From NCBI RefSeq assembly GCF_006345805.1, contig NC_043010.1, positions 6,076,001 to 6,140,000 on the forward strand: DNA of 64,000 nucleotides, read 5' to 3'. Position numbers and translations under genes: made by a program. Of this stretch, positions 1 through 64,000 are shown in pieces. Below the pieces are notes generated by a model that was not told where the DNA came from, did no database searches, and worked only from the letters and a program-made list of their open reading frames with translations. This DNA comes from Octopus sinensis. Lineage: Eukaryota. Numbering within the stretch: position 1 is the first letter of the stretch; each line of letters starts with the position of its first letter.

Positions 1-383
1 ATTCAACTAATATAATCTACATCTTGCCATTATCATAATTATATCCTGTCGTTATTAACTTAAACTATTACTATATAGATGACAAAACTGAGAATACTGA
101 AGAAAGAAATATGTATTCAAAGAATGTAATTGTTATATAGCTGTTAAAATAACAATAAACAGTTTTTTTATTTTTTAGAAACGTCCAAGCTTCAATATTT
201 GTAGAAAATGTATTGGAAATAATTAAGTAAAAGACGTTTGAAAATAACATTGTAATACAGGAAGTACTAATCTGACTTATACATTGATGTAGTATTTCCT
301 GGATTGTAGGTTACTGGTAGAGAGATGAACAAATATCTGAAGAACCAATTTACACAACAAAATAACTTTTAATAAATACTTAC

Positions 384-625
384 CAACAGTTGTCAGTTGT
401 TTATATTGTTCTTAATGAACTTTTTCAATGTTCTGGCAACACAAAGTTTTAATAGTGGCAGAAGTTCTGAGTAGTTTGGTATGTAATAGTTTTATATAGT
501 TCTATCAAGTTGGTTGTGTAGTGTGTAATGTGTGTTGTAGCCAATGACAAGCTGTCTTTTATTCCAATGCAGGGAAACGGAAATACAGCCTCCAACTTTT
601 GCAGTAAATGATGGGCAGACTCACA
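384..625 (-). promoter_or_regulatory. Promoter P0 plus non-coding exon 1 (about 384-468) of a protocadherin gene lying left of the window
   Basis: Minus strand: TATATAAAA (498-490) lies 30 nt upstream of an Inr-like TCAG (A at 468). CCAAT at 541-545 and 564-568. The ATG-free exon ends in TTG|GTAAGT (GT at 383-382). The same block recurs upstream of every gene in the array. Confidence 0.65.
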
Positions 626-2042
626 AAATATTTCACTTAGACACACTCATGTATAGATACATACATATACATGTGTGTGGTGAGAAGAAACCCAACTAAA
701 TGGATGGAAATATTAATAAAGTTTAAAGCAATGAAATATAAAATTAAAGTCTATTAAAAATAAATTACATTTTAATTTTAATGCATAAAAGTTATTTTCT
801 AACTTCAGTCAAAGTTATAAAACTTTTCATCTCAGATTTCTCTTTGACTTTTCAAAATTATCTGCTTGAGATAAACTTAATAAATGTTATTGAATAATAT
901 TTTTAGAAGTTAATTTCATTATAAAATTGTTGAGCTCATTTGAAAATACGAAATTATGGCTCCAAATAATTGTATTCAATAATGATTAGAAAATGGCCAC
1001 TTATTTCTAATGTTCCCTGTAGAAAATAAAAAGTATGAAATGGAAAATGTGTCTATGGAGTTTTCACATTTGAGACTTAACATAAATATCAATTAAAATT
1101 GATCTCAATTCATTTCTGTTACATTCTTATATCATATAGCTAATTATGTAAAAAAAAATTTTGTTCTTTTCTTTTCTTCTTTGGAAACTCCTAGTTTCCT
1201 TAACAACTAATCAATAATGCATATTCTTTATATTGTTTAGAAATGGTAAACTATGGCTGAATATTAAGAAACACATATGTATTTTGTATATTTTGATAAC
1301 AAGGGGAAATGCATTGCTTTTTCTGTACTTAAATGAAAGTTAATCTATTTATGATAGGGTAATTTCAATACTTGGCCTATCAGCAATGCGTTTTATAAAA
1401 TTCCCAGAAAGTATAATGGATAGATGTGTTATGTATTTTTGTATGGCTTCACGATGTATATCCAGATAGTGTAAGTATATATACTCTGATAGCTTCCAAA
1501 ACACGAATGGTTATAAGTTCCCCCCAAGCACACCTTGGTAGATATCAACTGGTCGTTTGGGAGGATATTTCACTCTTAAATGTACCAGTCACTCCAGATA
1601 TTTTGATAATTCCATTATATTTCCTTTTTCTTATTTCTTGGAGTCAATTAAAGATCAAATTTGAAAATATATGGATCATATATTTAAGGTTTATAACATT
1701 GGTATTATATAATTCTGGTCAGACATACTCTGAAGTATTTCTTGAGCAAGCATTATTGAAATACATTATGATTATTTTTTTTATATACTTTCATTCAAAA
1801 TATTCATTGTAATATACAAACTGTTATATAAATAAAAATTATTTTTGATATAGTTAATAATAAGATAAGCTTAAATCATGCAAACAAGTATAGAAGACCC
1901 TGGCAAATGATTGGCAAGGTCGTCTCCGGTGGGATATAATTTGAACTTAGTACACGAACAAGCATAGAATACGACCAAGTATTTAGTCACTCGGTATACT
2001 AGTTCTACATCTGTGAGCCATCTGTTTCTAAGTACTTTAGCA

Positions 2043-2362
2043 TTAGTTTTGTGGTGTAGGTAATGGCGGTACCTGAGCTAATGAAGATACCTTCGGTAGT
2101 GTTGCTACTTTTGGTACGGTTGTTAGGGGTGGCTTAGAGTATGGAATAAAGGCACTTGTCATTGGTTCTGAAAATGATTGTTCAGTTATGTCAATTGTGT
2201 TACCAGTTACAGTCAAGGGTATTTGGTCACGATTGCAAAAAGTATTATTGTCAACGTTTGGATAAGGATGTCGATCATTGTTATTTCCCCTTGATCTGTT
2301 GATTGTGTGTGGAAGTTGGTTTCTCCTGTTCCATGTGTGATCACTTTGATAAGGACACAAAT
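2043..2362 (-). CDS. Pcdh: Protocadherin gene 1, terminal coding exon (distal cytoplasmic tail, D-LCPYQSDHTWNRRNQ...VPPLPTPQN*)
   Basis: Acceptor tatttccAG at 2364-2363. Phase 1 joins the preceding exon's G to AT, giving GAT, and the frame is open to TAA at 2045-2043. A homologous exon is present in every unit. Confidence 0.8.
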
Positions 2363-3553
2363 CTGGAAATATATCGATTTATAGGTTACCTTGTATAATT
2401 TTTTTTCCTTTTTTTGCATGGTGAATAGAAGCAAGGTTTCTTACATACGTTTTTCAAAATAAAAGAAAGTCAAAGTATGTGTACATTTTAATAACAACAA
2501 CTACAAAAGTATGGTGCTACTTTGGCATGTGATCTACGGAGGAAATTACTCTCGGTTACTTTTTAGTTTACTTTTCAATTTCTAAAACCCCATAAAATGT
2601 TGGCTACAGATTTTTACAATGTGATCAGCGACAAGAGAAAGGCTGTTGCATTTTTATAAGAAACCAGCCACTAAATTCACATTTCTTAAGAAAAAGAAAC
2701 GTGCAACTTTGTCATGTGATGTACAATTGAAAGGGAGACTACTTTAGGTTACTTTTTAGTATACTTTGTGTTAGTGCTACTTTCTGAGTGATCAACGTGG
2801 ACAAACTTACTTTGGTGGGTGATCTACATGCTTATTTTAATTATTATATGGTTCTCTTTTTATCAAAATACTAAGAATTTTTGAAAAAGTACATTTAAAA
2901 TTTTAAGTATGTACAAAATAATTCAAAATGTAACAAAATAATCTCATTTGTGGATCACACGCCAGAATAGCACCAAAAATATAGTACTAGTAATACTTCC
3001 ACACTGCTAAGAAGATATGAAGTAGGTACACAGACAAACATTTGGTTTCATACTTGAAATAAAAGAAAAAAAGGTTCCAAGCGTCTTAAAGGAATGATAT
3101 TTATGGGTTTGACAATAATCTTGTGTTTCTGTGAGTGTTTGCGCTGTACTGAGTTATTTTTTTTTCTTTTCCATCGTCCTCTCTTTTTGATGCCCACAAA
3201 TATCTTTTCACAGAAAGAAGCCAAGTATATTCAGACTAAAAGAGGAATGAGCTCCCCCTAGATTTCAAACATCCAAGACACACTGTATATCAAATTGGTA
3301 CACCTACAACAGCTTCAGAATTTAAGGGGCTCATAACCACCACTTTACCTTTATGAAAACAGAATAATTTCCTTGCATACAAAAATTACACCTGCACAAT
3401 ACCACACACTATATATATATATATATATATAAATAAATGAAAGAATGGAGTTGAACGCTGATTTAACAAAATTCCTTTATTCTCGACATCACTACCCAGG
3501 TATCGGTTAACCGAATTATCCATACTAGGATAATTCATTCAACTACTTAAATA

Positions 3554-3594
<41 letters not shown>

Positions 3595-4044
3595 TACATG
3601 CACTGACTGTCTGCATGGTAAAGGAATTGGTTTTAGGTTCAGTCCCACTGCATAGCACCCTGGGCAAGGGATTTCCACTGTAGTCTCATCCCAGCTAAAG
3701 CCTTTTGAGTGGTAAATGGAAACTGAAAACAAAGGCTGTTCTATATAAATGTTTGTGTATGCGTAAGGGTTATGTGTTTATGTCTCCCTGGTTTGACAGC
3801 ATGGTATAGTAGTCAATGACCTTCAAACCTTGGGGGAAGACTGTCTTGCTTGAATACAAGTGAAGATTAGTGATAGGTAGTACATCTGGTCATGAAAAAT
3901 TATTAGCCTTGTTGAATGCTGTTCAGCCAATCTAAGCATGGAAACATGAACAGCAGAACTAATGGTGATGGTAACTGACTGTATCAAAATGCATACGCAA
4001 ATTATTAGACTATAGTGTAGAAATATTCAGTATTTCTAACTTAC

Positions 4045-4195
4045 CTGGCAGTTCCTCATAGTGTCCAGCACTGCCAACACTCCACCCATGACCACTATCA
4101 GTGAGAGATGACAATGTTGACATCTCAGTGAATTGGTCAGCACTATTTAGTTCTCTGTAACCTGGAGACATACTTTCTTCTCTTGGAACAAACAT
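4045..4195 (-). CDS. Pcdh: Protocadherin gene 1, 151-nt cytoplasmic exon (MFVPREESMSPGYREL...DSGHGWSVGSAGHYEELP)
   Basis: Acceptor tttctAG (4197-4196) and donor G|GTAAGT (4044-4043). Exactly 151 nt and conserved in all intact units while flanking introns diverge. Confidence 0.88.
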
Positions 4196-4510
4196 CTAGA
4201 AACAGTAAAATAGATCCACTCTATTTCATGACATTTCATAATTCTTGTTTTGTTTGCATATTATAAGGTGTAACATCAAGTATCACCATTTATATAGATC
4301 ATAATAATTATCATGTGTGTTAGTATAAAATATTAAACAATAATTTGGAATCTTCATTGCAGAAATTAGAATTGATAAAATATGATTATCTTCATCTTTT
4401 GCCTTTTGTAGCACTGCTTCGAAAGTTCTTCGTAAATTACTTCAAATTTCATGTTAATACTGGAATTTTGAAAGGCGAAATACTTTGAAATTAATGGAAA
4501 ATTATCTTAC

Positions 4511-6889
4511 CTGTTGATTTTCTCTTAATCTGATCATTGGCATGGTTCTGTACTGAATATCTTCTCTATCTACCATTGGTTGTTGGGGTTTCTTCAGATT
4601 TCTCTCCACTGTGTACTGAACTCCAGGAGGAACACAGGTAGGATCAAATATATATTTTGATTGCACGTTTAATGCAGGTGTAACCTTGTGGTACATATCA
4701 ACACTGTTGTTATAGTTGTTGTCTGTCTGCTTCAGTCTATGAACTATACAGATCGATATAGAGATCACTATGACAACTGATACGATCACAGCTGCTATAA
4801 CAATAACAATCATCACATTCAATTGGAGACCATTACTTGATTCTGTTGTTGTCTTTGAAGGGGTCTTAAATATCTTTGATGTGCTGTTACTAACTGTGAG
4901 AGTCAAAGACAAAGTTGTTGTCGATGACAGAACTGGACTGCCACTGTCTTTCACACCTAATTCCAGTTCATAGAATCCAGCATCATTTTGGTAAAGTGAG
5001 CGAGAGAAAGATAAGACACCAGAGTGATGGTTCATTTGAAATAAGTGTTTCTCATTACCTCTGAGTATTTCATATGTGAGGAAGGCATTGTGTTGGCTGT
5101 CTCTGTCAGAGGCCCTAACAACTGTGATATCATGGTCAGAGTGGGGATGGTAGTGGACATTAAGACTGAAAGGGTCAGCATTAGGGAAACTGAAATAGGG
5201 AGCATTATCATTTAAATCCATAACCTCAACAACAACATTTGCTCTCTTCTCCAGTGATGGTGTTCCTTTATCTTTTACTAAAACCTTAAACTCATACAGG
5301 TTCTTTTCTTCTCTGTCTAGGGACTCAGTTGTGGAAATGAATCCCACATCAGATATCTGAAATGGTAGAATATCTTTTCCATTAGATAATAGAGAATAGG
5401 TTAATTGTCCTCCATCTCCAATATCTGGGTCTGTGGCATTGACATATCCAACAGGGAAGTCTTTGTGTTCATTTTCATAGGTGAGAAACTTAAATATGTC
5501 CTGACTAAACTGAGGTTGTACATCATTTATGTCAGTAACCAGCACAGAAAACCGTTTCTCTACTTTCAACGGAGGTAAACCATTATCTAGACATTTAATG
5601 GTGAAATTAAAGCTCTTCTCACTCTCTCTATCTATTTCACTCTTGACAACAACTTTGTATTTCTTTTCAGAAATTGAAATTAGCTGAAGATATCTGTTTT
5701 GTAAATGGCATTTCACTTGGCCATTTGCTCCATTGTCACTGTCAGTAACTTTGACATAGGCAACAAAACTGCCAATTTTAGATGCTTCTGAGATTGCAGC
5801 TGTGTTTCCCGTTGACTTAATGACAAATCTGAAGTCAATGTTTGGTGAATTGTTAATGTGACTGATACCATTTATGAAAACAGTGGCAATTGAGGACAAA
5901 GGCAGTTTACCATTATCTGTGGCTTTGACAAGTATTTTATAGGATTTTCCAAACTGAAATTCTGTTGTTACAAATAAGTCTCCAGTTACTCTGTTCAATT
6001 GAAAGCATTCTTTTATCTTATTCGGTGTTTTAGGACTGAGAGTATAAGAAATTTTTCCATTTCCCCCCATATCTAAATCTGTGGCAGAAAGTCTTAGAAC
6101 AGGTTTGTTTATCTGGTGTGTATCATTGATAGTGATGTTATAGATATTCTGGGAGAACACTGGGGAATTATCATTTTCATCTTGTACTGATATCATTATA
6201 TCCAGTACACCTTCCTTTTGCGGAGATCCCCCATTTCTTGCAATCAACTGAAAATTGTAAATGTCTTTTTTCTCACGATCTAAGTTGCCTTCCAAAGTTA
6301 GTTGCAGTAAATCTGTTCCATCTAATTCTTTAGAAACGAACAGTTTGAAAGGAATATCTTCACCTTTTTTAAGCTGATATACAAGTTTAGAATTTTGAGT
6401 ACTGACATCATTGTCGATGGCTTTTGGAATTCTTCCTTTTGAGCCTTTTGAATCACTTTCATCAAATGTTAAATGAAATTCTTTGTTTGGGAAAATAGGA
6501 TAATTATCATTGACATCTTCTATTACAACTTTGATTTCTAATATTTTCATAAAAGAATGGCCTTCTTGAACTGCTATTTCCAATATCCTGAAACATTCCA
6601 CATTATATTGACAAAGAGATTCTGCATCCAATATGGCAGCTGTGTACAGTTGTCCTCCAGGTGTAACATTAAATAACTGAACACCTCCATCAGTACCACC
6701 CTGGAGTACATTAAATGTCAGTTTGTTGCTATCATCTCGAGTCTGTATATTATCCAGTAAATGTGTATCACTGACAATATCTCCAATGAAGCTGTGTACA
6801 TCATTATTCTCTTTTATATGGTAGATATGATCCACACACCGGCAGCTGTTAGCCATCAGCACCACAATCAACAATATCACTGAAATCAT
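4511..6889 (-). CDS. Pcdh: Protocadherin gene 1, large exon: signal peptide, EC1-EC6, TM, juxtamembrane (793 codons; spliced protein about 949 aa)
   Basis: Cadherin motifs DxNDNxP, LDRE and AxDxG. EC1 CX5C (LCQYNVEC), no Trp2, hydrophobic TM. True ATG at 6889 lies 7 nt after a poly-T acceptor (AG 6898-6897). The exon ends CAG|GTAAGA at 4511. The symbol is family-level only. Confidence 0.95.
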
Positions 6890-7730
6890 CTTCGATCTGA
6901 AAAAAAAATTTTTGATTAAAGTTTGTATATACAAATGTGAATCTAATAAATGTAAAGAAAAAATTTCTTTAACATTTAGTGCCTTTACATTCTTCTCTAA
7001 ATTCTATTTAGTTTCAGCTATTTAATCCAAATTTTTAGTTTTGCATACAACTGAACACACACACACACAATATATATATATATATATATGTATAATATAT
7101 TATGTGTGTGTATGTGTATATGTATATATATATATATATAATGCATTTCCATATATATGCATGTGTTTATATATATGTAGATAGATAGATAGATAGATGT
7201 GTGTGTATGTGTCCCATACTTAGAAATATATTTGAGATAAGCATTATATAATGCAAGCTGTATCTGATTTGACTTATTCTTCACATGTATCTTTTATTTG
7301 GTATTTAAATTAAGGTATCTCAGAATTACATTCAGAAGAATTCTAATAAATTTTCTCCAAGATTCAGAGAGCAATTAACTTACATAATTATAACACCCCT
7401 TGGAATCTGAAAGCTTTAAATTTGTATCAAATTTCTCAGCATCCCATATATTTTGTTGGAGGTACAATTTCAACAGAAAGAAAGGGTAACCACAGATGAT
7501 AAACTAAGGTGAGAGAGAGAGAGAGTATGGTGACACTATGGAGGAGGAAATGGAGATGGGAAAGGTTGTGCTAGAAGGAATGAGAAACAGTATAGGTGGA
7601 GTACAATGAGAGAGGGTGGAACGACTGGATAATACGAGACTGTAGTGGCATTTATGTGTTTGTTCATAAGGGAGAGTTGATTAGTTGGTGTTTATAGAAA
7701 TTGTTGCTGGCAAAGGAGTACTATGGAAAC

Positions 7731-8134
7731 TCTCTTTTACTCTTTCACTTGTTTCAGTCATTTGACTGCGGCCATGCTGGAGCACCGCCTTTAATCGAGC
7801 AACTCGACCCCGGGACTTATTCTTTTGTAAGCCCAGTACTTATTCTATCGGTCTCTTTTTCCGAACCGCTAAGTGGCGGGGACGTAAACACACCAGCATC
7901 GGTTGTCAAGCAATGCTAGGGGGACAAACACAGACACACAAACACACACGCACATATATATATATACATATATACGACGGGCTTCTTTCAGTTTCCATCT
8001 ACCAAATCCACTCACAAGACTTTGGTTGGCCTGAGGCTATAGTAGAAGACACTTGCCCAAGGTGCCACGCAGTGGGACTGAACCCGGAACCATGTGGTTG
8101 ATAAGCAAGCTACTTACCACACAGCCACTCCTGC
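7731..8134 (-). mobile_element. tRNA-derived SINE (family A here), full length, in intron 1 of gene 1
   Basis: Minus-strand head GCAGGAGTGGCTGTGTGG...GGTTCCGGGTTCAGTCC (A/B-box-like), internal (TA)/(TG) microsatellite, short repeat tail. Homologous to copies at 17021, 21605, 30572, 40743 and 49972. Confidence 0.8.
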
Positions 8135-8389
8135 ACCTATGTGAATAATGTGTCACTTTAAGAGAAGCTGTAGTGTCTATACATACATAGGGTCATCCTT
8201 TATTAGTGTGTATAATTGAGTAGCATATAGCTGTACCATGCTTTGTTAATCATGGGCTGAATACACTAGGGAACATACATATATACATACATACATGCAG
8301 ACATACATATGTAGTATTCTTAATTACAACATGCAATAGATTCTCTGTGCTTAATACAACGAAATATTGAACTCTTTTATAGTTTTACA

Positions 8390-8892
8390 TCTATATATAT
8401 AAAACTAGTTGTGTGAGTGTCTGTCCCCTTCTATTTAGATTCCTATCTATTCCAACATTTTGCGGTGCAGTTTAATCAAATTCGGGTATCTTATAGTCGT
8501 GATTCATATCGAGCCCGTCTGGGTATTAGCGCGCGTCTACGATGAGTCTACGATTTTAAAAATAATTTAACATTTTTTATTCCATTTTAATGCATATTTT
8601 TTCGTGTGTCAATGGCGGCGGAGTTGGCGTCCACGCTCACACCTGTGTTGCTTCTCCCCCTTCTTCCCTCCCTCGTGAAGCTGTGGGGAAGGGAGTGTAA
8701 GGAAATCAACGTCGTAAAGCGTTGTCAAGGAGACCAGCGTTCTTTTAGAACAACGACTTCATGGCTTGAAGACACCAAAACAGAAATGGCTAAGAAAGCC
8801 CGAATTGGCATCTATAAGGGAAGTAACTCTCTAAAAATGCTTATATAGTTATTTCCCTTACAAACCTGAGCAACGCCAGGCGATACTGCTAG
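8390..8892 (+). mobile_element. Non-autonomous Helitron-like element with an extra ~210 bp internal segment
   Basis: A|TCTATATATATAAAA 5' end, subterminal hairpin CCTGAGCAACGCCAGG, 3' end CTAG|T, inserted between A and T with no TSD. Confidence 0.8.
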
Positions 8893-9945
8893 TGTATAAT
8901 AAAGAGCACACATAAACACAAACATAGAGAAGCAGATAGATAGATAGATCGACCATGTATAATAACACATGTAAATTGAATTTAACTCGTATCTGACAAT
9001 GAATACACAAATGTTAAACAAAGTAATCAATATACACAAAGATTAATGATACGAATAAAAACTAAATATAAAGCCTCTGAAAACACTTTTCTCACCTGAA
9101 TCTAACAGAACTCATTAGATTTTGAGATTACTTAGAATATTAGTACACGCACAATTAGTGTTGAATCTTATGTTAATTGACTCCAAGTCAACCATGATCA
9201 ACAATTGTTGATCCCTATACAACTCAACTAAATGTCTCCTGCCCATTCGAATGACGAAGAGAGTGGGATTCGAGTGAGGTATGGGTGTTATTTTCGATAA
9301 TCACGTTATGGGTCTATCGTTGGGTCACTAAGAATAAATTGTCTCGCAATGTTAGGAAAATTAGCTGTTATTTCTAACAGTCCCAATAACCACATAACGG
9401 CTCGATCGTTGGTTCATTAGAAGTAATCTCCCTTGATGATGAATCTGCCTAAGCTATCATTTTAAATTAAAAACAACCTACTGGAAATAGACTATGCTAT
9501 ATTTTAAAATGAATCGAAAAAAAAGAAAAAAAGAAAAAGAAAAGAAAAATAAATTAACGTAATCTACATCTTGTAATAATTACGCTTATACCCTATCATT
9601 ATTAACTTATATTCTAACTAAATATGACTTGATTGAGAAATATTGTATAAAACAAATACAGTAAATATTTTGATGGATGTAAATAGCTACATATATTTAT
9701 TTTTTTTGAAATAATGGTAAATTGAATGTGTTCTTTCAAAAAATTAATTTTAAATACTTCTTGAAAATGTATTTCGAACAATTAACAAAAGATCACAAAA
9801 AAAAAATCAACAAAATTATTATTCAGGAAGTACTAATCTGATATATACTGATGTAGTTTTACAAAGATGGTTGGTAACAAGGAGAGATAAACAAATATTT
9901 AAAGAACCAATTTACTTAGCAAAATAACTTTTAATAAGTACTTAC

Positions 9946-10180
9946 CAACAGTTGTAAGTTGTTTATACAGTTGTTACTGTGTTATTACAGTGTTCTGGTA
10001 ACAAAGTTGTAGCAATAGTTCTGAGTAGTTTGGTATGTAATAGTTTTATATAGTTCTCTCAAGTTCGTTGTGTAGTATGTAATGTGTGTTGTAGCCAATG
10101 ACAAGCTGTCTATTATTCCAGTGCAAGGAAACGGAAATACAGCCTCCAGTTCTTGCAGTAAATAATAGGCTGACTCACAA
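9946..10180 (-). promoter_or_regulatory. Promoter P1 plus non-coding exon 1 (about 9946-10022) of gene 1
   Basis: TATATAAAA 10052-10044, Inr-like A at 10022, CCAAT 10095-10099, TGACTCA 10171-10177, donor GT 9945-9944. This supplies the upstream exon required by the acceptor at 6898. Confidence 0.7.
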
Positions 10181-11055
10181 AATATTTCACTTAGACATAC
10201 TCATATTTAGATGCATACATATACATGTGTGTGGTGAGAAAGTACACAACTAAATGGTTGAAAATAAGTTTTAAAGCTATGAAATATAAAATATCATATT
10301 TTAAAACTATGTTTGATTTTAATTTTAAGAGAAAAAAATTATTTTCTAACTTCAGTCAAAGTTACAAAACTTTTTATCTGAACTTCCACTTTGGTTTTAC
10401 AAAATTATCTGCTTGAGACATCCTTAGAAATTGAAATTAAATGATATTTTGATGTATTGATTTCATAAGATAAGCATTGATCTCATTTGAAAATATGTAA
10501 TTATGGCTCCAAATAATTATGTTGAATGATGATTAGAACAGGAGTAATTCTTATTTGTATTCCTAGATGAGAACTAATACTTTTGAAAAGGAAATAAATC
10601 TTTGTAAATTTCACATTTGAAACCTAAAATAAATATCCATTAAAATCGAAGCTTCTTCATTAAAAGAAGATCTGAATTCATTTCTAATATATTCATTTGT
10701 CATGTATTCAATTTTCTATATTTTTCATTTCTGTCCACTTATTTCTTTTTTTATATTTTGTTGGTCTTGGAAACTCCCATTTCACTTATCAACAAATCAA
10801 TGTTGCATATTGTTTTAACATAGTAAATTATTCTTGAAAATTTGGACACAGTGTTAAGTCTTCTGTTTATTTTTACAACGTATCAAAAATATTTCAAAGA
10901 AAGAAATTATCATTGCCATTTTTTAACTTAAATAGAAATGTTTCTATTTCAGATTGGTTATAATTTCCATATTTTATCTTATCGGCAATGATTCTAACAT
11001 GAAAATGCCCAGAGAGTATAAAGAATAGGTGTGTTATATATTTCTTGCATGGCTG

Positions 11056-11107
<52 letters not shown>

Positions 11108-11716
11108 ATTCAGTTACCTTCAGTAAATATATTCTGACAGCTTCAATAACACTTATGGTTCTAAGTTCCTCCAAGCAAACTTTAGTAGGTATTGGTAATT
11201 TGGAAGAATATTTCACTCTTAATTGCACTAGTAATTCCAAATAGTTTGGTAATTCTGTCATATTTTCTATTGTTATTCTTTGATGTGAATGAATTTACTT
11301 CAGTTAAAGACTAAAGAAAGCAAAATAAAAAGTCCTATTTGGTGAAAATTTATCGTAAATTTATAAGTTCAAGAAATGTTATGACAATGTTATATAACTT
11401 TTGTAAAATATATTCTAAAATATTTCTTGATCAAATATTAATATTAAAGTACTTTATAATTACTTTTAAGGTTTTCATTAAAATATTTGCTGTAATATAC
11501 AAACTCTACTTTTATATAAGGTAAAGTTATTATTGGTAGTGTTACTAGTAAGAGTAAGTTAAATTATGTGATTATCGAAAGAAGACCCTGGCAAATGACT
11601 AGCTAAGTTATAATTTGAACTTAGTAAGCAGACAAACATAAAATGGTGCAAGGTTTTTAGACCGGTATTGTTCTGGTTTGGCAACTTCCTACCATTAGTT
11701 ACTAAATATTTTAGCA

Positions 11717-12009
11717 TTAGATATGCGATGTCGATAGAGGAGGTACCTCAGGTATTGTTGTTACTTTAGGTACAGCTGGTAGAGGTGGTTTACAGATAGA
11801 AGTGAAGGCACTTGTCATTGGTACTGAAGATGGTTGTTCACTTATATTGGATGTGGTCCCAGTTATATTCAAAGGTATGTGGTCGAGGTGACTAGAATTG
11901 TTAACATTTGGTTGATAGCAATAATTGTTATCTCCCCTCGATCGTTTGAGTGTGTGTGGAAGTTGATTTCTCCTATTCCATGTGTGATCACTTTGGTAAC
12001 GACACAGAT
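11717..12009 (-). CDS. Pcdh: Protocadherin gene 2, terminal coding exon (D-LCRYQSDHTWNRRNQ...VPPLSTSHI*), missed by the ORF track
   Basis: Acceptor tatttccAG 12011-12010. Hand translation in phase 1 is open to TAA at 11719-11717 and is homologous to the gene 1 terminal exon. Confidence 0.8.
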
Positions 12010-12736
12010 CTGGAAATATATATCGATTTATAAGTTAGCTTTTATAAGATTTTTAGGCATGATAAATCGAAGTAAAATTTCTTACGGAGGTTGTTAGTAA
12101 TGAAAAACCGAAGTATGAGTGTATGTAAAAAAAAAGAATAACGTCTACTGCGTAGATATGAGCATGAGGCACAAAAACAAAGGTTTGGTTTCACATTCAA
12201 AATAAGAATAAACGTTCCAAGTGTCTAAAAAGAACGATATTTGGTAATAATATTTTATATATTTATGAATGAGTGTGCGTGCATAGCCCTGATGGATCAT
12301 GGAATAAACTACCTGCATCAGATATTAGCTGTCTAGAAATTACATCCTTCCAAATTTCCATACACCTTGCAATTCGCTAACAGTACACCCCATTCCATTT
12401 CATTGTTTTTTTAAAGAATTTTTCACTGTTCACTTCCTGTGCGTATTCTATGCACTGTTCATGCTTTCTCTTACGAGTGGTACATTCTCTGATGAGTAGT
12501 AGTGCACCTAAGCACTGTATATATACAAGAAGTTCATTATATTATCATATTACGCTTCTCTCTTTTTCTCTCTAACAAACATTCTTTCAAAAAGAAATCG
12601 ATTATATTCAGACCATGGAAAGGGATGTGGTCTACAAGGTTTAAAATCTCCACTTCACACTATATCTCATAATGGCACCCTCCACTTATTTAAGGGTACC
12701 CCCATAACCACCACACACACAAACTATATGTGTGCA

Positions 12737-12742
<6 letters not shown>

Positions 12743-12801
<59 letters not shown>

Positions 12802-12820
12802 ATGTATGTATGTATGTATG
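12743..12820. repeat. (TG)n/(TA)n/(TATG)n compound microsatellite, representative of many others (about 3409, 3556, 7071, 11066, 38416, 48440-48567)
   Basis: Directly visible dinucleotide and tetranucleotide runs. Confidence 0.95.
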
Positions 12821-13149
12821 GTGGTAGGGTTCTCCTTTATAAAAATAAAATGAGCAATTTCCTTGCAAAGAAAATTATATATATGACATAGGCATTGGCA
12901 TGGCTGTGTGGGTAAGAATTTCACTTGTCAATCATATGGCTTCTAATTTAATCTCACTGCATGGAGCCCAGGGCAAATGTCTTCTAACACAGCCCTAGAC
13001 TGACAAAAGCTTTGTGAATGTTGAATGGAAACTGCCAAAAAAAAAAATTGTGTGCATGTGTTTGGGGTGAGTACTTATGTGGCCTTGTCTTGATGTCATG
13101 TGATAGTTGTCAACAAACATCAGAATCATACAAGCGATGTTGTGCTTTA

Positions 13150-13660
13150 TAATAATAATAATAATAATAACAATAATAATAATAATAATAATAATAATGA
13201 AATTATTGTATACAGTGCTCAGGTGCACCACAACTTGTCAGAAAGTGCGTATAAAGTACATGCAGTAATGTACAAATGTCTGGAAAGCGAACAATGTATG
13301 AGTCAGATACATGCTTGTGTGTGTATGGAGGGGAGAAAATCAGGTGTAGTGTTGGCGAATCTCAGAAAGCATGGAAGTTTTGAAGGATGCAGTGCTCCGA
13401 CAACTAAGAACTGATGGTGGGAGTTTGTTCCATACTTCAGCAACTCTTAGCATGAAAAAATGTTTCCTGAAGTCATGGGAGCTGTGCTGTTTTCTGACTT
13501 TGTAAATATGTCCATGGGTGTTAGATGGGTGGAGTTTGAAAAGGTGCTCAGAGTTATTGTTTGTACGATGGTTGATAATTTTATGGGTGTCTGCCAAGTC
13601 AGCTGCCAGATGTCGGAGTTTCAATGTGTCCATGCCCAGGGAAGTAAGGCGTTCATTTCT
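13150..13660 (-). mobile_element. 3' fragment of a CR1/L2-clade LINE with an (ATT)n tail, in intron of gene 2
   Basis: ORF 13340..13633 reads ...DL..HKII...F.....THGHIYKVRK.....RKHFF..RV..VWNKLP..V...S..SFK, the typical C-terminus of CR1-type ORF2. The trinucleotide tail is at 13150-13200. Confidence 0.8.
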
Positions 13661-13891
13661 AGTATTTCATTAAAAAAAACATTTTAAGCCTTGTGAAAAG
13701 AATGTCTTTTTTGGACGCAAATGACGATTAGTGACAGGATGGACATCAGGCATAAAAAGCAGGTTTTGTTCAGCTCATACAACCATGGAAGCATGAACAT
13801 TAAAACAAACGATGATGGTAACTAACTGTATTAAAATACATTTACAAATTATTAGAGTATATTGTAAAAATATTCAGTACCACTAACTTAC

Positions 13892-14042
13892 CTGGCAGTT
13901 CCTCATAATGTCCAGCACTACTGACACTCCAGCCATGACCACTATCAGTGAGAGAGCACAATGTTGACATCTCATTGAATTGGTCAAAACTGTTTAATTC
14001 TCTGTAACCCGGAGCCATACTCTCTTCTTTTGGTACAAACAT
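13892..14042 (-). CDS. Pcdh: Protocadherin gene 2, 151-nt cytoplasmic exon
   Basis: Acceptor AG 14044-14043, donor GTAAGT from 13891, 151 nt. Encodes MFVPKEESMAPGYREL...DSGHGWSVSSAGHYEELP. Confidence 0.88.
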
Positions 14043-14329
14043 CTAAAATAGTAGAAAAAATCCAATGCATTCCATAATAATTCTAGTTTTGTGTGCATAT
14101 TATTAGGTGTAACATCAAGTATAACCATTTATATAGATCATATTAATTATCATGTTAGTTAGTATAACATTTTAAACAGTAATTTAGAATCTTCATCTTT
14201 GAAATTAGAATTGATCAAATGTGATTAACCATATTCTTTTATATTCTGTGGAAGTACTCCTAAAGTTCTCAAGAAATTTCTTCAAATTTCATGCTACTAC
14301 TGGAATTTCAAAAGCGAATATTATCTCAC

Positions 14330-16726
14330 CTGTTCATGTTGTCTTAATGTCCGATTATCCCATCTATCACTTGGCATGGTTCTGCAGTAAGTATCTTCCC
14401 TATAAACCTTTGATTCTTGAGATGGCTTCAGTTTTCTCGACATTGTGTACGAAATGCCAGGTGGAACACAGGTAGGATCAAATATATATTTCGATTGCGT
14501 GTTTAATGCAGGTGTAACCTTGTGGTACATATCAACACTGTTGTTATAGTTGTTGTCTGTCTGCTTCAGTCTATGAACTATACAGATCGATATAGAGATC
14601 ACTATGACAACTGATACGATCACAGCTGCTACAACAATAACAATCATCACATTCAATTGGAGACCATTACTTGATTCTGTTGTTGTCTTTGAAGGGGTCT
14701 TAAATATCTTTGATGTGCTGTTACTAACTGTTAGAGTCAAAGACAAAGTTGTTGTCGATGACAGAACTGGACTGCCACTGTCTTTCACACCTAATTCCAG
14801 TTCATAGAATCCAGCATCATTTTGGTAAAGTGAGCGAGAGAAAGATAAGACACCAGAGTGATGGTTCATTTGAAATAAGTGTTTCTCATTACCTCTGAGT
14901 ATTTCATATGTGAGGAAGGCATTGTGTTGGCTGTCTCTGTCGGAGGCCCTAACAACTGTGATATCATGGTCAGAGTAGGGATGGTAGTGGACATTAAGAC
15001 TGAAAGGGTCAACATTAGGGAAACTGAAATAGGGAGCATTATCATTTAAATCCATAACCTCAACAACAACATTTGCTCTCTTCTCCAGTGATGGTGTTCC
15101 TTTATCTTTTACTAAAACCTTAAACTCATACAGGTTCTTTTCTTCTCTGTCTAGGGACTCAGTTGTGGAAATGAATCCCACATCAGATATCTGAAATGGT
15201 AGAATATCTTTTCCATTAGATAATAGAGAATAGGTTAATTGTCCTCCGTCTCCAATATCTGGGTCTGTGGCATTGACATATCCAACAGGGAAGTCTTTGT
15301 GTTCATTTTCATAGGTGAGAAACTTAAATATGTCCTGACTAAACTGAGGTTGTACATCATTTATGTCAGTAACCAGCACAGAAAACTGTTTCTCTACTTT
15401 CAATGGAGGTAAACCATTATCTTGACATTTAATGGTGAAATTAAAGCTCTTCTCACTCTCTCTATCTATTTCACTCTTGACAACAACTTTGTATTTCTTT
15501 TCAGACACTGAGATTAGCTGAAGATATCTATTTTGTAAATAGCACTTCACTTGTCCATTTGCTCCACTGTCGTTGTCAGTAACTTTGACATAAGCAACAA
15601 AACTGCCAATTTTAGATGCTTCTGAGATGACAGCTGTTTTTCCAGTTGACTTAATGACAAATCTGAAGTCAATGTTTGGTGGATTGTTAAGATGAGTGAT
15701 TCCATTTATTAGAACAGTAACAGTTGAGGACATAGGTGGTTTACCATTATCTCTGGCTTCAATAAATAGCTCATAAATTTTACCAAAATTAAAGTCTTTC
15801 TTCAAAAATAATTCTCCTGTTGCTTCATCTAATTGAAAGCACTCTTTTACCATTTTGGGTGTTTTAGCATTATTGAAGACATAAGAAATTCTTCCATTTT
15901 CTCCTACATCTAAATCTGTAGCAGACAACCTCACAACAGGTTTGTTTACCTCGTGTGTATCATTTATAGTGACATTGTAAATATTCTGGGAGAATACAGG
16001 GTAGTTATCGTTTTTATCTTCTACAAATATTTTTATATCCAGTACACCTCCCTTTGATGGGGATCCTTCATCTTTTGCAATTAACTTAACATTGTAAATG
16101 TCTTTTGTCTCACGGTCCAAGTTACCTTCCAAAATTAGTTGTAATAGATCTGTTCCATCTGGTTTTTTAGAAACAAACAGCTGAAATGGTATATCCACTT
16201 TCTCTTTGAGTTGGTAAGTTAGCTTAGAATTCTGAATGCTAATATCATTATCAATGGCATTTGGAAGTGTTTCTTTTGTTCCTTTTAATGCACTTTCATC
16301 ATATTTTAAATGAAATTCTTTGTTTGGGAAAATGGGATAATTATCATTGACATCATCTATCATAACTTTGATTTCTAATATCTTGATAACAGAATGGCCA
16401 TGTTGAAGTGCCATTTCTAATACCCTGAAACATTCCACATTATATTGACATAGGGATTCTGCATCCAATATGGCAGCTGTGTACAGTTTTCCTCCAGGTG
16501 TAACATTAAATAACTGAACACTTCTATCAGTACTACCCTGGAGTACATTAAATGTCAATTTTTTGCTATCATCCTGAGATGGTACATTATCCAATAAGTG
16601 TGTATCAGTGACAATATCTCCAATATAGCTGTGTATGTCATTGTTCTCTTTTACATGGTAGGTATGATCCACACACAGACAGCTTTCAGCTATCAATAGC
16701 AAAGCCAATAATTTCATTGGAAACAT
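14330..16726 (-). CDS. Pcdh: Protocadherin gene 2, large exon (799 codons; spliced protein about 946 aa)
   Basis: Six EC repeats plus TM. Acceptor (T)14cAG 7 nt before ATG 16726. Donor CAG|GTGAGA at 14330. Confidence 0.95.
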
Positions 16727-17020
16727 TTTCGAGCTGAAAAAAAAAAAAAAATGACTTGAAATTCATATTCAGAAATGTGAATATAATAAATATAATGTAG
16801 CATTTAATTCCATGAATTCAATCTCTAATTTTAATTTGATTTATGATATACTTATCAGAGAGAAAAAGATGCGTTTCCTTGTTCCCTTTTTATGTGACTG
16901 GTGGATATTCCAAGAGTGACATTAGTCAGACATCAGCAACAATAAACATAGAAGTGCTGACATCAATCAAATTATTTGATGGAATTTGATTAACTTGCCT
17001 GAAATGAAAGCATATATAAG

Positions 17021-17630
17021 TGCAGGAGTGGCTGTGTGATAAGTTTACTTCCCAACAACATGTCTCTGAGTTCAGTCCCAGTGTGTGGCACCTTGGTCAA
17101 GTCTCTTCAGTTACAGTCTAACCGAACACTTGTAGAAGGTATTTGAGTATTTGGTAGATGGAAACAGAAAGAGGTCCTCTGTGTGTGTGTGTGTGTGTGT
17201 CTTTGCACTTGTCTGCCACCACCACTTGACAACTGGTGTTGTTTTGTGTAAAGTCTCTGAAACTTAGCAGTTTGGCAAAAGAGACCAATAGCATAAGTAT
17301 CGATCTTAAAAACGAAGTACTGTAGTCGATTTGTTCATTTAAACCAGTGGTTTTCAACCAGGGTTCCGTGGAACCTTAGGGTTCCGCCAGTACAGTCCAG
17401 GGGCTTCGCAAGTAGTTACAAAACTGCTAAAATCGGCTGTAATTTTTAATTCTCCTGTGCAGATATGTGTGCATAAGACTATTAAATTATTGCACAGGGG
17501 TTCCCCGAGCCAGTGGAATATTTCCTTGGGGTTCCGATCCAGCAAAACGTTTGAAAAGCACTGATTTAAACCCTTCAAAGTGTTGCCCAAGCATGGCTAC
17601 AATCCAATGACTGAAGCAAGTAAAAAAAAA
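17021..17630 (+). mobile_element. tRNA-derived SINE (family A), interrupted by a hAT MITE
   Basis: Head TGCAGGAGTGGCTGTGTG. Body homologous to 7731-8134. The sequence resumes after the insertion at 17564. Confidence 0.72.
17345..17563. mobile_element. Non-autonomous hAT-superfamily MITE (219 bp)
   Basis: TIRs CAGTGGTTTTCAA / TTGAAAAGCACTG (1 mismatch in 13) and a perfect 8-bp TSD ATTTAAAC (17337-17344 and 17564-17571). Confidence 0.88.
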
Positions 17631-17744
17631 GGTGGAGGATCTGACTGAAAGAGAAGGGGAAGATAAATACAAAATAGTACATAGCAATGTTATTCTTGGT
17701 TACCACATACCACTTACAATATATTCTATACTATACCTATTTTT

Positions 17745-17970
17745 TTACTACTCACAAGGGGCTAAACACAGAGGGGACAAACAAGGACAGACAAACGGAT
17801 TAAGTCAATTATATCGACCCCAGTGCGTAACTGGTACTTATTTAATCCACCCCGAAAGGATGAAAGGCAAAGTCGACCGTGGCAGAATTTGAACTCAGAA
17901 CGTAGCGGCAGACGAAATATTGCTAAACATTTCGCCTGGTGTACTAACAATTCTGCCAGCTCGCCACCTA
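17745..17970 (-). mobile_element. Second tRNA-derived SINE family (family B)
   Basis: Minus-strand head GGTGGCGAGCTGGCAGAA...GTTCTGAGTTCAAATTCTGCC (A/B-box-like). Fragments of the same family occur at about 20490, 29435, 39185-39330, 48790-48920 and 58215-58330. Confidence 0.7.
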
Positions 17971-19077
17971 TACTATACCATTTTACACTTCTGACCTGAT
18001 AAAACAATGTGCATACAAACACACATATACTTTACTTTCAAAATATGCCCCAAATAATGCTGATGTTTTTAATATAACAATTTTTTTATTGAGAGTTTAC
18101 AGAGTGAGAAATTATTGTACAGAATACCTTGTGGTATTCATTCCTGCTCTATGTAACCTTTGTTTAAATCTCATAATGATGAACTTCAACATACATTTTT
18201 TCAGGGTCGTTAATTAAAGTACAACTTCAGCCTTGGATTGATCCTTCTTCCCTATCTTTCTGACACTCTCTTGTCTCTGTGATAGATCCCTAATAAAAGG
18301 TTTCAAGATTACATCGAAAATTTCATATCTACACTTATAGTAATTATGCTGCATAACTCAACTTCTTCGGATACAATGTCTAGCAAGAACGAGCAGACCT
18401 TTGATTCAAGGCATTCAAGCTAAGAACATCATATTTTCTTATAGAAGATTTGAAAAAATGCACTGTTACTTGACATTCCATTTCTAAAGGCTGCAGGATA
18501 CGAATCGAGGGAGATTTGGCTGTTATCTCTAGCAGGTCAAGCAACGTCGTCAAAAAAAAATCCTCCCTCATTAGTGCATTAAGAGTAACCTCCCTTCCTA
18601 ATAACACTTCTCAGTCGCTCATTCATAAAAGGAACCATTCTAAAGAAAATAGAGAACTGTATTTCACAATATAGAGCAAAAACTTGATAAACAAGGCAAC
18701 TAATATAATCTACATCCTGTCATTATCATAATTATATCCAATCATTATTAACTTCAACTATTACTATATAGACGACAAAACTGAGAATACTGAAGAAGGA
18801 AATATGTATTTAAGAAAATGTAATTGCTATATAGCTGTTAAAATAACAATAAACAGTTTTTCTATTATTTTGAAACGACCAGGCTTCATCATTTGTAGAA
18901 AATGTATTGGAAATAATTAAGTAAAAGACGTTTGAATATAACATTGTAATACAGGAAGTACTAATCTGACTTATACATTGATGTAGTATTTCCAGGATTG
19001 TAGGTTACTAGTAGACAGATGAACAAATATCTGAAGAACCAATTTACATAACAAAATAACTTTTAATAAATACTTAC

Positions 19078-19320
19078 CAACAGTTGTCAGTTGTTTATAT
19101 TGTTGTTAATGAACTTTTTCAAAGTTCTGGCAACACAAAGTTTTAATAGTGGCAGTAGTTCTGAGTAGTTTGGTATGTAATAGTTTTATATAGTTCTATC
19201 AAGCTGGTTGTGTAGTATGTAATGTGTGTTGTAGCCAATGACAAGCTGTCTTTTATTCCAATGCAAGGAAACGGAAATACAGCCTCCAGTTCTTGCAGTA
19301 AATGATGGGCTGACTCACAA
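19078..19320 (-). promoter_or_regulatory. Promoter P2 plus non-coding exon 1 (about 19078-19162) of gene 2
   Basis: TATATAAAA 19192-19184, Inr-like A at 19162, CCAAT 19235-19239 and 19258-19262, TGACTCA 19311-19317, donor GT 19077-19076. Confidence 0.7.
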
Positions 19321-20819
19321 AATATTTCACTTAGACACACTCATGTATAGATACATACATATACATGTGTGTGTGGTGAGAAGAAACCCAACTAAATGGA
19401 TGCAAATATTAATAAGGTTTAAAGCAATGAAATATAAAATTAAAGTATATTAAAAATATATAATATTTTAATTTCAATGCATAAAAGCATTTTCTAACTT
19501 CAGTCAAAGTTGCAAAACTTTTCATCTCAGATTTCTCTTTGGTTTTACAAAATTATCTGCTTGAGACAAACTTGATAAATTTTATTGAATAATATTTTTA
19601 AAAGTTAATTTCCTTAAAAATTGTTGAACTCATTTGAAAATACGAAATTATGGCTCCAAATAATTGTATTCAATAATGATTAGAAAATGGGCACTTATTT
19701 CTAATGTTCCTTGTAGAGAAATAAAAAGTATGAAATGGAAAATGTGTCTATGGAATTTTCACATTTGAGACTTAACATAAATATCAATTAAAATTGAAGC
19801 CTATCCATTAAATTAAGTAACAAATGGAATTCCTTTCTGATATATATATATAAATACATAAAATGTATCTAATTTTCTTTTATTTTTTTTGCCCACCTTT
19901 TTGGAAAGTTTATCAATAATGCATATTTTTTATATTGCTTTGAAATGGTAATCTAATGCTGAAAATTTAGAAACAGAGTAAAGTATTTTGTATAGTTTGA
20001 CTACATAACAAAAATACTTTTAAGGAGAAGAAATATTGCTTTTCCAGGGCTTAGATAAAACTGTTTCTTTTTAAGTTAGGTTAACTATTGAAATTATGCA
20101 AGTTTCAATAGATTTTATAAGAAAATGTCCAGAAAGTACAATGGAGAATTGTGTTATATATTTTTGTATAGCTTCCCTATGCATATATATATCCAGATAT
20201 CTTCAGTATATATAATGATAACTTCAATAACGTACATAGTTATAAGTTTCTCAGTAAAAACTTTGGTAGATATCAACTGATAGTTTGTGAGAATATTTCA
20301 TTCTTAACTGTACCAGTCATGCCAAATACTTTGGTAATTCTGTCATATTTTCTGTTTGTAATTCCTTAGTATAAATGAATTTACTTCAATTAAAGATTAA
20401 ATAAGAAAAAATTATCATAAATTTATAACTTTATGAAATGTTATGATGATGTTAATATTAATATTAAATTCTTTATAATTACTTTTCATCAACCCCAAAA
20501 GGATGAAAGGCAAAGTCGACCTCTGTGGAATTTGAAATCAGAACGTAAAGACAGACGAAATACCACTAAGCAATTATAATTCCTTTTCATACTTTCATTG
20601 AGATATTTGTAGTAATAGACAAGCTCTACTTTTATATAAGATAAAATTGTTTTTGGTCTTGTCTCTAGTAAGAGGAAGTAAAATTATGTAAGCTGCTAAA
20701 GAAGACTGGCAAATAATTGGCAAAGTCATCTGTGGTAGAATATGATTTGAAATTAGTACACAAATATAAAATACGGTCAGGATTTTAGGCAGTCCTTGTT
20801 CTAGTTCTGCTGCTACCTG

Positions 20820-21166
20820 TCATTGGTTTCTAAATAGTGCAGCATTAGTTTTGTGGTGCTGATAGAGGTGGTACTGAGGTATTGAAGGTACCTTTGGTAA
20901 TGTTGTTACTTTAGGTACAGCTGGCAGAAGTGGTTTACAGTTTGAAATAAAGGCACTTGTCATTGGCACCGTCGATGATGGTTCAGTTGTATTAGATGTG
21001 GTCCCAGCTGTAGTCAAAGGTATTTGGTCGAGATGATAAGAAGGGCTCTTGTCAACATTTGGTTGGTAGGGATATCCGTTGTTGTTATCTCCCCTTGATC
21101 TGTCGAGGGTGTGTTGAGGGTGGTTTCTCCTATTCCATGTATAATCACTTTGATATCGACATAGAT
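20820..21166 (-). CDS. Pcdh: Protocadherin gene 3, terminal coding exon with a 1-nt deletion that alters the last residues (...SIPQYHLYQHHKTNAALFRNQ*)
   Basis: Acceptor AG 21168-21167. Plus-strand GGTACTGAGG here versus GGTACTTGAGG in genes 4-7. Confidence 0.72.
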
Positions 21167-21604
21167 CTGGAAGTATATCGATTTATTGGCTGTTTTTTTT
21201 TTTCAGGCAAACTGAATAAAAGCAAACTGGTTTAAATGGGTTTATAGCAAGGAAAAATCAAAGCATTAGTATATTTTAACAAAAAAAAAAGCTATGCCCC
21301 AGCTATCCTGTCTAGAGTGAGCGCCATGCACTGTGATATCTTGGGATTCAAGGGTCCACAGCTATTTAATGTCTCATCCAAACATCTCAGGGATCTTCAT
21401 GGAGTGGAGTAGATGTTTTCAAGGAATAACTTGACCTCTTGCTATCTACTGTCCCAGATGGAACTGTATTATGTCAAAAAACTCAATAGAGAGCAAACAG
21501 TGTTGGACTCTTTCCATCACTAAAAGCAAATCATGTAAGATTGGCCATTGAAAACATGATTTCAGCCTTAGCACAGAATCGTATAAATAAATAAATAAAG
21601 TCCC

Positions 21605-21980
21605 GTTCAGGTGCCAGTCCCACTGTATGGCACTTTGGACAAGTGTCTTCTACTATAGCCTCGGGCCAACCAAAGCCTTGTGAGTGGATTTGGTAGACGG
21701 AAACTGAAAAGAAGCCCGTCATATATATGTATATGTATATATATATATATGTATGTGTGTGTATGTTTGTGTGTGTGTGTTTGTGTGTGTGTGTTTGTCA
21801 CCCCAACATCGCTTGACAACCAATGCTGGTGTGTTTACATCCCCATAACTTAGCGGTTCGGCAAAAGACACTGATAGAATAAGTACTAGGCTTACAAAGA
21901 ATAAGTCCTGGGTTTGATTTGCTCGATTAAAAGTGGTGCTCCAGCATGGCCACAGTCATATGACTGAAACAAGTAAGAGA
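21605..21980 (+). mobile_element. 5'-truncated family A SINE in the last intron of gene 3; orthologous copies at about 30572-30920, 40743-41090 and 49972-50320
   Basis: Same body and tail as 7731-8134. Same position in genes 3-6, so it was inserted before their duplication. Confidence 0.78.
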
Positions 21981-22510
21981 TTATATATGTACAAGCTATA
22001 CAAGACAAAATTTGCCTTCACTTTTATGGTGAAGGCTCTAGCATGGCCGTGTGATGAAGAATTTCACTTCTCAACCACATGATTATAGGTTTAGTCCTCT
22101 ACTGCTGTCTCAGACAAGTCAAATTCTTTTGAACGATAATACAAACAGATAAAAGGGTGGAATACAGACAATTTTCTGATAGTATTTATCATTCAAATGT
22201 AATAATTGTGTGTTTGTCTCCTGACTTTGATAGTTGTCAGCAAGCATTGGCATCACACATGCTGTAGAATTCATTTCTAAGTTTTCATGAAAGCATGTCC
22301 AGCAAAAGGGAAAATATTACCTTGCTTGGAAACAGTTGGGTGCTGGTGACAAGAAGGCAAAAACGGTCATGAAATATCTGCCTCAAAGAATTCTATTCAA
22401 TCCATGTTAGTATTCCAAAGTGGATTAAAAAGGATGATGATGATGGTAACTAAATATAGACCAATAGATTATCATACTATATTGAAGAAATATTTATTTT
22501 TCTAACTTAC

Positions 22511-22661
22511 CTGGCAGTTCCTCATAGTGACCAGCACTGCCGACACTCCATCCATGACCCCTATCAGTGCGAGATGACAATGTTGACATCTCATTGAATT
22601 GGTCAGAACTGTTTAGTTCTCTGTAACCAGGAGACATACTTTCTTCTCTGGGAACAAATAT
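22511..22661 (-). CDS. Pcdh: Protocadherin gene 3, 151-nt cytoplasmic exon
   Basis: AG 22663-22662, GTAAGT from 22510, 151 nt. Encodes IFVPREESMSPGYREL...DRGHGWSVGSAGHYEELP. Confidence 0.88.
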
Positions 22662-23041
22662 CTAAATACAAATATATAGATTCAATGTATCATCATAATG
22701 TTAAGGGCATTCCAAAAATATATATGCGTACAGAAACATCCACCTGTCCTCCATATCTACATGCACACACAAAAAAGTGCATCATAGTGTCCTCAATATT
22801 TCGAAATAGAAATACATAAAATTGAAATAAGACAAAGTAAGTTATGCCCATGCTTAGAAAGTTTTAGTTGTCAATAGGAGTTGCAGTCAAACAAGAAATA
22901 ATATAATTTGCAATAAGAGCTAGAAATAAAAGATCCATGAATTCAAAGAAATCATATTTAATAAGAAATACCAGAACAAAATATTACTCTGCAAACAACT
23001 AGTGATCAACCATTCAAACAACTGGTAATTAACTGTCTTAC

Positions 23042-25438
23042 CTGTTGATGCGGTTCAGTGAAAGATGGGTTACCCCAGCTATCATATGATATAGTTCTGC
23101 AGTGAATATCTTCTCTGTCTACCATTGGTTGTTGGGGCTTCTTCAGATTTCTCTGCATTGTGTACTGAACTCCAGGAGGAACACAAGTAGGATCAAATAT
23201 ATATTTTGATTGTACGTTTAATGCAGGTGTAACCTTGTGGTACATATCAACACTGTTGTTATAGTTGTTGTCTGTCTGCTTCAGTCTATGAACTATACAG
23301 ATCGATATAGAGATCACTATGACAACTGATACGATCACAGCTGCTACAACAATAACAATCATCACATTCAATTGGAGACCATTACTTGATTCTGTTGTTG
23401 TCTTTGAAGGGGTCTTAAATATCTTTGATGTGGTGTTACTAACTGTTAGAGTCAAAGACAAAGTTGTTGTCGATGACAGAACTGGACTGCCACTGTCTTT
23501 CACACCTAATTCCAGTTCATAGAATCCAGCATCATTTTGGTAAAGTGAGCGAGAGAAAGATAAGACACCAGAGTGATGGTTCATTTGAAATAAGTGTTTC
23601 TTGTTACCTCTGAGTATTTCATATGTGAGGAAGGCATTGTGTTGACTGTCTCTGTCAGAGGCCCTAACAACTGTGATATCCTGGTCAGAGTGGGGATGGT
23701 AGTGGACATTAAGACTGAAAGGGTCAACATTAGGGAAACTGAAATAGGGAGCATTATCATTTAAATCCATAACCTCAACAACAACATTTGCTCTCTTCTC
23801 CAGTGATGGTGTTCCTTTATCTTTTACTAAAACCTTAAACTCATACACGTTCTTTTCTTCTCTGTCTAGGGACTCAGTTGTGGAAATGAATCCCACATCA
23901 GATATCTGAAATGGTAGAATATCTTTTCCATTAGATAATAGAGAATAGGTTAATTGTCCTCCATCTCCAATATCTGGGTCTGTGGCATTGACATAGCCAA
24001 CAGGGAAGTCTTTGTGTTCATTTTCATAGGTGAGAAACTTAAATATGTCCTGACTAAACTGAGGTTGTACATCATTTATGTCAGTAACCAACATTGAAAA
24101 CTGTTTCTCTACTGTCAATGGAGGTAAACCATTATCTTGACATTTAATGGTGAAATTAAAGCTCTTCTCACTCTCTCTATCTATTTCACTCTTGACAATA
24201 ACTTTGTATTTCTTTCCAGATAATGAGATTAGCTGAAGGTATCTATTTTGTAAATGACACTTCACTTGGCCATTTACTCCATTGTCATTGTCGGTAACTT
24301 TGACATAAGCGACAAAGCTGTGAATTTGAGTTGCTTCTGAGATGACAGCTGTGTTTCCAGTTGACTCTATAACAAATTTAAGATCAATGTTTGGTGGATT
24401 GTTGAAATAACTGATTCCATTAATAAGAACAGTGACAAGTGAAGATAATGAAGGGCTACCATTATCTCTGGCTTCAATAAATAGCTCATAAATTTTACCA
24501 AAATTAAAGTCTTTCTTCAAAAATAACTCTCCTGTTGCTTCATCTAATTGAAAGTACTCTTTTACCGTTTTGGGTGTTTTAGCATTATTGAAGACATAAG
24601 AAATTCTTCCATTTTCTCCTACATCTAAATCTGTAGCAGACAACCTTACAACAGGTTTGTTTACCTCGTGTGTATCATTTATAGTGACATTGTAAAAATT
24701 CTGGGAGAATACAGGGTAATTATCGTTTTTATCTTCTACAAATATTTTTATATCCAGTACACCTTCCTTTGATGGAGATCCTTCATCTGTAGCAATTAAC
24801 CGAATATTGTAAATGTCTTTTGTCTCACGGTCCAAGTTACCTTCCAAAATTAGTTGTAATAGATCAGTTCCATCTGGTTTTTTAGAAACAAACAATTGGA
24901 AAGGTATATCTATTTTCTCTTTGAGTTGGTAAGTTAGCTTAGAATTCTGAATGCTAATATCATTATCAATGGCATTTGGAAGTGTTTCTTTTCTTCCTTT
25001 TGTCATACTTTCATCATATTTTAAATGAAATTCTTTGTTTGGGAAAATTGGAGAATTATCATTGACATCTTCTATCATAACTTTGATTTCTAATAACTTG
25101 AAGAAAGAATGGCCATGCTGAACAGCAATTTCTAACATCCTGAAACATTCCACATTATATTGGCACAAAGATTCTGCATCCAATATGGCAGCTGTGTACA
25201 GTTTCCCTCCAGGTGTAACATTAAACAACTGAACACTTCCATCGGTATTACCCTGGAGTATTTTAAATGTCAGTTTGCTGCTCTCAACCTTAGACTGTAT
25301 ATCATCCAATAAGTGTGTATCAGTGATAATATCTCCAATATAACTGTGTATATCATTGTTCTCTTTCACATGGTAGGTATGATCCACACACCAGCAGTTA
25401 TGAACAAGGAATAACACCAACAATACACCTGGAAACAT
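23042..25438 (-). CDS. Pcdh: Protocadherin gene 3, large exon (799 codons)
   Basis: Six EC repeats plus TM. ATG 25438 (MFPGV..) lies 7 nt after acceptor AG 25447-25446. Donor CAG|GTAAGA at 23042. Confidence 0.95.
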
Positions 25439-26589
25439 TTTCAATCTGAAATAGAATTTTGTATTGATATTAATTAATCAGGTTTTAATACTACAGAGAA
25501 ATTCTAACTAGAAATTTTGCTACATGAACTTTATCTTTACATTCATTTTGGATTTGTAGATTTTTAAGAAACTTGAAAGTGTGTATAGAAATGTTCTCTT
25601 TAATTTTTTGGATATAATTGATGCATATTTAGTTGTTATACACCCAAACCAAGAAATAACCCATTGATATTGCAGAGGACAGGTGTAAATTGTTCTCTGT
25701 TCTTTTTTCTATACGACTTCACCTAATATAAAAGAAGAGGTATTTCATCACCGTTGCCCTCTAAAGTTAACAGCTTTATCAATTTACTTATACAAACTTA
25801 CATATTCTACACATGCTTGGTAGCTCAGTTAAATAAATTATTGAAGCATTACCAATTTTTGCTGTATATGCAATAATATACAACTGAGTTCAAGTTGGAG
25901 TCTGAACTGGCATTGCATGTGTGAACTAAACGAAAGTAAACATGTGGTACAGCTGTGAACATGTGGCTTTGTTTATAAACCACATGTATGTCAAATTGGC
26001 TGCTGGTGAAATTGTAATGATGACTAAAACCACAATCCAAGTAATTTCTCTTATTTTTGCATTTAGTAAAGTAAACAAAGAGCTCTATCTAAAATTGTGA
26101 AGATACAGGGCTGGCTAAAATCTATAGATTTTTTTTTTCGTGTTGTATAATGTAGCATTAAATATATAAGATATAAATGATAATGCATGCACACACATGT
26201 ATAGGAATGAGTTTGTGGATGTGTGTGTGTGTGCATGCATGTCATGTAAAGTGTTCTGACCATATTACCTTAATAAAAAAAAATATAAGCGTGGTATATC
26301 AAGAAATTCAAGAAATTATTAACCTGACATTGATTTTATATAGAGAGCAGACTTTTTATTGTAATGTCTTCCCTCAGGTTGATATGGCTGTTTTGTCTGA
26401 GTTATATTCTTTCCTCTTTACAAGTTACAGTAATTGTATTGTAGTCAAGGATATTTCTTAGGCTATATTGATCCTGATATTTGAGCAACTTCACAAGACA
26501 CAAAAAGTAGTCTGAGGCTCGAAAAGGAAATAAATGAAGTGGAACAAAATACCACCAACATACATATTGGTTTGAAATGGATGGATAGT

Positions 26590-26888
26590 GGAGGCAAATG
26601 GCCTAGTGGTTAGAGCAGCGGACTTGCGGTTGAGGGATCATGGGTTCGAATCTCAGACCGGGCGATGAGTGTGTTTATGAGCAGAACACCTAAGCTCCAC
26701 GTGGCTCCAGCAGATGGTAATGGCGAAACTTCTGCTGACTCTTTTTCTCACTCTTTCCTCCTGCATCTTGCAGCTCACCTGCGACGGACTGGCGTCCCGT
26801 CCAGGTGGGGAACCTATATGCCAAGGAAACCAGGAAACCGGCCCTTATGGGCCAGGCATGGCTCAACAAGGAGCGAGCAAAAAAAAAA
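26590..26888 (+). mobile_element. Third tRNA-derived SINE family (family C), in intron 1 of gene 3
   Basis: Box A TGGCCTAGTGG, box B GGTTCGAATC, A-rich tail. The empty site GGATAGT|TC is visible in gene 5 (about 46110), with a variant in gene 6 (about 54930). Confidence 0.85.
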
Positions 26889-28066
26889 GTTCCAAGAGGC
26901 TGCTGAGTTTCCATTGGTCAAATTTTTTTAACAAGGCTATGGACAACACCCATCTATGACACAAGACTGTTGCCCATGTTTTCTGACTGTCTTATTCAAC
27001 ATATTTGACCAACAGCCATGTTCTCCAGAAAAATAATTATTGATCACACAGCCATGTCCAAGTCCAATATGTTGATCACTGAGTTACTTCTCACTATGAA
27101 AATATCTTACCAAACTATTCCCATTCCCCAGAACATCCATCATTCCATTGTTTCCCTATCTTCCCTACACTGATACAGTCATAACTGAATACAGCAATGT
27201 CTCTGTGTGACATCCTCGGTGACAAAGACTCATCTTTAAAATGTCAATTTCGTATACACTTGTTCTGAAGATATCATGCCATTGTATCAACTCTCCTGAT
27301 ATTACATATCTGAACACAAACTAAAAGAGACATTAAGAATGGCAACTAATTGATGTGTAACACCAGCGAACCACTGACCAAATGAAAGGCAATCAACCTA
27401 AGAACTTCAAGTTCTTTTAAAAGTATTCCATGCCAGCATGGAAAATAGACGTTCAATGCTGATGATGATTTCTTGAATACCATAAGGTGCAGTATTTCTA
27501 ATCTGAAGCGTGTGATTTTGATAGATATCTGGCTGCTATTTCTAGCAAGTCCGAGAATTCATTAAGGGTATTAATTTATTAAGAGTAACCTCCCTTACTT
27601 TCAAAACTACTTCATGGTCCAATTTCTCTAACGTTGAGTACAAGATACTCAAATATTTTCAAGGTAAAGTAAATAGTAGATAAACTATTCATCTAACATT
27701 ACCTAAAACAATTATCATCAATACATCCTGTCTATTACATCCTAATCTATCAATTAATCCTATGCTAGATGGTTAAACTGACAGTATTGTAAAAAAAGAG
27801 AGAAAACAATATATTTTTTTAAAGAATGTAAATATTAAAATAATGCTAAACTCTGTTTGTGTTTTGCTGAAAGTTCCATCTCAAGTATTTATTGAAGATA
27901 TATATAAAATGTCTTTAGAAAATGACATTGCTGTACAGGAAGTAATTAACAATCTGATTTTGCTATGGGTGTAGTTTTAGCAAAGATGGAAGTCAATGGG
28001 AAGTGAAATGACCAAACACCAACAGAAACAATTTATACAGCAGAATAACTTTTAATAAATACTTAC

Positions 28067-28305
28067 CAACAGTTGTTAGTGGTTTATACACTTGTTACTG
28101 TATTGTTTCAGTGTTCTGGTAACAAAGTTATTGTACTAGCAGAAGTTCTGAGTAGTTTGGTATGTGACAGTGTTATGTAGTTCTATGGAGTTGGTTGTGT
28201 AGTATGTAATGTGTGTTGTAGCCAATGACAAGCTGTCTATTATTCCAATGCAAGGAAACGGAAATACAGCCTCCAGTTCTTGCAGTAAATGATGGGCTGA
28301 CTCAC
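28067..28305 (-). promoter_or_regulatory. Promoter P3 plus non-coding exon 1 (about 28067-28149) of gene 3
   Basis: Donor GT 28066-28065, Inr-like A at 28149, the -30 element reads TACATAACA, CCAAT 28222-28226 and 28245-28249, TGACTCA 28298-28304. Confidence 0.65.
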
Positions 28306-29790
28306 AAAATATTTCACTTAGACACACTCATGTATAGATACATACATATACATGTGTGTGTGGTGAGAAGGTACCCAGATAAATGGATGGAAATATTAAT
28401 AAGGTTTTAAGTAATGAAATATAAAATTAAAGTATATTAAAAATATATCATATTTTAATTTTATGGTAGAAAAATTATTTTCTAACTTCAGTCAAAGTTG
28501 CAAAACTTTTTATCTTATATTTCCCTCTGGTTTTACAAAATTGTTTGCTTGAAACATCCTTAATAAATGTTATTAAATAATATTTTTAGAAGTTAATTTC
28601 ATTAAATAATTGTTGAGCTCATTTGAAAATACGAAATTATGGCTCCAAATAATTGTGTTGAATAATGATTGTAATATGGTTTGTTCTTACAAGTGTTCCT
28701 ATTACAGAAATAATCCTTTTAAAATGGAAATAAAAGTTTGTAAATTTCACAATTGAAACTTAACATAAATATTTATCAAAATAGAAGCCTATCCATTAAA
28801 TGTCATTACAAATGGAATTCCTTTCTGATATATATATATAAATATATATAATGTATCTAATTTTTTTTTGTTTGTTTCCTTTTTTTTTTGCCCACCTTTT
28901 TGGAAAGCTAATCAATAATGCTTATTTTTTATATTGCTATGAAATGGTAATCTAATGCTGTTAACTATTGAAATTATGCAATCTTCAAAAGATTTCATAA
29001 GAAAATTTCTAGAAACTATAATGGAGAATTGTGTTATATATTTTTGTATGGCTTCCCTATGCATATACATCCAGATATCTTCAATATATATATATATATG
29101 CTAGTGGATGTTAAATGATGACGATAATGATATATATATCCTGATAGTTTCAGTAATATACATGGTTATAAGTTTCTCAGTAAAAACTTTGGTAGATATC
29201 AACTGGTAGTTTGTGAGAATATTTCGTTCTTAACTGTACCAGTCATGCCAAATACTTTGGTAATTCTGTCATATTTTCTTTTGATGATTTCGTGGTGTAA
29301 ATATATTTACTTTGATTAAAGACTAAATAAGAAAAAAATTATCTATTTTGGTGAAAATGTATCATAAATTTATAACTTTAAGAAATATTATGACGATGTT
29401 AATATTAATATTAAATTCTTTATAATTACTTTTCATCAACCCCAAAAGGATGAAAGGCAAAGTCGACCTCAGTGGAATTTGAAATCAGAACGTAAAGACA
29501 GACGAAATACCACTAAGCAATTATAATTCCTTTCATACTTTCATTGAGATATTTGTAGTAATAGACAAGCTCTACTTTTATATAAGATAAAATTGTTTTT
29601 GGTATTGTCTCTAGTAAGAGGAAGTAAAATTATGTAAGCTGCTAAAGAAGACTGGCAAATAATTGGCAAAGTCATCTGTGGTAGAATATGATTTGAAATT
29701 AGTACACAAATATAAGATACGGTCAGGATTTTAGGCAGTCCTTGTTCTAGTTCTGCTGCTACCTGTCATTGGTTTCTAAATAGTGCAGCA

Positions 29791-30113
29791 TTAGTTCTGT
29801 GGTGCTGATAGAGGTGGTACTTGAGGTATTGAAGGTACCTTTGGTAATGTTGTTACTTTAGGTACAGCTGGTAGAAGCGGTTTACAGTTTGAAATAAAGG
29901 CACTTGTCATTGGCACCGTAGGTGATTGTTCAGTTGTATTAGATGTGGTCCCAGCTGTAGTGAAAGTTATTTGGTCGAGATGATAAGAAGGGCTCTTGTC
30001 AACATTTGGTTGGTAGGGATATCCGTTGTTGTTATCTCCCCTTGATCTGTCGAGAGTGTGTTGAGGGTGGTTTCTTCTATTCCATGTATAATCACTTTGA
30101 TAACGACATAGAT
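29791..30113 (-). CDS. Pcdh: Protocadherin gene 4, terminal coding exon (...PQVPPLSAPQN*)
   Basis: Acceptor AG 30115-30114. 323 nt = 2 + 107 codons, ending TAA. Confidence 0.8.
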
Positions 30114-31451
30114 CTGGAAGTATATCGATTAATTGGCTGTTTTTTTTTCAGACATAATGACAAAAATCAAACTGTTTTAAACAGGTTTATAGCAAGGAAA
30201 AATCAAAGCATTATATTTTAACAAAAATTAGTATATTTTAACAAAAAAAAAAAGCTATGCCCCAGCTATTCTGTTGAGAGTGAACACCATGCACTGTGAT
30301 ATCTTGGGATTCAAGGGTCCACAGCTATTTAATGTCTCGTGCAAAAATCTCAGGGATCTTCATGGAGTGGAGTAGATGTTTTCAAGGAATAACTTGACCT
30401 CTTGCTAGCTACTGTCCCAGATGAAACTGTATTACAGCAGGAAACTCAATAGAGAGCAACAGTGTTGGACTCCATCCATCACTAAAAGCAAATCATGTAA
30501 AATTGGCCATTGAAAACATGATTTCAACCTTAGCACAGAATCGTATGAAAAATAAATAAATAAAGTCTCGTTCAGGTGCCAGTCCCACTGCGTGGCACCT
30601 TGGGCAAGTGTCTTCTATAGCCTCGGGCCGACCAAAGACTTGTGAGTGAATTTGGTAGACGGAAACTGAAAAGAAGCCCATCGTATATATGTATATGTGT
30701 GTATATGTGTGTGTGAGTGTTTGTGTGTCTGTGTTTGTCCCCCCAACATCGCTTGACAACCGGTGCTGGTGTGTTTACGTCCCCGTAACTTAGCGGTTCA
30801 GCAAAAGAGACCAATATAATAAGTACTAGGCTTACAAAGAATAAGTCCTGGGGTCGATTTGCTTGACTAAAGGCGGTGCTCCAGCATGGACGCAGTCATA
30901 TAACTGAAACAAGTAAAAGAGTATGTGTACATGCTATACAAAGACAAAATTTGCCTTCAATTTTATGGTAAAGGCTCTAGCATGGCCGTGTGATGAAGAA
31001 TTTCACTTCTCAACCACATGGTTATAGGTTTAGTCCTCTACTGCTGTCTCAGACAAGTCAAATTCTTTTAACGATAATACAAACAGATAAAAGGGTGGTA
31101 TACAGTCAATTGTCTGATAGTATTTATCATTCAACCGTAATAATTGTGTGTTTGTCTCCTGACTTTGATAGTTGTCAGCAAGCATTGGCATCACACATGC
31201 TGTAGCATTCATTTCTAAGTTTTCATGAAAGCATGTCCAGCAAATGGGAAAATATTACCTTGCTTGGAAACAGTTGGGGGCTGGTAACAAGAAGGCAAAA
31301 ACGGTCATGAAATATCTGCCCAAAGAATTCTATTCAACCCATGTCAGTCTTCCAAAGTGGATTAAAAAGGATGATGATGATGATGGTAACTAAATATAGA
31401 CCAATAGATTATCATACTATATTGAAGAAATATTCATTCTTTCTAACTTAC

Positions 31452-31602
31452 CTGGCAGTTCCTCATAGTGACCAGCACTGCCGACACTCCATCCATGACC
31501 CCTATCAGTGCGAGATGACAATGTTGACATCTCACTGAATTGGTCAGAACTGTTTAGTTCTCTGTAACCTGGAGACATACTTTCTTCTCTTGGAACAAAT
31601 AT
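31452..31602 (-). CDS. Pcdh: Protocadherin gene 4, 151-nt cytoplasmic exon
   Basis: AG 31604-31603, GTAAGT from 31451, 151 nt. Confidence 0.88.
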
Positions 31603-31988
31603 CTAAATACAAATATATAGATTCAATGTATCATAATGTTAAGGGCATTCCAAAATTATATATACACAGAAATACATCCACCTGTCCTCCATATCTACAT
31701 GCACACACAAAAAAGTGCATCATAGTGTCCTCAATATTTCGAAATAGAAATACATAAAATTGAAATAAGACAAAATATTGCAAGTAAGTTATGACCATAC
31801 TTAGAAAGTTTTAGTTGTCAATAGGAGTTGCAGTCAAACAAGAAATAATATAATTTGCAATAAGAGCTAGAAATAAAAGATCCATGAATTTAAAGAAATC
31901 ATATTTAATAAGAAATACCAGAACAAAATATTACTCTGCAAACAACTCGTGATCAACCATTCAAACAACTGGTAATTAACTGCCTTAC

Positions 31989-34382
31989 CTGTTGATGCGG
32001 TTCAGAGAAAGATGGGTTACCCCAGCTATCATATGATATAGTTCTGCAGTGAATATCTTCTCTGTCTACCATTGGTTGTTGGGGCTTCTTCAGATTTCTC
32101 TCCATTGTGTACTGAACTCCAGGAGGAACACAAGTAGGATCGAATATATATTTTGATTGGATGTTTAATGCAGGTGTAACCTTATGGTACATATCAACAC
32201 TGTTGTTATAGTTGCTGTCTGTCTGCTTCAGTCTATGAACTATACAGATCGATATAGAGATCACTATGACAACTGATACGATCACAGCTGCTACAACAAT
32301 AACAATCATCACATTCAATTGGAGACCATTACTTGATTCTGTTGTTGTCTTTGAAGGGGTCTTAAATATCTTTGATGTGGTGTTACTAACTGTTAGAGTC
32401 AAAGACAAAGTTGTTGTCGATGACAGAACTGGACTGCCACTGTCTTTCACACCTAATTCCAGTTCATAGAATCCAGCATCATTTTGGTAAAGTGAGCGAG
32501 AGAAAGATAAGACACCAGAGTGATGGTTCATTTGAAATAAGTGTTTCTCATTACCTCTGAGTATTTCATATGTGAGGAAGGCATTGTGTTGGCTGTCTCT
32601 GTCAGAGGCCCTAACAACTGTAATGTCATGGTCAGAGAGGGGATGGTAGTGGACATTAAGACTGAAAGGGTCAACATTAGGGAAACTGAAATAGGGAGCA
32701 TTATCATTTAAATCCATAACCTCAACAACAACATTTGCTCTCTTCTCCAGTGATGGTGTTCCTTTATCTTTTACTAAAACCTTAAACTCATACAGGTTCT
32801 TTTCTTCTCTGTCTAGGGACTCAGTTGTGGAAATGAATCCCACATCAGATATCTGAAATGGTAGAATATCTTTTCCATTAGATAATAGAGAATAGGTTAA
32901 TTGTCCTCCATCTCCAATATCTGGGTCTGTGGCATTGACATATCCAACAGGGAAGTCTTTGTGTTCATTTTCATAGGTGAGAAACTTAAATATGTCCTGA
33001 CTAAACTGAGGTTGTACATCATTTATGTCAGTGACCAGCATTGAAAACTGTTTCTCTGCTTTCAATGGAGGTAAACCATTATCTTGACATTTAATGGTGA
33101 AATTAAAGCTCTTCTCACTCTCTCTATCTATTTCACTCTTGACAACAACTTTGTATTTCTTTTCAGATATTGAGACTAACTGAAGGTATTTATTACGTAA
33201 ATGACAGTTCACTTGTCCATTTGCTCCACCGTCATTGTCGGTAACTTTGACATAAGCAATAAAACTGCCAATTTGAGTTGCTTCTGAGATGACAGCTGTG
33301 TTTCCAGTTGAATCCAAGACAAATTGGAAATCAATATTTGGTGGATTGTTTAAGTAACTGATTCCATTTATTAGAACAGTAACAGTTGATGACATAGGTG
33401 GTTTACCATTATCTGTGGCTTTAACAAATATTTTATAGGATTTTCCAAACTGAAATTCTGTTGTTAGAAATAGTTCTCCAGTTTGCCTATTCAGTCGAAA
33501 GCATTCTTTCATATTACTTGGTCTTTTTGTACTTAAGCTATAGGAAATTCTTCCATTTTCTCTTTCATCCAAGTCTGTAGCAGACAGTTTTAAAATAGGT
33601 TCGTTAATCCTGTGTGTATCATTTACAGTGACATTGTAAATATTGGGAGAGAACACTGGGGAATTATCATTTTCATCTTGTATTGATATTTCTAAATTTA
33701 GTACCCCTTTTTTTGTTGGAGTACCCCCATCTATGGCAATTAACTGGATGTTGTAAATGTTTTGTGTTTCACGGTCCAAGTTACCATCTAAAAGCAGTTG
33801 TAACAAATCACTTCCATCCAGTTTCTTAGATACAAACAACTGGAATGGAATATCTTCATCCTCTTTGAGTTGATAAGTGAGTCTAGAATTCTGAATGCTA
33901 ATATCGTTATCAATGGCATTTGGAATTATTTTCTTTACTCCTTTTGTCGCACTTTCCTCAAACTGTATATGAAATTCTTTGTTTGGGAAAATGGGAGAAT
34001 TATCATTGACATCTTCTATTATAACTTTGATTTCTAATAACTTGAAGAAAGAATGGCCATGCTGAACAGCTATTTCCAGTATTCTAAAACATTCCACATT
34101 ATATTGACATAGAGATTCTGCATCCAATATGGCAGCTGTGTACAGTTGTCCTCCAGGTGTAACATTAAACAACTGAACACTTCCATCAGTACTACCCTGG
34201 AGTATTTTAAATGTCAGTTTGTTGCTCTCATCCTTAGTCTGTATATCATCCATTAAGTGTGTATCAGTGACAATATCTCCAATATAGCTGATTATATCAT
34301 TGTTCTCTTTCACATGGTAGGTATGATCCACACACCAGCAGTTATGAACAAGGAACAACACTACCAATACACCTGGAAACAT
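31989..34382 (-). CDS. Pcdh: Protocadherin gene 4, large exon (798 codons; spliced protein about 955 aa)
   Basis: Six EC repeats plus TM. ATG 34382, acceptor AG 34391-34390, donor CAG|GTAAGG at 31989. Confidence 0.95.
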
Positions 34383-34665
34383 TTTCAATCTGAAACAGAA
34401 TTTTGTATTGATATTAATTATTGAGGTTTTAATACTACAGAGAAATTCTAACTAAAAATTTTGTTACATAAACTTAATCTTTACACTCATTTTGGATTTG
34501 TAGATTTTTAAGAAACTTGAAAGCGTGTGTAGAAATGTTCTCTTTAATTTCTTAGATATAATTGATGCATATTTAGTTGTTATACACCAAAACCAAGAAA
34601 GAAGCCATTGATATTGCAGAGGACAGGTGTAAATTGTTCTCTGTTTTTTTTTCTCTACAACTTCA

Positions 34666-35063
34666 TCTTTATATATAAAAGTAAGGTTGTGTGTCTGTCT
34701 CCTACGATTTAGATTCCTAACTACTCCCACATTTTGCAGTGCAGTCTAACCAAAACCGGGTATATTATAGTCGTGATTCATATCAAGCCCTTCTGGGTAT
34801 TAGCGTGTGTCTTCGATGAGTCTACGATTTTAAAAAGAATTTAGCATCATTTTTTTCCATTTTAATGCATTTTTTCGCTATTATATAAGGGAAGTAACTC
34901 TCTAAAAATGTCTATGATGAGTCAACGATTTAAAAAAAAATTTACCATAATTTTTTTTCCATTTTTAATGCATTTTTTTGCTACTTTTTGGCTATAACTC
35001 TCTAAAAATGCTTATATAGTTATTTCCCTTACAAACCCGAGCAACGCCGGGCGATACTGCTAG
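34666..35063 (+). mobile_element. Non-autonomous Helitron-like element in intron 1 of gene 4
   Basis: A|TCTTTATATATAAAA ... CCCGAGCAACGCCGGG hairpin ... CTAG|T. Absent at the equivalent site of genes 3 and 6. Confidence 0.82.
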
Positions 35064-35382
35064 TGTGATATAAAAGAAGAGGTATTTCATCACCATTGCC
35101 CTCTTGTTAACAGCTTTATCAATTTACTTATACAAACTTACATATTCTACACATGCTTGGTAGCTCAGTTAAATAAATTATTGAAGCATTACCAATTTTT
35201 GCTGTATATGCTATAATATACAACTGAGTTCAAGTTGGAGTCTGAACTGGCATTGCATGTGTGAACTAAACGAAAGTAAACATGTGGTACAGCTGTGAAC
35301 ATGTGGCTTTGTTTATAAACCACATGTATGTCAAATTGGCTGCTGGTGAAATTGTAATGATGACTAAAACCACAATCCAAGT

Positions 35383-35577
35383 GTGACCGCGTGTGTACCA
35401 TTGGCGATTTTTTTTCCTCTGTCTTCCCTTCTCTGGATCTTTCCTTCTATGCTTCCGACGAAGAGCTCCGCTCGAAACGTTAAACCCTCCTTCTTTCCTG
35501 AGCGTCCAATAAAACTATATTTGTTCCACGTCCTTGCGTTGTTGTGTTCTTTTGTGCTTTCGTGTTTGGATTAACTT
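35383..35577 (+). mobile_element. ~195 bp insertion unique to gene 4, probably a Penelope-like element terminal fragment
   Basis: Absent in genes 3, 5 and 6 (empty site CCAAGTAATTTCTC). Contains the C(C)GACGAAG-stem-CGAAAC motif characteristic of Penelope-associated minimal hammerheads. Confidence 0.55.
35451..35485 (+). ncRNA. Degenerate minimal type I hammerhead ribozyme motif
   Basis: GCUU-CCGACGA-A-GAGC(UCC)GCUC-GAAA-CGU-U-AAAC. Stem II is perfect and stem III is palindromic (ACGU). The core has C at the conserved U4 position and stem I has one mismatch. Confidence 0.5.
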
Positions 35578-36139
35578 TAATTTCTCTTATCTTTGCATTT
35601 GGTAAAGTAAACCAAGAGCTCTATTTAAGATTGTGAAGATACAGTGCTGGCTAAAATCTATAGATTTATTTTTTTCGTATTGTATACTTATAGAGTAGCA
35701 TTAAATATATAAGATATAAATGATAATGCATGCACACACATGTATAGGAATGAGTTTGTAGATATGTGTGTGTGTGCATGCACATCATGTAAAGTGTTGT
35801 GACCATATTGCCTTAATAAAGAAAATTATAAGCGTGGTATATCAAGAAATTCAAGAAATTATTAACCTGACATTGATTTTATATATTGAGCAGATTTATC
35901 ATTTTTTTTTGTAATGTCTTCTTTCAGGTTGATATGGCTGGTTTGTCTGAGTTATATTATTTCCTCTTTACGAGTTACAGTAATTGTATTGTAGTCAAGG
36001 ATATTTCTTAGGCTATATTGATCCTGATATTTGAGCAACTTCACAAGACACAAAAAGTAGTCTGAGGCTCGAAAAGGAAATAAATGAAGTGGAACAAAAT
36101 ACCACCAACATACATATTGGTTTGAAATGGATGGATAGT

Positions 36140-36450
36140 GGAGGCAAATGGCCTAGTGGTTAGAGCAGCGGACTTGCGGTTGAGGGATCGTAGGTTCGAA
36201 TCTCAGACCGGGCAATGAATGTGTTTATGAGCGGAACACCTAAGCTCCACGTGGTTCTGGCAGAAGGTAATGTCAAAACTTCTGCTGACTCTTTCACCAC
36301 AGCTCCCTCTCACTCTTTCCTCCTGCATCTTGCAGCTCGCCTGCGGCGGACTGGCGTCCCATCCATGTCGGGAACCTATACACCAAGGAAACCAGGAAAC
36401 CGGCCCTTACGGGGCAGGCATGGCTCAACAAGGAGCAAAAAAATTTTTTT
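36140..36450 (+). mobile_element. Family C SINE in intron 1 of gene 4, at the same site as in gene 3
   Basis: Same head, A/B boxes and flanks as 26590-26888. Confidence 0.85.
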
Positions 36451-37654
36451 AAATAGTTCCAAGAAGCTGCTGAGTCTCCATCGATCAAATTTTTTTAACA
36501 AGGCTATGGACAACATCCATCTATGACACAAGACTGTTGCCCATGTTTTCTGACTGTCTTATTCAACATATTTGACCAAGAGCCATGTTCTCCACAAAAA
36601 AAATTATTGATCACACAGCCATGTCTGAGTCCAATATGTTGATCACTAAGTTACTTCTCACTATGAAAATATCTTACCAAACTATTCCCATTCCCCAGAA
36701 TATCCATCATTTCATTGTTTCCATATCTTCCCTAAACCAATTCAGTCATAACTGAATACAGCAATGTCTCTGTGTGACATCCTTGGTGACAGAGACCCAT
36801 CTTTAAAATGACAATTTCATATATACTTGTTCTGAAGATATAATGCCATTGTATCAACTCTCCTGATATTACATATCTGAACACAAATCTAAAAGAGACA
36901 TTAAGAATGGCAACTAATTGATGTGTAACACCAGCGAACCACTGACCAAATGAAAGGCAATCAAACTAAGAACTTCACGTTCTTTTAAAAGTATTCCATG
37001 CCAGCATGGAAAATAGACGTTCAATGCTGATGATGACTTCTTGAATACCATAAGGTGCAGTATTTCTAATCCGAAGCGTGTGATTTTGATAGATATCTGG
37101 TTGCTATTTCTAGCAAGTCCAAGAATTCATTAAGGGTATTAATTTATTAAGAGTAACCTCCCTTACTTTCAAAACTACTTCATGGTCCAATTTCTCAGAT
37201 ATTGAATCTAACAATCTTGTGAGGACAAGATAGTCAAATATTTTGCAATGTAAAGTAAATACTTGATAAATTATTCAACTAACATTAACTAAAACAATTA
37301 TCATCAATACATCCTGTCTATTACATCCAAATCTATCAACTAATCCTGTGCTAGATGGTTAAACAGACTGTATTGTAAAAAAGAAAGAGAAAACAATATA
37401 TTTTTTAAAACAATGTAAATATTAAAATAATGCTAAACTCTGTTTGTGTTTTTGCTGAAAGTTCCATCTCAAGTATTTATTGAAGATATATATAAAATGT
37501 CTATAGAAAATGACATTGCTGTACAGGAAGTAATTAACAATCTGATTTTGCTATGGGTGTAGTTTTAGCAAAGATGGTAGTCAATGGGAAGTGAAATGAC
37601 CAAACATCAACAGAAACAATTTACACAGCAGAATAACTTTTAATAAATACTTAC

Positions 37655-37895
37655 CAACAGTTGTCAGTCGTTTATACACTTGTTACTGTATTATTTCAGT
37701 GTTCTGGTAACAAAGTTATAGTACTAGCAGAAGTTCTGAGTAGTTTGGTATGTGACAGTGTTATGTAGTTCTATCAAGCTGGTTGTGTAGTATGTAATGT
37801 GTGTTGTAGCCAATGACAAGCTGTCTATTATTCCAATGCAAGGAAACGGAAATACAGCCTCCAGTTCTTGCAGTAAATGATGGGCTGACTCACAA
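37655..37895 (-). promoter_or_regulatory. Promoter P4 plus non-coding exon 1 (about 37655-37737) of gene 4
   Basis: Donor GT 37654-37653, Inr-like A at 37737, TACATAACA 37767-37759, CCAAT 37810-37814, TGACTCA 37886-37892. Confidence 0.65.
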
Positions 37896-38410
37896 AATAT
37901 TTCACTTAGACACACTCATGTATAGATACATACATATACATGTGTGTGTGGTGAGAAGGTACCCAGATAAATGGATGGAAATATTAATAAGGTTTTAAGT
38001 AATGAAATATAAAATTAAAGTATATTAAAAATATATCATATTTTAATTTTATGGTACAAAAATTATTTTCTAACTTCAGTCAAAGTTGCAAAACTTTTTA
38101 TCTATATTTCCCTCTGGTTTTACAAAATTGTTTGCTTGAAACATCCTTAATAAATGTTATTAAATAATATTTTTAGAAATTAATTTCATCATAAAATTGT
38201 TGAGCTCATTTGAATATACGAAATTATGGCTCCAAATAATTGTGTTGAATAATGATTGTAATATGGTTTGTTCTTACAAGTGTTCCTATTACAGAAATAA
38301 TCCTTTTAAAATGGAAATAAAAATTTCTGAATTTCACATTTGAAACTTAACATAAATATTTATCAAAATAGAAGCCTATCCATTAAATGTCATTACAAAT
38401 GAAATTCCTT

Positions 38411-38469
<59 letters not shown>

Positions 38470-39399
38470 TATAAAATGTATCTAATTTTCTTTTATTCTT
38501 TTTGCCCACCTTTTTGGAAAGCTAATCAATAATGCATATTTTTTATATTGCTTTGAAATGATAATCTAAAGCCGAAAATTTAGAAACAGAGAAAAGTATT
38601 TTGTATACTTTGACTACATAACAAAAATACTTTCAAAGAGAAGAAATATTGCTTTTCCAGGGCTTAGATAAAACTGTTTCTTTTTAACTTTAAGTTAACT
38701 ATTGAAATTATGCAATCTTCAAAAGATTTTATAAGAAAATGTCCAGAAACTTTAAATGGAGAATTGTGTTATATATTTTTTAGTATGGATTCCCTATGTA
38801 TATATATATCCAGATATCTTCTATATATATATATATATATATATATGCTAGTGGATGTTAAACGATGATGATAATGATATATATATCCTGATAGTTTCAG
38901 TAATATACATGGTTATAAGTTTCTCAGTAAAAACTTTGCTAGATATCAACTGGTAGTTTGGGAGAATATTTCATTCTTAACTGTTCCAGTCATTCAAAAT
39001 ATTTTGATAATTCTGTCATATTTTCTTTTGATGATTCCTTGGTGTAAATATATTTACTTAGATTAAAGACTAAATAAGAAAAAAAATTATCTATTTTGGT
39101 GAAAATTTATCATAAATTTATAACTTGAAGAAATGTTATGACAATGTTATATAATCTCTTGATCAAATATTAATATTCTTTTCTATTCTAAGCACAAGGC
39201 CCGAAATTTTGAGGGAAGGGGCCAGTCGATTAGATCGATCACAGTCAATTTATCAACCCCAAAAGGATGAAAGTCGACCTCAGTGGAATTTAAAATCAGA
39301 ACGTAAAGACAGACGAAATACCACTAAAGCAATTAGAATTACCTTACATACTTCATTGAGATATTTGTAGTAATTGACAAGCACTACTTTTATATAAGA

Positions 39400-39780
39400 T
39401 TACCAGTATCGCCCGGCGTTGCTCAGGTTTGTAAGGGAAATAACTGTATAAGCATTTTTAGAGATGTAAAATATAATAGCCATCTCAATATGGCTAACCA
39501 CAAAGTGGGGTGTTACTGTAGCTTTTTACGTTCTGAGATTTAATAATAAATTTTTAGAGAGTTACTTCCCTTATATAGGCCAAAAATGCATTAAAAATGG
39601 GAAAAATTGATGGTAAATTTTTTTTTAAATCGTAGACGTGCGCTAATACCCAGAAGGGCTCGATATGAATCACGACTATAAGATACCCGGTTTTGGTTAA
39701 ACTGCACCGCAAAATGTGGGAGTAGTTAGGAATCTAAATCGTAGGAGACAGACACACAACTTCACTTTTATATATAAAGA
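39400..39780 (-). mobile_element. Non-autonomous Helitron-like element about 200 nt downstream of the gene 5 stop codon (probable 3' UTR)
   Basis: Minus strand A|TCTTTATATATAAAA ... hairpin ... GTAA|T (degenerate CTAG). Removing it restores TATATAAGA|TAAAA as seen in the other units, with no TSD. Confidence 0.82.
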
Positions 39781-39984
39781 TAAAATCGTTTTTGGTATTG
39801 TCTCTAGTAAGAGGAAGTAAAATTATGTAAGCTGCTAAAGAAGACTGGCAAATAATTGGCAAAATCATTTCTGGTAGAATATGATTTGAAATTAGTACAC
39901 AAATATAAGATACGGTCAGGAATTTTAGGCAGTCCTTGTTCTAGTTCTGCTGCTACCTGTCATTGGTTTCTAAATAGTGCAGCA

Positions 39985-40307
39985 TTAGTTTTGTGGTGCT
40001 GATAGAGGTGGTACTTGAGGTATTGAAGGTACCTTTGGTAATGTTGTTACTTTAGGTACAGCTGGCAGAAGCGGTTTACAGTTTGAAATAAAGGCACTTG
40101 TCATTGGCACCGTAGGTGATTGTTCAGTTGTATTAGATGTGGTCCCAGCTGTAGTGAAAGGTATTTGGTCGAGATGATAAGAAGGGCTCTTGTCAACATT
40201 TGGTTGGTAGGGATATCCATTGCTGTTATCTCCCCTTGATCTGTCGAGAGTGTGTTGAGGGTGGTTTCTCCTATTCCATGTATGATCACTTTGATAACGA
40301 CATAGAT
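39985..40307 (-). CDS. Pcdh: Protocadherin gene 5, terminal coding exon
   Basis: Acceptor AG 40309-40308, 323 nt, open to TAA 39987-39985. Confidence 0.8.
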
Positions 40308-41618
40308 CTGGAAGAATATCGATTTATTGGCTGTTTTTTTTTTCAGGCAAACTGAATAAAAGCAAACTGTTTTAAACAGGTTTATAGCAAGGAAAAATCA
40401 AAGCATTAGTATATTTTAACAAAAAAAAAAGTTATGCCCCAGCTATCCTGTCTAGAGTGAGTGCCATGCACTGTGATATCTTGGGATTCAAGGGTCCACA
40501 GCAATTTAATGTCTCATCCAAACATCTCAGGGATTTTCATGGAGTGGAGTAGATGTTTTCAAGGAATAACTTGACCTCTTGCTATCCACTGTCCCAGATG
40601 AAACTGTATTACAGCAGGAAACTCAATAGAGAGCAAACAGTGTTGGACTCCCTCCATCACTAAAAGCAAATCATGTAAGATTGGCCATTGAAAACATGAT
40701 TTCAGCCTTAGCACAGAATCGTATGAATAAATAAATGAAGTTCCGTTCAGGTGCCAGTCCCACTGTATGGCACTTTGGACAAGTGTCTTCTACTATAGCC
40801 TCGGGCCGACCAAAGCCTTGTGAGTGGATTTGGTAGACAGAAACTGAAAAGAAGCTCATCGTATATATGTATATGTGTGTGTGAGTGTTTGTGTGTCTGT
40901 GTTTGTCCCCCCAACATCGCTTGACAACCGATGCTGGTGTGTTTACATCCCTGTAACTTAGCAGTTCAGCAAAAGAGACTGATAGAATAACTACTAGGCT
41001 TACAAAGAATAACTCCTGGGTTCGATTTGCTCGACTAGAGGCGGTGCTCCAGCATGGCCACAGTCATATGACTGAAAAGAGTAAAAGAGTATGTGTACAA
41101 GCCATACAAAGACAAAATTTGCGTTCACTTTTATGGTAAAGGCTCTAGCATGGCCGTGTGATGAAGAATTTCAATTCTCAACCACATGATTATAGGTTTA
41201 GTCCTCTACAGCTGTCTCAGACAAGTCAAATTCTTTTGAACGATAATACAAACAGATAAAATTGTGGAATATAGTCAATTTTCTGATAGTATTTATCATT
41301 CAAAAGTAATAATTGTGTGTTTGTCTCCTGATGTTGATAGTTGTCAGCAAGCATTGGCATCACACATGCTGTAGAATTCATTTCTAAGTTTTCATGAAAG
41401 CATGTCCAGCAAATGGGAAAATATTACCTTGCTTGGAAACAGTTGGGGGCTGGTAACAAGAAGGCAAAAAACGGTCATGAAATATCTGCCCAAAGAATTC
41501 TATTCAACCCATGTCAGTCTTCCAAAGTGGATTCAAAATGATGATGATGATGGTAACTAAATATAGATCAATAGATTATCATACTATATTGAAGAAATAT
41601 TCATTCTTTCTAACTTAC

Positions 41619-41769
41619 CTGGCAGTTCCTCATAGTGACCAGCACTGCCGACACTCCATCCATGACCCCTATCAGTGTGAGATGACAACGTTGACATCTC
41701 ATTGAATTGGTCAGAACTGTTTAGTTCTCTGTAACCAGGAGACATACTTTCTTCTCTTGGAACAAACAT
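41619..41769 (-). CDS. Pcdh: Protocadherin gene 5, 151-nt cytoplasmic exon
   Basis: AG 41771-41770, GTAAGT from 41618, 151 nt. Confidence 0.88.
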
Positions 41770-42158
41770 CTAAATACAAATATATAGATTCAATGTATCA
41801 TCATAATGTTAAGGGCATTCCAAAAATATATATGCGTACAGAAACATCCACCTGTCCTCCATATCTACATATAGACACAAAAAAGTGCATCATAGTGTCC
41901 TCAATATTTCGAAATAGAAATACATAAAATTGAAATAAGACAAAATATTGCAAGTAAGTTATGACCATACTTAGAAAGTTTTCCTTGTCAATAGGAGTTG
42001 CAGTCAAACAAGAAAGGATATAATTTGCAATAAGAGCTAGAAATAAAAGATCCATGAATTTAAAGAAATCATATTTAATAAGAAATACCAGAACAAAATA
42101 TTACTCTGCAAACAACTCGTGATCAACCATTCAAACAACTGGTAATTAACTGCCTTAC

Positions 42159-44555
42159 CTGTTGATGCGGTTCAGAGAAAGATGGGTTACCCCAGCTATC
42201 ATATGATATAGTTCTGCAGTGAATATCGTCTCTGTCTATGATTGGTTGTTGGGGCTTCTTCAGATTTCTCTGCATTGTGTACTGAACTCCAGAAGGAACA
42301 CAGGTAGGATCAAATATATATTTTGATTGTACGTTTAATGCAGGTGTAACCTTGTGGTACATATCAACACTGTTGTTATAGTTGTTGTCTGTCTGCTTCA
42401 GTCTATGAACTATACAGATTGATATAGAGATCACTATGACAACTGATACGATCACAGCTGCTACAACAATAACAATCATCACATTCAATTGGAGACCATT
42501 ACTTGATTCTGTTGTTGTCTTTGAAGGGGTCTTAAATATCTTTGATGTGGTGTTACTAACTGTTAGAGTCAAAGACAAAGTTGTTGTCGATGACAGAACT
42601 GGACTGCCACTGTCTTTCACACCTAATTCCAGTTCATAGAATCCAGCATCATTTTGGTAAAGTGAGCGAGAGAAAGATAAGACACCAGAGTGATGGTTCA
42701 TTTGAAATAAGTGTTTCTCATTACCTCTGAGTATTTCATATGTGAGGAAGGCATTGTGTTGACTGTCTCTGTCAGAGGCCCTAACAACTGTGATATCATG
42801 GTCAGAGTGGGGATGGTAGTGGACATTAAGACTGAAAGGGTCAACATTAGGGAAACTGAAATAGGGAGCATTGTCATTTAAATCCATAACCTCAACTACA
42901 ACATTTGCTCTCTTCTCCAGTGATGGTGTTCCTTTATCTTTTACTAAAACCTTAAACTCATATAGGTTCTTTTCTTCTCTGTCTAGGGACTCAGTTGTGG
43001 AAATGAATCCCACATCAGATATCTGAAATGGTAGAATATCTTTTCCATTAGATAATAGAGAATAGGTTAATTGTCCTCCATCTCCAATATCTGGGTCTGT
43101 GGCGTTGACATATCCAACAGGGAAGTCTTTGTGTTCATTTTCATAGGTGAGAAACTTAAATATGTCCTGACTAAACTGAGGTTGTACATCATTTATGTCA
43201 GTGACCAGCACAGAAAACTGTTTCTCTACTTTCAATGGAGTTAAACCATTATCTTGACATTTAATGGTGAAATTAAAGCTCTTCTCACTCTCTCTATCTA
43301 TTTCACTCTTGACAACAACTTTGTATTTCTTTCCAGATAATGAGATTAGCTGAAGGTATCTATTTTGTAAATGACACTTCACTTGGCCATTTACTCCATT
43401 GTCATTGTCAATAACTTTGACATAAGCAACAAAACTGTGAATTTTAGTTCCTTCTGAGATGACAGCTGTGTTTCCAGTTGACTCTATAACAAATTTAAGA
43501 TCAATGTTTGGTGGATTGTTGAAATAACTGATTCCATTAATAAGAACAGTGACAGGTGAAGACAATGAAGGGCTACCATTATCTCTGGCTTCAATAAATA
43601 GCTCATAAATTTTACCAAAATTAAAGTCTTTCTTCAAAAATACTTCTCCTGTTGCTTCATCTAATTGAAAGCACTCTTTTATTATTTTGGGTGTTTTAGC
43701 ATTATTGAAGACATAAGAAATTCTTCCATTATCTCCTACATCTAAATCTGTAGCAGACAACCTTACAACAGGTTTGTTTACGTTATGTGTATCATTTATA
43801 GTGACATTGTAAATATTCTGGGAGAATACAGGGTAGTTATCGTTTTTATCTTCTACAAATATTTTTATATCCAATACACCTTCCTTTGACGGAGATCCTT
43901 CATCTTTTGCAATTAACTGAATATTGTAAGTGTCTTTTGTCTCACGGTCCAAGTTACCTTCCAAAATTAGTTGTAATAGATCAGTTCCATCTGGTTTTTT
44001 AGAAACAAACAGCTGAAATGGTATATCCACTTTCTCTTTGAGTTGGTAAGTTAGCTTAGAATTCTGAATGCTAATATCATTATCAATGGCATTTGGAAGT
44101 GTTTCTTTTGTTCCTTTTAATGCACTTTCATCATATTTTAAATGAAATTCTTTGTTTGGGAAACTAGGATAATTATCATTGACATCTTTTATCATAACTT
44201 TGATTTCTAATATCTTGAAGAAAGAATGACCATGCTGAACAGCTATTTCCAGTATTCTAAAACATTCCACATTATATTGACACAGAGATTCTGCATCCAA
44301 TATGGCAGCTGTGTGCAGTTGTCCTCCAGGTGTAACATTGAATAACTGAACACTTCCATCAGTGCTACCCTGGAGTATTTTAAATGTCAGTTTGTCGCTG
44401 TTGTCTTGAGACTGTATATCATCCAGTAAGTGTGTATCAGTGACAATATCTCCAATAAAGCTGTGTATATCATTGTTCTCTTTCACATAGTAGGTATGAT
44501 CCACGCACCAGCAGTTATGAACAAGAAACAACACCAACAATACACCTGGAAACAT
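42159..44555 (-). CDS. Pcdh: Protocadherin gene 5, large exon (799 codons; spliced protein about 956 aa)
   Basis: Six EC repeats plus TM. ATG 44555, acceptor AG 44564-44563, donor CAG|GTAAGG at 42159. Confidence 0.95.
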
Positions 44556-44837
44556 TTTCAATCTGAAATAGAATTTTGTATTGATATTAATTATTCAAGT
44601 TTTAATACTACAGAGAAATTCTAACTAGAAATTTTGTTACATAAACTTAATGTTTACACTCATTTTGATTTGTAGATTTTTAAGAAATTTGAAAGTGTGT
44701 ATAGAAATGTTCTCTTTTATTTGTTAGATATAATTGATGCATATTTAGTTGTTATACACCAAAACCAAGAAATAAGCCATTGATATTGCAGAGGACAGGT
44801 GTAAATTGTTCTCTGTTTTTTTTTCTCTACAACTTCA

Positions 44838-45235
44838 TCTTTATATATAAAAGTAAGGTTGTGTGTCTGTCTCCTACGATTTAGATTCCTAACTACTCCC
44901 ACATTTTGCAGTGCAGTTTAACCAAAACCGGGTATCTTATAGTCGTGATTCATATCGAGCCCTTCTGGGTATTAGCGTGTGTCTTCGATGAGTATACGAT
45001 TTTGAAAAGAATTTAGCATCATTTTTTTCCATTTTAATGCATTTTTTCGCCATTATATAAGGGAAGTAACTCTCTAAAAATGTCTATGATGAGTCAACGA
45101 TTTAAAAAAAAATTTACCATAATTTTTTTTCCATTTTTAATGCATTTTTTTGCTACCTTTTGGCTATAACTCTCTAAAAATGCTTATATAGTTATTTCCC
45201 TTACAAACCCGAGCAACGCCGGGCGATACTGCTAG
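44838..45235 (+). mobile_element. Non-autonomous Helitron-like element in intron 1 of gene 5, at the same site as in gene 4
   Basis: A|TC...hairpin...CTAG|T. Near-identical to 34666-35063, including flanks. Confidence 0.82.
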
Positions 45236-47311
45236 TGTGATATAAAACAAGAGGTATTTCATCACCGTTGCCCTCTTGTTAACAGCTTTATCAATTTACT
45301 TATACAAACTTACATATTCTACACATGCTTGGTAGCTCAGTTAAATAAATCATTGAAGCATTACCAATTTTTGCTGTATATGCTATAATATACAACTGAG
45401 TTCAAGTTGGAGTTTGAACTGGCATTGCATGTGTGAACTAAACGAAAGTAAACATGTGGTACAGCTGTGAACATGTGGTACAGCTGTGAACATGTGGCTT
45501 TGTTTATAAACCACATGTATGTCAAATTGGCTGCTGGTGAAATTGTAATGATGACTAAAACCACAATCCAAGTAATTTCTCTTATTTTTGCATTTGGTAA
45601 AGTAAACAAAGAGCTCTATCTAAAATTGTGAAGATACAGTGCTGGCTAAAATCTATAGATTTTTTTTTTGTGTTGTATACTGTAGCATTAAATATATAAG
45701 ATATAAATGATAATGCATGCACACACATGTATAGGAATGAGTTTGTAGATATGTGTGTGTGTGCATGCACATCATGTAAAGTGTTGTGACCATATTGCCT
45801 TAATAAAGAAAATTATAAGCGTGGTATATCAAGAAATTAACCTGACACTGAATTTATATAGAGAGCAGATTTAATATTTTTTTGTAATGTCTTCTTTCAG
45901 GTTGATATGGCTGTTTTGTCTGAGTTATATTATTTCCTTTTTACAAGTTACAGTAATTGTATTGTAGTCAAGGATATTTCTTAGGCTATATTGATCCTGA
46001 TATTTGAAGAACTTCACAAGACACAAAAAGTAGTCTGAGGCTCGAAAAGGAAATAAATGAAGTGGAACAAAATACCACCAACATACATATTGGTGTGAAA
46101 TAGATGGATAGTTCTAACAGACAGCTGCACAGTTTCCACTGGTCAAATTTATTTAACAAGGCTATGGACAACATCCATCTATGACACAAGACTGTTGCCC
46201 ATGTTTTCTGACTGTCTTATTCAACGTATTTGACCAAGAACCATGATCGCCTGAAAATAATTATTGATCACACAGCCATGACCGAGTCCAATATGTTGAT
46301 CACTGAGTTACTTCTTTCTATGAAAATATCTTACCAAACGATTCCCATTCCCCAGAATATCCATCATTTCATTGTTTCCATATCTTCCCTACACTGATAC
46401 AGTCATAACTGAATACAGCAATGTCTCTGTGTGACATCCTCGGTGACAAAGACTCATCTTTAAAATGACGATTTCATATACACTTGTTCTGAAGATATAA
46501 TGCCATTGCATCAACTCTCCTGATATTACATATCTGAACACGAATCTAAAAGAGACATTAAGAATGGCAACTAATTGATGTGTAACACCAGACAACCACT
46601 GACCAAATGAAAGGCAATCAACCTAAGAACTTCACGTTATTTTAAAAGTATTCCATGCCAGCATGGAAAATAGACGTTCAATGCTGATGATGATTTCTTG
46701 AATACCATAAGATGCAGTATTTCTAATCTGAAGCGTGTGATTTTGATAGATATCTGGTTGCTATTTCTAGCAAGTCCAAGAATTCATTAAGGGTATTAAT
46801 TTATAAAGAGTAACCTCCCTTACTTTCAAAACTACTTCATGGTCCAATTTCTCTAATGTTGAATCTAACAATCTTGTGAGAGAAAGATAGTCAAATATTT
46901 TGCAATGTAAAGTAAATACTGGATAAACTATTCAACTAACATTACCTAAACCAATTATCATCAATACATCCCGACTATTACCTCCAAATCTATCAATTAA
47001 TCCTATGCTAGATGGTTAAACTGACAGTATTGTAAAAAAGAGAGAGAAAACAATATATATTTTTTAAAACAATGTAAATATTAAAATAATTCTAAACTCT
47101 GTTTGTGTTTTGCTGAAACTTCCATCTCATTATTTATTGAAAATATATATAAAATGTCTATAGAAAATGACATTGCTGTACAGGAAGTAATTAACAATCT
47201 GATTTTGCTATGGGTGTAGTTTTAGCAAAGATGGTAGTCAATGGGAAGTGAAATGACCAAACATCAACAGAAACAATTTACACAGCAGAATAACTTTTAA
47301 TAAATACTTAC

Positions 47312-47552
47312 CAACAGTTGTTAGTGGTTTATACACTTGTTACTGTATTGTTTCAGTGTTCTGGTAACAAAGTTATAGAACTAGCAGAAGTTCTGAGTAG
47401 TTTGGTATGTGACAGTGTTATGTAGTTCTATCAAGTTGGTTTGTGTAGTATGTAATGTGTGTTGTAGCCAATGACAAGCTGTCTATTATTCCAGTGCAAG
47501 GAAACGGAAATACAGCCTCCAGTTCTTGCAGTAAATGATGGGCTGACTCACA
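47312..47552 (-). promoter_or_regulatory. Promoter P5 plus non-coding exon 1 (about 47312-47394) of gene 5
   Basis: Donor GT 47311-47310, Inr-like A at 47394, TACATAACA at -30, proximal CCAAT retained, TGACTCA 47544-47550. Confidence 0.65.
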
Positions 47553-48437
47553 AAATATTTCACTAAGACACACTCATGTATAGATACATACATATACATG
47601 TGTGTGTGGTGAGAAGGTACCCAACTAAATGGATGGAAATATTAATAAGGTTTTAAGTAATGAAATATAAAATTAAAGTATATTAAAAATATATCATATT
47701 TTAATTTTAATACATAAAAGTTCTTTTCTAACTTCAGTCAAAGTTGCAAAACTTTTTATCGTATATTTACGTCTGGTTTTATAAAATATTTGGCTTGAAA
47801 CATCCTTAATAAATGTTATTATATAATATTTTTAGAAATTAATTTCATCATAAAATTGTTGAACTCATTTGAAAATACGAAATCATGGCTCCAAATAATT
47901 GTGTTGAATAATTATTGCAATATGGTTTGTTCTTACAAGTGTTCCTATAACAGAACTAATTCTTTTAAAATGGAAATAAAAATTTGTAAATTTCACATTT
48001 GAAACTTAACATAAATATTTATCAAAATAGAAGCCTATCCATTAAATGTCATTACACATGGAATTCCTTTCTGATACATATATAAATATATAAAATGTAT
48101 CTAATTTTCTTTTATTCTTTTTGCCCACCTTTTTGGAAAGCTAATCAATAATGCATATTTTTTATATTGCTTTGAAATGGTAATCTAATGCTGAAAATTT
48201 AGAAACAGAGTAAAGTATTTTGTATACTGTGACTACATAACAAAAATACTTTTAAGGAGAAGAAATATTGCTTTTCCAGGGCTTAGATAAAACTGTTTCT
48301 TTTTAAGTTAGGTTAACTATTAAAATTATGCAATTTTCAATAGATTTCATAAGAAAATGTCCAGAAACTACAATGGAGAATTGTGTTATATATTTTTTAG
48401 TATGGATTCCCTATGTATATATATATCCAGATATCTT

Positions 48438-48477
<40 letters not shown>

Positions 48478-48506
48478 TAGTGGATGTTAAATGATGATGA
48501 TGATGA

Positions 48507-48573
<67 letters not shown>

Positions 48574-49208
48574 GACAGTTTCAGTAATATACATGGTTAT
48601 AAGTTTCTCAGTAAAAACTTTGGAAGATATCAACTGGTAGTTTGTGAAAATATTTCATTCTTAACTGTTCCAGTCATTCAAAATATTTTGATAATTCTGG
48701 TGAAAATTTATCTTAAATTTATAACTTTAGAAATGTTATGACAATGTTATATAATTTCTTGATAAAATATTAATATTCTTTTCTGCTCTAGGCACAAGGC
48801 CTGAAATTTGGGGGGAGGGGGCCAGTCGATTAGATCGATCCCAGTCAATTTATCAACCCCAAAAGGATGAAAGGCAAAGTACACTTCAGTGGAATTTGAA
48901 ATCAGAACGTCAAAACAGATGAATTGCTACAAAGCAATAACAATTACTTTCCATACTTTCATTTAGATATTTGTAGTAATATACAAGGTCTACTTTTATA
49001 TAAGATAAAATCATTTTTGGTATTGTCTCTAGTAAGGGGAAGTAAAATTATGTAAGCTGCTAAAGAAGACTGGCAAATAATTGGCAAAGTCATCTGTGGT
49101 AGAATATGATTTGAAATTAGTACACAAATATAAGATACGGTCAGGAATTTAGGCAGTCCTTGTTCTAGTTCTGCTGCTACCTGTCATTGGTTTCTAAATA
49201 GTGCAGCA

Positions 49209-49531
49209 TTAGTTCTGTGGTGCTGATAGAGGTGGTACTTGAGGTATTGAAGGTACCTTTGGTAATGTTGTTACTTTAGGTACAGCTGGTAGAAGCGGTT
49301 TACAGTTTGAAATAAAGGCACTTGTCATTGGCACCGTCGATGATGGTTCAGTTGTATTAGATGTGGTCCCAGCTGTAGTCAAAGGTATTTGGTCGAGATG
49401 ATAAGAAGGGTTCTTGTCAACATTTGGTTGGTAGGGATATCCATTGCTGTTATCTCCCCTTGATCTGTCGAGGGTGTGTTGAGGGTGGTTTCTCCTATTC
49501 CATGTATGATCACTTTGATAACGACATAGAT
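49209..49531 (-). CDS. Pcdh: Protocadherin gene 6, terminal coding exon
   Basis: Acceptor AG 49533-49532, 323 nt, TAA 49211-49209. Confidence 0.8.
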
Positions 49532-50852
49532 CTGGAAGAATATATCGATTTATTGGCTGTTTTTTTTTTCAGACATAATGACAAAAAGCAAACTGTTTTA
49601 AACAGGTTTATAGCAAGGAAAAATCAAAGCATTAGTATATTTTAACAAAAAAATAGCTATGCCCCAGCTATTATGTCTAGAGTGAGTGCCATGCACTGTG
49701 ATATCTTGGGATTCAAGGGTCCACAGCTATTTAATGTCTCGTCCAAAAATCTCAGGGATCTTCATGGAGTGGAGTAGATGTTTTCAAGGAATAACTTGAC
49801 CTCTTGCTATCCACTGTCCCAGATGAAACTGTATTACAGCAGGAAACTCAACAGAGAGCAACAGTGTTGGACTCCCTCCATCACTAAAAGCAAATCATGT
49901 AAGATTGGCCATTGAAAACATGATTTCGGCCTTAACACACAATCGTATAAATAAATAAATAAATAAAGTCCCGTTCAGGTGCCAGTCCCACTGCGTGGCA
50001 TCTTGGGTAAGTGTCTTCTATAGCCTCGGGCCAACCAAAGCCTTGTGAGTGGATTTGGTAGACGGAAACTGAAAAGAAGCCCGTCATATGTATGTATATG
50101 TATATATGTGTGTGTGTGTTTGTGTGTGTGTGTTTGTCACCCCAACATCGCTTGACAACCGGTGCTGGTGTGTTTACATCCCCGTAACTTAGCGGTTCGG
50201 CAAAAGACACTGATAGAATAAGTACTACGATTACAAAGAATAAATCCTGGGTTCGATTTGCTCGACTAAAGGTGGTGCTCCAGCATGGCCACAGTCATAT
50301 GACTGAAACAAGTAAAAGAGTATGTGTACAAGTTATACAAAGACAAAATTTGCCTTCACTTTTATAGTAAAGTCTCTAGCATGGCCGTGTGATGAAGAAT
50401 TTCACTTCTCAACCACATGATTATAGGTTTAGTCCTCTACTGCTGTCTCAGATAAGTCAAATTATTTTGAACGATAATACAAACAGATAAAAGGGTGGAA
50501 TACAGTCAATTTTCTGATAGTATTTATCATTCAAAAGTAATAATTGTGTGTTTGTCTCCTGATATTGATAGTTGTCAGCAAGCATTGGCATCACACATGC
50601 TGTAGAATTCATTTCTAAGTTTTCATGAAAGCATGTCCAGCAAAAGGGAAAATATTACCTTGCTTGGAAACAGTTGGGGGCTGGTGACAAGAAGGCAAAA
50701 ACGGTCATGAAATATCTGCCTCAAAGAATTCTATTCAACCCATGTTAGTATTCCAAAGTGGATTAAAAAGGATGATGATGATGATGGTAACTAAATATAG
50801 ACCAACAGATTATCATACTATATTGAAGAAATATTCATTTTTTCTAACTTAC

Positions 50853-51003
50853 CTGGCAGTTCCTCATAGTGTCCAGCACTGCCGACACTCCATCCATGAC
50901 CCCTATCAGTGCGAGATGACAATGTTGACATCTCACTGAATTGGTCAGAACTGTTTAGTTCTCTGTAACCTGGAGACATACTCTCTTCTCTTGGAACAAA
51001 TAT
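50853..51003 (-). CDS. Pcdh: Protocadherin gene 6, 151-nt cytoplasmic exon
   Basis: AG 51005-51004, GTAAGT from 50852, 151 nt. Confidence 0.88.
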
Positions 51004-51383
51004 CTAAATACAAATATATAGATTCAATGTATCATCATAATGTTAAGGGCATTCCAAAAATATATATGCATAGAGAAACATCCACCTGTCCTCCATATCT
51101 ACATGCACACACATAAAAGTGCATCATAGTGTCCTCAATATTTCGAAATAGAAATACACAAAATTGAAATAAGACAAAGTAAGTTATGCCCATGCTTAGA
51201 AAGTTTTCCTTGTCAATAGGAGTTACAGTCAAACAAGAAAGGATATAATTTGCAATAAGAGCTAGAAATAAAAGATCCATGAATTTAAGGAAATCATATT
51301 TAATAAGAAATACCAGAACAAAATATTACTCTGCAAACAACTCGTGATCAACTATTCGAACAACTGGTAATTAACTGTCTTAC

Positions 51384-53777
51384 CTGTTGATGCAGTTCAG
51401 TGAAAGATGGGTTACCCCAGCTATCATACGATATAGTTCTGCAGTGAATATCTTCTCTGTCTACCATTGGTTGTTGGGGTTTCTTCAGATTTCTCTCCAT
51501 TGTGTACTGAACACCAGGAGGAACACAGGTAGGATCAAATATATATTTCGGTTGGATGTTTAATGCAGGTGTAACCTTGTGGTACATATCAACACTGTTG
51601 TTATAGTTGTTGTCTGTCTGCTTCAGTCTATGAACTATACAGATTGATATAGAGATCACTATGACAACTGATACGATCACAGCTGCTACAACAATAACAA
51701 TCATCACATTCAATTGGAGACCATTACTTGATTCTGTTGTTGTCTTTGAAGGGGTCTTAAATATCTTTGATGTGTTGTTACTAACTGTTAGAGTCAAAGA
51801 CAAAGTTGTTGTCGATGACAGAACTGGACTGCCACTGTCTTTCACACCTAATTCCAGTTCATAGAATCCAGCATCATTTTGGTAAAGTGAGCGAGAGAAA
51901 GATAAGACACCAGAGTGATGGTTCATTTGAAATAAGTGTTTCTCATTACCTCTGAGTATTTCATATGTGAGGAAGGCATTGTGTTGGCTGTCTCTGTCAG
52001 AGGCCCTAACAACTGTGATATCATGGTCAGAGTGGGGATGGTAGTGGACATTAAGACTGAAAGGGTCAACATTAGGGAAACTGAAATAGGGAGCATTATC
52101 ATTTAAATCCATAACCTCAACAACAACATTTGCTCTCTTCTCCAGTGATGGTGTTCCTTTATCTTTTACTAAAACCTTAAACTCATACAAGTTCTTTTCT
52201 TCTCTGTCTAGGGACTCAGTTGTGGAAATGAATCCCACATCAGATATCTGAAATGGTAGGATATCTTTTCCATTAGATAATAGAGAATAGGTTAATTGTC
52301 CTCCATCTCCAATATCTGGGTCTGTGGCATTGACATATCCAACAGGGAAGTCTTTGTGTTCATTTTCATAGGTGAGAAACTTAAATATGTCCTGACTAAA
52401 CTGAGGTTGTACATCATTTATGTCAGTGACCAGCACAGAAAACTGTTTCTCTACTTTCAATGGAGGTAAACCATTATCTTGACATTTAATGGTGAAATTA
52501 AAGCTCTTCTCACTCTCTCTATCTATTTCACTCTTGACAACAACTTTGTATTTCTTTTCAGACATTGAGATAAGCTGAAGATATCTATTTTGTAAATGAC
52601 ACTTCACTTGTCCATTTGCTCCACTGTCATTGTCGGTAACTTTGACATAAGCAACAAAGCTGTTAATTTCAGTTGCTTCTGAGATGATGGCAGTGTTGCC
52701 AGTTGACTTTAAAACAAATCTGATATCAATATTTGGTGGATTGTTTAAGTAACTGATTGCATTTATTAGAACAGTAACAGTTGAGGACATAGGTGGTTTA
52801 CCATTATCTGTGGCTTTAACAAATATTTTATAGGATTTTCCAAACTGAAACTCTGTTGTTAGAAATAGTTCTCCAGTTTGCTTATTCAGTCGAAAGCATT
52901 CTTTCATATTACTTGGTGTTTTAGAACTTAAGCTGTAGGAAATTCTTCCATTTTCTCTTTCATCCAAATCTGTCGCAGACAGTTTTAAAATAGATTCGTT
53001 AATCCTGTGTGTATCATTTACAGTGACATTGTAAATATTGTGAGAGAACACTGGGGAATTATCATTTTCATCTTGTATTGATATTTCTAAATTTAGTACC
53101 CCTTTCTTTGTTGGAGTACCCCCATCTATTGCAATTAACTGGATGTTGTAAATGTTTTGTGTTTCACGGTCCAAGTTACCATCTAAAAGCACTTGTAACA
53201 AATCACTTCCATCCAATTTCTTAGATACAAACAATTGGAATGGAATATCTTCATCCTCTTTGAGTTGATAAGTAAGTCTAGAATTCTGAATACTGACATC
53301 TTTGTCAATGGCATTTGGAAGTGTTTCTTTTCTTCCTTTTAATGCAGTTTCATCAAACTGTATATGAAATTCTTTGTTTGGAAATATAGGGTAATTATCA
53401 TTGACATCTTCTATCATAACTTTGATTTCTAATATCTTGAGAAAAGAATGGCCATGCTGAACAGCTATTTCCAAATCCCTGAAACATTCCACATGATATT
53501 GACAAAGAGATTCTGCATCCAATATGGCAGCTGTGTATATTTGTCCTCCAGGTGTAACATTAAATAACTGAACACTTCCATCAGTACTACCCTGGAGTAT
53601 TTTAAATGTCAGTTTGTTGCTCTCATCCTTAGTCTGTATATCATCCATTAAGTGTGTATCAGTGACAATATCTCCAATATAGCTGATTATATCATTGTTC
53701 TCTTTCACATGGTAGGTATGATCCACACACCAGCAGTTATGAGCAAGGAACAACACCAACAATACACCTGGAAACAT
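51384..53777 (-). CDS. Pcdh: Protocadherin gene 6, large exon (798 codons; spliced protein about 955 aa)
   Basis: Six EC repeats plus TM. ATG 53777, acceptor AG 53786-53785, donor CAG|GTAAGA at 51384. Confidence 0.95.
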
Positions 53778-56059
53778 TTTCAATCTGAAATAGAATTTTG
53801 TATTGATATCAATTATTCAGGTTTTAATACTACAGAGAAATTCTAACTAGAAATTTTGTTACATGAACTTTATCTTTACATTCATTTTGGATTTGTAGAT
53901 TTTTAAGAAACTTGAAAGTGTGTATAGAAATGTTCTCTTTAATTTTTTGGATATAATTGATGCATATGTAGTTGTTATACACCCAAACCAAGAAATAACC
54001 CATTGATATTGCAGAGGACAGGTGTAAATTGTTCTCTGTTTTCTTTTCTATACGACTTCACCTAATATAAAAGAAGAGGTATTTCATCACCGTTGCCCTC
54101 TTGTTAACAGCTTTATCAATTTACTTATACAAACTTACATATTCTACACATGCTTGGTAGCTCAGTTAAATAAATTATTGAAGCATTACCAATTTTTGCT
54201 GTATATGCTATAATATACAACTGAGTTCAAGTTGGAGTTTGAACTGGCATTGCATGTGTGAACTAAACGAAAGTAAACATGTGGTACAGCTGTGAACATG
54301 TGGCTTTGTTTATAAACCACATGTATGTCAAATTGGCTGCTGGTGAAATTGTAATGATGACTAAAACCACAATCCAAGTAATTTCTCTTATTTTTGCATT
54401 TGGTAAAGTAAACAAAGAGCTCTATCTAAAATTGTGAAGATACAGTGCTGGCTAAAATCTATAGATTTTTTTTTGTGTTGTATACTGTAGCATTAAATAT
54501 TTAAGATATAAATGATAATGCATGCACACACATGTATAGGAATGAGTTTGTGGATATGTGTGTGTGTGTGTCTGTATGCACGTGCGTGCACATCATGTAA
54601 AGTGTTGTGACCATATTGCCTTAATAAAGAAAATTATAAGCGTGGTATATCAAGAAATTAACCTGACACTGAATTTATATAGAGAGCAGATTTAATATTT
54701 TTTTGTAATGTCTTCTTTCAGGTTGATATGGCTGTTTTGTCTGAGTTATATTATTTCCTTTTTACAAGTTACAGTAATTGTATTGTAGTCAAGGATATTT
54801 CTTAGGCTATATTGATCCTGATATTTGAAGAACTTCACAAGACACAAAAAGTAGTCTGAGGCTCAAAAGGAAATAAATGAAGTGGAACAAAATACCACCA
54901 ACATACATATTGGTGTGAAATGGATGGCTAGTTCTATCAGAGAGCTGCACAGTTTCCACTGGTCGAATTTTTTTAACAAGGCTATGGACAACATCCATCT
55001 ATGACACAAGACTGTTGCCCATGTTTTCTGACTGTCTTATTCAACATATTTGACCAATAATCATGTTCTCCAGAAAAAAAAAATTATTGATCACACAGCC
55101 ATGTCTGAGTCCAATATGTTGATCACTGAGTTACTTCTCACTATGAAAATATCTTACCAAACGATTCCCATTCCCCAGAATATCCATCATTCCATTGTTT
55201 CCGTATCTTCCCTACACCAATACAGTCATAACTGAATACAAGAATGTCTCTGTGTGACATCCTTGGTGACAAAGTCTCATCTTTAAAATGACAATTTCAT
55301 ATACACTTGTTCTGAAGATATCATGCCATTGCATCAATTCTCCTGATATTACATATCTGAATACGAATCTAAAAGAGACATTAAGAATGGCAACTAATTG
55401 ATGTGTAACACCAGCGAACCACTGACCAAATGAAAGGCACTCAAACTAAGAACTTCACGTTCTTTTAAAAGTATTCTATGCCAGCATGGAAAGTAGACGT
55501 TCAATGCTGATGATGATTTCTTGAATATCATAAGATGCAGTATTTCTAATCTGAAGTGTGTGATTTTGATAGATATCTGGCTGCTATTTCTAGCAAGTCC
55601 GAGAATTCATTAAGGGTATTAATTTATTAAGAGTAACCTCCCTTACTTTCAAAACTACTTCATGGTCCAATTTCTCAGATATTGAATTTAACAATCTTGT
55701 GAGAGCAAGATAGTCAAATATTTTGCAATGTAAAGTAAAAACTTGATAAACTATTCAACTAACGTTAACTAAAACAATTATCATCAATACATCCCGTCTA
55801 TTACATCCAAATCTATCAGCTAATCCTATGCTAGATGGTTAAACTGACAGTATTGTAAAAAAGAGAGAGAAAACATTATATTTTTTTAAAGAATGTAAAT
55901 ATTAAAATAATGCTAAACTCTGTTTGTGTTTTGGTGAAAGTTCCATCTCAAGTATTTATTGAAGATATATATAAAATGTCTTTAGAAAATGACATTGCTG
56001 TACAGGAAGTAATTAAGAATCTGATTTTGCTATGGGTGTAGTTTTAGCAAGATGGTAGT

Positions 56060-57230
56060 CAATGGGAAGTGAAATGACCAAACACCAACAGAAACAATTT
56101 ATACAGCAGAATAACTTTTAATAAGTACTTACCAACAGTTGTCAGTCGTTTATACACTTGTTACTGTATTGTTTCAGTGTTCTGGTAACAAAGTTATAAA
56201 CTAGCAGAAGTTCTGAGTAGTTTGGTATGTGACAGTGTTATGTAGTACTATCAAGTTGGTTGTGTAGTATGTAATGTGTGTTGTAGCCAATGACAAGCTG
56301 TCTATTATTCCAATGCAAGGAAACGAAATACAGCCTCCAGTTCTTGCAGTAAATGATGGCTGACTCACAGACTATTTCACTTAGACACACACTCATATAT
56401 AGATACATACATATACATGGTTGTGCGTGGTGAGAAGGTACCCAACTAAATGGATGGAAATATTAATAAGGTTTTAGTAATGAATATAAAATTAAAGTAT
56501 ATTAAAAATATATCATATTTTAATTTAATGCATAAAAGTTATTTTCTAACTTCAGTCAAAGTTGCAAAACTTTTATCTTATATTTTCCTCTGGTTTTATA
56601 AAATTTTTGCTTGAAACATCTTTAATAAATGTTACTAAATAATCAATGGGAAGTGAAATGACCAAACACCAACAGAAACAATTTATACAGCAGAATAACT
56701 TTTAATAAGTACTTACCAACAGTTGTCAGTCGTTTATACACTTGTTACTGTATTGTTTCAGTGTTCTGGTAACAAAGTTATAAAACTAGCAGAAGTTCTG
56801 AGTAGTTTGGTATGTGACAGTGTTATGTAGTACTATCAAGTTGGTTGTGTAGTATGTAATGTGTGTTGTAGCCAATGACAAGCTGTCTATTATTCCAATG
56901 CAAGGAAACGGAAATACAGCCTCCAGTTCTTGCAGTAAATGATGGCTGACTCACAGACTATTTCACTTAGACACACTCATATATAGATACATACATATAC
57001 ATGTGTGCGTGGTGAGAAGGTACCCAACTAAATGGATGGAAATATTAATAAGGTTTTAAGTAATGAAATATAAAATTAAAGTATATTAAAAATATATCAT
57101 ATTTTAATTTTAATGCATAAAAGTTATTTTCTAACTTCAGTCAAAGTTGCAAAACTTTTTATCTTATATTTTCCTCTGGTTTTATAAAATTTTTTGCTTG
57201 AAACATCTTTAATAAATGTTACTAAATAAT
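56060..57230. repeat. Direct tandem duplication (period 584 bp) of the gene 6 promoter plus exon 1 (P6a exon about 56133-56214; P6b exon about 56717-56799)
   Basis: CAATGGGAAGTGAAATG...GTTACTAAATAAT occurs twice back to back (junction about 56643/56644). The donors are at 56132 and 56716. Confidence 0.9.
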
Positions 57231-57838
57231 ATTTTTAGAAATTAATTTCATCATAAAATTGTTGAACTCATTTGAAAATACGAAATTATGGCTCCAAATA
57301 ATTGTGTTGAATAATTATTGCAATATGGTTTGTTCTTACAAGTGTTCCTATAACAGAACTAATCCTTCTAAAATGGAAATAAAAGTTTGTAAATTTCACA
57401 TTTGAAACTTATAAATATTTATCAACATAGAAGCCTATCCATTAAATGTCATTACACATGGAATTCCTTTCTGATATATATATATAAATATATATAATGT
57501 ATCTAATTTAAAAAATTTTTTTTGCCCACCTTTTTGGAAAGCTAATCAAGAATGCATATTCTTTATATGGCTTTGAAATGGTAATCTAAAGCCAAAAATG
57601 TAGAAACAGAATTAAGTATTTTGTATACTGTGACTACATAACAAAAATACTTTTAAGGAGAAGAAATATTGCTTTTCTAGGGCTTAGATTAAACTCTTTC
57701 TTTTTAAGTTGGGTTAACTATTGAAATTATGCAATCTTCAATAGATTTTATAAGAAAATATCCAGAAACTACAATGGAGAATTGTGTTACATATTTTTGG
57801 ATAGCTTCCCTATATATATATATCCAGATATCTTCTAT

Positions 57839-57871
<33 letters not shown>

Positions 57872-58612
57872 CTAGTGGATGTTAAATGATGATGATGATA
57901 TTTATATATATCCTGACAGTTTCAGTAATATACATGGTTATAAGTTTCTCAGTAAAAACTTTGGTAGATATCAACTGGTAGTTTGGGAGAATATTTCATT
58001 CTTAACTGTTCCCCTCATTCAAAATATTTTGATAATTCTGTCATATTTTCTTTTGATGATTCCTTGGTGTAAATATATTTACTTCGATTAAAGACTAAAT
58101 AAGAAAAAAAATTATCTATTTTGGTGAAAATTTATCATAAATTTATAACTTTAAGAAATGTTATGACAATGTTATATAATTTCTTGATCAAATATTAATA
58201 TTCTTTTTTACTCTAGGCACAAGGCCTGAAATTTTGGGGGAGGGGGCCAGTCGATTAGATCGATCCCAGTCAATTTATCAACCCCAAAAGGATGAAAGGC
58301 AAAGTCGACCTCAGTGGAATTTGAAATCAGAATGCAATTATAATTACCTTTCATACTTTCACACTGAGATATTTGTAGTAATATACAAGGTCTACTTTTA
58401 TATAAGATAAAATCATTTTTGGTATTGTCTCTAGTAAGGGGAGGAAGTAATAATTATGTAAGCTGCTAAAGAAGACTGGCAAATAATTGGCAAAGTCATC
58501 TGTGGTAGAATATGATTGAAATTAGTACACAAATATAAAATACGGTCAGGATTTTAGGCAGTCCTTGTTCTAGTTCTGCTGCTACCTGTCATTGGTTTCT
58601 AAATAGGCAGCA

Positions 58613-61600
58613 TTAGTTGTGGGTGCTGATAGAGGTGGTACTTGAGGTATTGAAGGTACCTTTGGTAATGTTGTTACTTTAGGTACAGCTGGTAGAAGCG
58701 GTTTACAGTTTGAAATAAAGGCACTTGTCATTGGCACCGTAGGTGATTGTTCAGTTGTATTAGATGTGGTCCCAGCTGTAGTCAAAGGTATTTGGTCGAG
58801 ATGAAGAAGGGCTCTTGTCAACATTTGGTTGGTAGGGATATCCGTTGTTGTTATCTCCCCTTGATCTGTCGAGGGTGTGTTGAGGGTGGTTTCTCTATTC
58901 CATGTATAATCACTTTGATATCGACATAGATCTGGATGGAAGTATATCGATTTATTGGCTGTTTTTTTTTTTCAGGCAAACTGAATAAAAGCAAACTGGT
59001 TTAAATGGGTTTATAGCAAGGAAAAATCAAAGCATTAGTATATTTTAACAAAAAAAAAAGCTATGCCCCAGCTATCCTGTCTAGAGTGAGCGCCATGCAC
59101 TGTGATATCTTGGGATTCAAGGGTCCACAGCTATTTAATGTCTCGTCCAAACATCTCAGGGATCTTCATGGAGTGGAGTAGATGTTTTCCAGGAATAACT
59201 TGACCTCTTGCTATCCACTGTCCCAGATGAAACTGTATTACAGCAGGAAACTCAGTAGAGAGCAAACAGTGTTGGACTCCTTCCATCACTAAAAGCAAAT
59301 CATGTAAGATTGGCCATTGTAAACATGATTTCAGCCTTAGCACAGAATCGTATAAATAAATAAATAATTCCGTTCAGGTAAAACGGTCATGAAATAATCT
59401 GCCTCCAAAGAATTCTATTCAACCCATGTTAGTCTTCCAAAGTGGATTGGATTGAAAAAGGATGATGATGATGGTAACTAAATATAGACCAATAGATTAT
59501 CATACTATATTGAAGAAATATTTATTTTCACTTACCTGGCAGTTCCTCATAGTGACCAGCACTGCCGACACTCCATCCATGACCCCTATCAGTGCGAGAT
59601 GACAATGTTGACATCTCACTGAATGGTCAGAACTGTTTAGTTCTCTGTAACCAGGAGACATACTCTCTTCTTTGGAACAAATATCTAAATACAAATATAT
59701 AGATTCAATGTATCATCATAATGTTAAGGGCATTCCAAAAAATATATGCGTAGAGAAACATCCACCTGTCCCATATATTACATGCACACTCATATAAGAG
59801 TGCATCATAGTGTCATCAATATTTCGAAATAGAAATGCATAAAATTGAAATAAGACAAAATATTGACCATACTTAGACCATACTTAGAAAACAAGAAAGG
59901 ATATAATTTACAACAAGAAAGGATATAATTTACAATAAGAGCTAGAAATAAAAGATCCATGAATTTAAGGAAATCATATTTAATAAGAAATACCAGAACA
60001 AAATATTACTCTGCAAACAACTCGTGATCAACCATTCAAACAACTGGTAATTAACTGTCTTACCTGTTGATGTGGCTCAGTGAAAGCTGGGTTACCCCAG
60101 CTATCATATGATATAGTTCTGCAGTGAATATCTTCTCTGTCTACCATTGGTTGTTGGGGTTTCTTCAGGTTTCTCTCCATTGTGTACTGAACTCCAGGAA
60201 GAACACAAGTTGGATCAAATATATATTTCGGTTGTACGTTTAATGCAGGTGTAACCTTGTGGTACATATCAACACTGTTGTTATAGTTGTTGTCTGTCTG
60301 CTTCAGTCTATGAACTATACAGATTGATATAGAGATCACTATGACAACTGATACGATCACAGCTGCTACAACAATAACAATCATCACATTCAATTGGAGA
60401 CCATTACTTGATTCTGTTGTTGTCTTTGAAGGGGTCTAAATATCTTTGATGTGGTGTTACTAACTGTGAGAGTCAAAGACAAAGTTGTTTGTCGATGACA
60501 GAACTGGACTGCCACTGTCTTTCACACCTAATTCCAGTTCATAGAATCCAGCATCATTTTGGTAAAGTGAGCGAGAGAAAGATAAGACACCAGAGTGATG
60601 GTTCATTTGAAATAAGTGTTTCTCATTACCTCTGAGTATTTCATATGTGAGGAAGGCATTGTGTTGGCTGTCTCTGTCAGAGGCCCTAACAACTGTGATA
60701 TCCTGGTCAGAGTGGGGATGGTAGTGGACATTAAGAGTGAAAGGGTCAACATTAGGGAAACTGAAATAGGGAGCATTATCATTTAAATCCATAACTCAAC
60801 AACAAACATTGCTCTCTTCTCCAGTGATGGTGTCCTTTATCTTTTACTAAAACCTTAAACTCATATAGGTTCTTTTCTTCTCTGTCTAGGGACTCAGTTG
60901 TGGAAATGAATCCCACATCAGATATCTGAAATGGTAGAATATTTTCCATTAGATAATAGAGAATAGGTTAATTGTCCTCCATCTCCAATATCTGGGTCTG
61001 TGGCATTGACATATCCAACAGGGAAGTCTTTGTGTTCATTTTCATAGGTGAGAGAAACTAAAATGTCCTGACTAAACTGAGGTGTACATCATTTATGTCA
61101 GTAACCAGCATAGAAAACTGTTTCTCTACTTTCAATGGAGGTAAACCATTATCTTGACATTTAATGGTAAATTAAATCTCTTCTCTCTCTCCCTATCTAT
61201 TTCACTCTTGACAACAACTTTGTATTTCTTTTCAGACTCTGAGATAAGCTGAAGATATCTGTTTTGTAAATGGCACTTCACTTGTCCATTTACTCCATTG
61301 TCATTATCGGTAACTTTGACATAAGCAACAAAACTATGAATTTGAGTTGCTTCTGAGATGACAGCTGTTTTTCCAGTTGACTTAATGACAAATCTGAAGT
61401 CAATGTTTGGTGGATTGTTAAGATGAGTGATTCCATTTATTAGAACAGTAACGATTGAGGACATAGGTGGTTTACCATTATCTGTGGCTTTAACAAACAC
61501 TTTATAGAATCTTCCAAACTGAAATTCTGTTGTTAGAAATAGTTCTCCAGTTACTTTATTCAACCGAAAACATTCTTTTATCTTATTAGGTGTTTTAGTA

Positions 61601-62395
61601 CTAAAAGTATAAGAAATTCTTTGATTCTCTCCAATATCCGAATCTGTTGCAGACAATCTTAGAACAGGTATGTTTGTCTGGTGTGTATCATTGATAGTGA
61701 TGTTATAGATATTCTGGGAGAACACTGGGGAATTATCATTTTCATCTTGTACTGATATCATTATATCCAGTACACCTTCCTTTTGCGGAGATCCTCCATC
61801 TCTTGCAATCAACTGAATATTATAAATGTCTTTTTTCTCACGATCTAAGTTGCCTTCCAAAGTTAGTTGTAGTAAATTGCTTTTTTTAGGCTGATATCTT
61901 CACAAGAGAATTGTGAGTACTGACATCATTGTCCGTGGCTTTTGAATTCTTCCTTTTGAGCCTTCTTTCATCAAATGCTAAATGAAATTCTTTGTTGGGA
62001 AAAATGGGAGAATTATCATTGACATCTTCTATTATAACTTTGACTTCTAATATCTTTATAACAGAATGGCCATGCTGAACAGCTATTTCTAACATTCTGA
62101 AACATTCCACATTATATTGACACAGAGTTTCTGCATCCAATATAGCAGCAGTGTATATTTGTCCTCCAGGTGTAACATTAAACAACTGAACACCTCCATC
62201 AGTACTATCCTGGATTACATTAAATATTAGTCTGCTGCTATCACCCCGAGATGGTACAGTATTCAGCAGTTGTGTATCAGTGGCAATATCTCCAATATAG
62301 CTGTGTCTATCATTGTTCTCTTTCACATGGTAGACATGATCCACACACCAGCAACTTCCAGAAAGAAACAACACCAACAATACAACTGGACTCAT
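58613..62395 (-). pseudogene. Pcdh: Protocadherin gene 7, frameshifted as assembled (large exon 60064-62395, middle exon 59536-59684, terminal exon about 58613-58931); pseudogene or low-quality consensus
   Basis: All splice sites and the ATG are intact, but there are more than 10 one- to two-nt indels and a scrambled, deleted segment at about 61870-61910. The ORF track breaks it into four pieces. Confidence 0.7.
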
Positions 62396-62494
62396 TTTCT
62401 ATCTGAAATAGAGTTTTATATCAATATTCATAATTCAAAATTTAATAAATGCAAAGAAAATATGAAAATTTTGCTACATGTGTAGATATTTATG

Positions 62495-62610
62495 AAGCCT
62501 AAAATCTGTGCCAAACAAATTGGAGCCTGGTGCAGCCACCTGGTCCACCACTTCTTTGTCAAACCGTCTAACCCATGCCAATATGGACGTGGATGTTAAA
62601 TGACGATGAT
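62495..62610 (+). mobile_element. 5'-truncated retroposon 3' end with a (GAT)n-type tail
   Basis: ...AACCCATGCCAATATGGACGTGGATGTTAAATGACGATGAT. Related tails occur at about 27430-27470, 29105, 38850, 48480 and 57875. Confidence 0.55.
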
Positions 62611-63323
62611 ATATATATATATATATATACCTGCACACACATACAGATTTTATTCTGAACAGTAATTCCTGTACATCACTATTAAACCCAAGGTTTAATT
62701 GGAATAATACTATGCCATACTTTCTTGATAAAAATGTGTAACTGTAGTACATATCATCAAGAAATTATTAACCTTTAGCACACTGTAAGTGCATCATGTC
62801 TTCATATGAGTTTTCTCCCCTGTAGTAACAGGGCAATGTTAGGAGAAACAATTCTAGAGAAAATGCAGTGTGCTAAAGATTAATGTGATGCAGTTGGTAG
62901 ACAATGGGCAGATATCTTTCAGGTTGGTATTGTAGGTCTATTTAAGTTTTTTTTTTTGCTGGTTACGATTATTGCCCTCTAGCGAGAGGTATTTCTTAGG
63001 TTACCATATTTGATCCTAGTACTTAAACAGGTGCATATTTTAGCAACTTCATATGATAAAATTGTTGACTGAAACATGAAAGGAAATAACTGAAATTAAA
63101 CAGAAGTCATCAACATACATATGATATAAGGATGGATGGATGGATTCATCTGAGTTCCACAAGGCTCTCGGCAACATCAGCCTATGATACAAGACTGTTG
63201 CATTCAACATATTGAACCAAGAAGCACAATCATCTGAAAAAATTTATTGATCACACAACATGCTTGAGGGCAATATGTCAAAAGGTTAGTTTCTCATTGC
63301 TAAAGTATACTATCAAATAATAA

Positions 63324-63718
63324 TCTATATATATAAAAGTGAGGTTGTGTACTGTCTGTCTCCTATGATTTAGATTCCTAACTACTCCCACATTTTGCGG
63401 TGCAGTTTAACCAAAACCGGGTATCTTATAGTCGTGATTCATATTGAGGCCTTCTGGGTACTAGCGCGTGTCTACGATGAGTCTATGATGTAAAAAAAAT
63501 TTACCTTAAATTTTTCACATTTTTAATGCATTTTTGGCATATATATGGGAAGTAACTCTCTAAAAATTTATTATTAAATCTCAGAACGTAAAAAGCTACA
63601 GTAACACCCCACCTTTGTGGTTAGCCATATTGAGATGGCTATTATACTTTACATTTCTAAAAATGCTTATATAGTTATTTCCCTTACAAACCCGAGCAAC
63701 GCCGGGCGATACTGCAAG
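63324..63718 (+). mobile_element. Non-autonomous Helitron-like element in intron 1 of gene 7
   Basis: A|TCTATATATATAAAA ... CCCGAGCAACGCCGGG ... CAAG|T. Shares its internal module with the 39400-39780 copy. Confidence 0.8.
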
Positions 63719-63719
63719 T

Positions 63720-63960
63720 AAATAATAATCGTATACAGTGCTCAGGTGCACTGCAACTCATAACAAAAAGTAACCAAAAGGGCATGAACAGTACATAAAA
63801 TAGGCACAGGAAAAGAACAGTGAATAAGTCTCCCCAACCCAAAAAGGACAAAAATCGGGAGAAGAAATGGAGATGAGGTGGGGCGTCAGATGTAATGTTG
63901 GTGAATTTCAGGGAGCATGGAGGATTTCCACCTCCCAGGACGCCAATCATTTCACTTTCT
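63720..63960 (-). mobile_element. Possible degenerate 3' end of the same LINE family as 13150-13660
   Basis: AATAATAATCGTATACAGTGCTCAGGTGCAC matches 13195-13230, and 63885-63925 resembles 13340-13380. Confidence 0.4.
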
Positions 63961-64000
63961 CTATCTCTTACACAATAACTCATTTTTAAATTGAAAAATA

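What the first reader, a model, noticed from the sequence alone, without database searches (positions are those of the whole stretch)
384..62402. Array of self-contained 4-exon protocadherin genes whose splice junctions are all mutually frame-compatible
Seen: each unit has its own promoter, ATG-free exon 1, a large exon with the acceptor 7 nt before the ATG and a phase-0 CAG|GT end, a 151-nt exon (phase 0 to 1) and a terminal exon. Established: vertebrate clustered Pcdhs splice variable exons to shared constant exons, and the octopus expansion (Albertin et al. 2015) is an independent tandem expansion. Inference: because phases are identical and genes sit only about 1.4-2 kb from the next promoter, read-through transcripts could splice in frame across genes. 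An upstream ectodomain could join the distinct tails of gene 2 or gene 1, or an upstream exon 1 could join a downstream large exon. That would give a combinatorial isoform code without dedicated constant exons.
Basis: partly seen in the sequence, partly recalled or inferred. Interest (0 to 1): 0.72.

Follow-up and report, generated by a model that had tools for sequence, protein, structure and literature searches.

The report
Octopus protocadherin tandem gene array
This is a known, already annotated tandem array of seven near-identical protocadherin (neuronal adhesion) genes on an Octopus sinensis chromosome, six intact and one dead; their exon frames match because they are recent copies of one another, and hybrid splicing across genes is hinted at by database gene models but is unproven and would add little protein diversity.

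Summary
The window is identical to Octopus sinensis CM016872.1:6,076,001-6,140,000. It holds seven head-to-tail protocadherin units on the minus strand. Six are intact; U7 is a frameshifted pseudogene. Each unit has a promoter-like block, an ATG-free exon 1, a large exon whose acceptor lies 7 nt before the ATG and which ends CAG|GT in phase 0, a 151-nt exon and a terminal exon. The U5 splice product equals RefSeq XP_036365121.1 exactly. All 56 collinear exon combinations are open and in frame, but paralogues inherit their intron phases, so this shows nothing beyond common descent.

RefSeq holds one cross-unit model (XP_036365150.1: U6 large exon plus U4 terminal exon) and one 6653-aa fusion (XP_029644520.2). 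Styfhals et al. 2022 corrected read-through PCDH "gene fusions" on this assembly. A likely poly(A) signal lies only about 275 nt before the next TATA-like element. However, junction flanks differ at 0-5 of 75 nt among U3-U6, so short-read artefacts are plausible. U4-U6 tails are 96% identical. Two junctions of the fusion model are non-canonical. The field's stated view is that cephalopods have no shared exons.

Most likely these are independent genes, and any chimeras are noise.

The parts
358..717 (-). Promoter-like block and exon 1 of the next unit downstream (U0). Exon 1 ends at 384 (donor TTG|GTAAGT). A TATA-like element (TATATAAAA) lies at about 490-498. The U0 large exon is outside the window.
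771..776 (-). Conserved ATTAAA, the likely poly(A) signal of U1. Equivalent sites start at 10323, 19472, 28459, 38047, 47705 and 57108 for U2-U7. It is the only AATAAA/ATTAAA hexamer conserved between the stop codon and the next promoter.
2043..2362 (-). U1 terminal exon, coding part (stop codon at 2043-2045). A likely 3'UTR continues down to about 750.
4045..4195 (-). U1 exon 3, 151 nt, phase 0 to 1.
4511..6896 (-). U1 large exon (ATG at 6889, acceptor 7 nt upstream, donor CAG|GTAAGA).
9919..10266 (-). U1 promoter-like block and exon 1 (donor after 9946).
11717..12009 (-). U2 terminal exon, coding part.
13892..14042 (-). U2 exon 3, 151 nt.
14330..16733 (-). U2 large exon (ATG at 16726).
19052..19413 (-). 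U2 promoter-like block and exon 1 (donor after 19078).
20331..20383 (-). Small exon with canonical AG/GT sites inside the U3 3'UTR zone. RefSeq XP_029644520.2 uses it to link U3 to the U2 large exon, bypassing the U2 promoter and exon 1.
20820..21166 (-). U3 terminal exon, coding part. A 1-nt deletion near the end changes the last residues.
21450..21520 (-). Cassette exon inside U3 intron 3 that the RefSeq fusion model uses (ttttag|TG...CA|GTAGAT).
22511..22661 (-). U3 exon 3, 151 nt.
23042..25445 (-). U3 large exon (ATG at 25438).
28040..28400 (-). U3 promoter-like block and exon 1 (donor after 28067; TATA-like element at about 28179).
29791..30113 (-). U4 terminal exon, coding part. It is the 3' end of the cross-unit RefSeq model XP_036365150.1.
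31452..31602 (-). U4 exon 3, 151 nt.
31989..34389 (-). U4 large exon (ATG at 34382). The ORF is intact, but no RefSeq CDS on record contains it.
37628..37988 (-). U4 promoter-like block and exon 1 (donor after 37655).
39985..40307 (-). U5 terminal exon, coding part.
41619..41769 (-). U5 exon 3, 151 nt.
42159..44562 (-). U5 large exon (ATG at 44555). E2+E3+E4 of U5 equals XP_036365121.1 exactly.
47285..47646 (-). U5 promoter-like block and exon 1 (donor after 47312).
49209..49531 (-). U6 terminal exon, coding part.
50853..51003 (-). U6 exon 3, 151 nt.
51384..53784 (-). U6 large exon (ATG at 53777). From the internal Met at 53417 it forms the 5' part of XP_036365150.1.
56106..57049 (-). U6 promoter-like block and exon 1 in two copies from a 584-nt tandem duplication (56106-56467 and 56690-57049; donors after 56133 and 56717).
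58582..62402 (-). U7, a pseudogene. Terminal exon about 58582-58931, exon 3 about 59536-59685, large exon 60064-62402. All three carry frameshifting indels, and part of intron 3 is deleted.

Best explanation
The window is part of the octopod-specific tandem expansion of protocadherin genes, at Octopus sinensis CM016872.1:6.076-6.140 Mb.

Each ~9-kb unit is a complete gene, laid out as follows:
- a conserved promoter-proximal element with AP-1-like TGAGTCA, ETS-like ACTTCCG, a CCAAT box and a TATA-like box;
- a short non-coding exon 1;
- one large exon encoding the signal peptide, six cadherin repeats, the transmembrane helix and the start of the tail;
- a 151-nt exon;
- a terminal exon with a 3'UTR of about 1.3 kb.

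The identical intron phases are inherited from the duplicated ancestor. Part of the array grew by duplication of a two-unit block.

Protein diversity lies in EC1-EC4 of the large exon. The 3' half of that exon and the tails are kept nearly identical. The several-fold drop in synonymous divergence there points to gene conversion. Each gene therefore carries its own copy of a quasi-constant region instead of splicing to shared constant exons.

Which units a neuron expresses is most likely set by promoter choice (inferred). Because the likely poly(A) signal lies only about 275 nt before the next TATA-like element, polymerase probably runs into the next unit quite often (inferred). Occasional cross-unit spliced RNAs are then expected as in-frame by-products. 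Some of the cross-unit database models may also be read-mapping artefacts.
For: Identity and structure.
- The window is identical to the O. sinensis record, and the U5 product equals XP_036365121.1.
- Splice sites and phases were read directly from the sequence.
- Every intact unit keeps open tail exons.

Promoter and exon 1.
- There is one copy of the promoter/exon-1 block per unit, and two for U6.
- A 23-nt core is invariant in O. sinensis, O. vulgaris, O. bimaculoides and Argonauta hians, and the exon-1 donor is invariant too.
- A RefSeq exon ends at the homologous exon-1 donor in a downstream unit and splices to that unit's large-exon acceptor.

3'UTR and spacing.
- Sense-strand AATAAA/ATTAAA hexamers between the stop codon and the conserved ATTAAA number 7. 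The expected count is 50.4 +/- 7.3, and the antisense strand has 42.

Sequence evolution.
- pS is 0.23-0.36 in codons 0-440 and 0.04-0.05 in codons 440-660.
- N-terminal identity alternates: U3~U5 92% and U4~U6 91%.

Literature.
- Albertin et al. 2022 (PMC9068888) report full gene duplication, no shared final exons, and homogenisation by gene conversion.
- Styfhals et al. 2022 (PMC9712504) report read-through transcripts that gave PCDH gene fusions, corrected by hand, and about 19 PCDH genes expressed per cell.
Against: - The transcription start, the poly(A) site and independent promoter use are inferred from conservation and motif statistics. No RNA data were examined.
- The seven units are paralogues, so the hexamer-depletion statistic is not seven independent observations.
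- Cross-unit models exist in two annotation sets (RefSeq for O. sinensis, the ENA submission for O. vulgaris), and Argonauta hians has a 1906-aa double-unit model. Chimeric RNAs might therefore be commoner than 'noise'.
- Another Pcdh gene shows the same alternative 3' isoforms, with a gene range above 200 kb, in two species. Long-range splicing from the large-exon donor does seem to occur in this family.
Confidence: 0.8

Rival explanations
1. Read-through pre-mRNAs are spliced across units in a regulated way: large exon of unit i to exon 3/4 of a downstream unit j, or exon 1 of unit i to the large exon of unit j. The array would then produce a functional combinatorial set of isoforms without dedicated constant exons.
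For: - All 56 collinear combinations are open and in frame, giving 52 distinct proteins.
- All donors are strong and identical in type.
- The gap between the likely poly(A) signal and the next promoter is about 275 nt.
- XP_036365150.1 consists of the U6 large exon plus the U4 terminal exon.
- The U3-to-U2 link in XP_029644520.2 uses canonical sites.
- O. vulgaris CAI9732431.1 adds the tail exons of a promoter-less truncated unit to the upstream gene.
- Read-through fusions are reported by Styfhals et al. 2022.
Against: - No transcript data were examined.
- Each donor has its own strong acceptor 287-389 nt (intron 2) or 1.3-1.9 kb (intron 3) away, so within-unit splicing should win.
- U4-U6 tails are 96% identical, so swapping them changes almost nothing. 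Only the U1 and U2 tails differ.
- Short reads cannot reliably tell units apart at the junctions, which differ at 0-5 of 75 nt. Heavy A-to-I editing in cephalopod neural RNA (my own knowledge) makes this worse.
- Two junctions of the 6653-aa model are non-canonical.
- The tail exons of the promoter-less orphan unit show no clear constraint between O. sinensis and O. vulgaris. E4' changes at the neutral rate and carries a stop codon in O. sinensis.
- The published view is that there are no shared exons.
Confidence: 0.07
2. The cross-unit and fused gene models are purely computational artefacts. They would arise from multi-mapped spliced reads and protein-alignment chaining among 92-95% identical paralogues. 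On this view no chimeric RNA exists at all.
For: - Junction flanks among U3-U6 differ at 0-5 of 75 nt.
- In XP_029644520.2 the U2-to-U1 and U1-to-U0 introns start with TA immediately before the stop codon.
- XP_036365150.1 starts at an internal Met, and the intact U4 large exon is left unannotated.
- Fused multi-unit models also appear in Argonauta hians and on an unplaced O. sinensis scaffold, which is typical of pipeline behaviour in repeats.
Against: - Styfhals et al. 2022 attribute the fusions to read-through transcripts in an annotation that drew on full-length Iso-Seq and FLAM-seq as well as short-read data.
- The U3-to-U2 link uses four canonical splice sites, including small exons that have no paralogous template.
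- The tight spacing makes some read-through likely.
Confidence: 0.3
3. The array is a disguised vertebrate-type cluster. The tail exons of the most downstream units (U1, U2 or beyond) would act as the real constant exons, and the other units' tails would be decaying relics.
For: - The U1 and U2 tails are the most divergent.
- U3's tail has a frameshift near its end.
Against: - U1-U6 all keep open exon 3 and exon 4 with intact splice sites.
- RefSeq's U5 model uses its own tail.
- The next units downstream, covering 55 kb in L004, also each have their own tail exons.
- The same self-contained layout is kept in Argonauta hians and O. bimaculoides.
Confidence: 0.03

Closest known systems
Octopod tandemly expanded protocadherin clusters (Albertin et al. 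2015 and 2022; Styfhals et al. 2019 and 2022)
   Same: This is that system. The units are head-to-tail, multi-exonic protocadherin genes on the Pcdh-rich O. sinensis chromosome. The best hits are octopod Pcdhs, and one unit is identical to XP_036365121.1.
   Different: Nothing differs in kind. The promoter core, the poly(A) spacing, the exact exon phases, the U7 pseudogene and the 5'/3' gradient in synonymous divergence did not turn up in the papers I could read.
Vertebrate clustered protocadherins alpha and gamma (variable exons spliced to three shared constant exons; Chen and Maniatis 2013)
   Same: Both are tandem arrays of large exons that each encode the whole ectodomain, the transmembrane helix and the start of the tail. 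In both, each such exon follows its own promoter with a conserved element. In both, the membrane-proximal part is homogenised and the distal cadherin repeats are diversified.
   Different: There are no shared constant exons here. Every unit has its own exon 3, exon 4 and 3'UTR. A non-coding exon 1 precedes the large exon. The promoter core is unrelated in sequence to the vertebrate CSE, and no CTCF-type site was established.
Vertebrate protocadherin beta cluster
   Same: Both are tandem, self-contained genes with no constant exons and with gene conversion among paralogues.
   Different: Beta genes are single-exon genes with short tails. These units have four exons and a tail of about 150 aa encoded separately.
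Conjoined genes / transcription-induced chimeras between tandem neighbours
   Same: In both, same-strand neighbours with a short poly(A)-to-promoter gap give models in which an upstream donor joins a downstream acceptor and the intergenic region is removed as an intron.
   Different: Here the partners are paralogues with identical phases, so chimeras stay in frame and look like normal family members. That makes them both more translatable and harder to tell from mapping artefacts.
Chelicerate sDscam clusters with alternative promoters and RNA-pairing-assisted trans-splicing (PMC9258826)
   Same: Both are tandem 5' cassettes of a neuronal recognition receptor. The sDscam case is a precedent for extra isoforms made by joining cassettes from different transcripts.
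   Different: sDscam cassettes share downstream constant exons. No pairing elements that promote cross-unit joining were shown here. The only such feature is an inverted SINE-like pair around U5, whose role is unknown.

Membership tests
Protocadherin (cadherin superfamily) | Several tandem extracellular cadherin repeats, usually six or seven. | tested here: met
   Pfam finds Cadherin PF00028 in 5 stretches (E about 1e-69) plus the N-terminal Cadherin_2 PF08266 and a Cadherin_CELSR2_9th-like domain.
Protocadherin (cadherin superfamily) | Type I membrane protein: an N-terminal signal peptide and a single transmembrane helix after the last repeat. | tested here: met
   Read from the translations: a hydrophobic N-terminus (MFPGVLLVLFLVHNCWC) and the stretch LNVMIVIVVAAVIVSVVIVISISICIV followed by HRLKQ. 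No dedicated predictor was run.
Protocadherin (cadherin superfamily) | Ectodomain and transmembrane helix encoded by one large exon. | tested here: met
   A single ~2.4-kb ORF per unit runs from the ATG to a CAG|GT donor.
Octopod tandem protocadherin expansion | Head-to-tail array of complete, multi-exonic paralogues whose closest relatives are octopod Pcdhs. | tested here: met
   Seven same-strand units. The top hits are Octopus and Argonauta Pcdhs. The window is identical to the O. sinensis record and one unit to XP_036365121.1. The layout is shared with O. vulgaris, O. bimaculoides and A. hians.
Vertebrate-type clustered Pcdh (variable/constant architecture) | Variable exons splice to a single set of shared constant exons at the 3' end of the cluster. 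| tested here: not met
   Each of U1-U6, and the units in the 55 kb downstream, has its own exon 3 and exon 4. Albertin et al. 2022 state the same.
Vertebrate-type clustered Pcdh (variable/constant architecture) | Each variable exon has its own promoter carrying a conserved sequence element. | tested here: inconclusive
   There is one conserved ~360-nt block per unit with a 23-nt invariant core, TATA-like and CCAAT motifs, conserved as far as Argonauta. Promoter activity was not measured. The sequence is unrelated to the vertebrate CSE.
Conjoined genes / read-through chimeras | Transcripts that contain exons of two or more adjacent same-strand genes. | not testable with these tools
   Only gene models and a Methods remark are available: XP_036365150.1, XP_029644520.2, CAI9732431.1, CAI9732435.1 and Styfhals et al. 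2022. No reads were accessible.
Conjoined genes / read-through chimeras | Cross-gene junctions use canonical splice sites. | tested here: inconclusive
   The U3-to-U2 link has canonical AG/GT at all four new sites. The U2-to-U1 and U1-to-U0 links of the same model are non-canonical, with an intron starting TA at the stop codon.

The most novel reading that the evidence does not exclude
Polymerase regularly reads through the ~275-nt gap between one unit's poly(A) signal and the next promoter. The resulting pre-mRNAs would be spliced across units in a regulated, cell-type-dependent way. Examples are the U6 ectodomain with the U4, U2 or U1 tail, or an upstream exon 1 driving a downstream large exon. 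The octopod array would then partly behave like a vertebrate variable/constant cluster although it has no dedicated constant exons, contrary to the current statement that cephalopods do not use such splicing.
Probability: 0.07. Interest if true: 0.8.

Novelty: already known. Interest (0 to 1): 0.33.

Why it matters
Octopus protocadherins are the textbook case of a neuronal recognition family that expanded independently of vertebrates. How octopus neurons turn about 170 genes into cell identity is still open.

If cross-unit splicing were real and regulated, it would overturn the accepted 'whole-gene duplication only' picture and add a new route to isoform diversity.

As things stand, the practical value is more modest:
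1. The RefSeq models over this array are unreliable: a 6653-aa fusion, a U6/U4 chimera and an unannotated intact U4. They will distort expression counts.
2. The exact exon map, the unit-diagnostic positions and the likely poly(A) and promoter sites given here make the question directly testable with public Iso-Seq and FLAM-seq data.
3. The conserved promoter core is a concrete candidate for the element that governs promoter choice.

Tried and rejected
1. I searched the 5.8-billion-protein collection with the U5 tail for RNA-derived chimeric fragments. It returned only tail-only partial models and two short Logan fragments that start in intron sequence. None was a chimera.
2. I tested whether the tail exons of a promoter-less truncated unit downstream (L004:69263-71650) are under constraint between O. 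sinensis and O. vulgaris. E3' has 1 change in 151 nt and E4' has 10 in 311, against a neutral rate of 3.2%. E4' also carries a stop codon in O. sinensis. There is no clear constraint and the power is low.
3. I tried to read Albertin et al. 2015. It is not held.
4. I tried to fetch the >200-kb Pcdh gene of XP_029644501.1 / XP_014774850.1. The DNA is not returned for such a long range. Its alternative end exons are not in any locus I hold.
5. I looked by eye for a CTCF-like site in the promoter core. The match is poor, so I make no claim.
6. Rfam, tRNA and tandem-repeat scans of the window found nothing relevant.
7. The distant Pcdh locus L007 lacks the promoter core, so the element is specific to this subfamily as far as tested.
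8. I did not use the bacterial promoter/terminator scanner because it does not apply to an animal genome.
9. I rejected the idea that identical phases are evidence of selection for cross-splicing. They are inherited.

Full report
**What is there.**

The window carries seven long ORFs on the minus strand at a spacing of 8.6-10.2 kb. A self-comparison shows ~9-kb tandem units that are 87-95% identical among the upper five. The two lowest are more diverged in non-coding DNA, at about 75%. The ORFs encode cadherin repeats, and their best relatives are octopod protocadherins.

The sequence is byte-identical to Octopus sinensis CM016872.1:6,076,001-6,140,000. I number the units U1 (lowest coordinates, most downstream in the direction of transcription) to U7.

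**Check of the observation.**

All the structural claims hold.
- In all seven units an AG acceptor lies exactly 7 nt before the ATG.
- The six intact large exons end CAG|GTAAG or CAG|GTGAG after a complete codon.
- Tails of annotated octopus homologues map to a 151-nt exon (ag|...CCAG|gtaagt, phase 0 to 1) and to a terminal exon starting ccag|AT.
- Splicing these three coding exons gives open 946-964-aa products for U1-U6. The U5 product is exactly RefSeq XP_036365121.1.

An alignment of the seven regions between one unit's stop codon and the next unit's ATG shows a ~360-nt block that is 89-100% identical in every unit. The block ends in AACTGTTG|GTAAGT at 384, 9946, 19078, 28067, 37655, 47312, 56133 and 56717. 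A TATA-like element sits about 117 nt upstream of the donor, and there is no ATG in the ~85 nt before it. Coordinate 62402 is the first base of U7's large exon.

The ~110-nt core of the block contains TGAGTCA, ACTTCCG and CATTGGCTA. This core and the donor are almost invariant in O. bimaculoides and in Argonauta hians, whereas the exon-1 body between them is free to vary. That pattern is what a promoter-proximal element plus a used splice donor would show. In a downstream unit, a RefSeq exon ends at the homologous donor and joins that unit's large-exon acceptor.

- U7 is a pseudogene, with at least ten frameshifting indels in the large exon and further indels in exons 3 and 4.
- U3 has a 1-nt deletion near the end of its tail.
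- U6 has two promoter/exon-1 copies from a 584-nt tandem duplication.

**The intergenic space.**

That stretch looks like 3'UTR, however.
- On the sense strand it holds only 7 AATAAA/ATTAAA hexamers over the seven units. The expected count is 50.4 +/- 7.3, and the antisense strand has 42.
- The only hexamer conserved in all seven units is an ATTAAA 1.27-1.94 kb after the stop and about 275 nt before the next TATA-like element.

I infer a 3'UTR of about 1.3 kb and a very short gap between poly(A) signal and promoter. This makes polymerase run-on into the next unit plausible. It is an inference; no 3'-end data were available.

**Frame compatibility.**

All 56 collinear combinations E2(i)-E3(j)-E4(k) with i >= j >= k are open and in frame. 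This is true but uninformative, because recent tandem duplicates inherit their intron positions and phases. N-terminal identity alternates (U3~U5 92%, U4~U6 91%), which points to duplication of a two-unit block.

**Does cross-unit splicing happen?**

I could not look at reads, so the evidence is indirect and mixed.

In favour:
- RefSeq XP_036365150.1 (835 aa) consists of the U6 large exon from an internal Met, an exon 3, and the U4 terminal exon (100% identity to 30120-29794). Its gene range (53417-29791) encloses all of U5 and skips the intact U4 large exon.
- RefSeq XP_029644520.2 (6653 aa) strings together U3, U2, U1 and four more units.
- Its U3-to-U2 link runs from exon 3 through a cassette in intron 3 (21520-21450) and a small exon in the U3 3'UTR zone (20383-20331) to the U2 large-exon acceptor. 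All of these sites are canonical.
- In O. vulgaris, CAI9732431.1 splices from a CAG|GT inside exon 4 to the tail exons of a truncated downstream unit. CAI9732435.1 splices from AAG|GT inside exon 4 to a small exon about 770 nt into the next gene's intron 1, that is, beyond the next promoter.
- Styfhals et al. [quoted passage not shown]

Against:
- The U2-to-U1 and U1-to-U0 junctions of the 6653-aa model begin with TA right at the stop codon. They cannot be genuine introns.
- Among U3-U6 the 75 nt on either side of each junction differ at only 0-5 positions. Short spliced reads can easily be placed across the wrong units.
- Each donor has its own strong acceptor 287-389 nt or 1.3-1.9 kb away.
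- The tail exons of the promoter-less truncated unit show no clear constraint.
- Albertin et al. 2022 state that cephalopods do not splice multiple first exons to shared final exons.

**Would it matter for the protein?**

Little, within this array. The U4, U5 and U6 tails are 96% identical, U3 is 87-88% identical to them, and only U1 and U2 are distinct at 65-73%.

The real pattern of diversity lies inside the large exon. Mean pairwise synonymous difference is 0.23-0.36 over codons 0-440 (EC1 to about EC4). It falls to 0.04-0.05 over codons 440-660. A drop at synonymous sites indicates homogenisation by gene conversion, not only protein constraint. Albertin et al. 2022 suggested this in general terms for cephalopods, and it is known for vertebrate clusters (Noonan et al. 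2004, cited). Each gene thus carries its own copy of a quasi-constant membrane-proximal and cytoplasmic region. The array works like a variable/constant design but reaches it by concerted evolution, not by splicing.

**Verdict.**

The frame argument carries no weight, the gain in diversity would be small, and the supporting models are partly demonstrable artefacts.

My estimates:
- that some chimeric RNA exists at a low level: about 0.5-0.6;
- that it forms a regulated isoform code: about 0.07.

The question is cheap to settle with existing long-read data and the exon map given here.

Noticed in passing
window 573-595, 10127-10149, 19267-19289, 28254-28276, 37842-37864, 47500-47522, 56904-56926 (minus strand); L001, L005, L006: The 23-nt core CTGGAGGCTGTAYTTCCGTTTCC sits inside a ~110-nt element with AP-1-like, ETS-like and CCAAT motifs, about 180-290 nt upstream of each exon-1 donor. 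It is exact in O. sinensis, O. vulgaris, O. bimaculoides and Argonauta hians, and absent from a distant Pcdh locus. It is a candidate octopod counterpart of the vertebrate Pcdh promoter CSE. A literature search found no description of it.
   Followed up: partly
window 56106-57049: A 584-nt tandem duplication gives U6 two complete promoter/exon-1 copies with intact donors (after 56717 and 56133). The copy nearer the gene has a 1-nt deletion in the conserved core.
   Followed up: partly
window 58582-62402: U7 is a pseudogene, or possibly a badly polished stretch of the assembly. It has at least 10 frameshifting indels in the large exon, indels in exons 3 and 4, and a deletion of about 0.7 kb in intron 3.
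   Followed up: yes
window 31989-34389: The U4 large exon is an intact ORF, but no RefSeq CDS on record contains it. It lies inside an 'intron' of the U6/U4 chimeric model XP_036365150.1. The canonical U4 and U6 products are absent from the protein collection.
   Followed up: yes
window 39388-39789 versus 34657-35079, 44829-45247, 8388-8600, 63323-63719: A SINE-like element of about 400 nt sits in intron 1 of several units. One inverted copy is inserted in the U5 3'UTR. It is 85-92% complementary to the intron-1 copies of U5 and U4, about 5 kb away on either side. In a pre-mRNA or read-through RNA these could pair and form an editing substrate or a looping element. Their role is unknown.
   Followed up: partly
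window, large exons (codons 0-440 versus 440-660 of each unit): Synonymous divergence among the units drops from 0.23-0.36 to 0.04-0.05 at about codon 440. This is the signature of gene conversion homogenising EC5, EC6 and the transmembrane region while EC1-EC4 stay diverse.
   Followed up: yes
window, between each stop codon and the conserved ATTAAA (e.g. 28465-29790): The sense strand is strongly depleted of AATAAA/ATTAAA hexamers: 7 observed, about 50 expected, 42 on the antisense strand. This implies 3'UTRs of about 1.3-1.9 kb that end about 275 nt before the next TATA-like element.
   Followed up: yes
outside the window: the gene of XP_029644501.1 (O. sinensis) and XP_014774850.1 (O. bimaculoides): A different Pcdh gene has a RefSeq gene range of 280 kb in one species and 218 kb in the other. 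Both species show the same set of isoform lengths (948, 815, 807, 805 aa). All isoforms diverge directly after the large-exon donor (...THQ|). Long-range alternative 3' splicing from the large-exon donor may be conserved there. The DNA could not be fetched.
   Followed up: partly
L004:69263-71650 (O. sinensis, about 34-36 kb downstream of the window) and L002:17093-19485 (O. vulgaris): A truncated unit keeps only the last ~150 codons of the large exon plus exons 3 and 4. It has no promoter block of its own. Both annotations attach its tail exons to the upstream gene. E4' evolves at the neutral rate and carries a stop codon in O. sinensis.
   Followed up: partly
L005 (Argonauta hians BAAFZT010000037.1:29166228-29190156): The orthologous Argonauta array has the same exon layout at a spacing of about 7.8 kb, with the promoter block only 0.55-0.9 kb after the stop codon. 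Its annotation also contains a 1906-aa double-unit fusion.
   Followed up: partly
window 27277-27321 and 36844-36888 (minus strand): A small exon-like segment about 750 nt into intron 1 of U3 and U4 has the acceptor ttttag|. It is homologous to the last coding exon (ICIQICNIRRVDTVA*) of O. vulgaris CAI9732435.1, which is reached from a donor inside the upstream gene's exon 4.
   Followed up: partly
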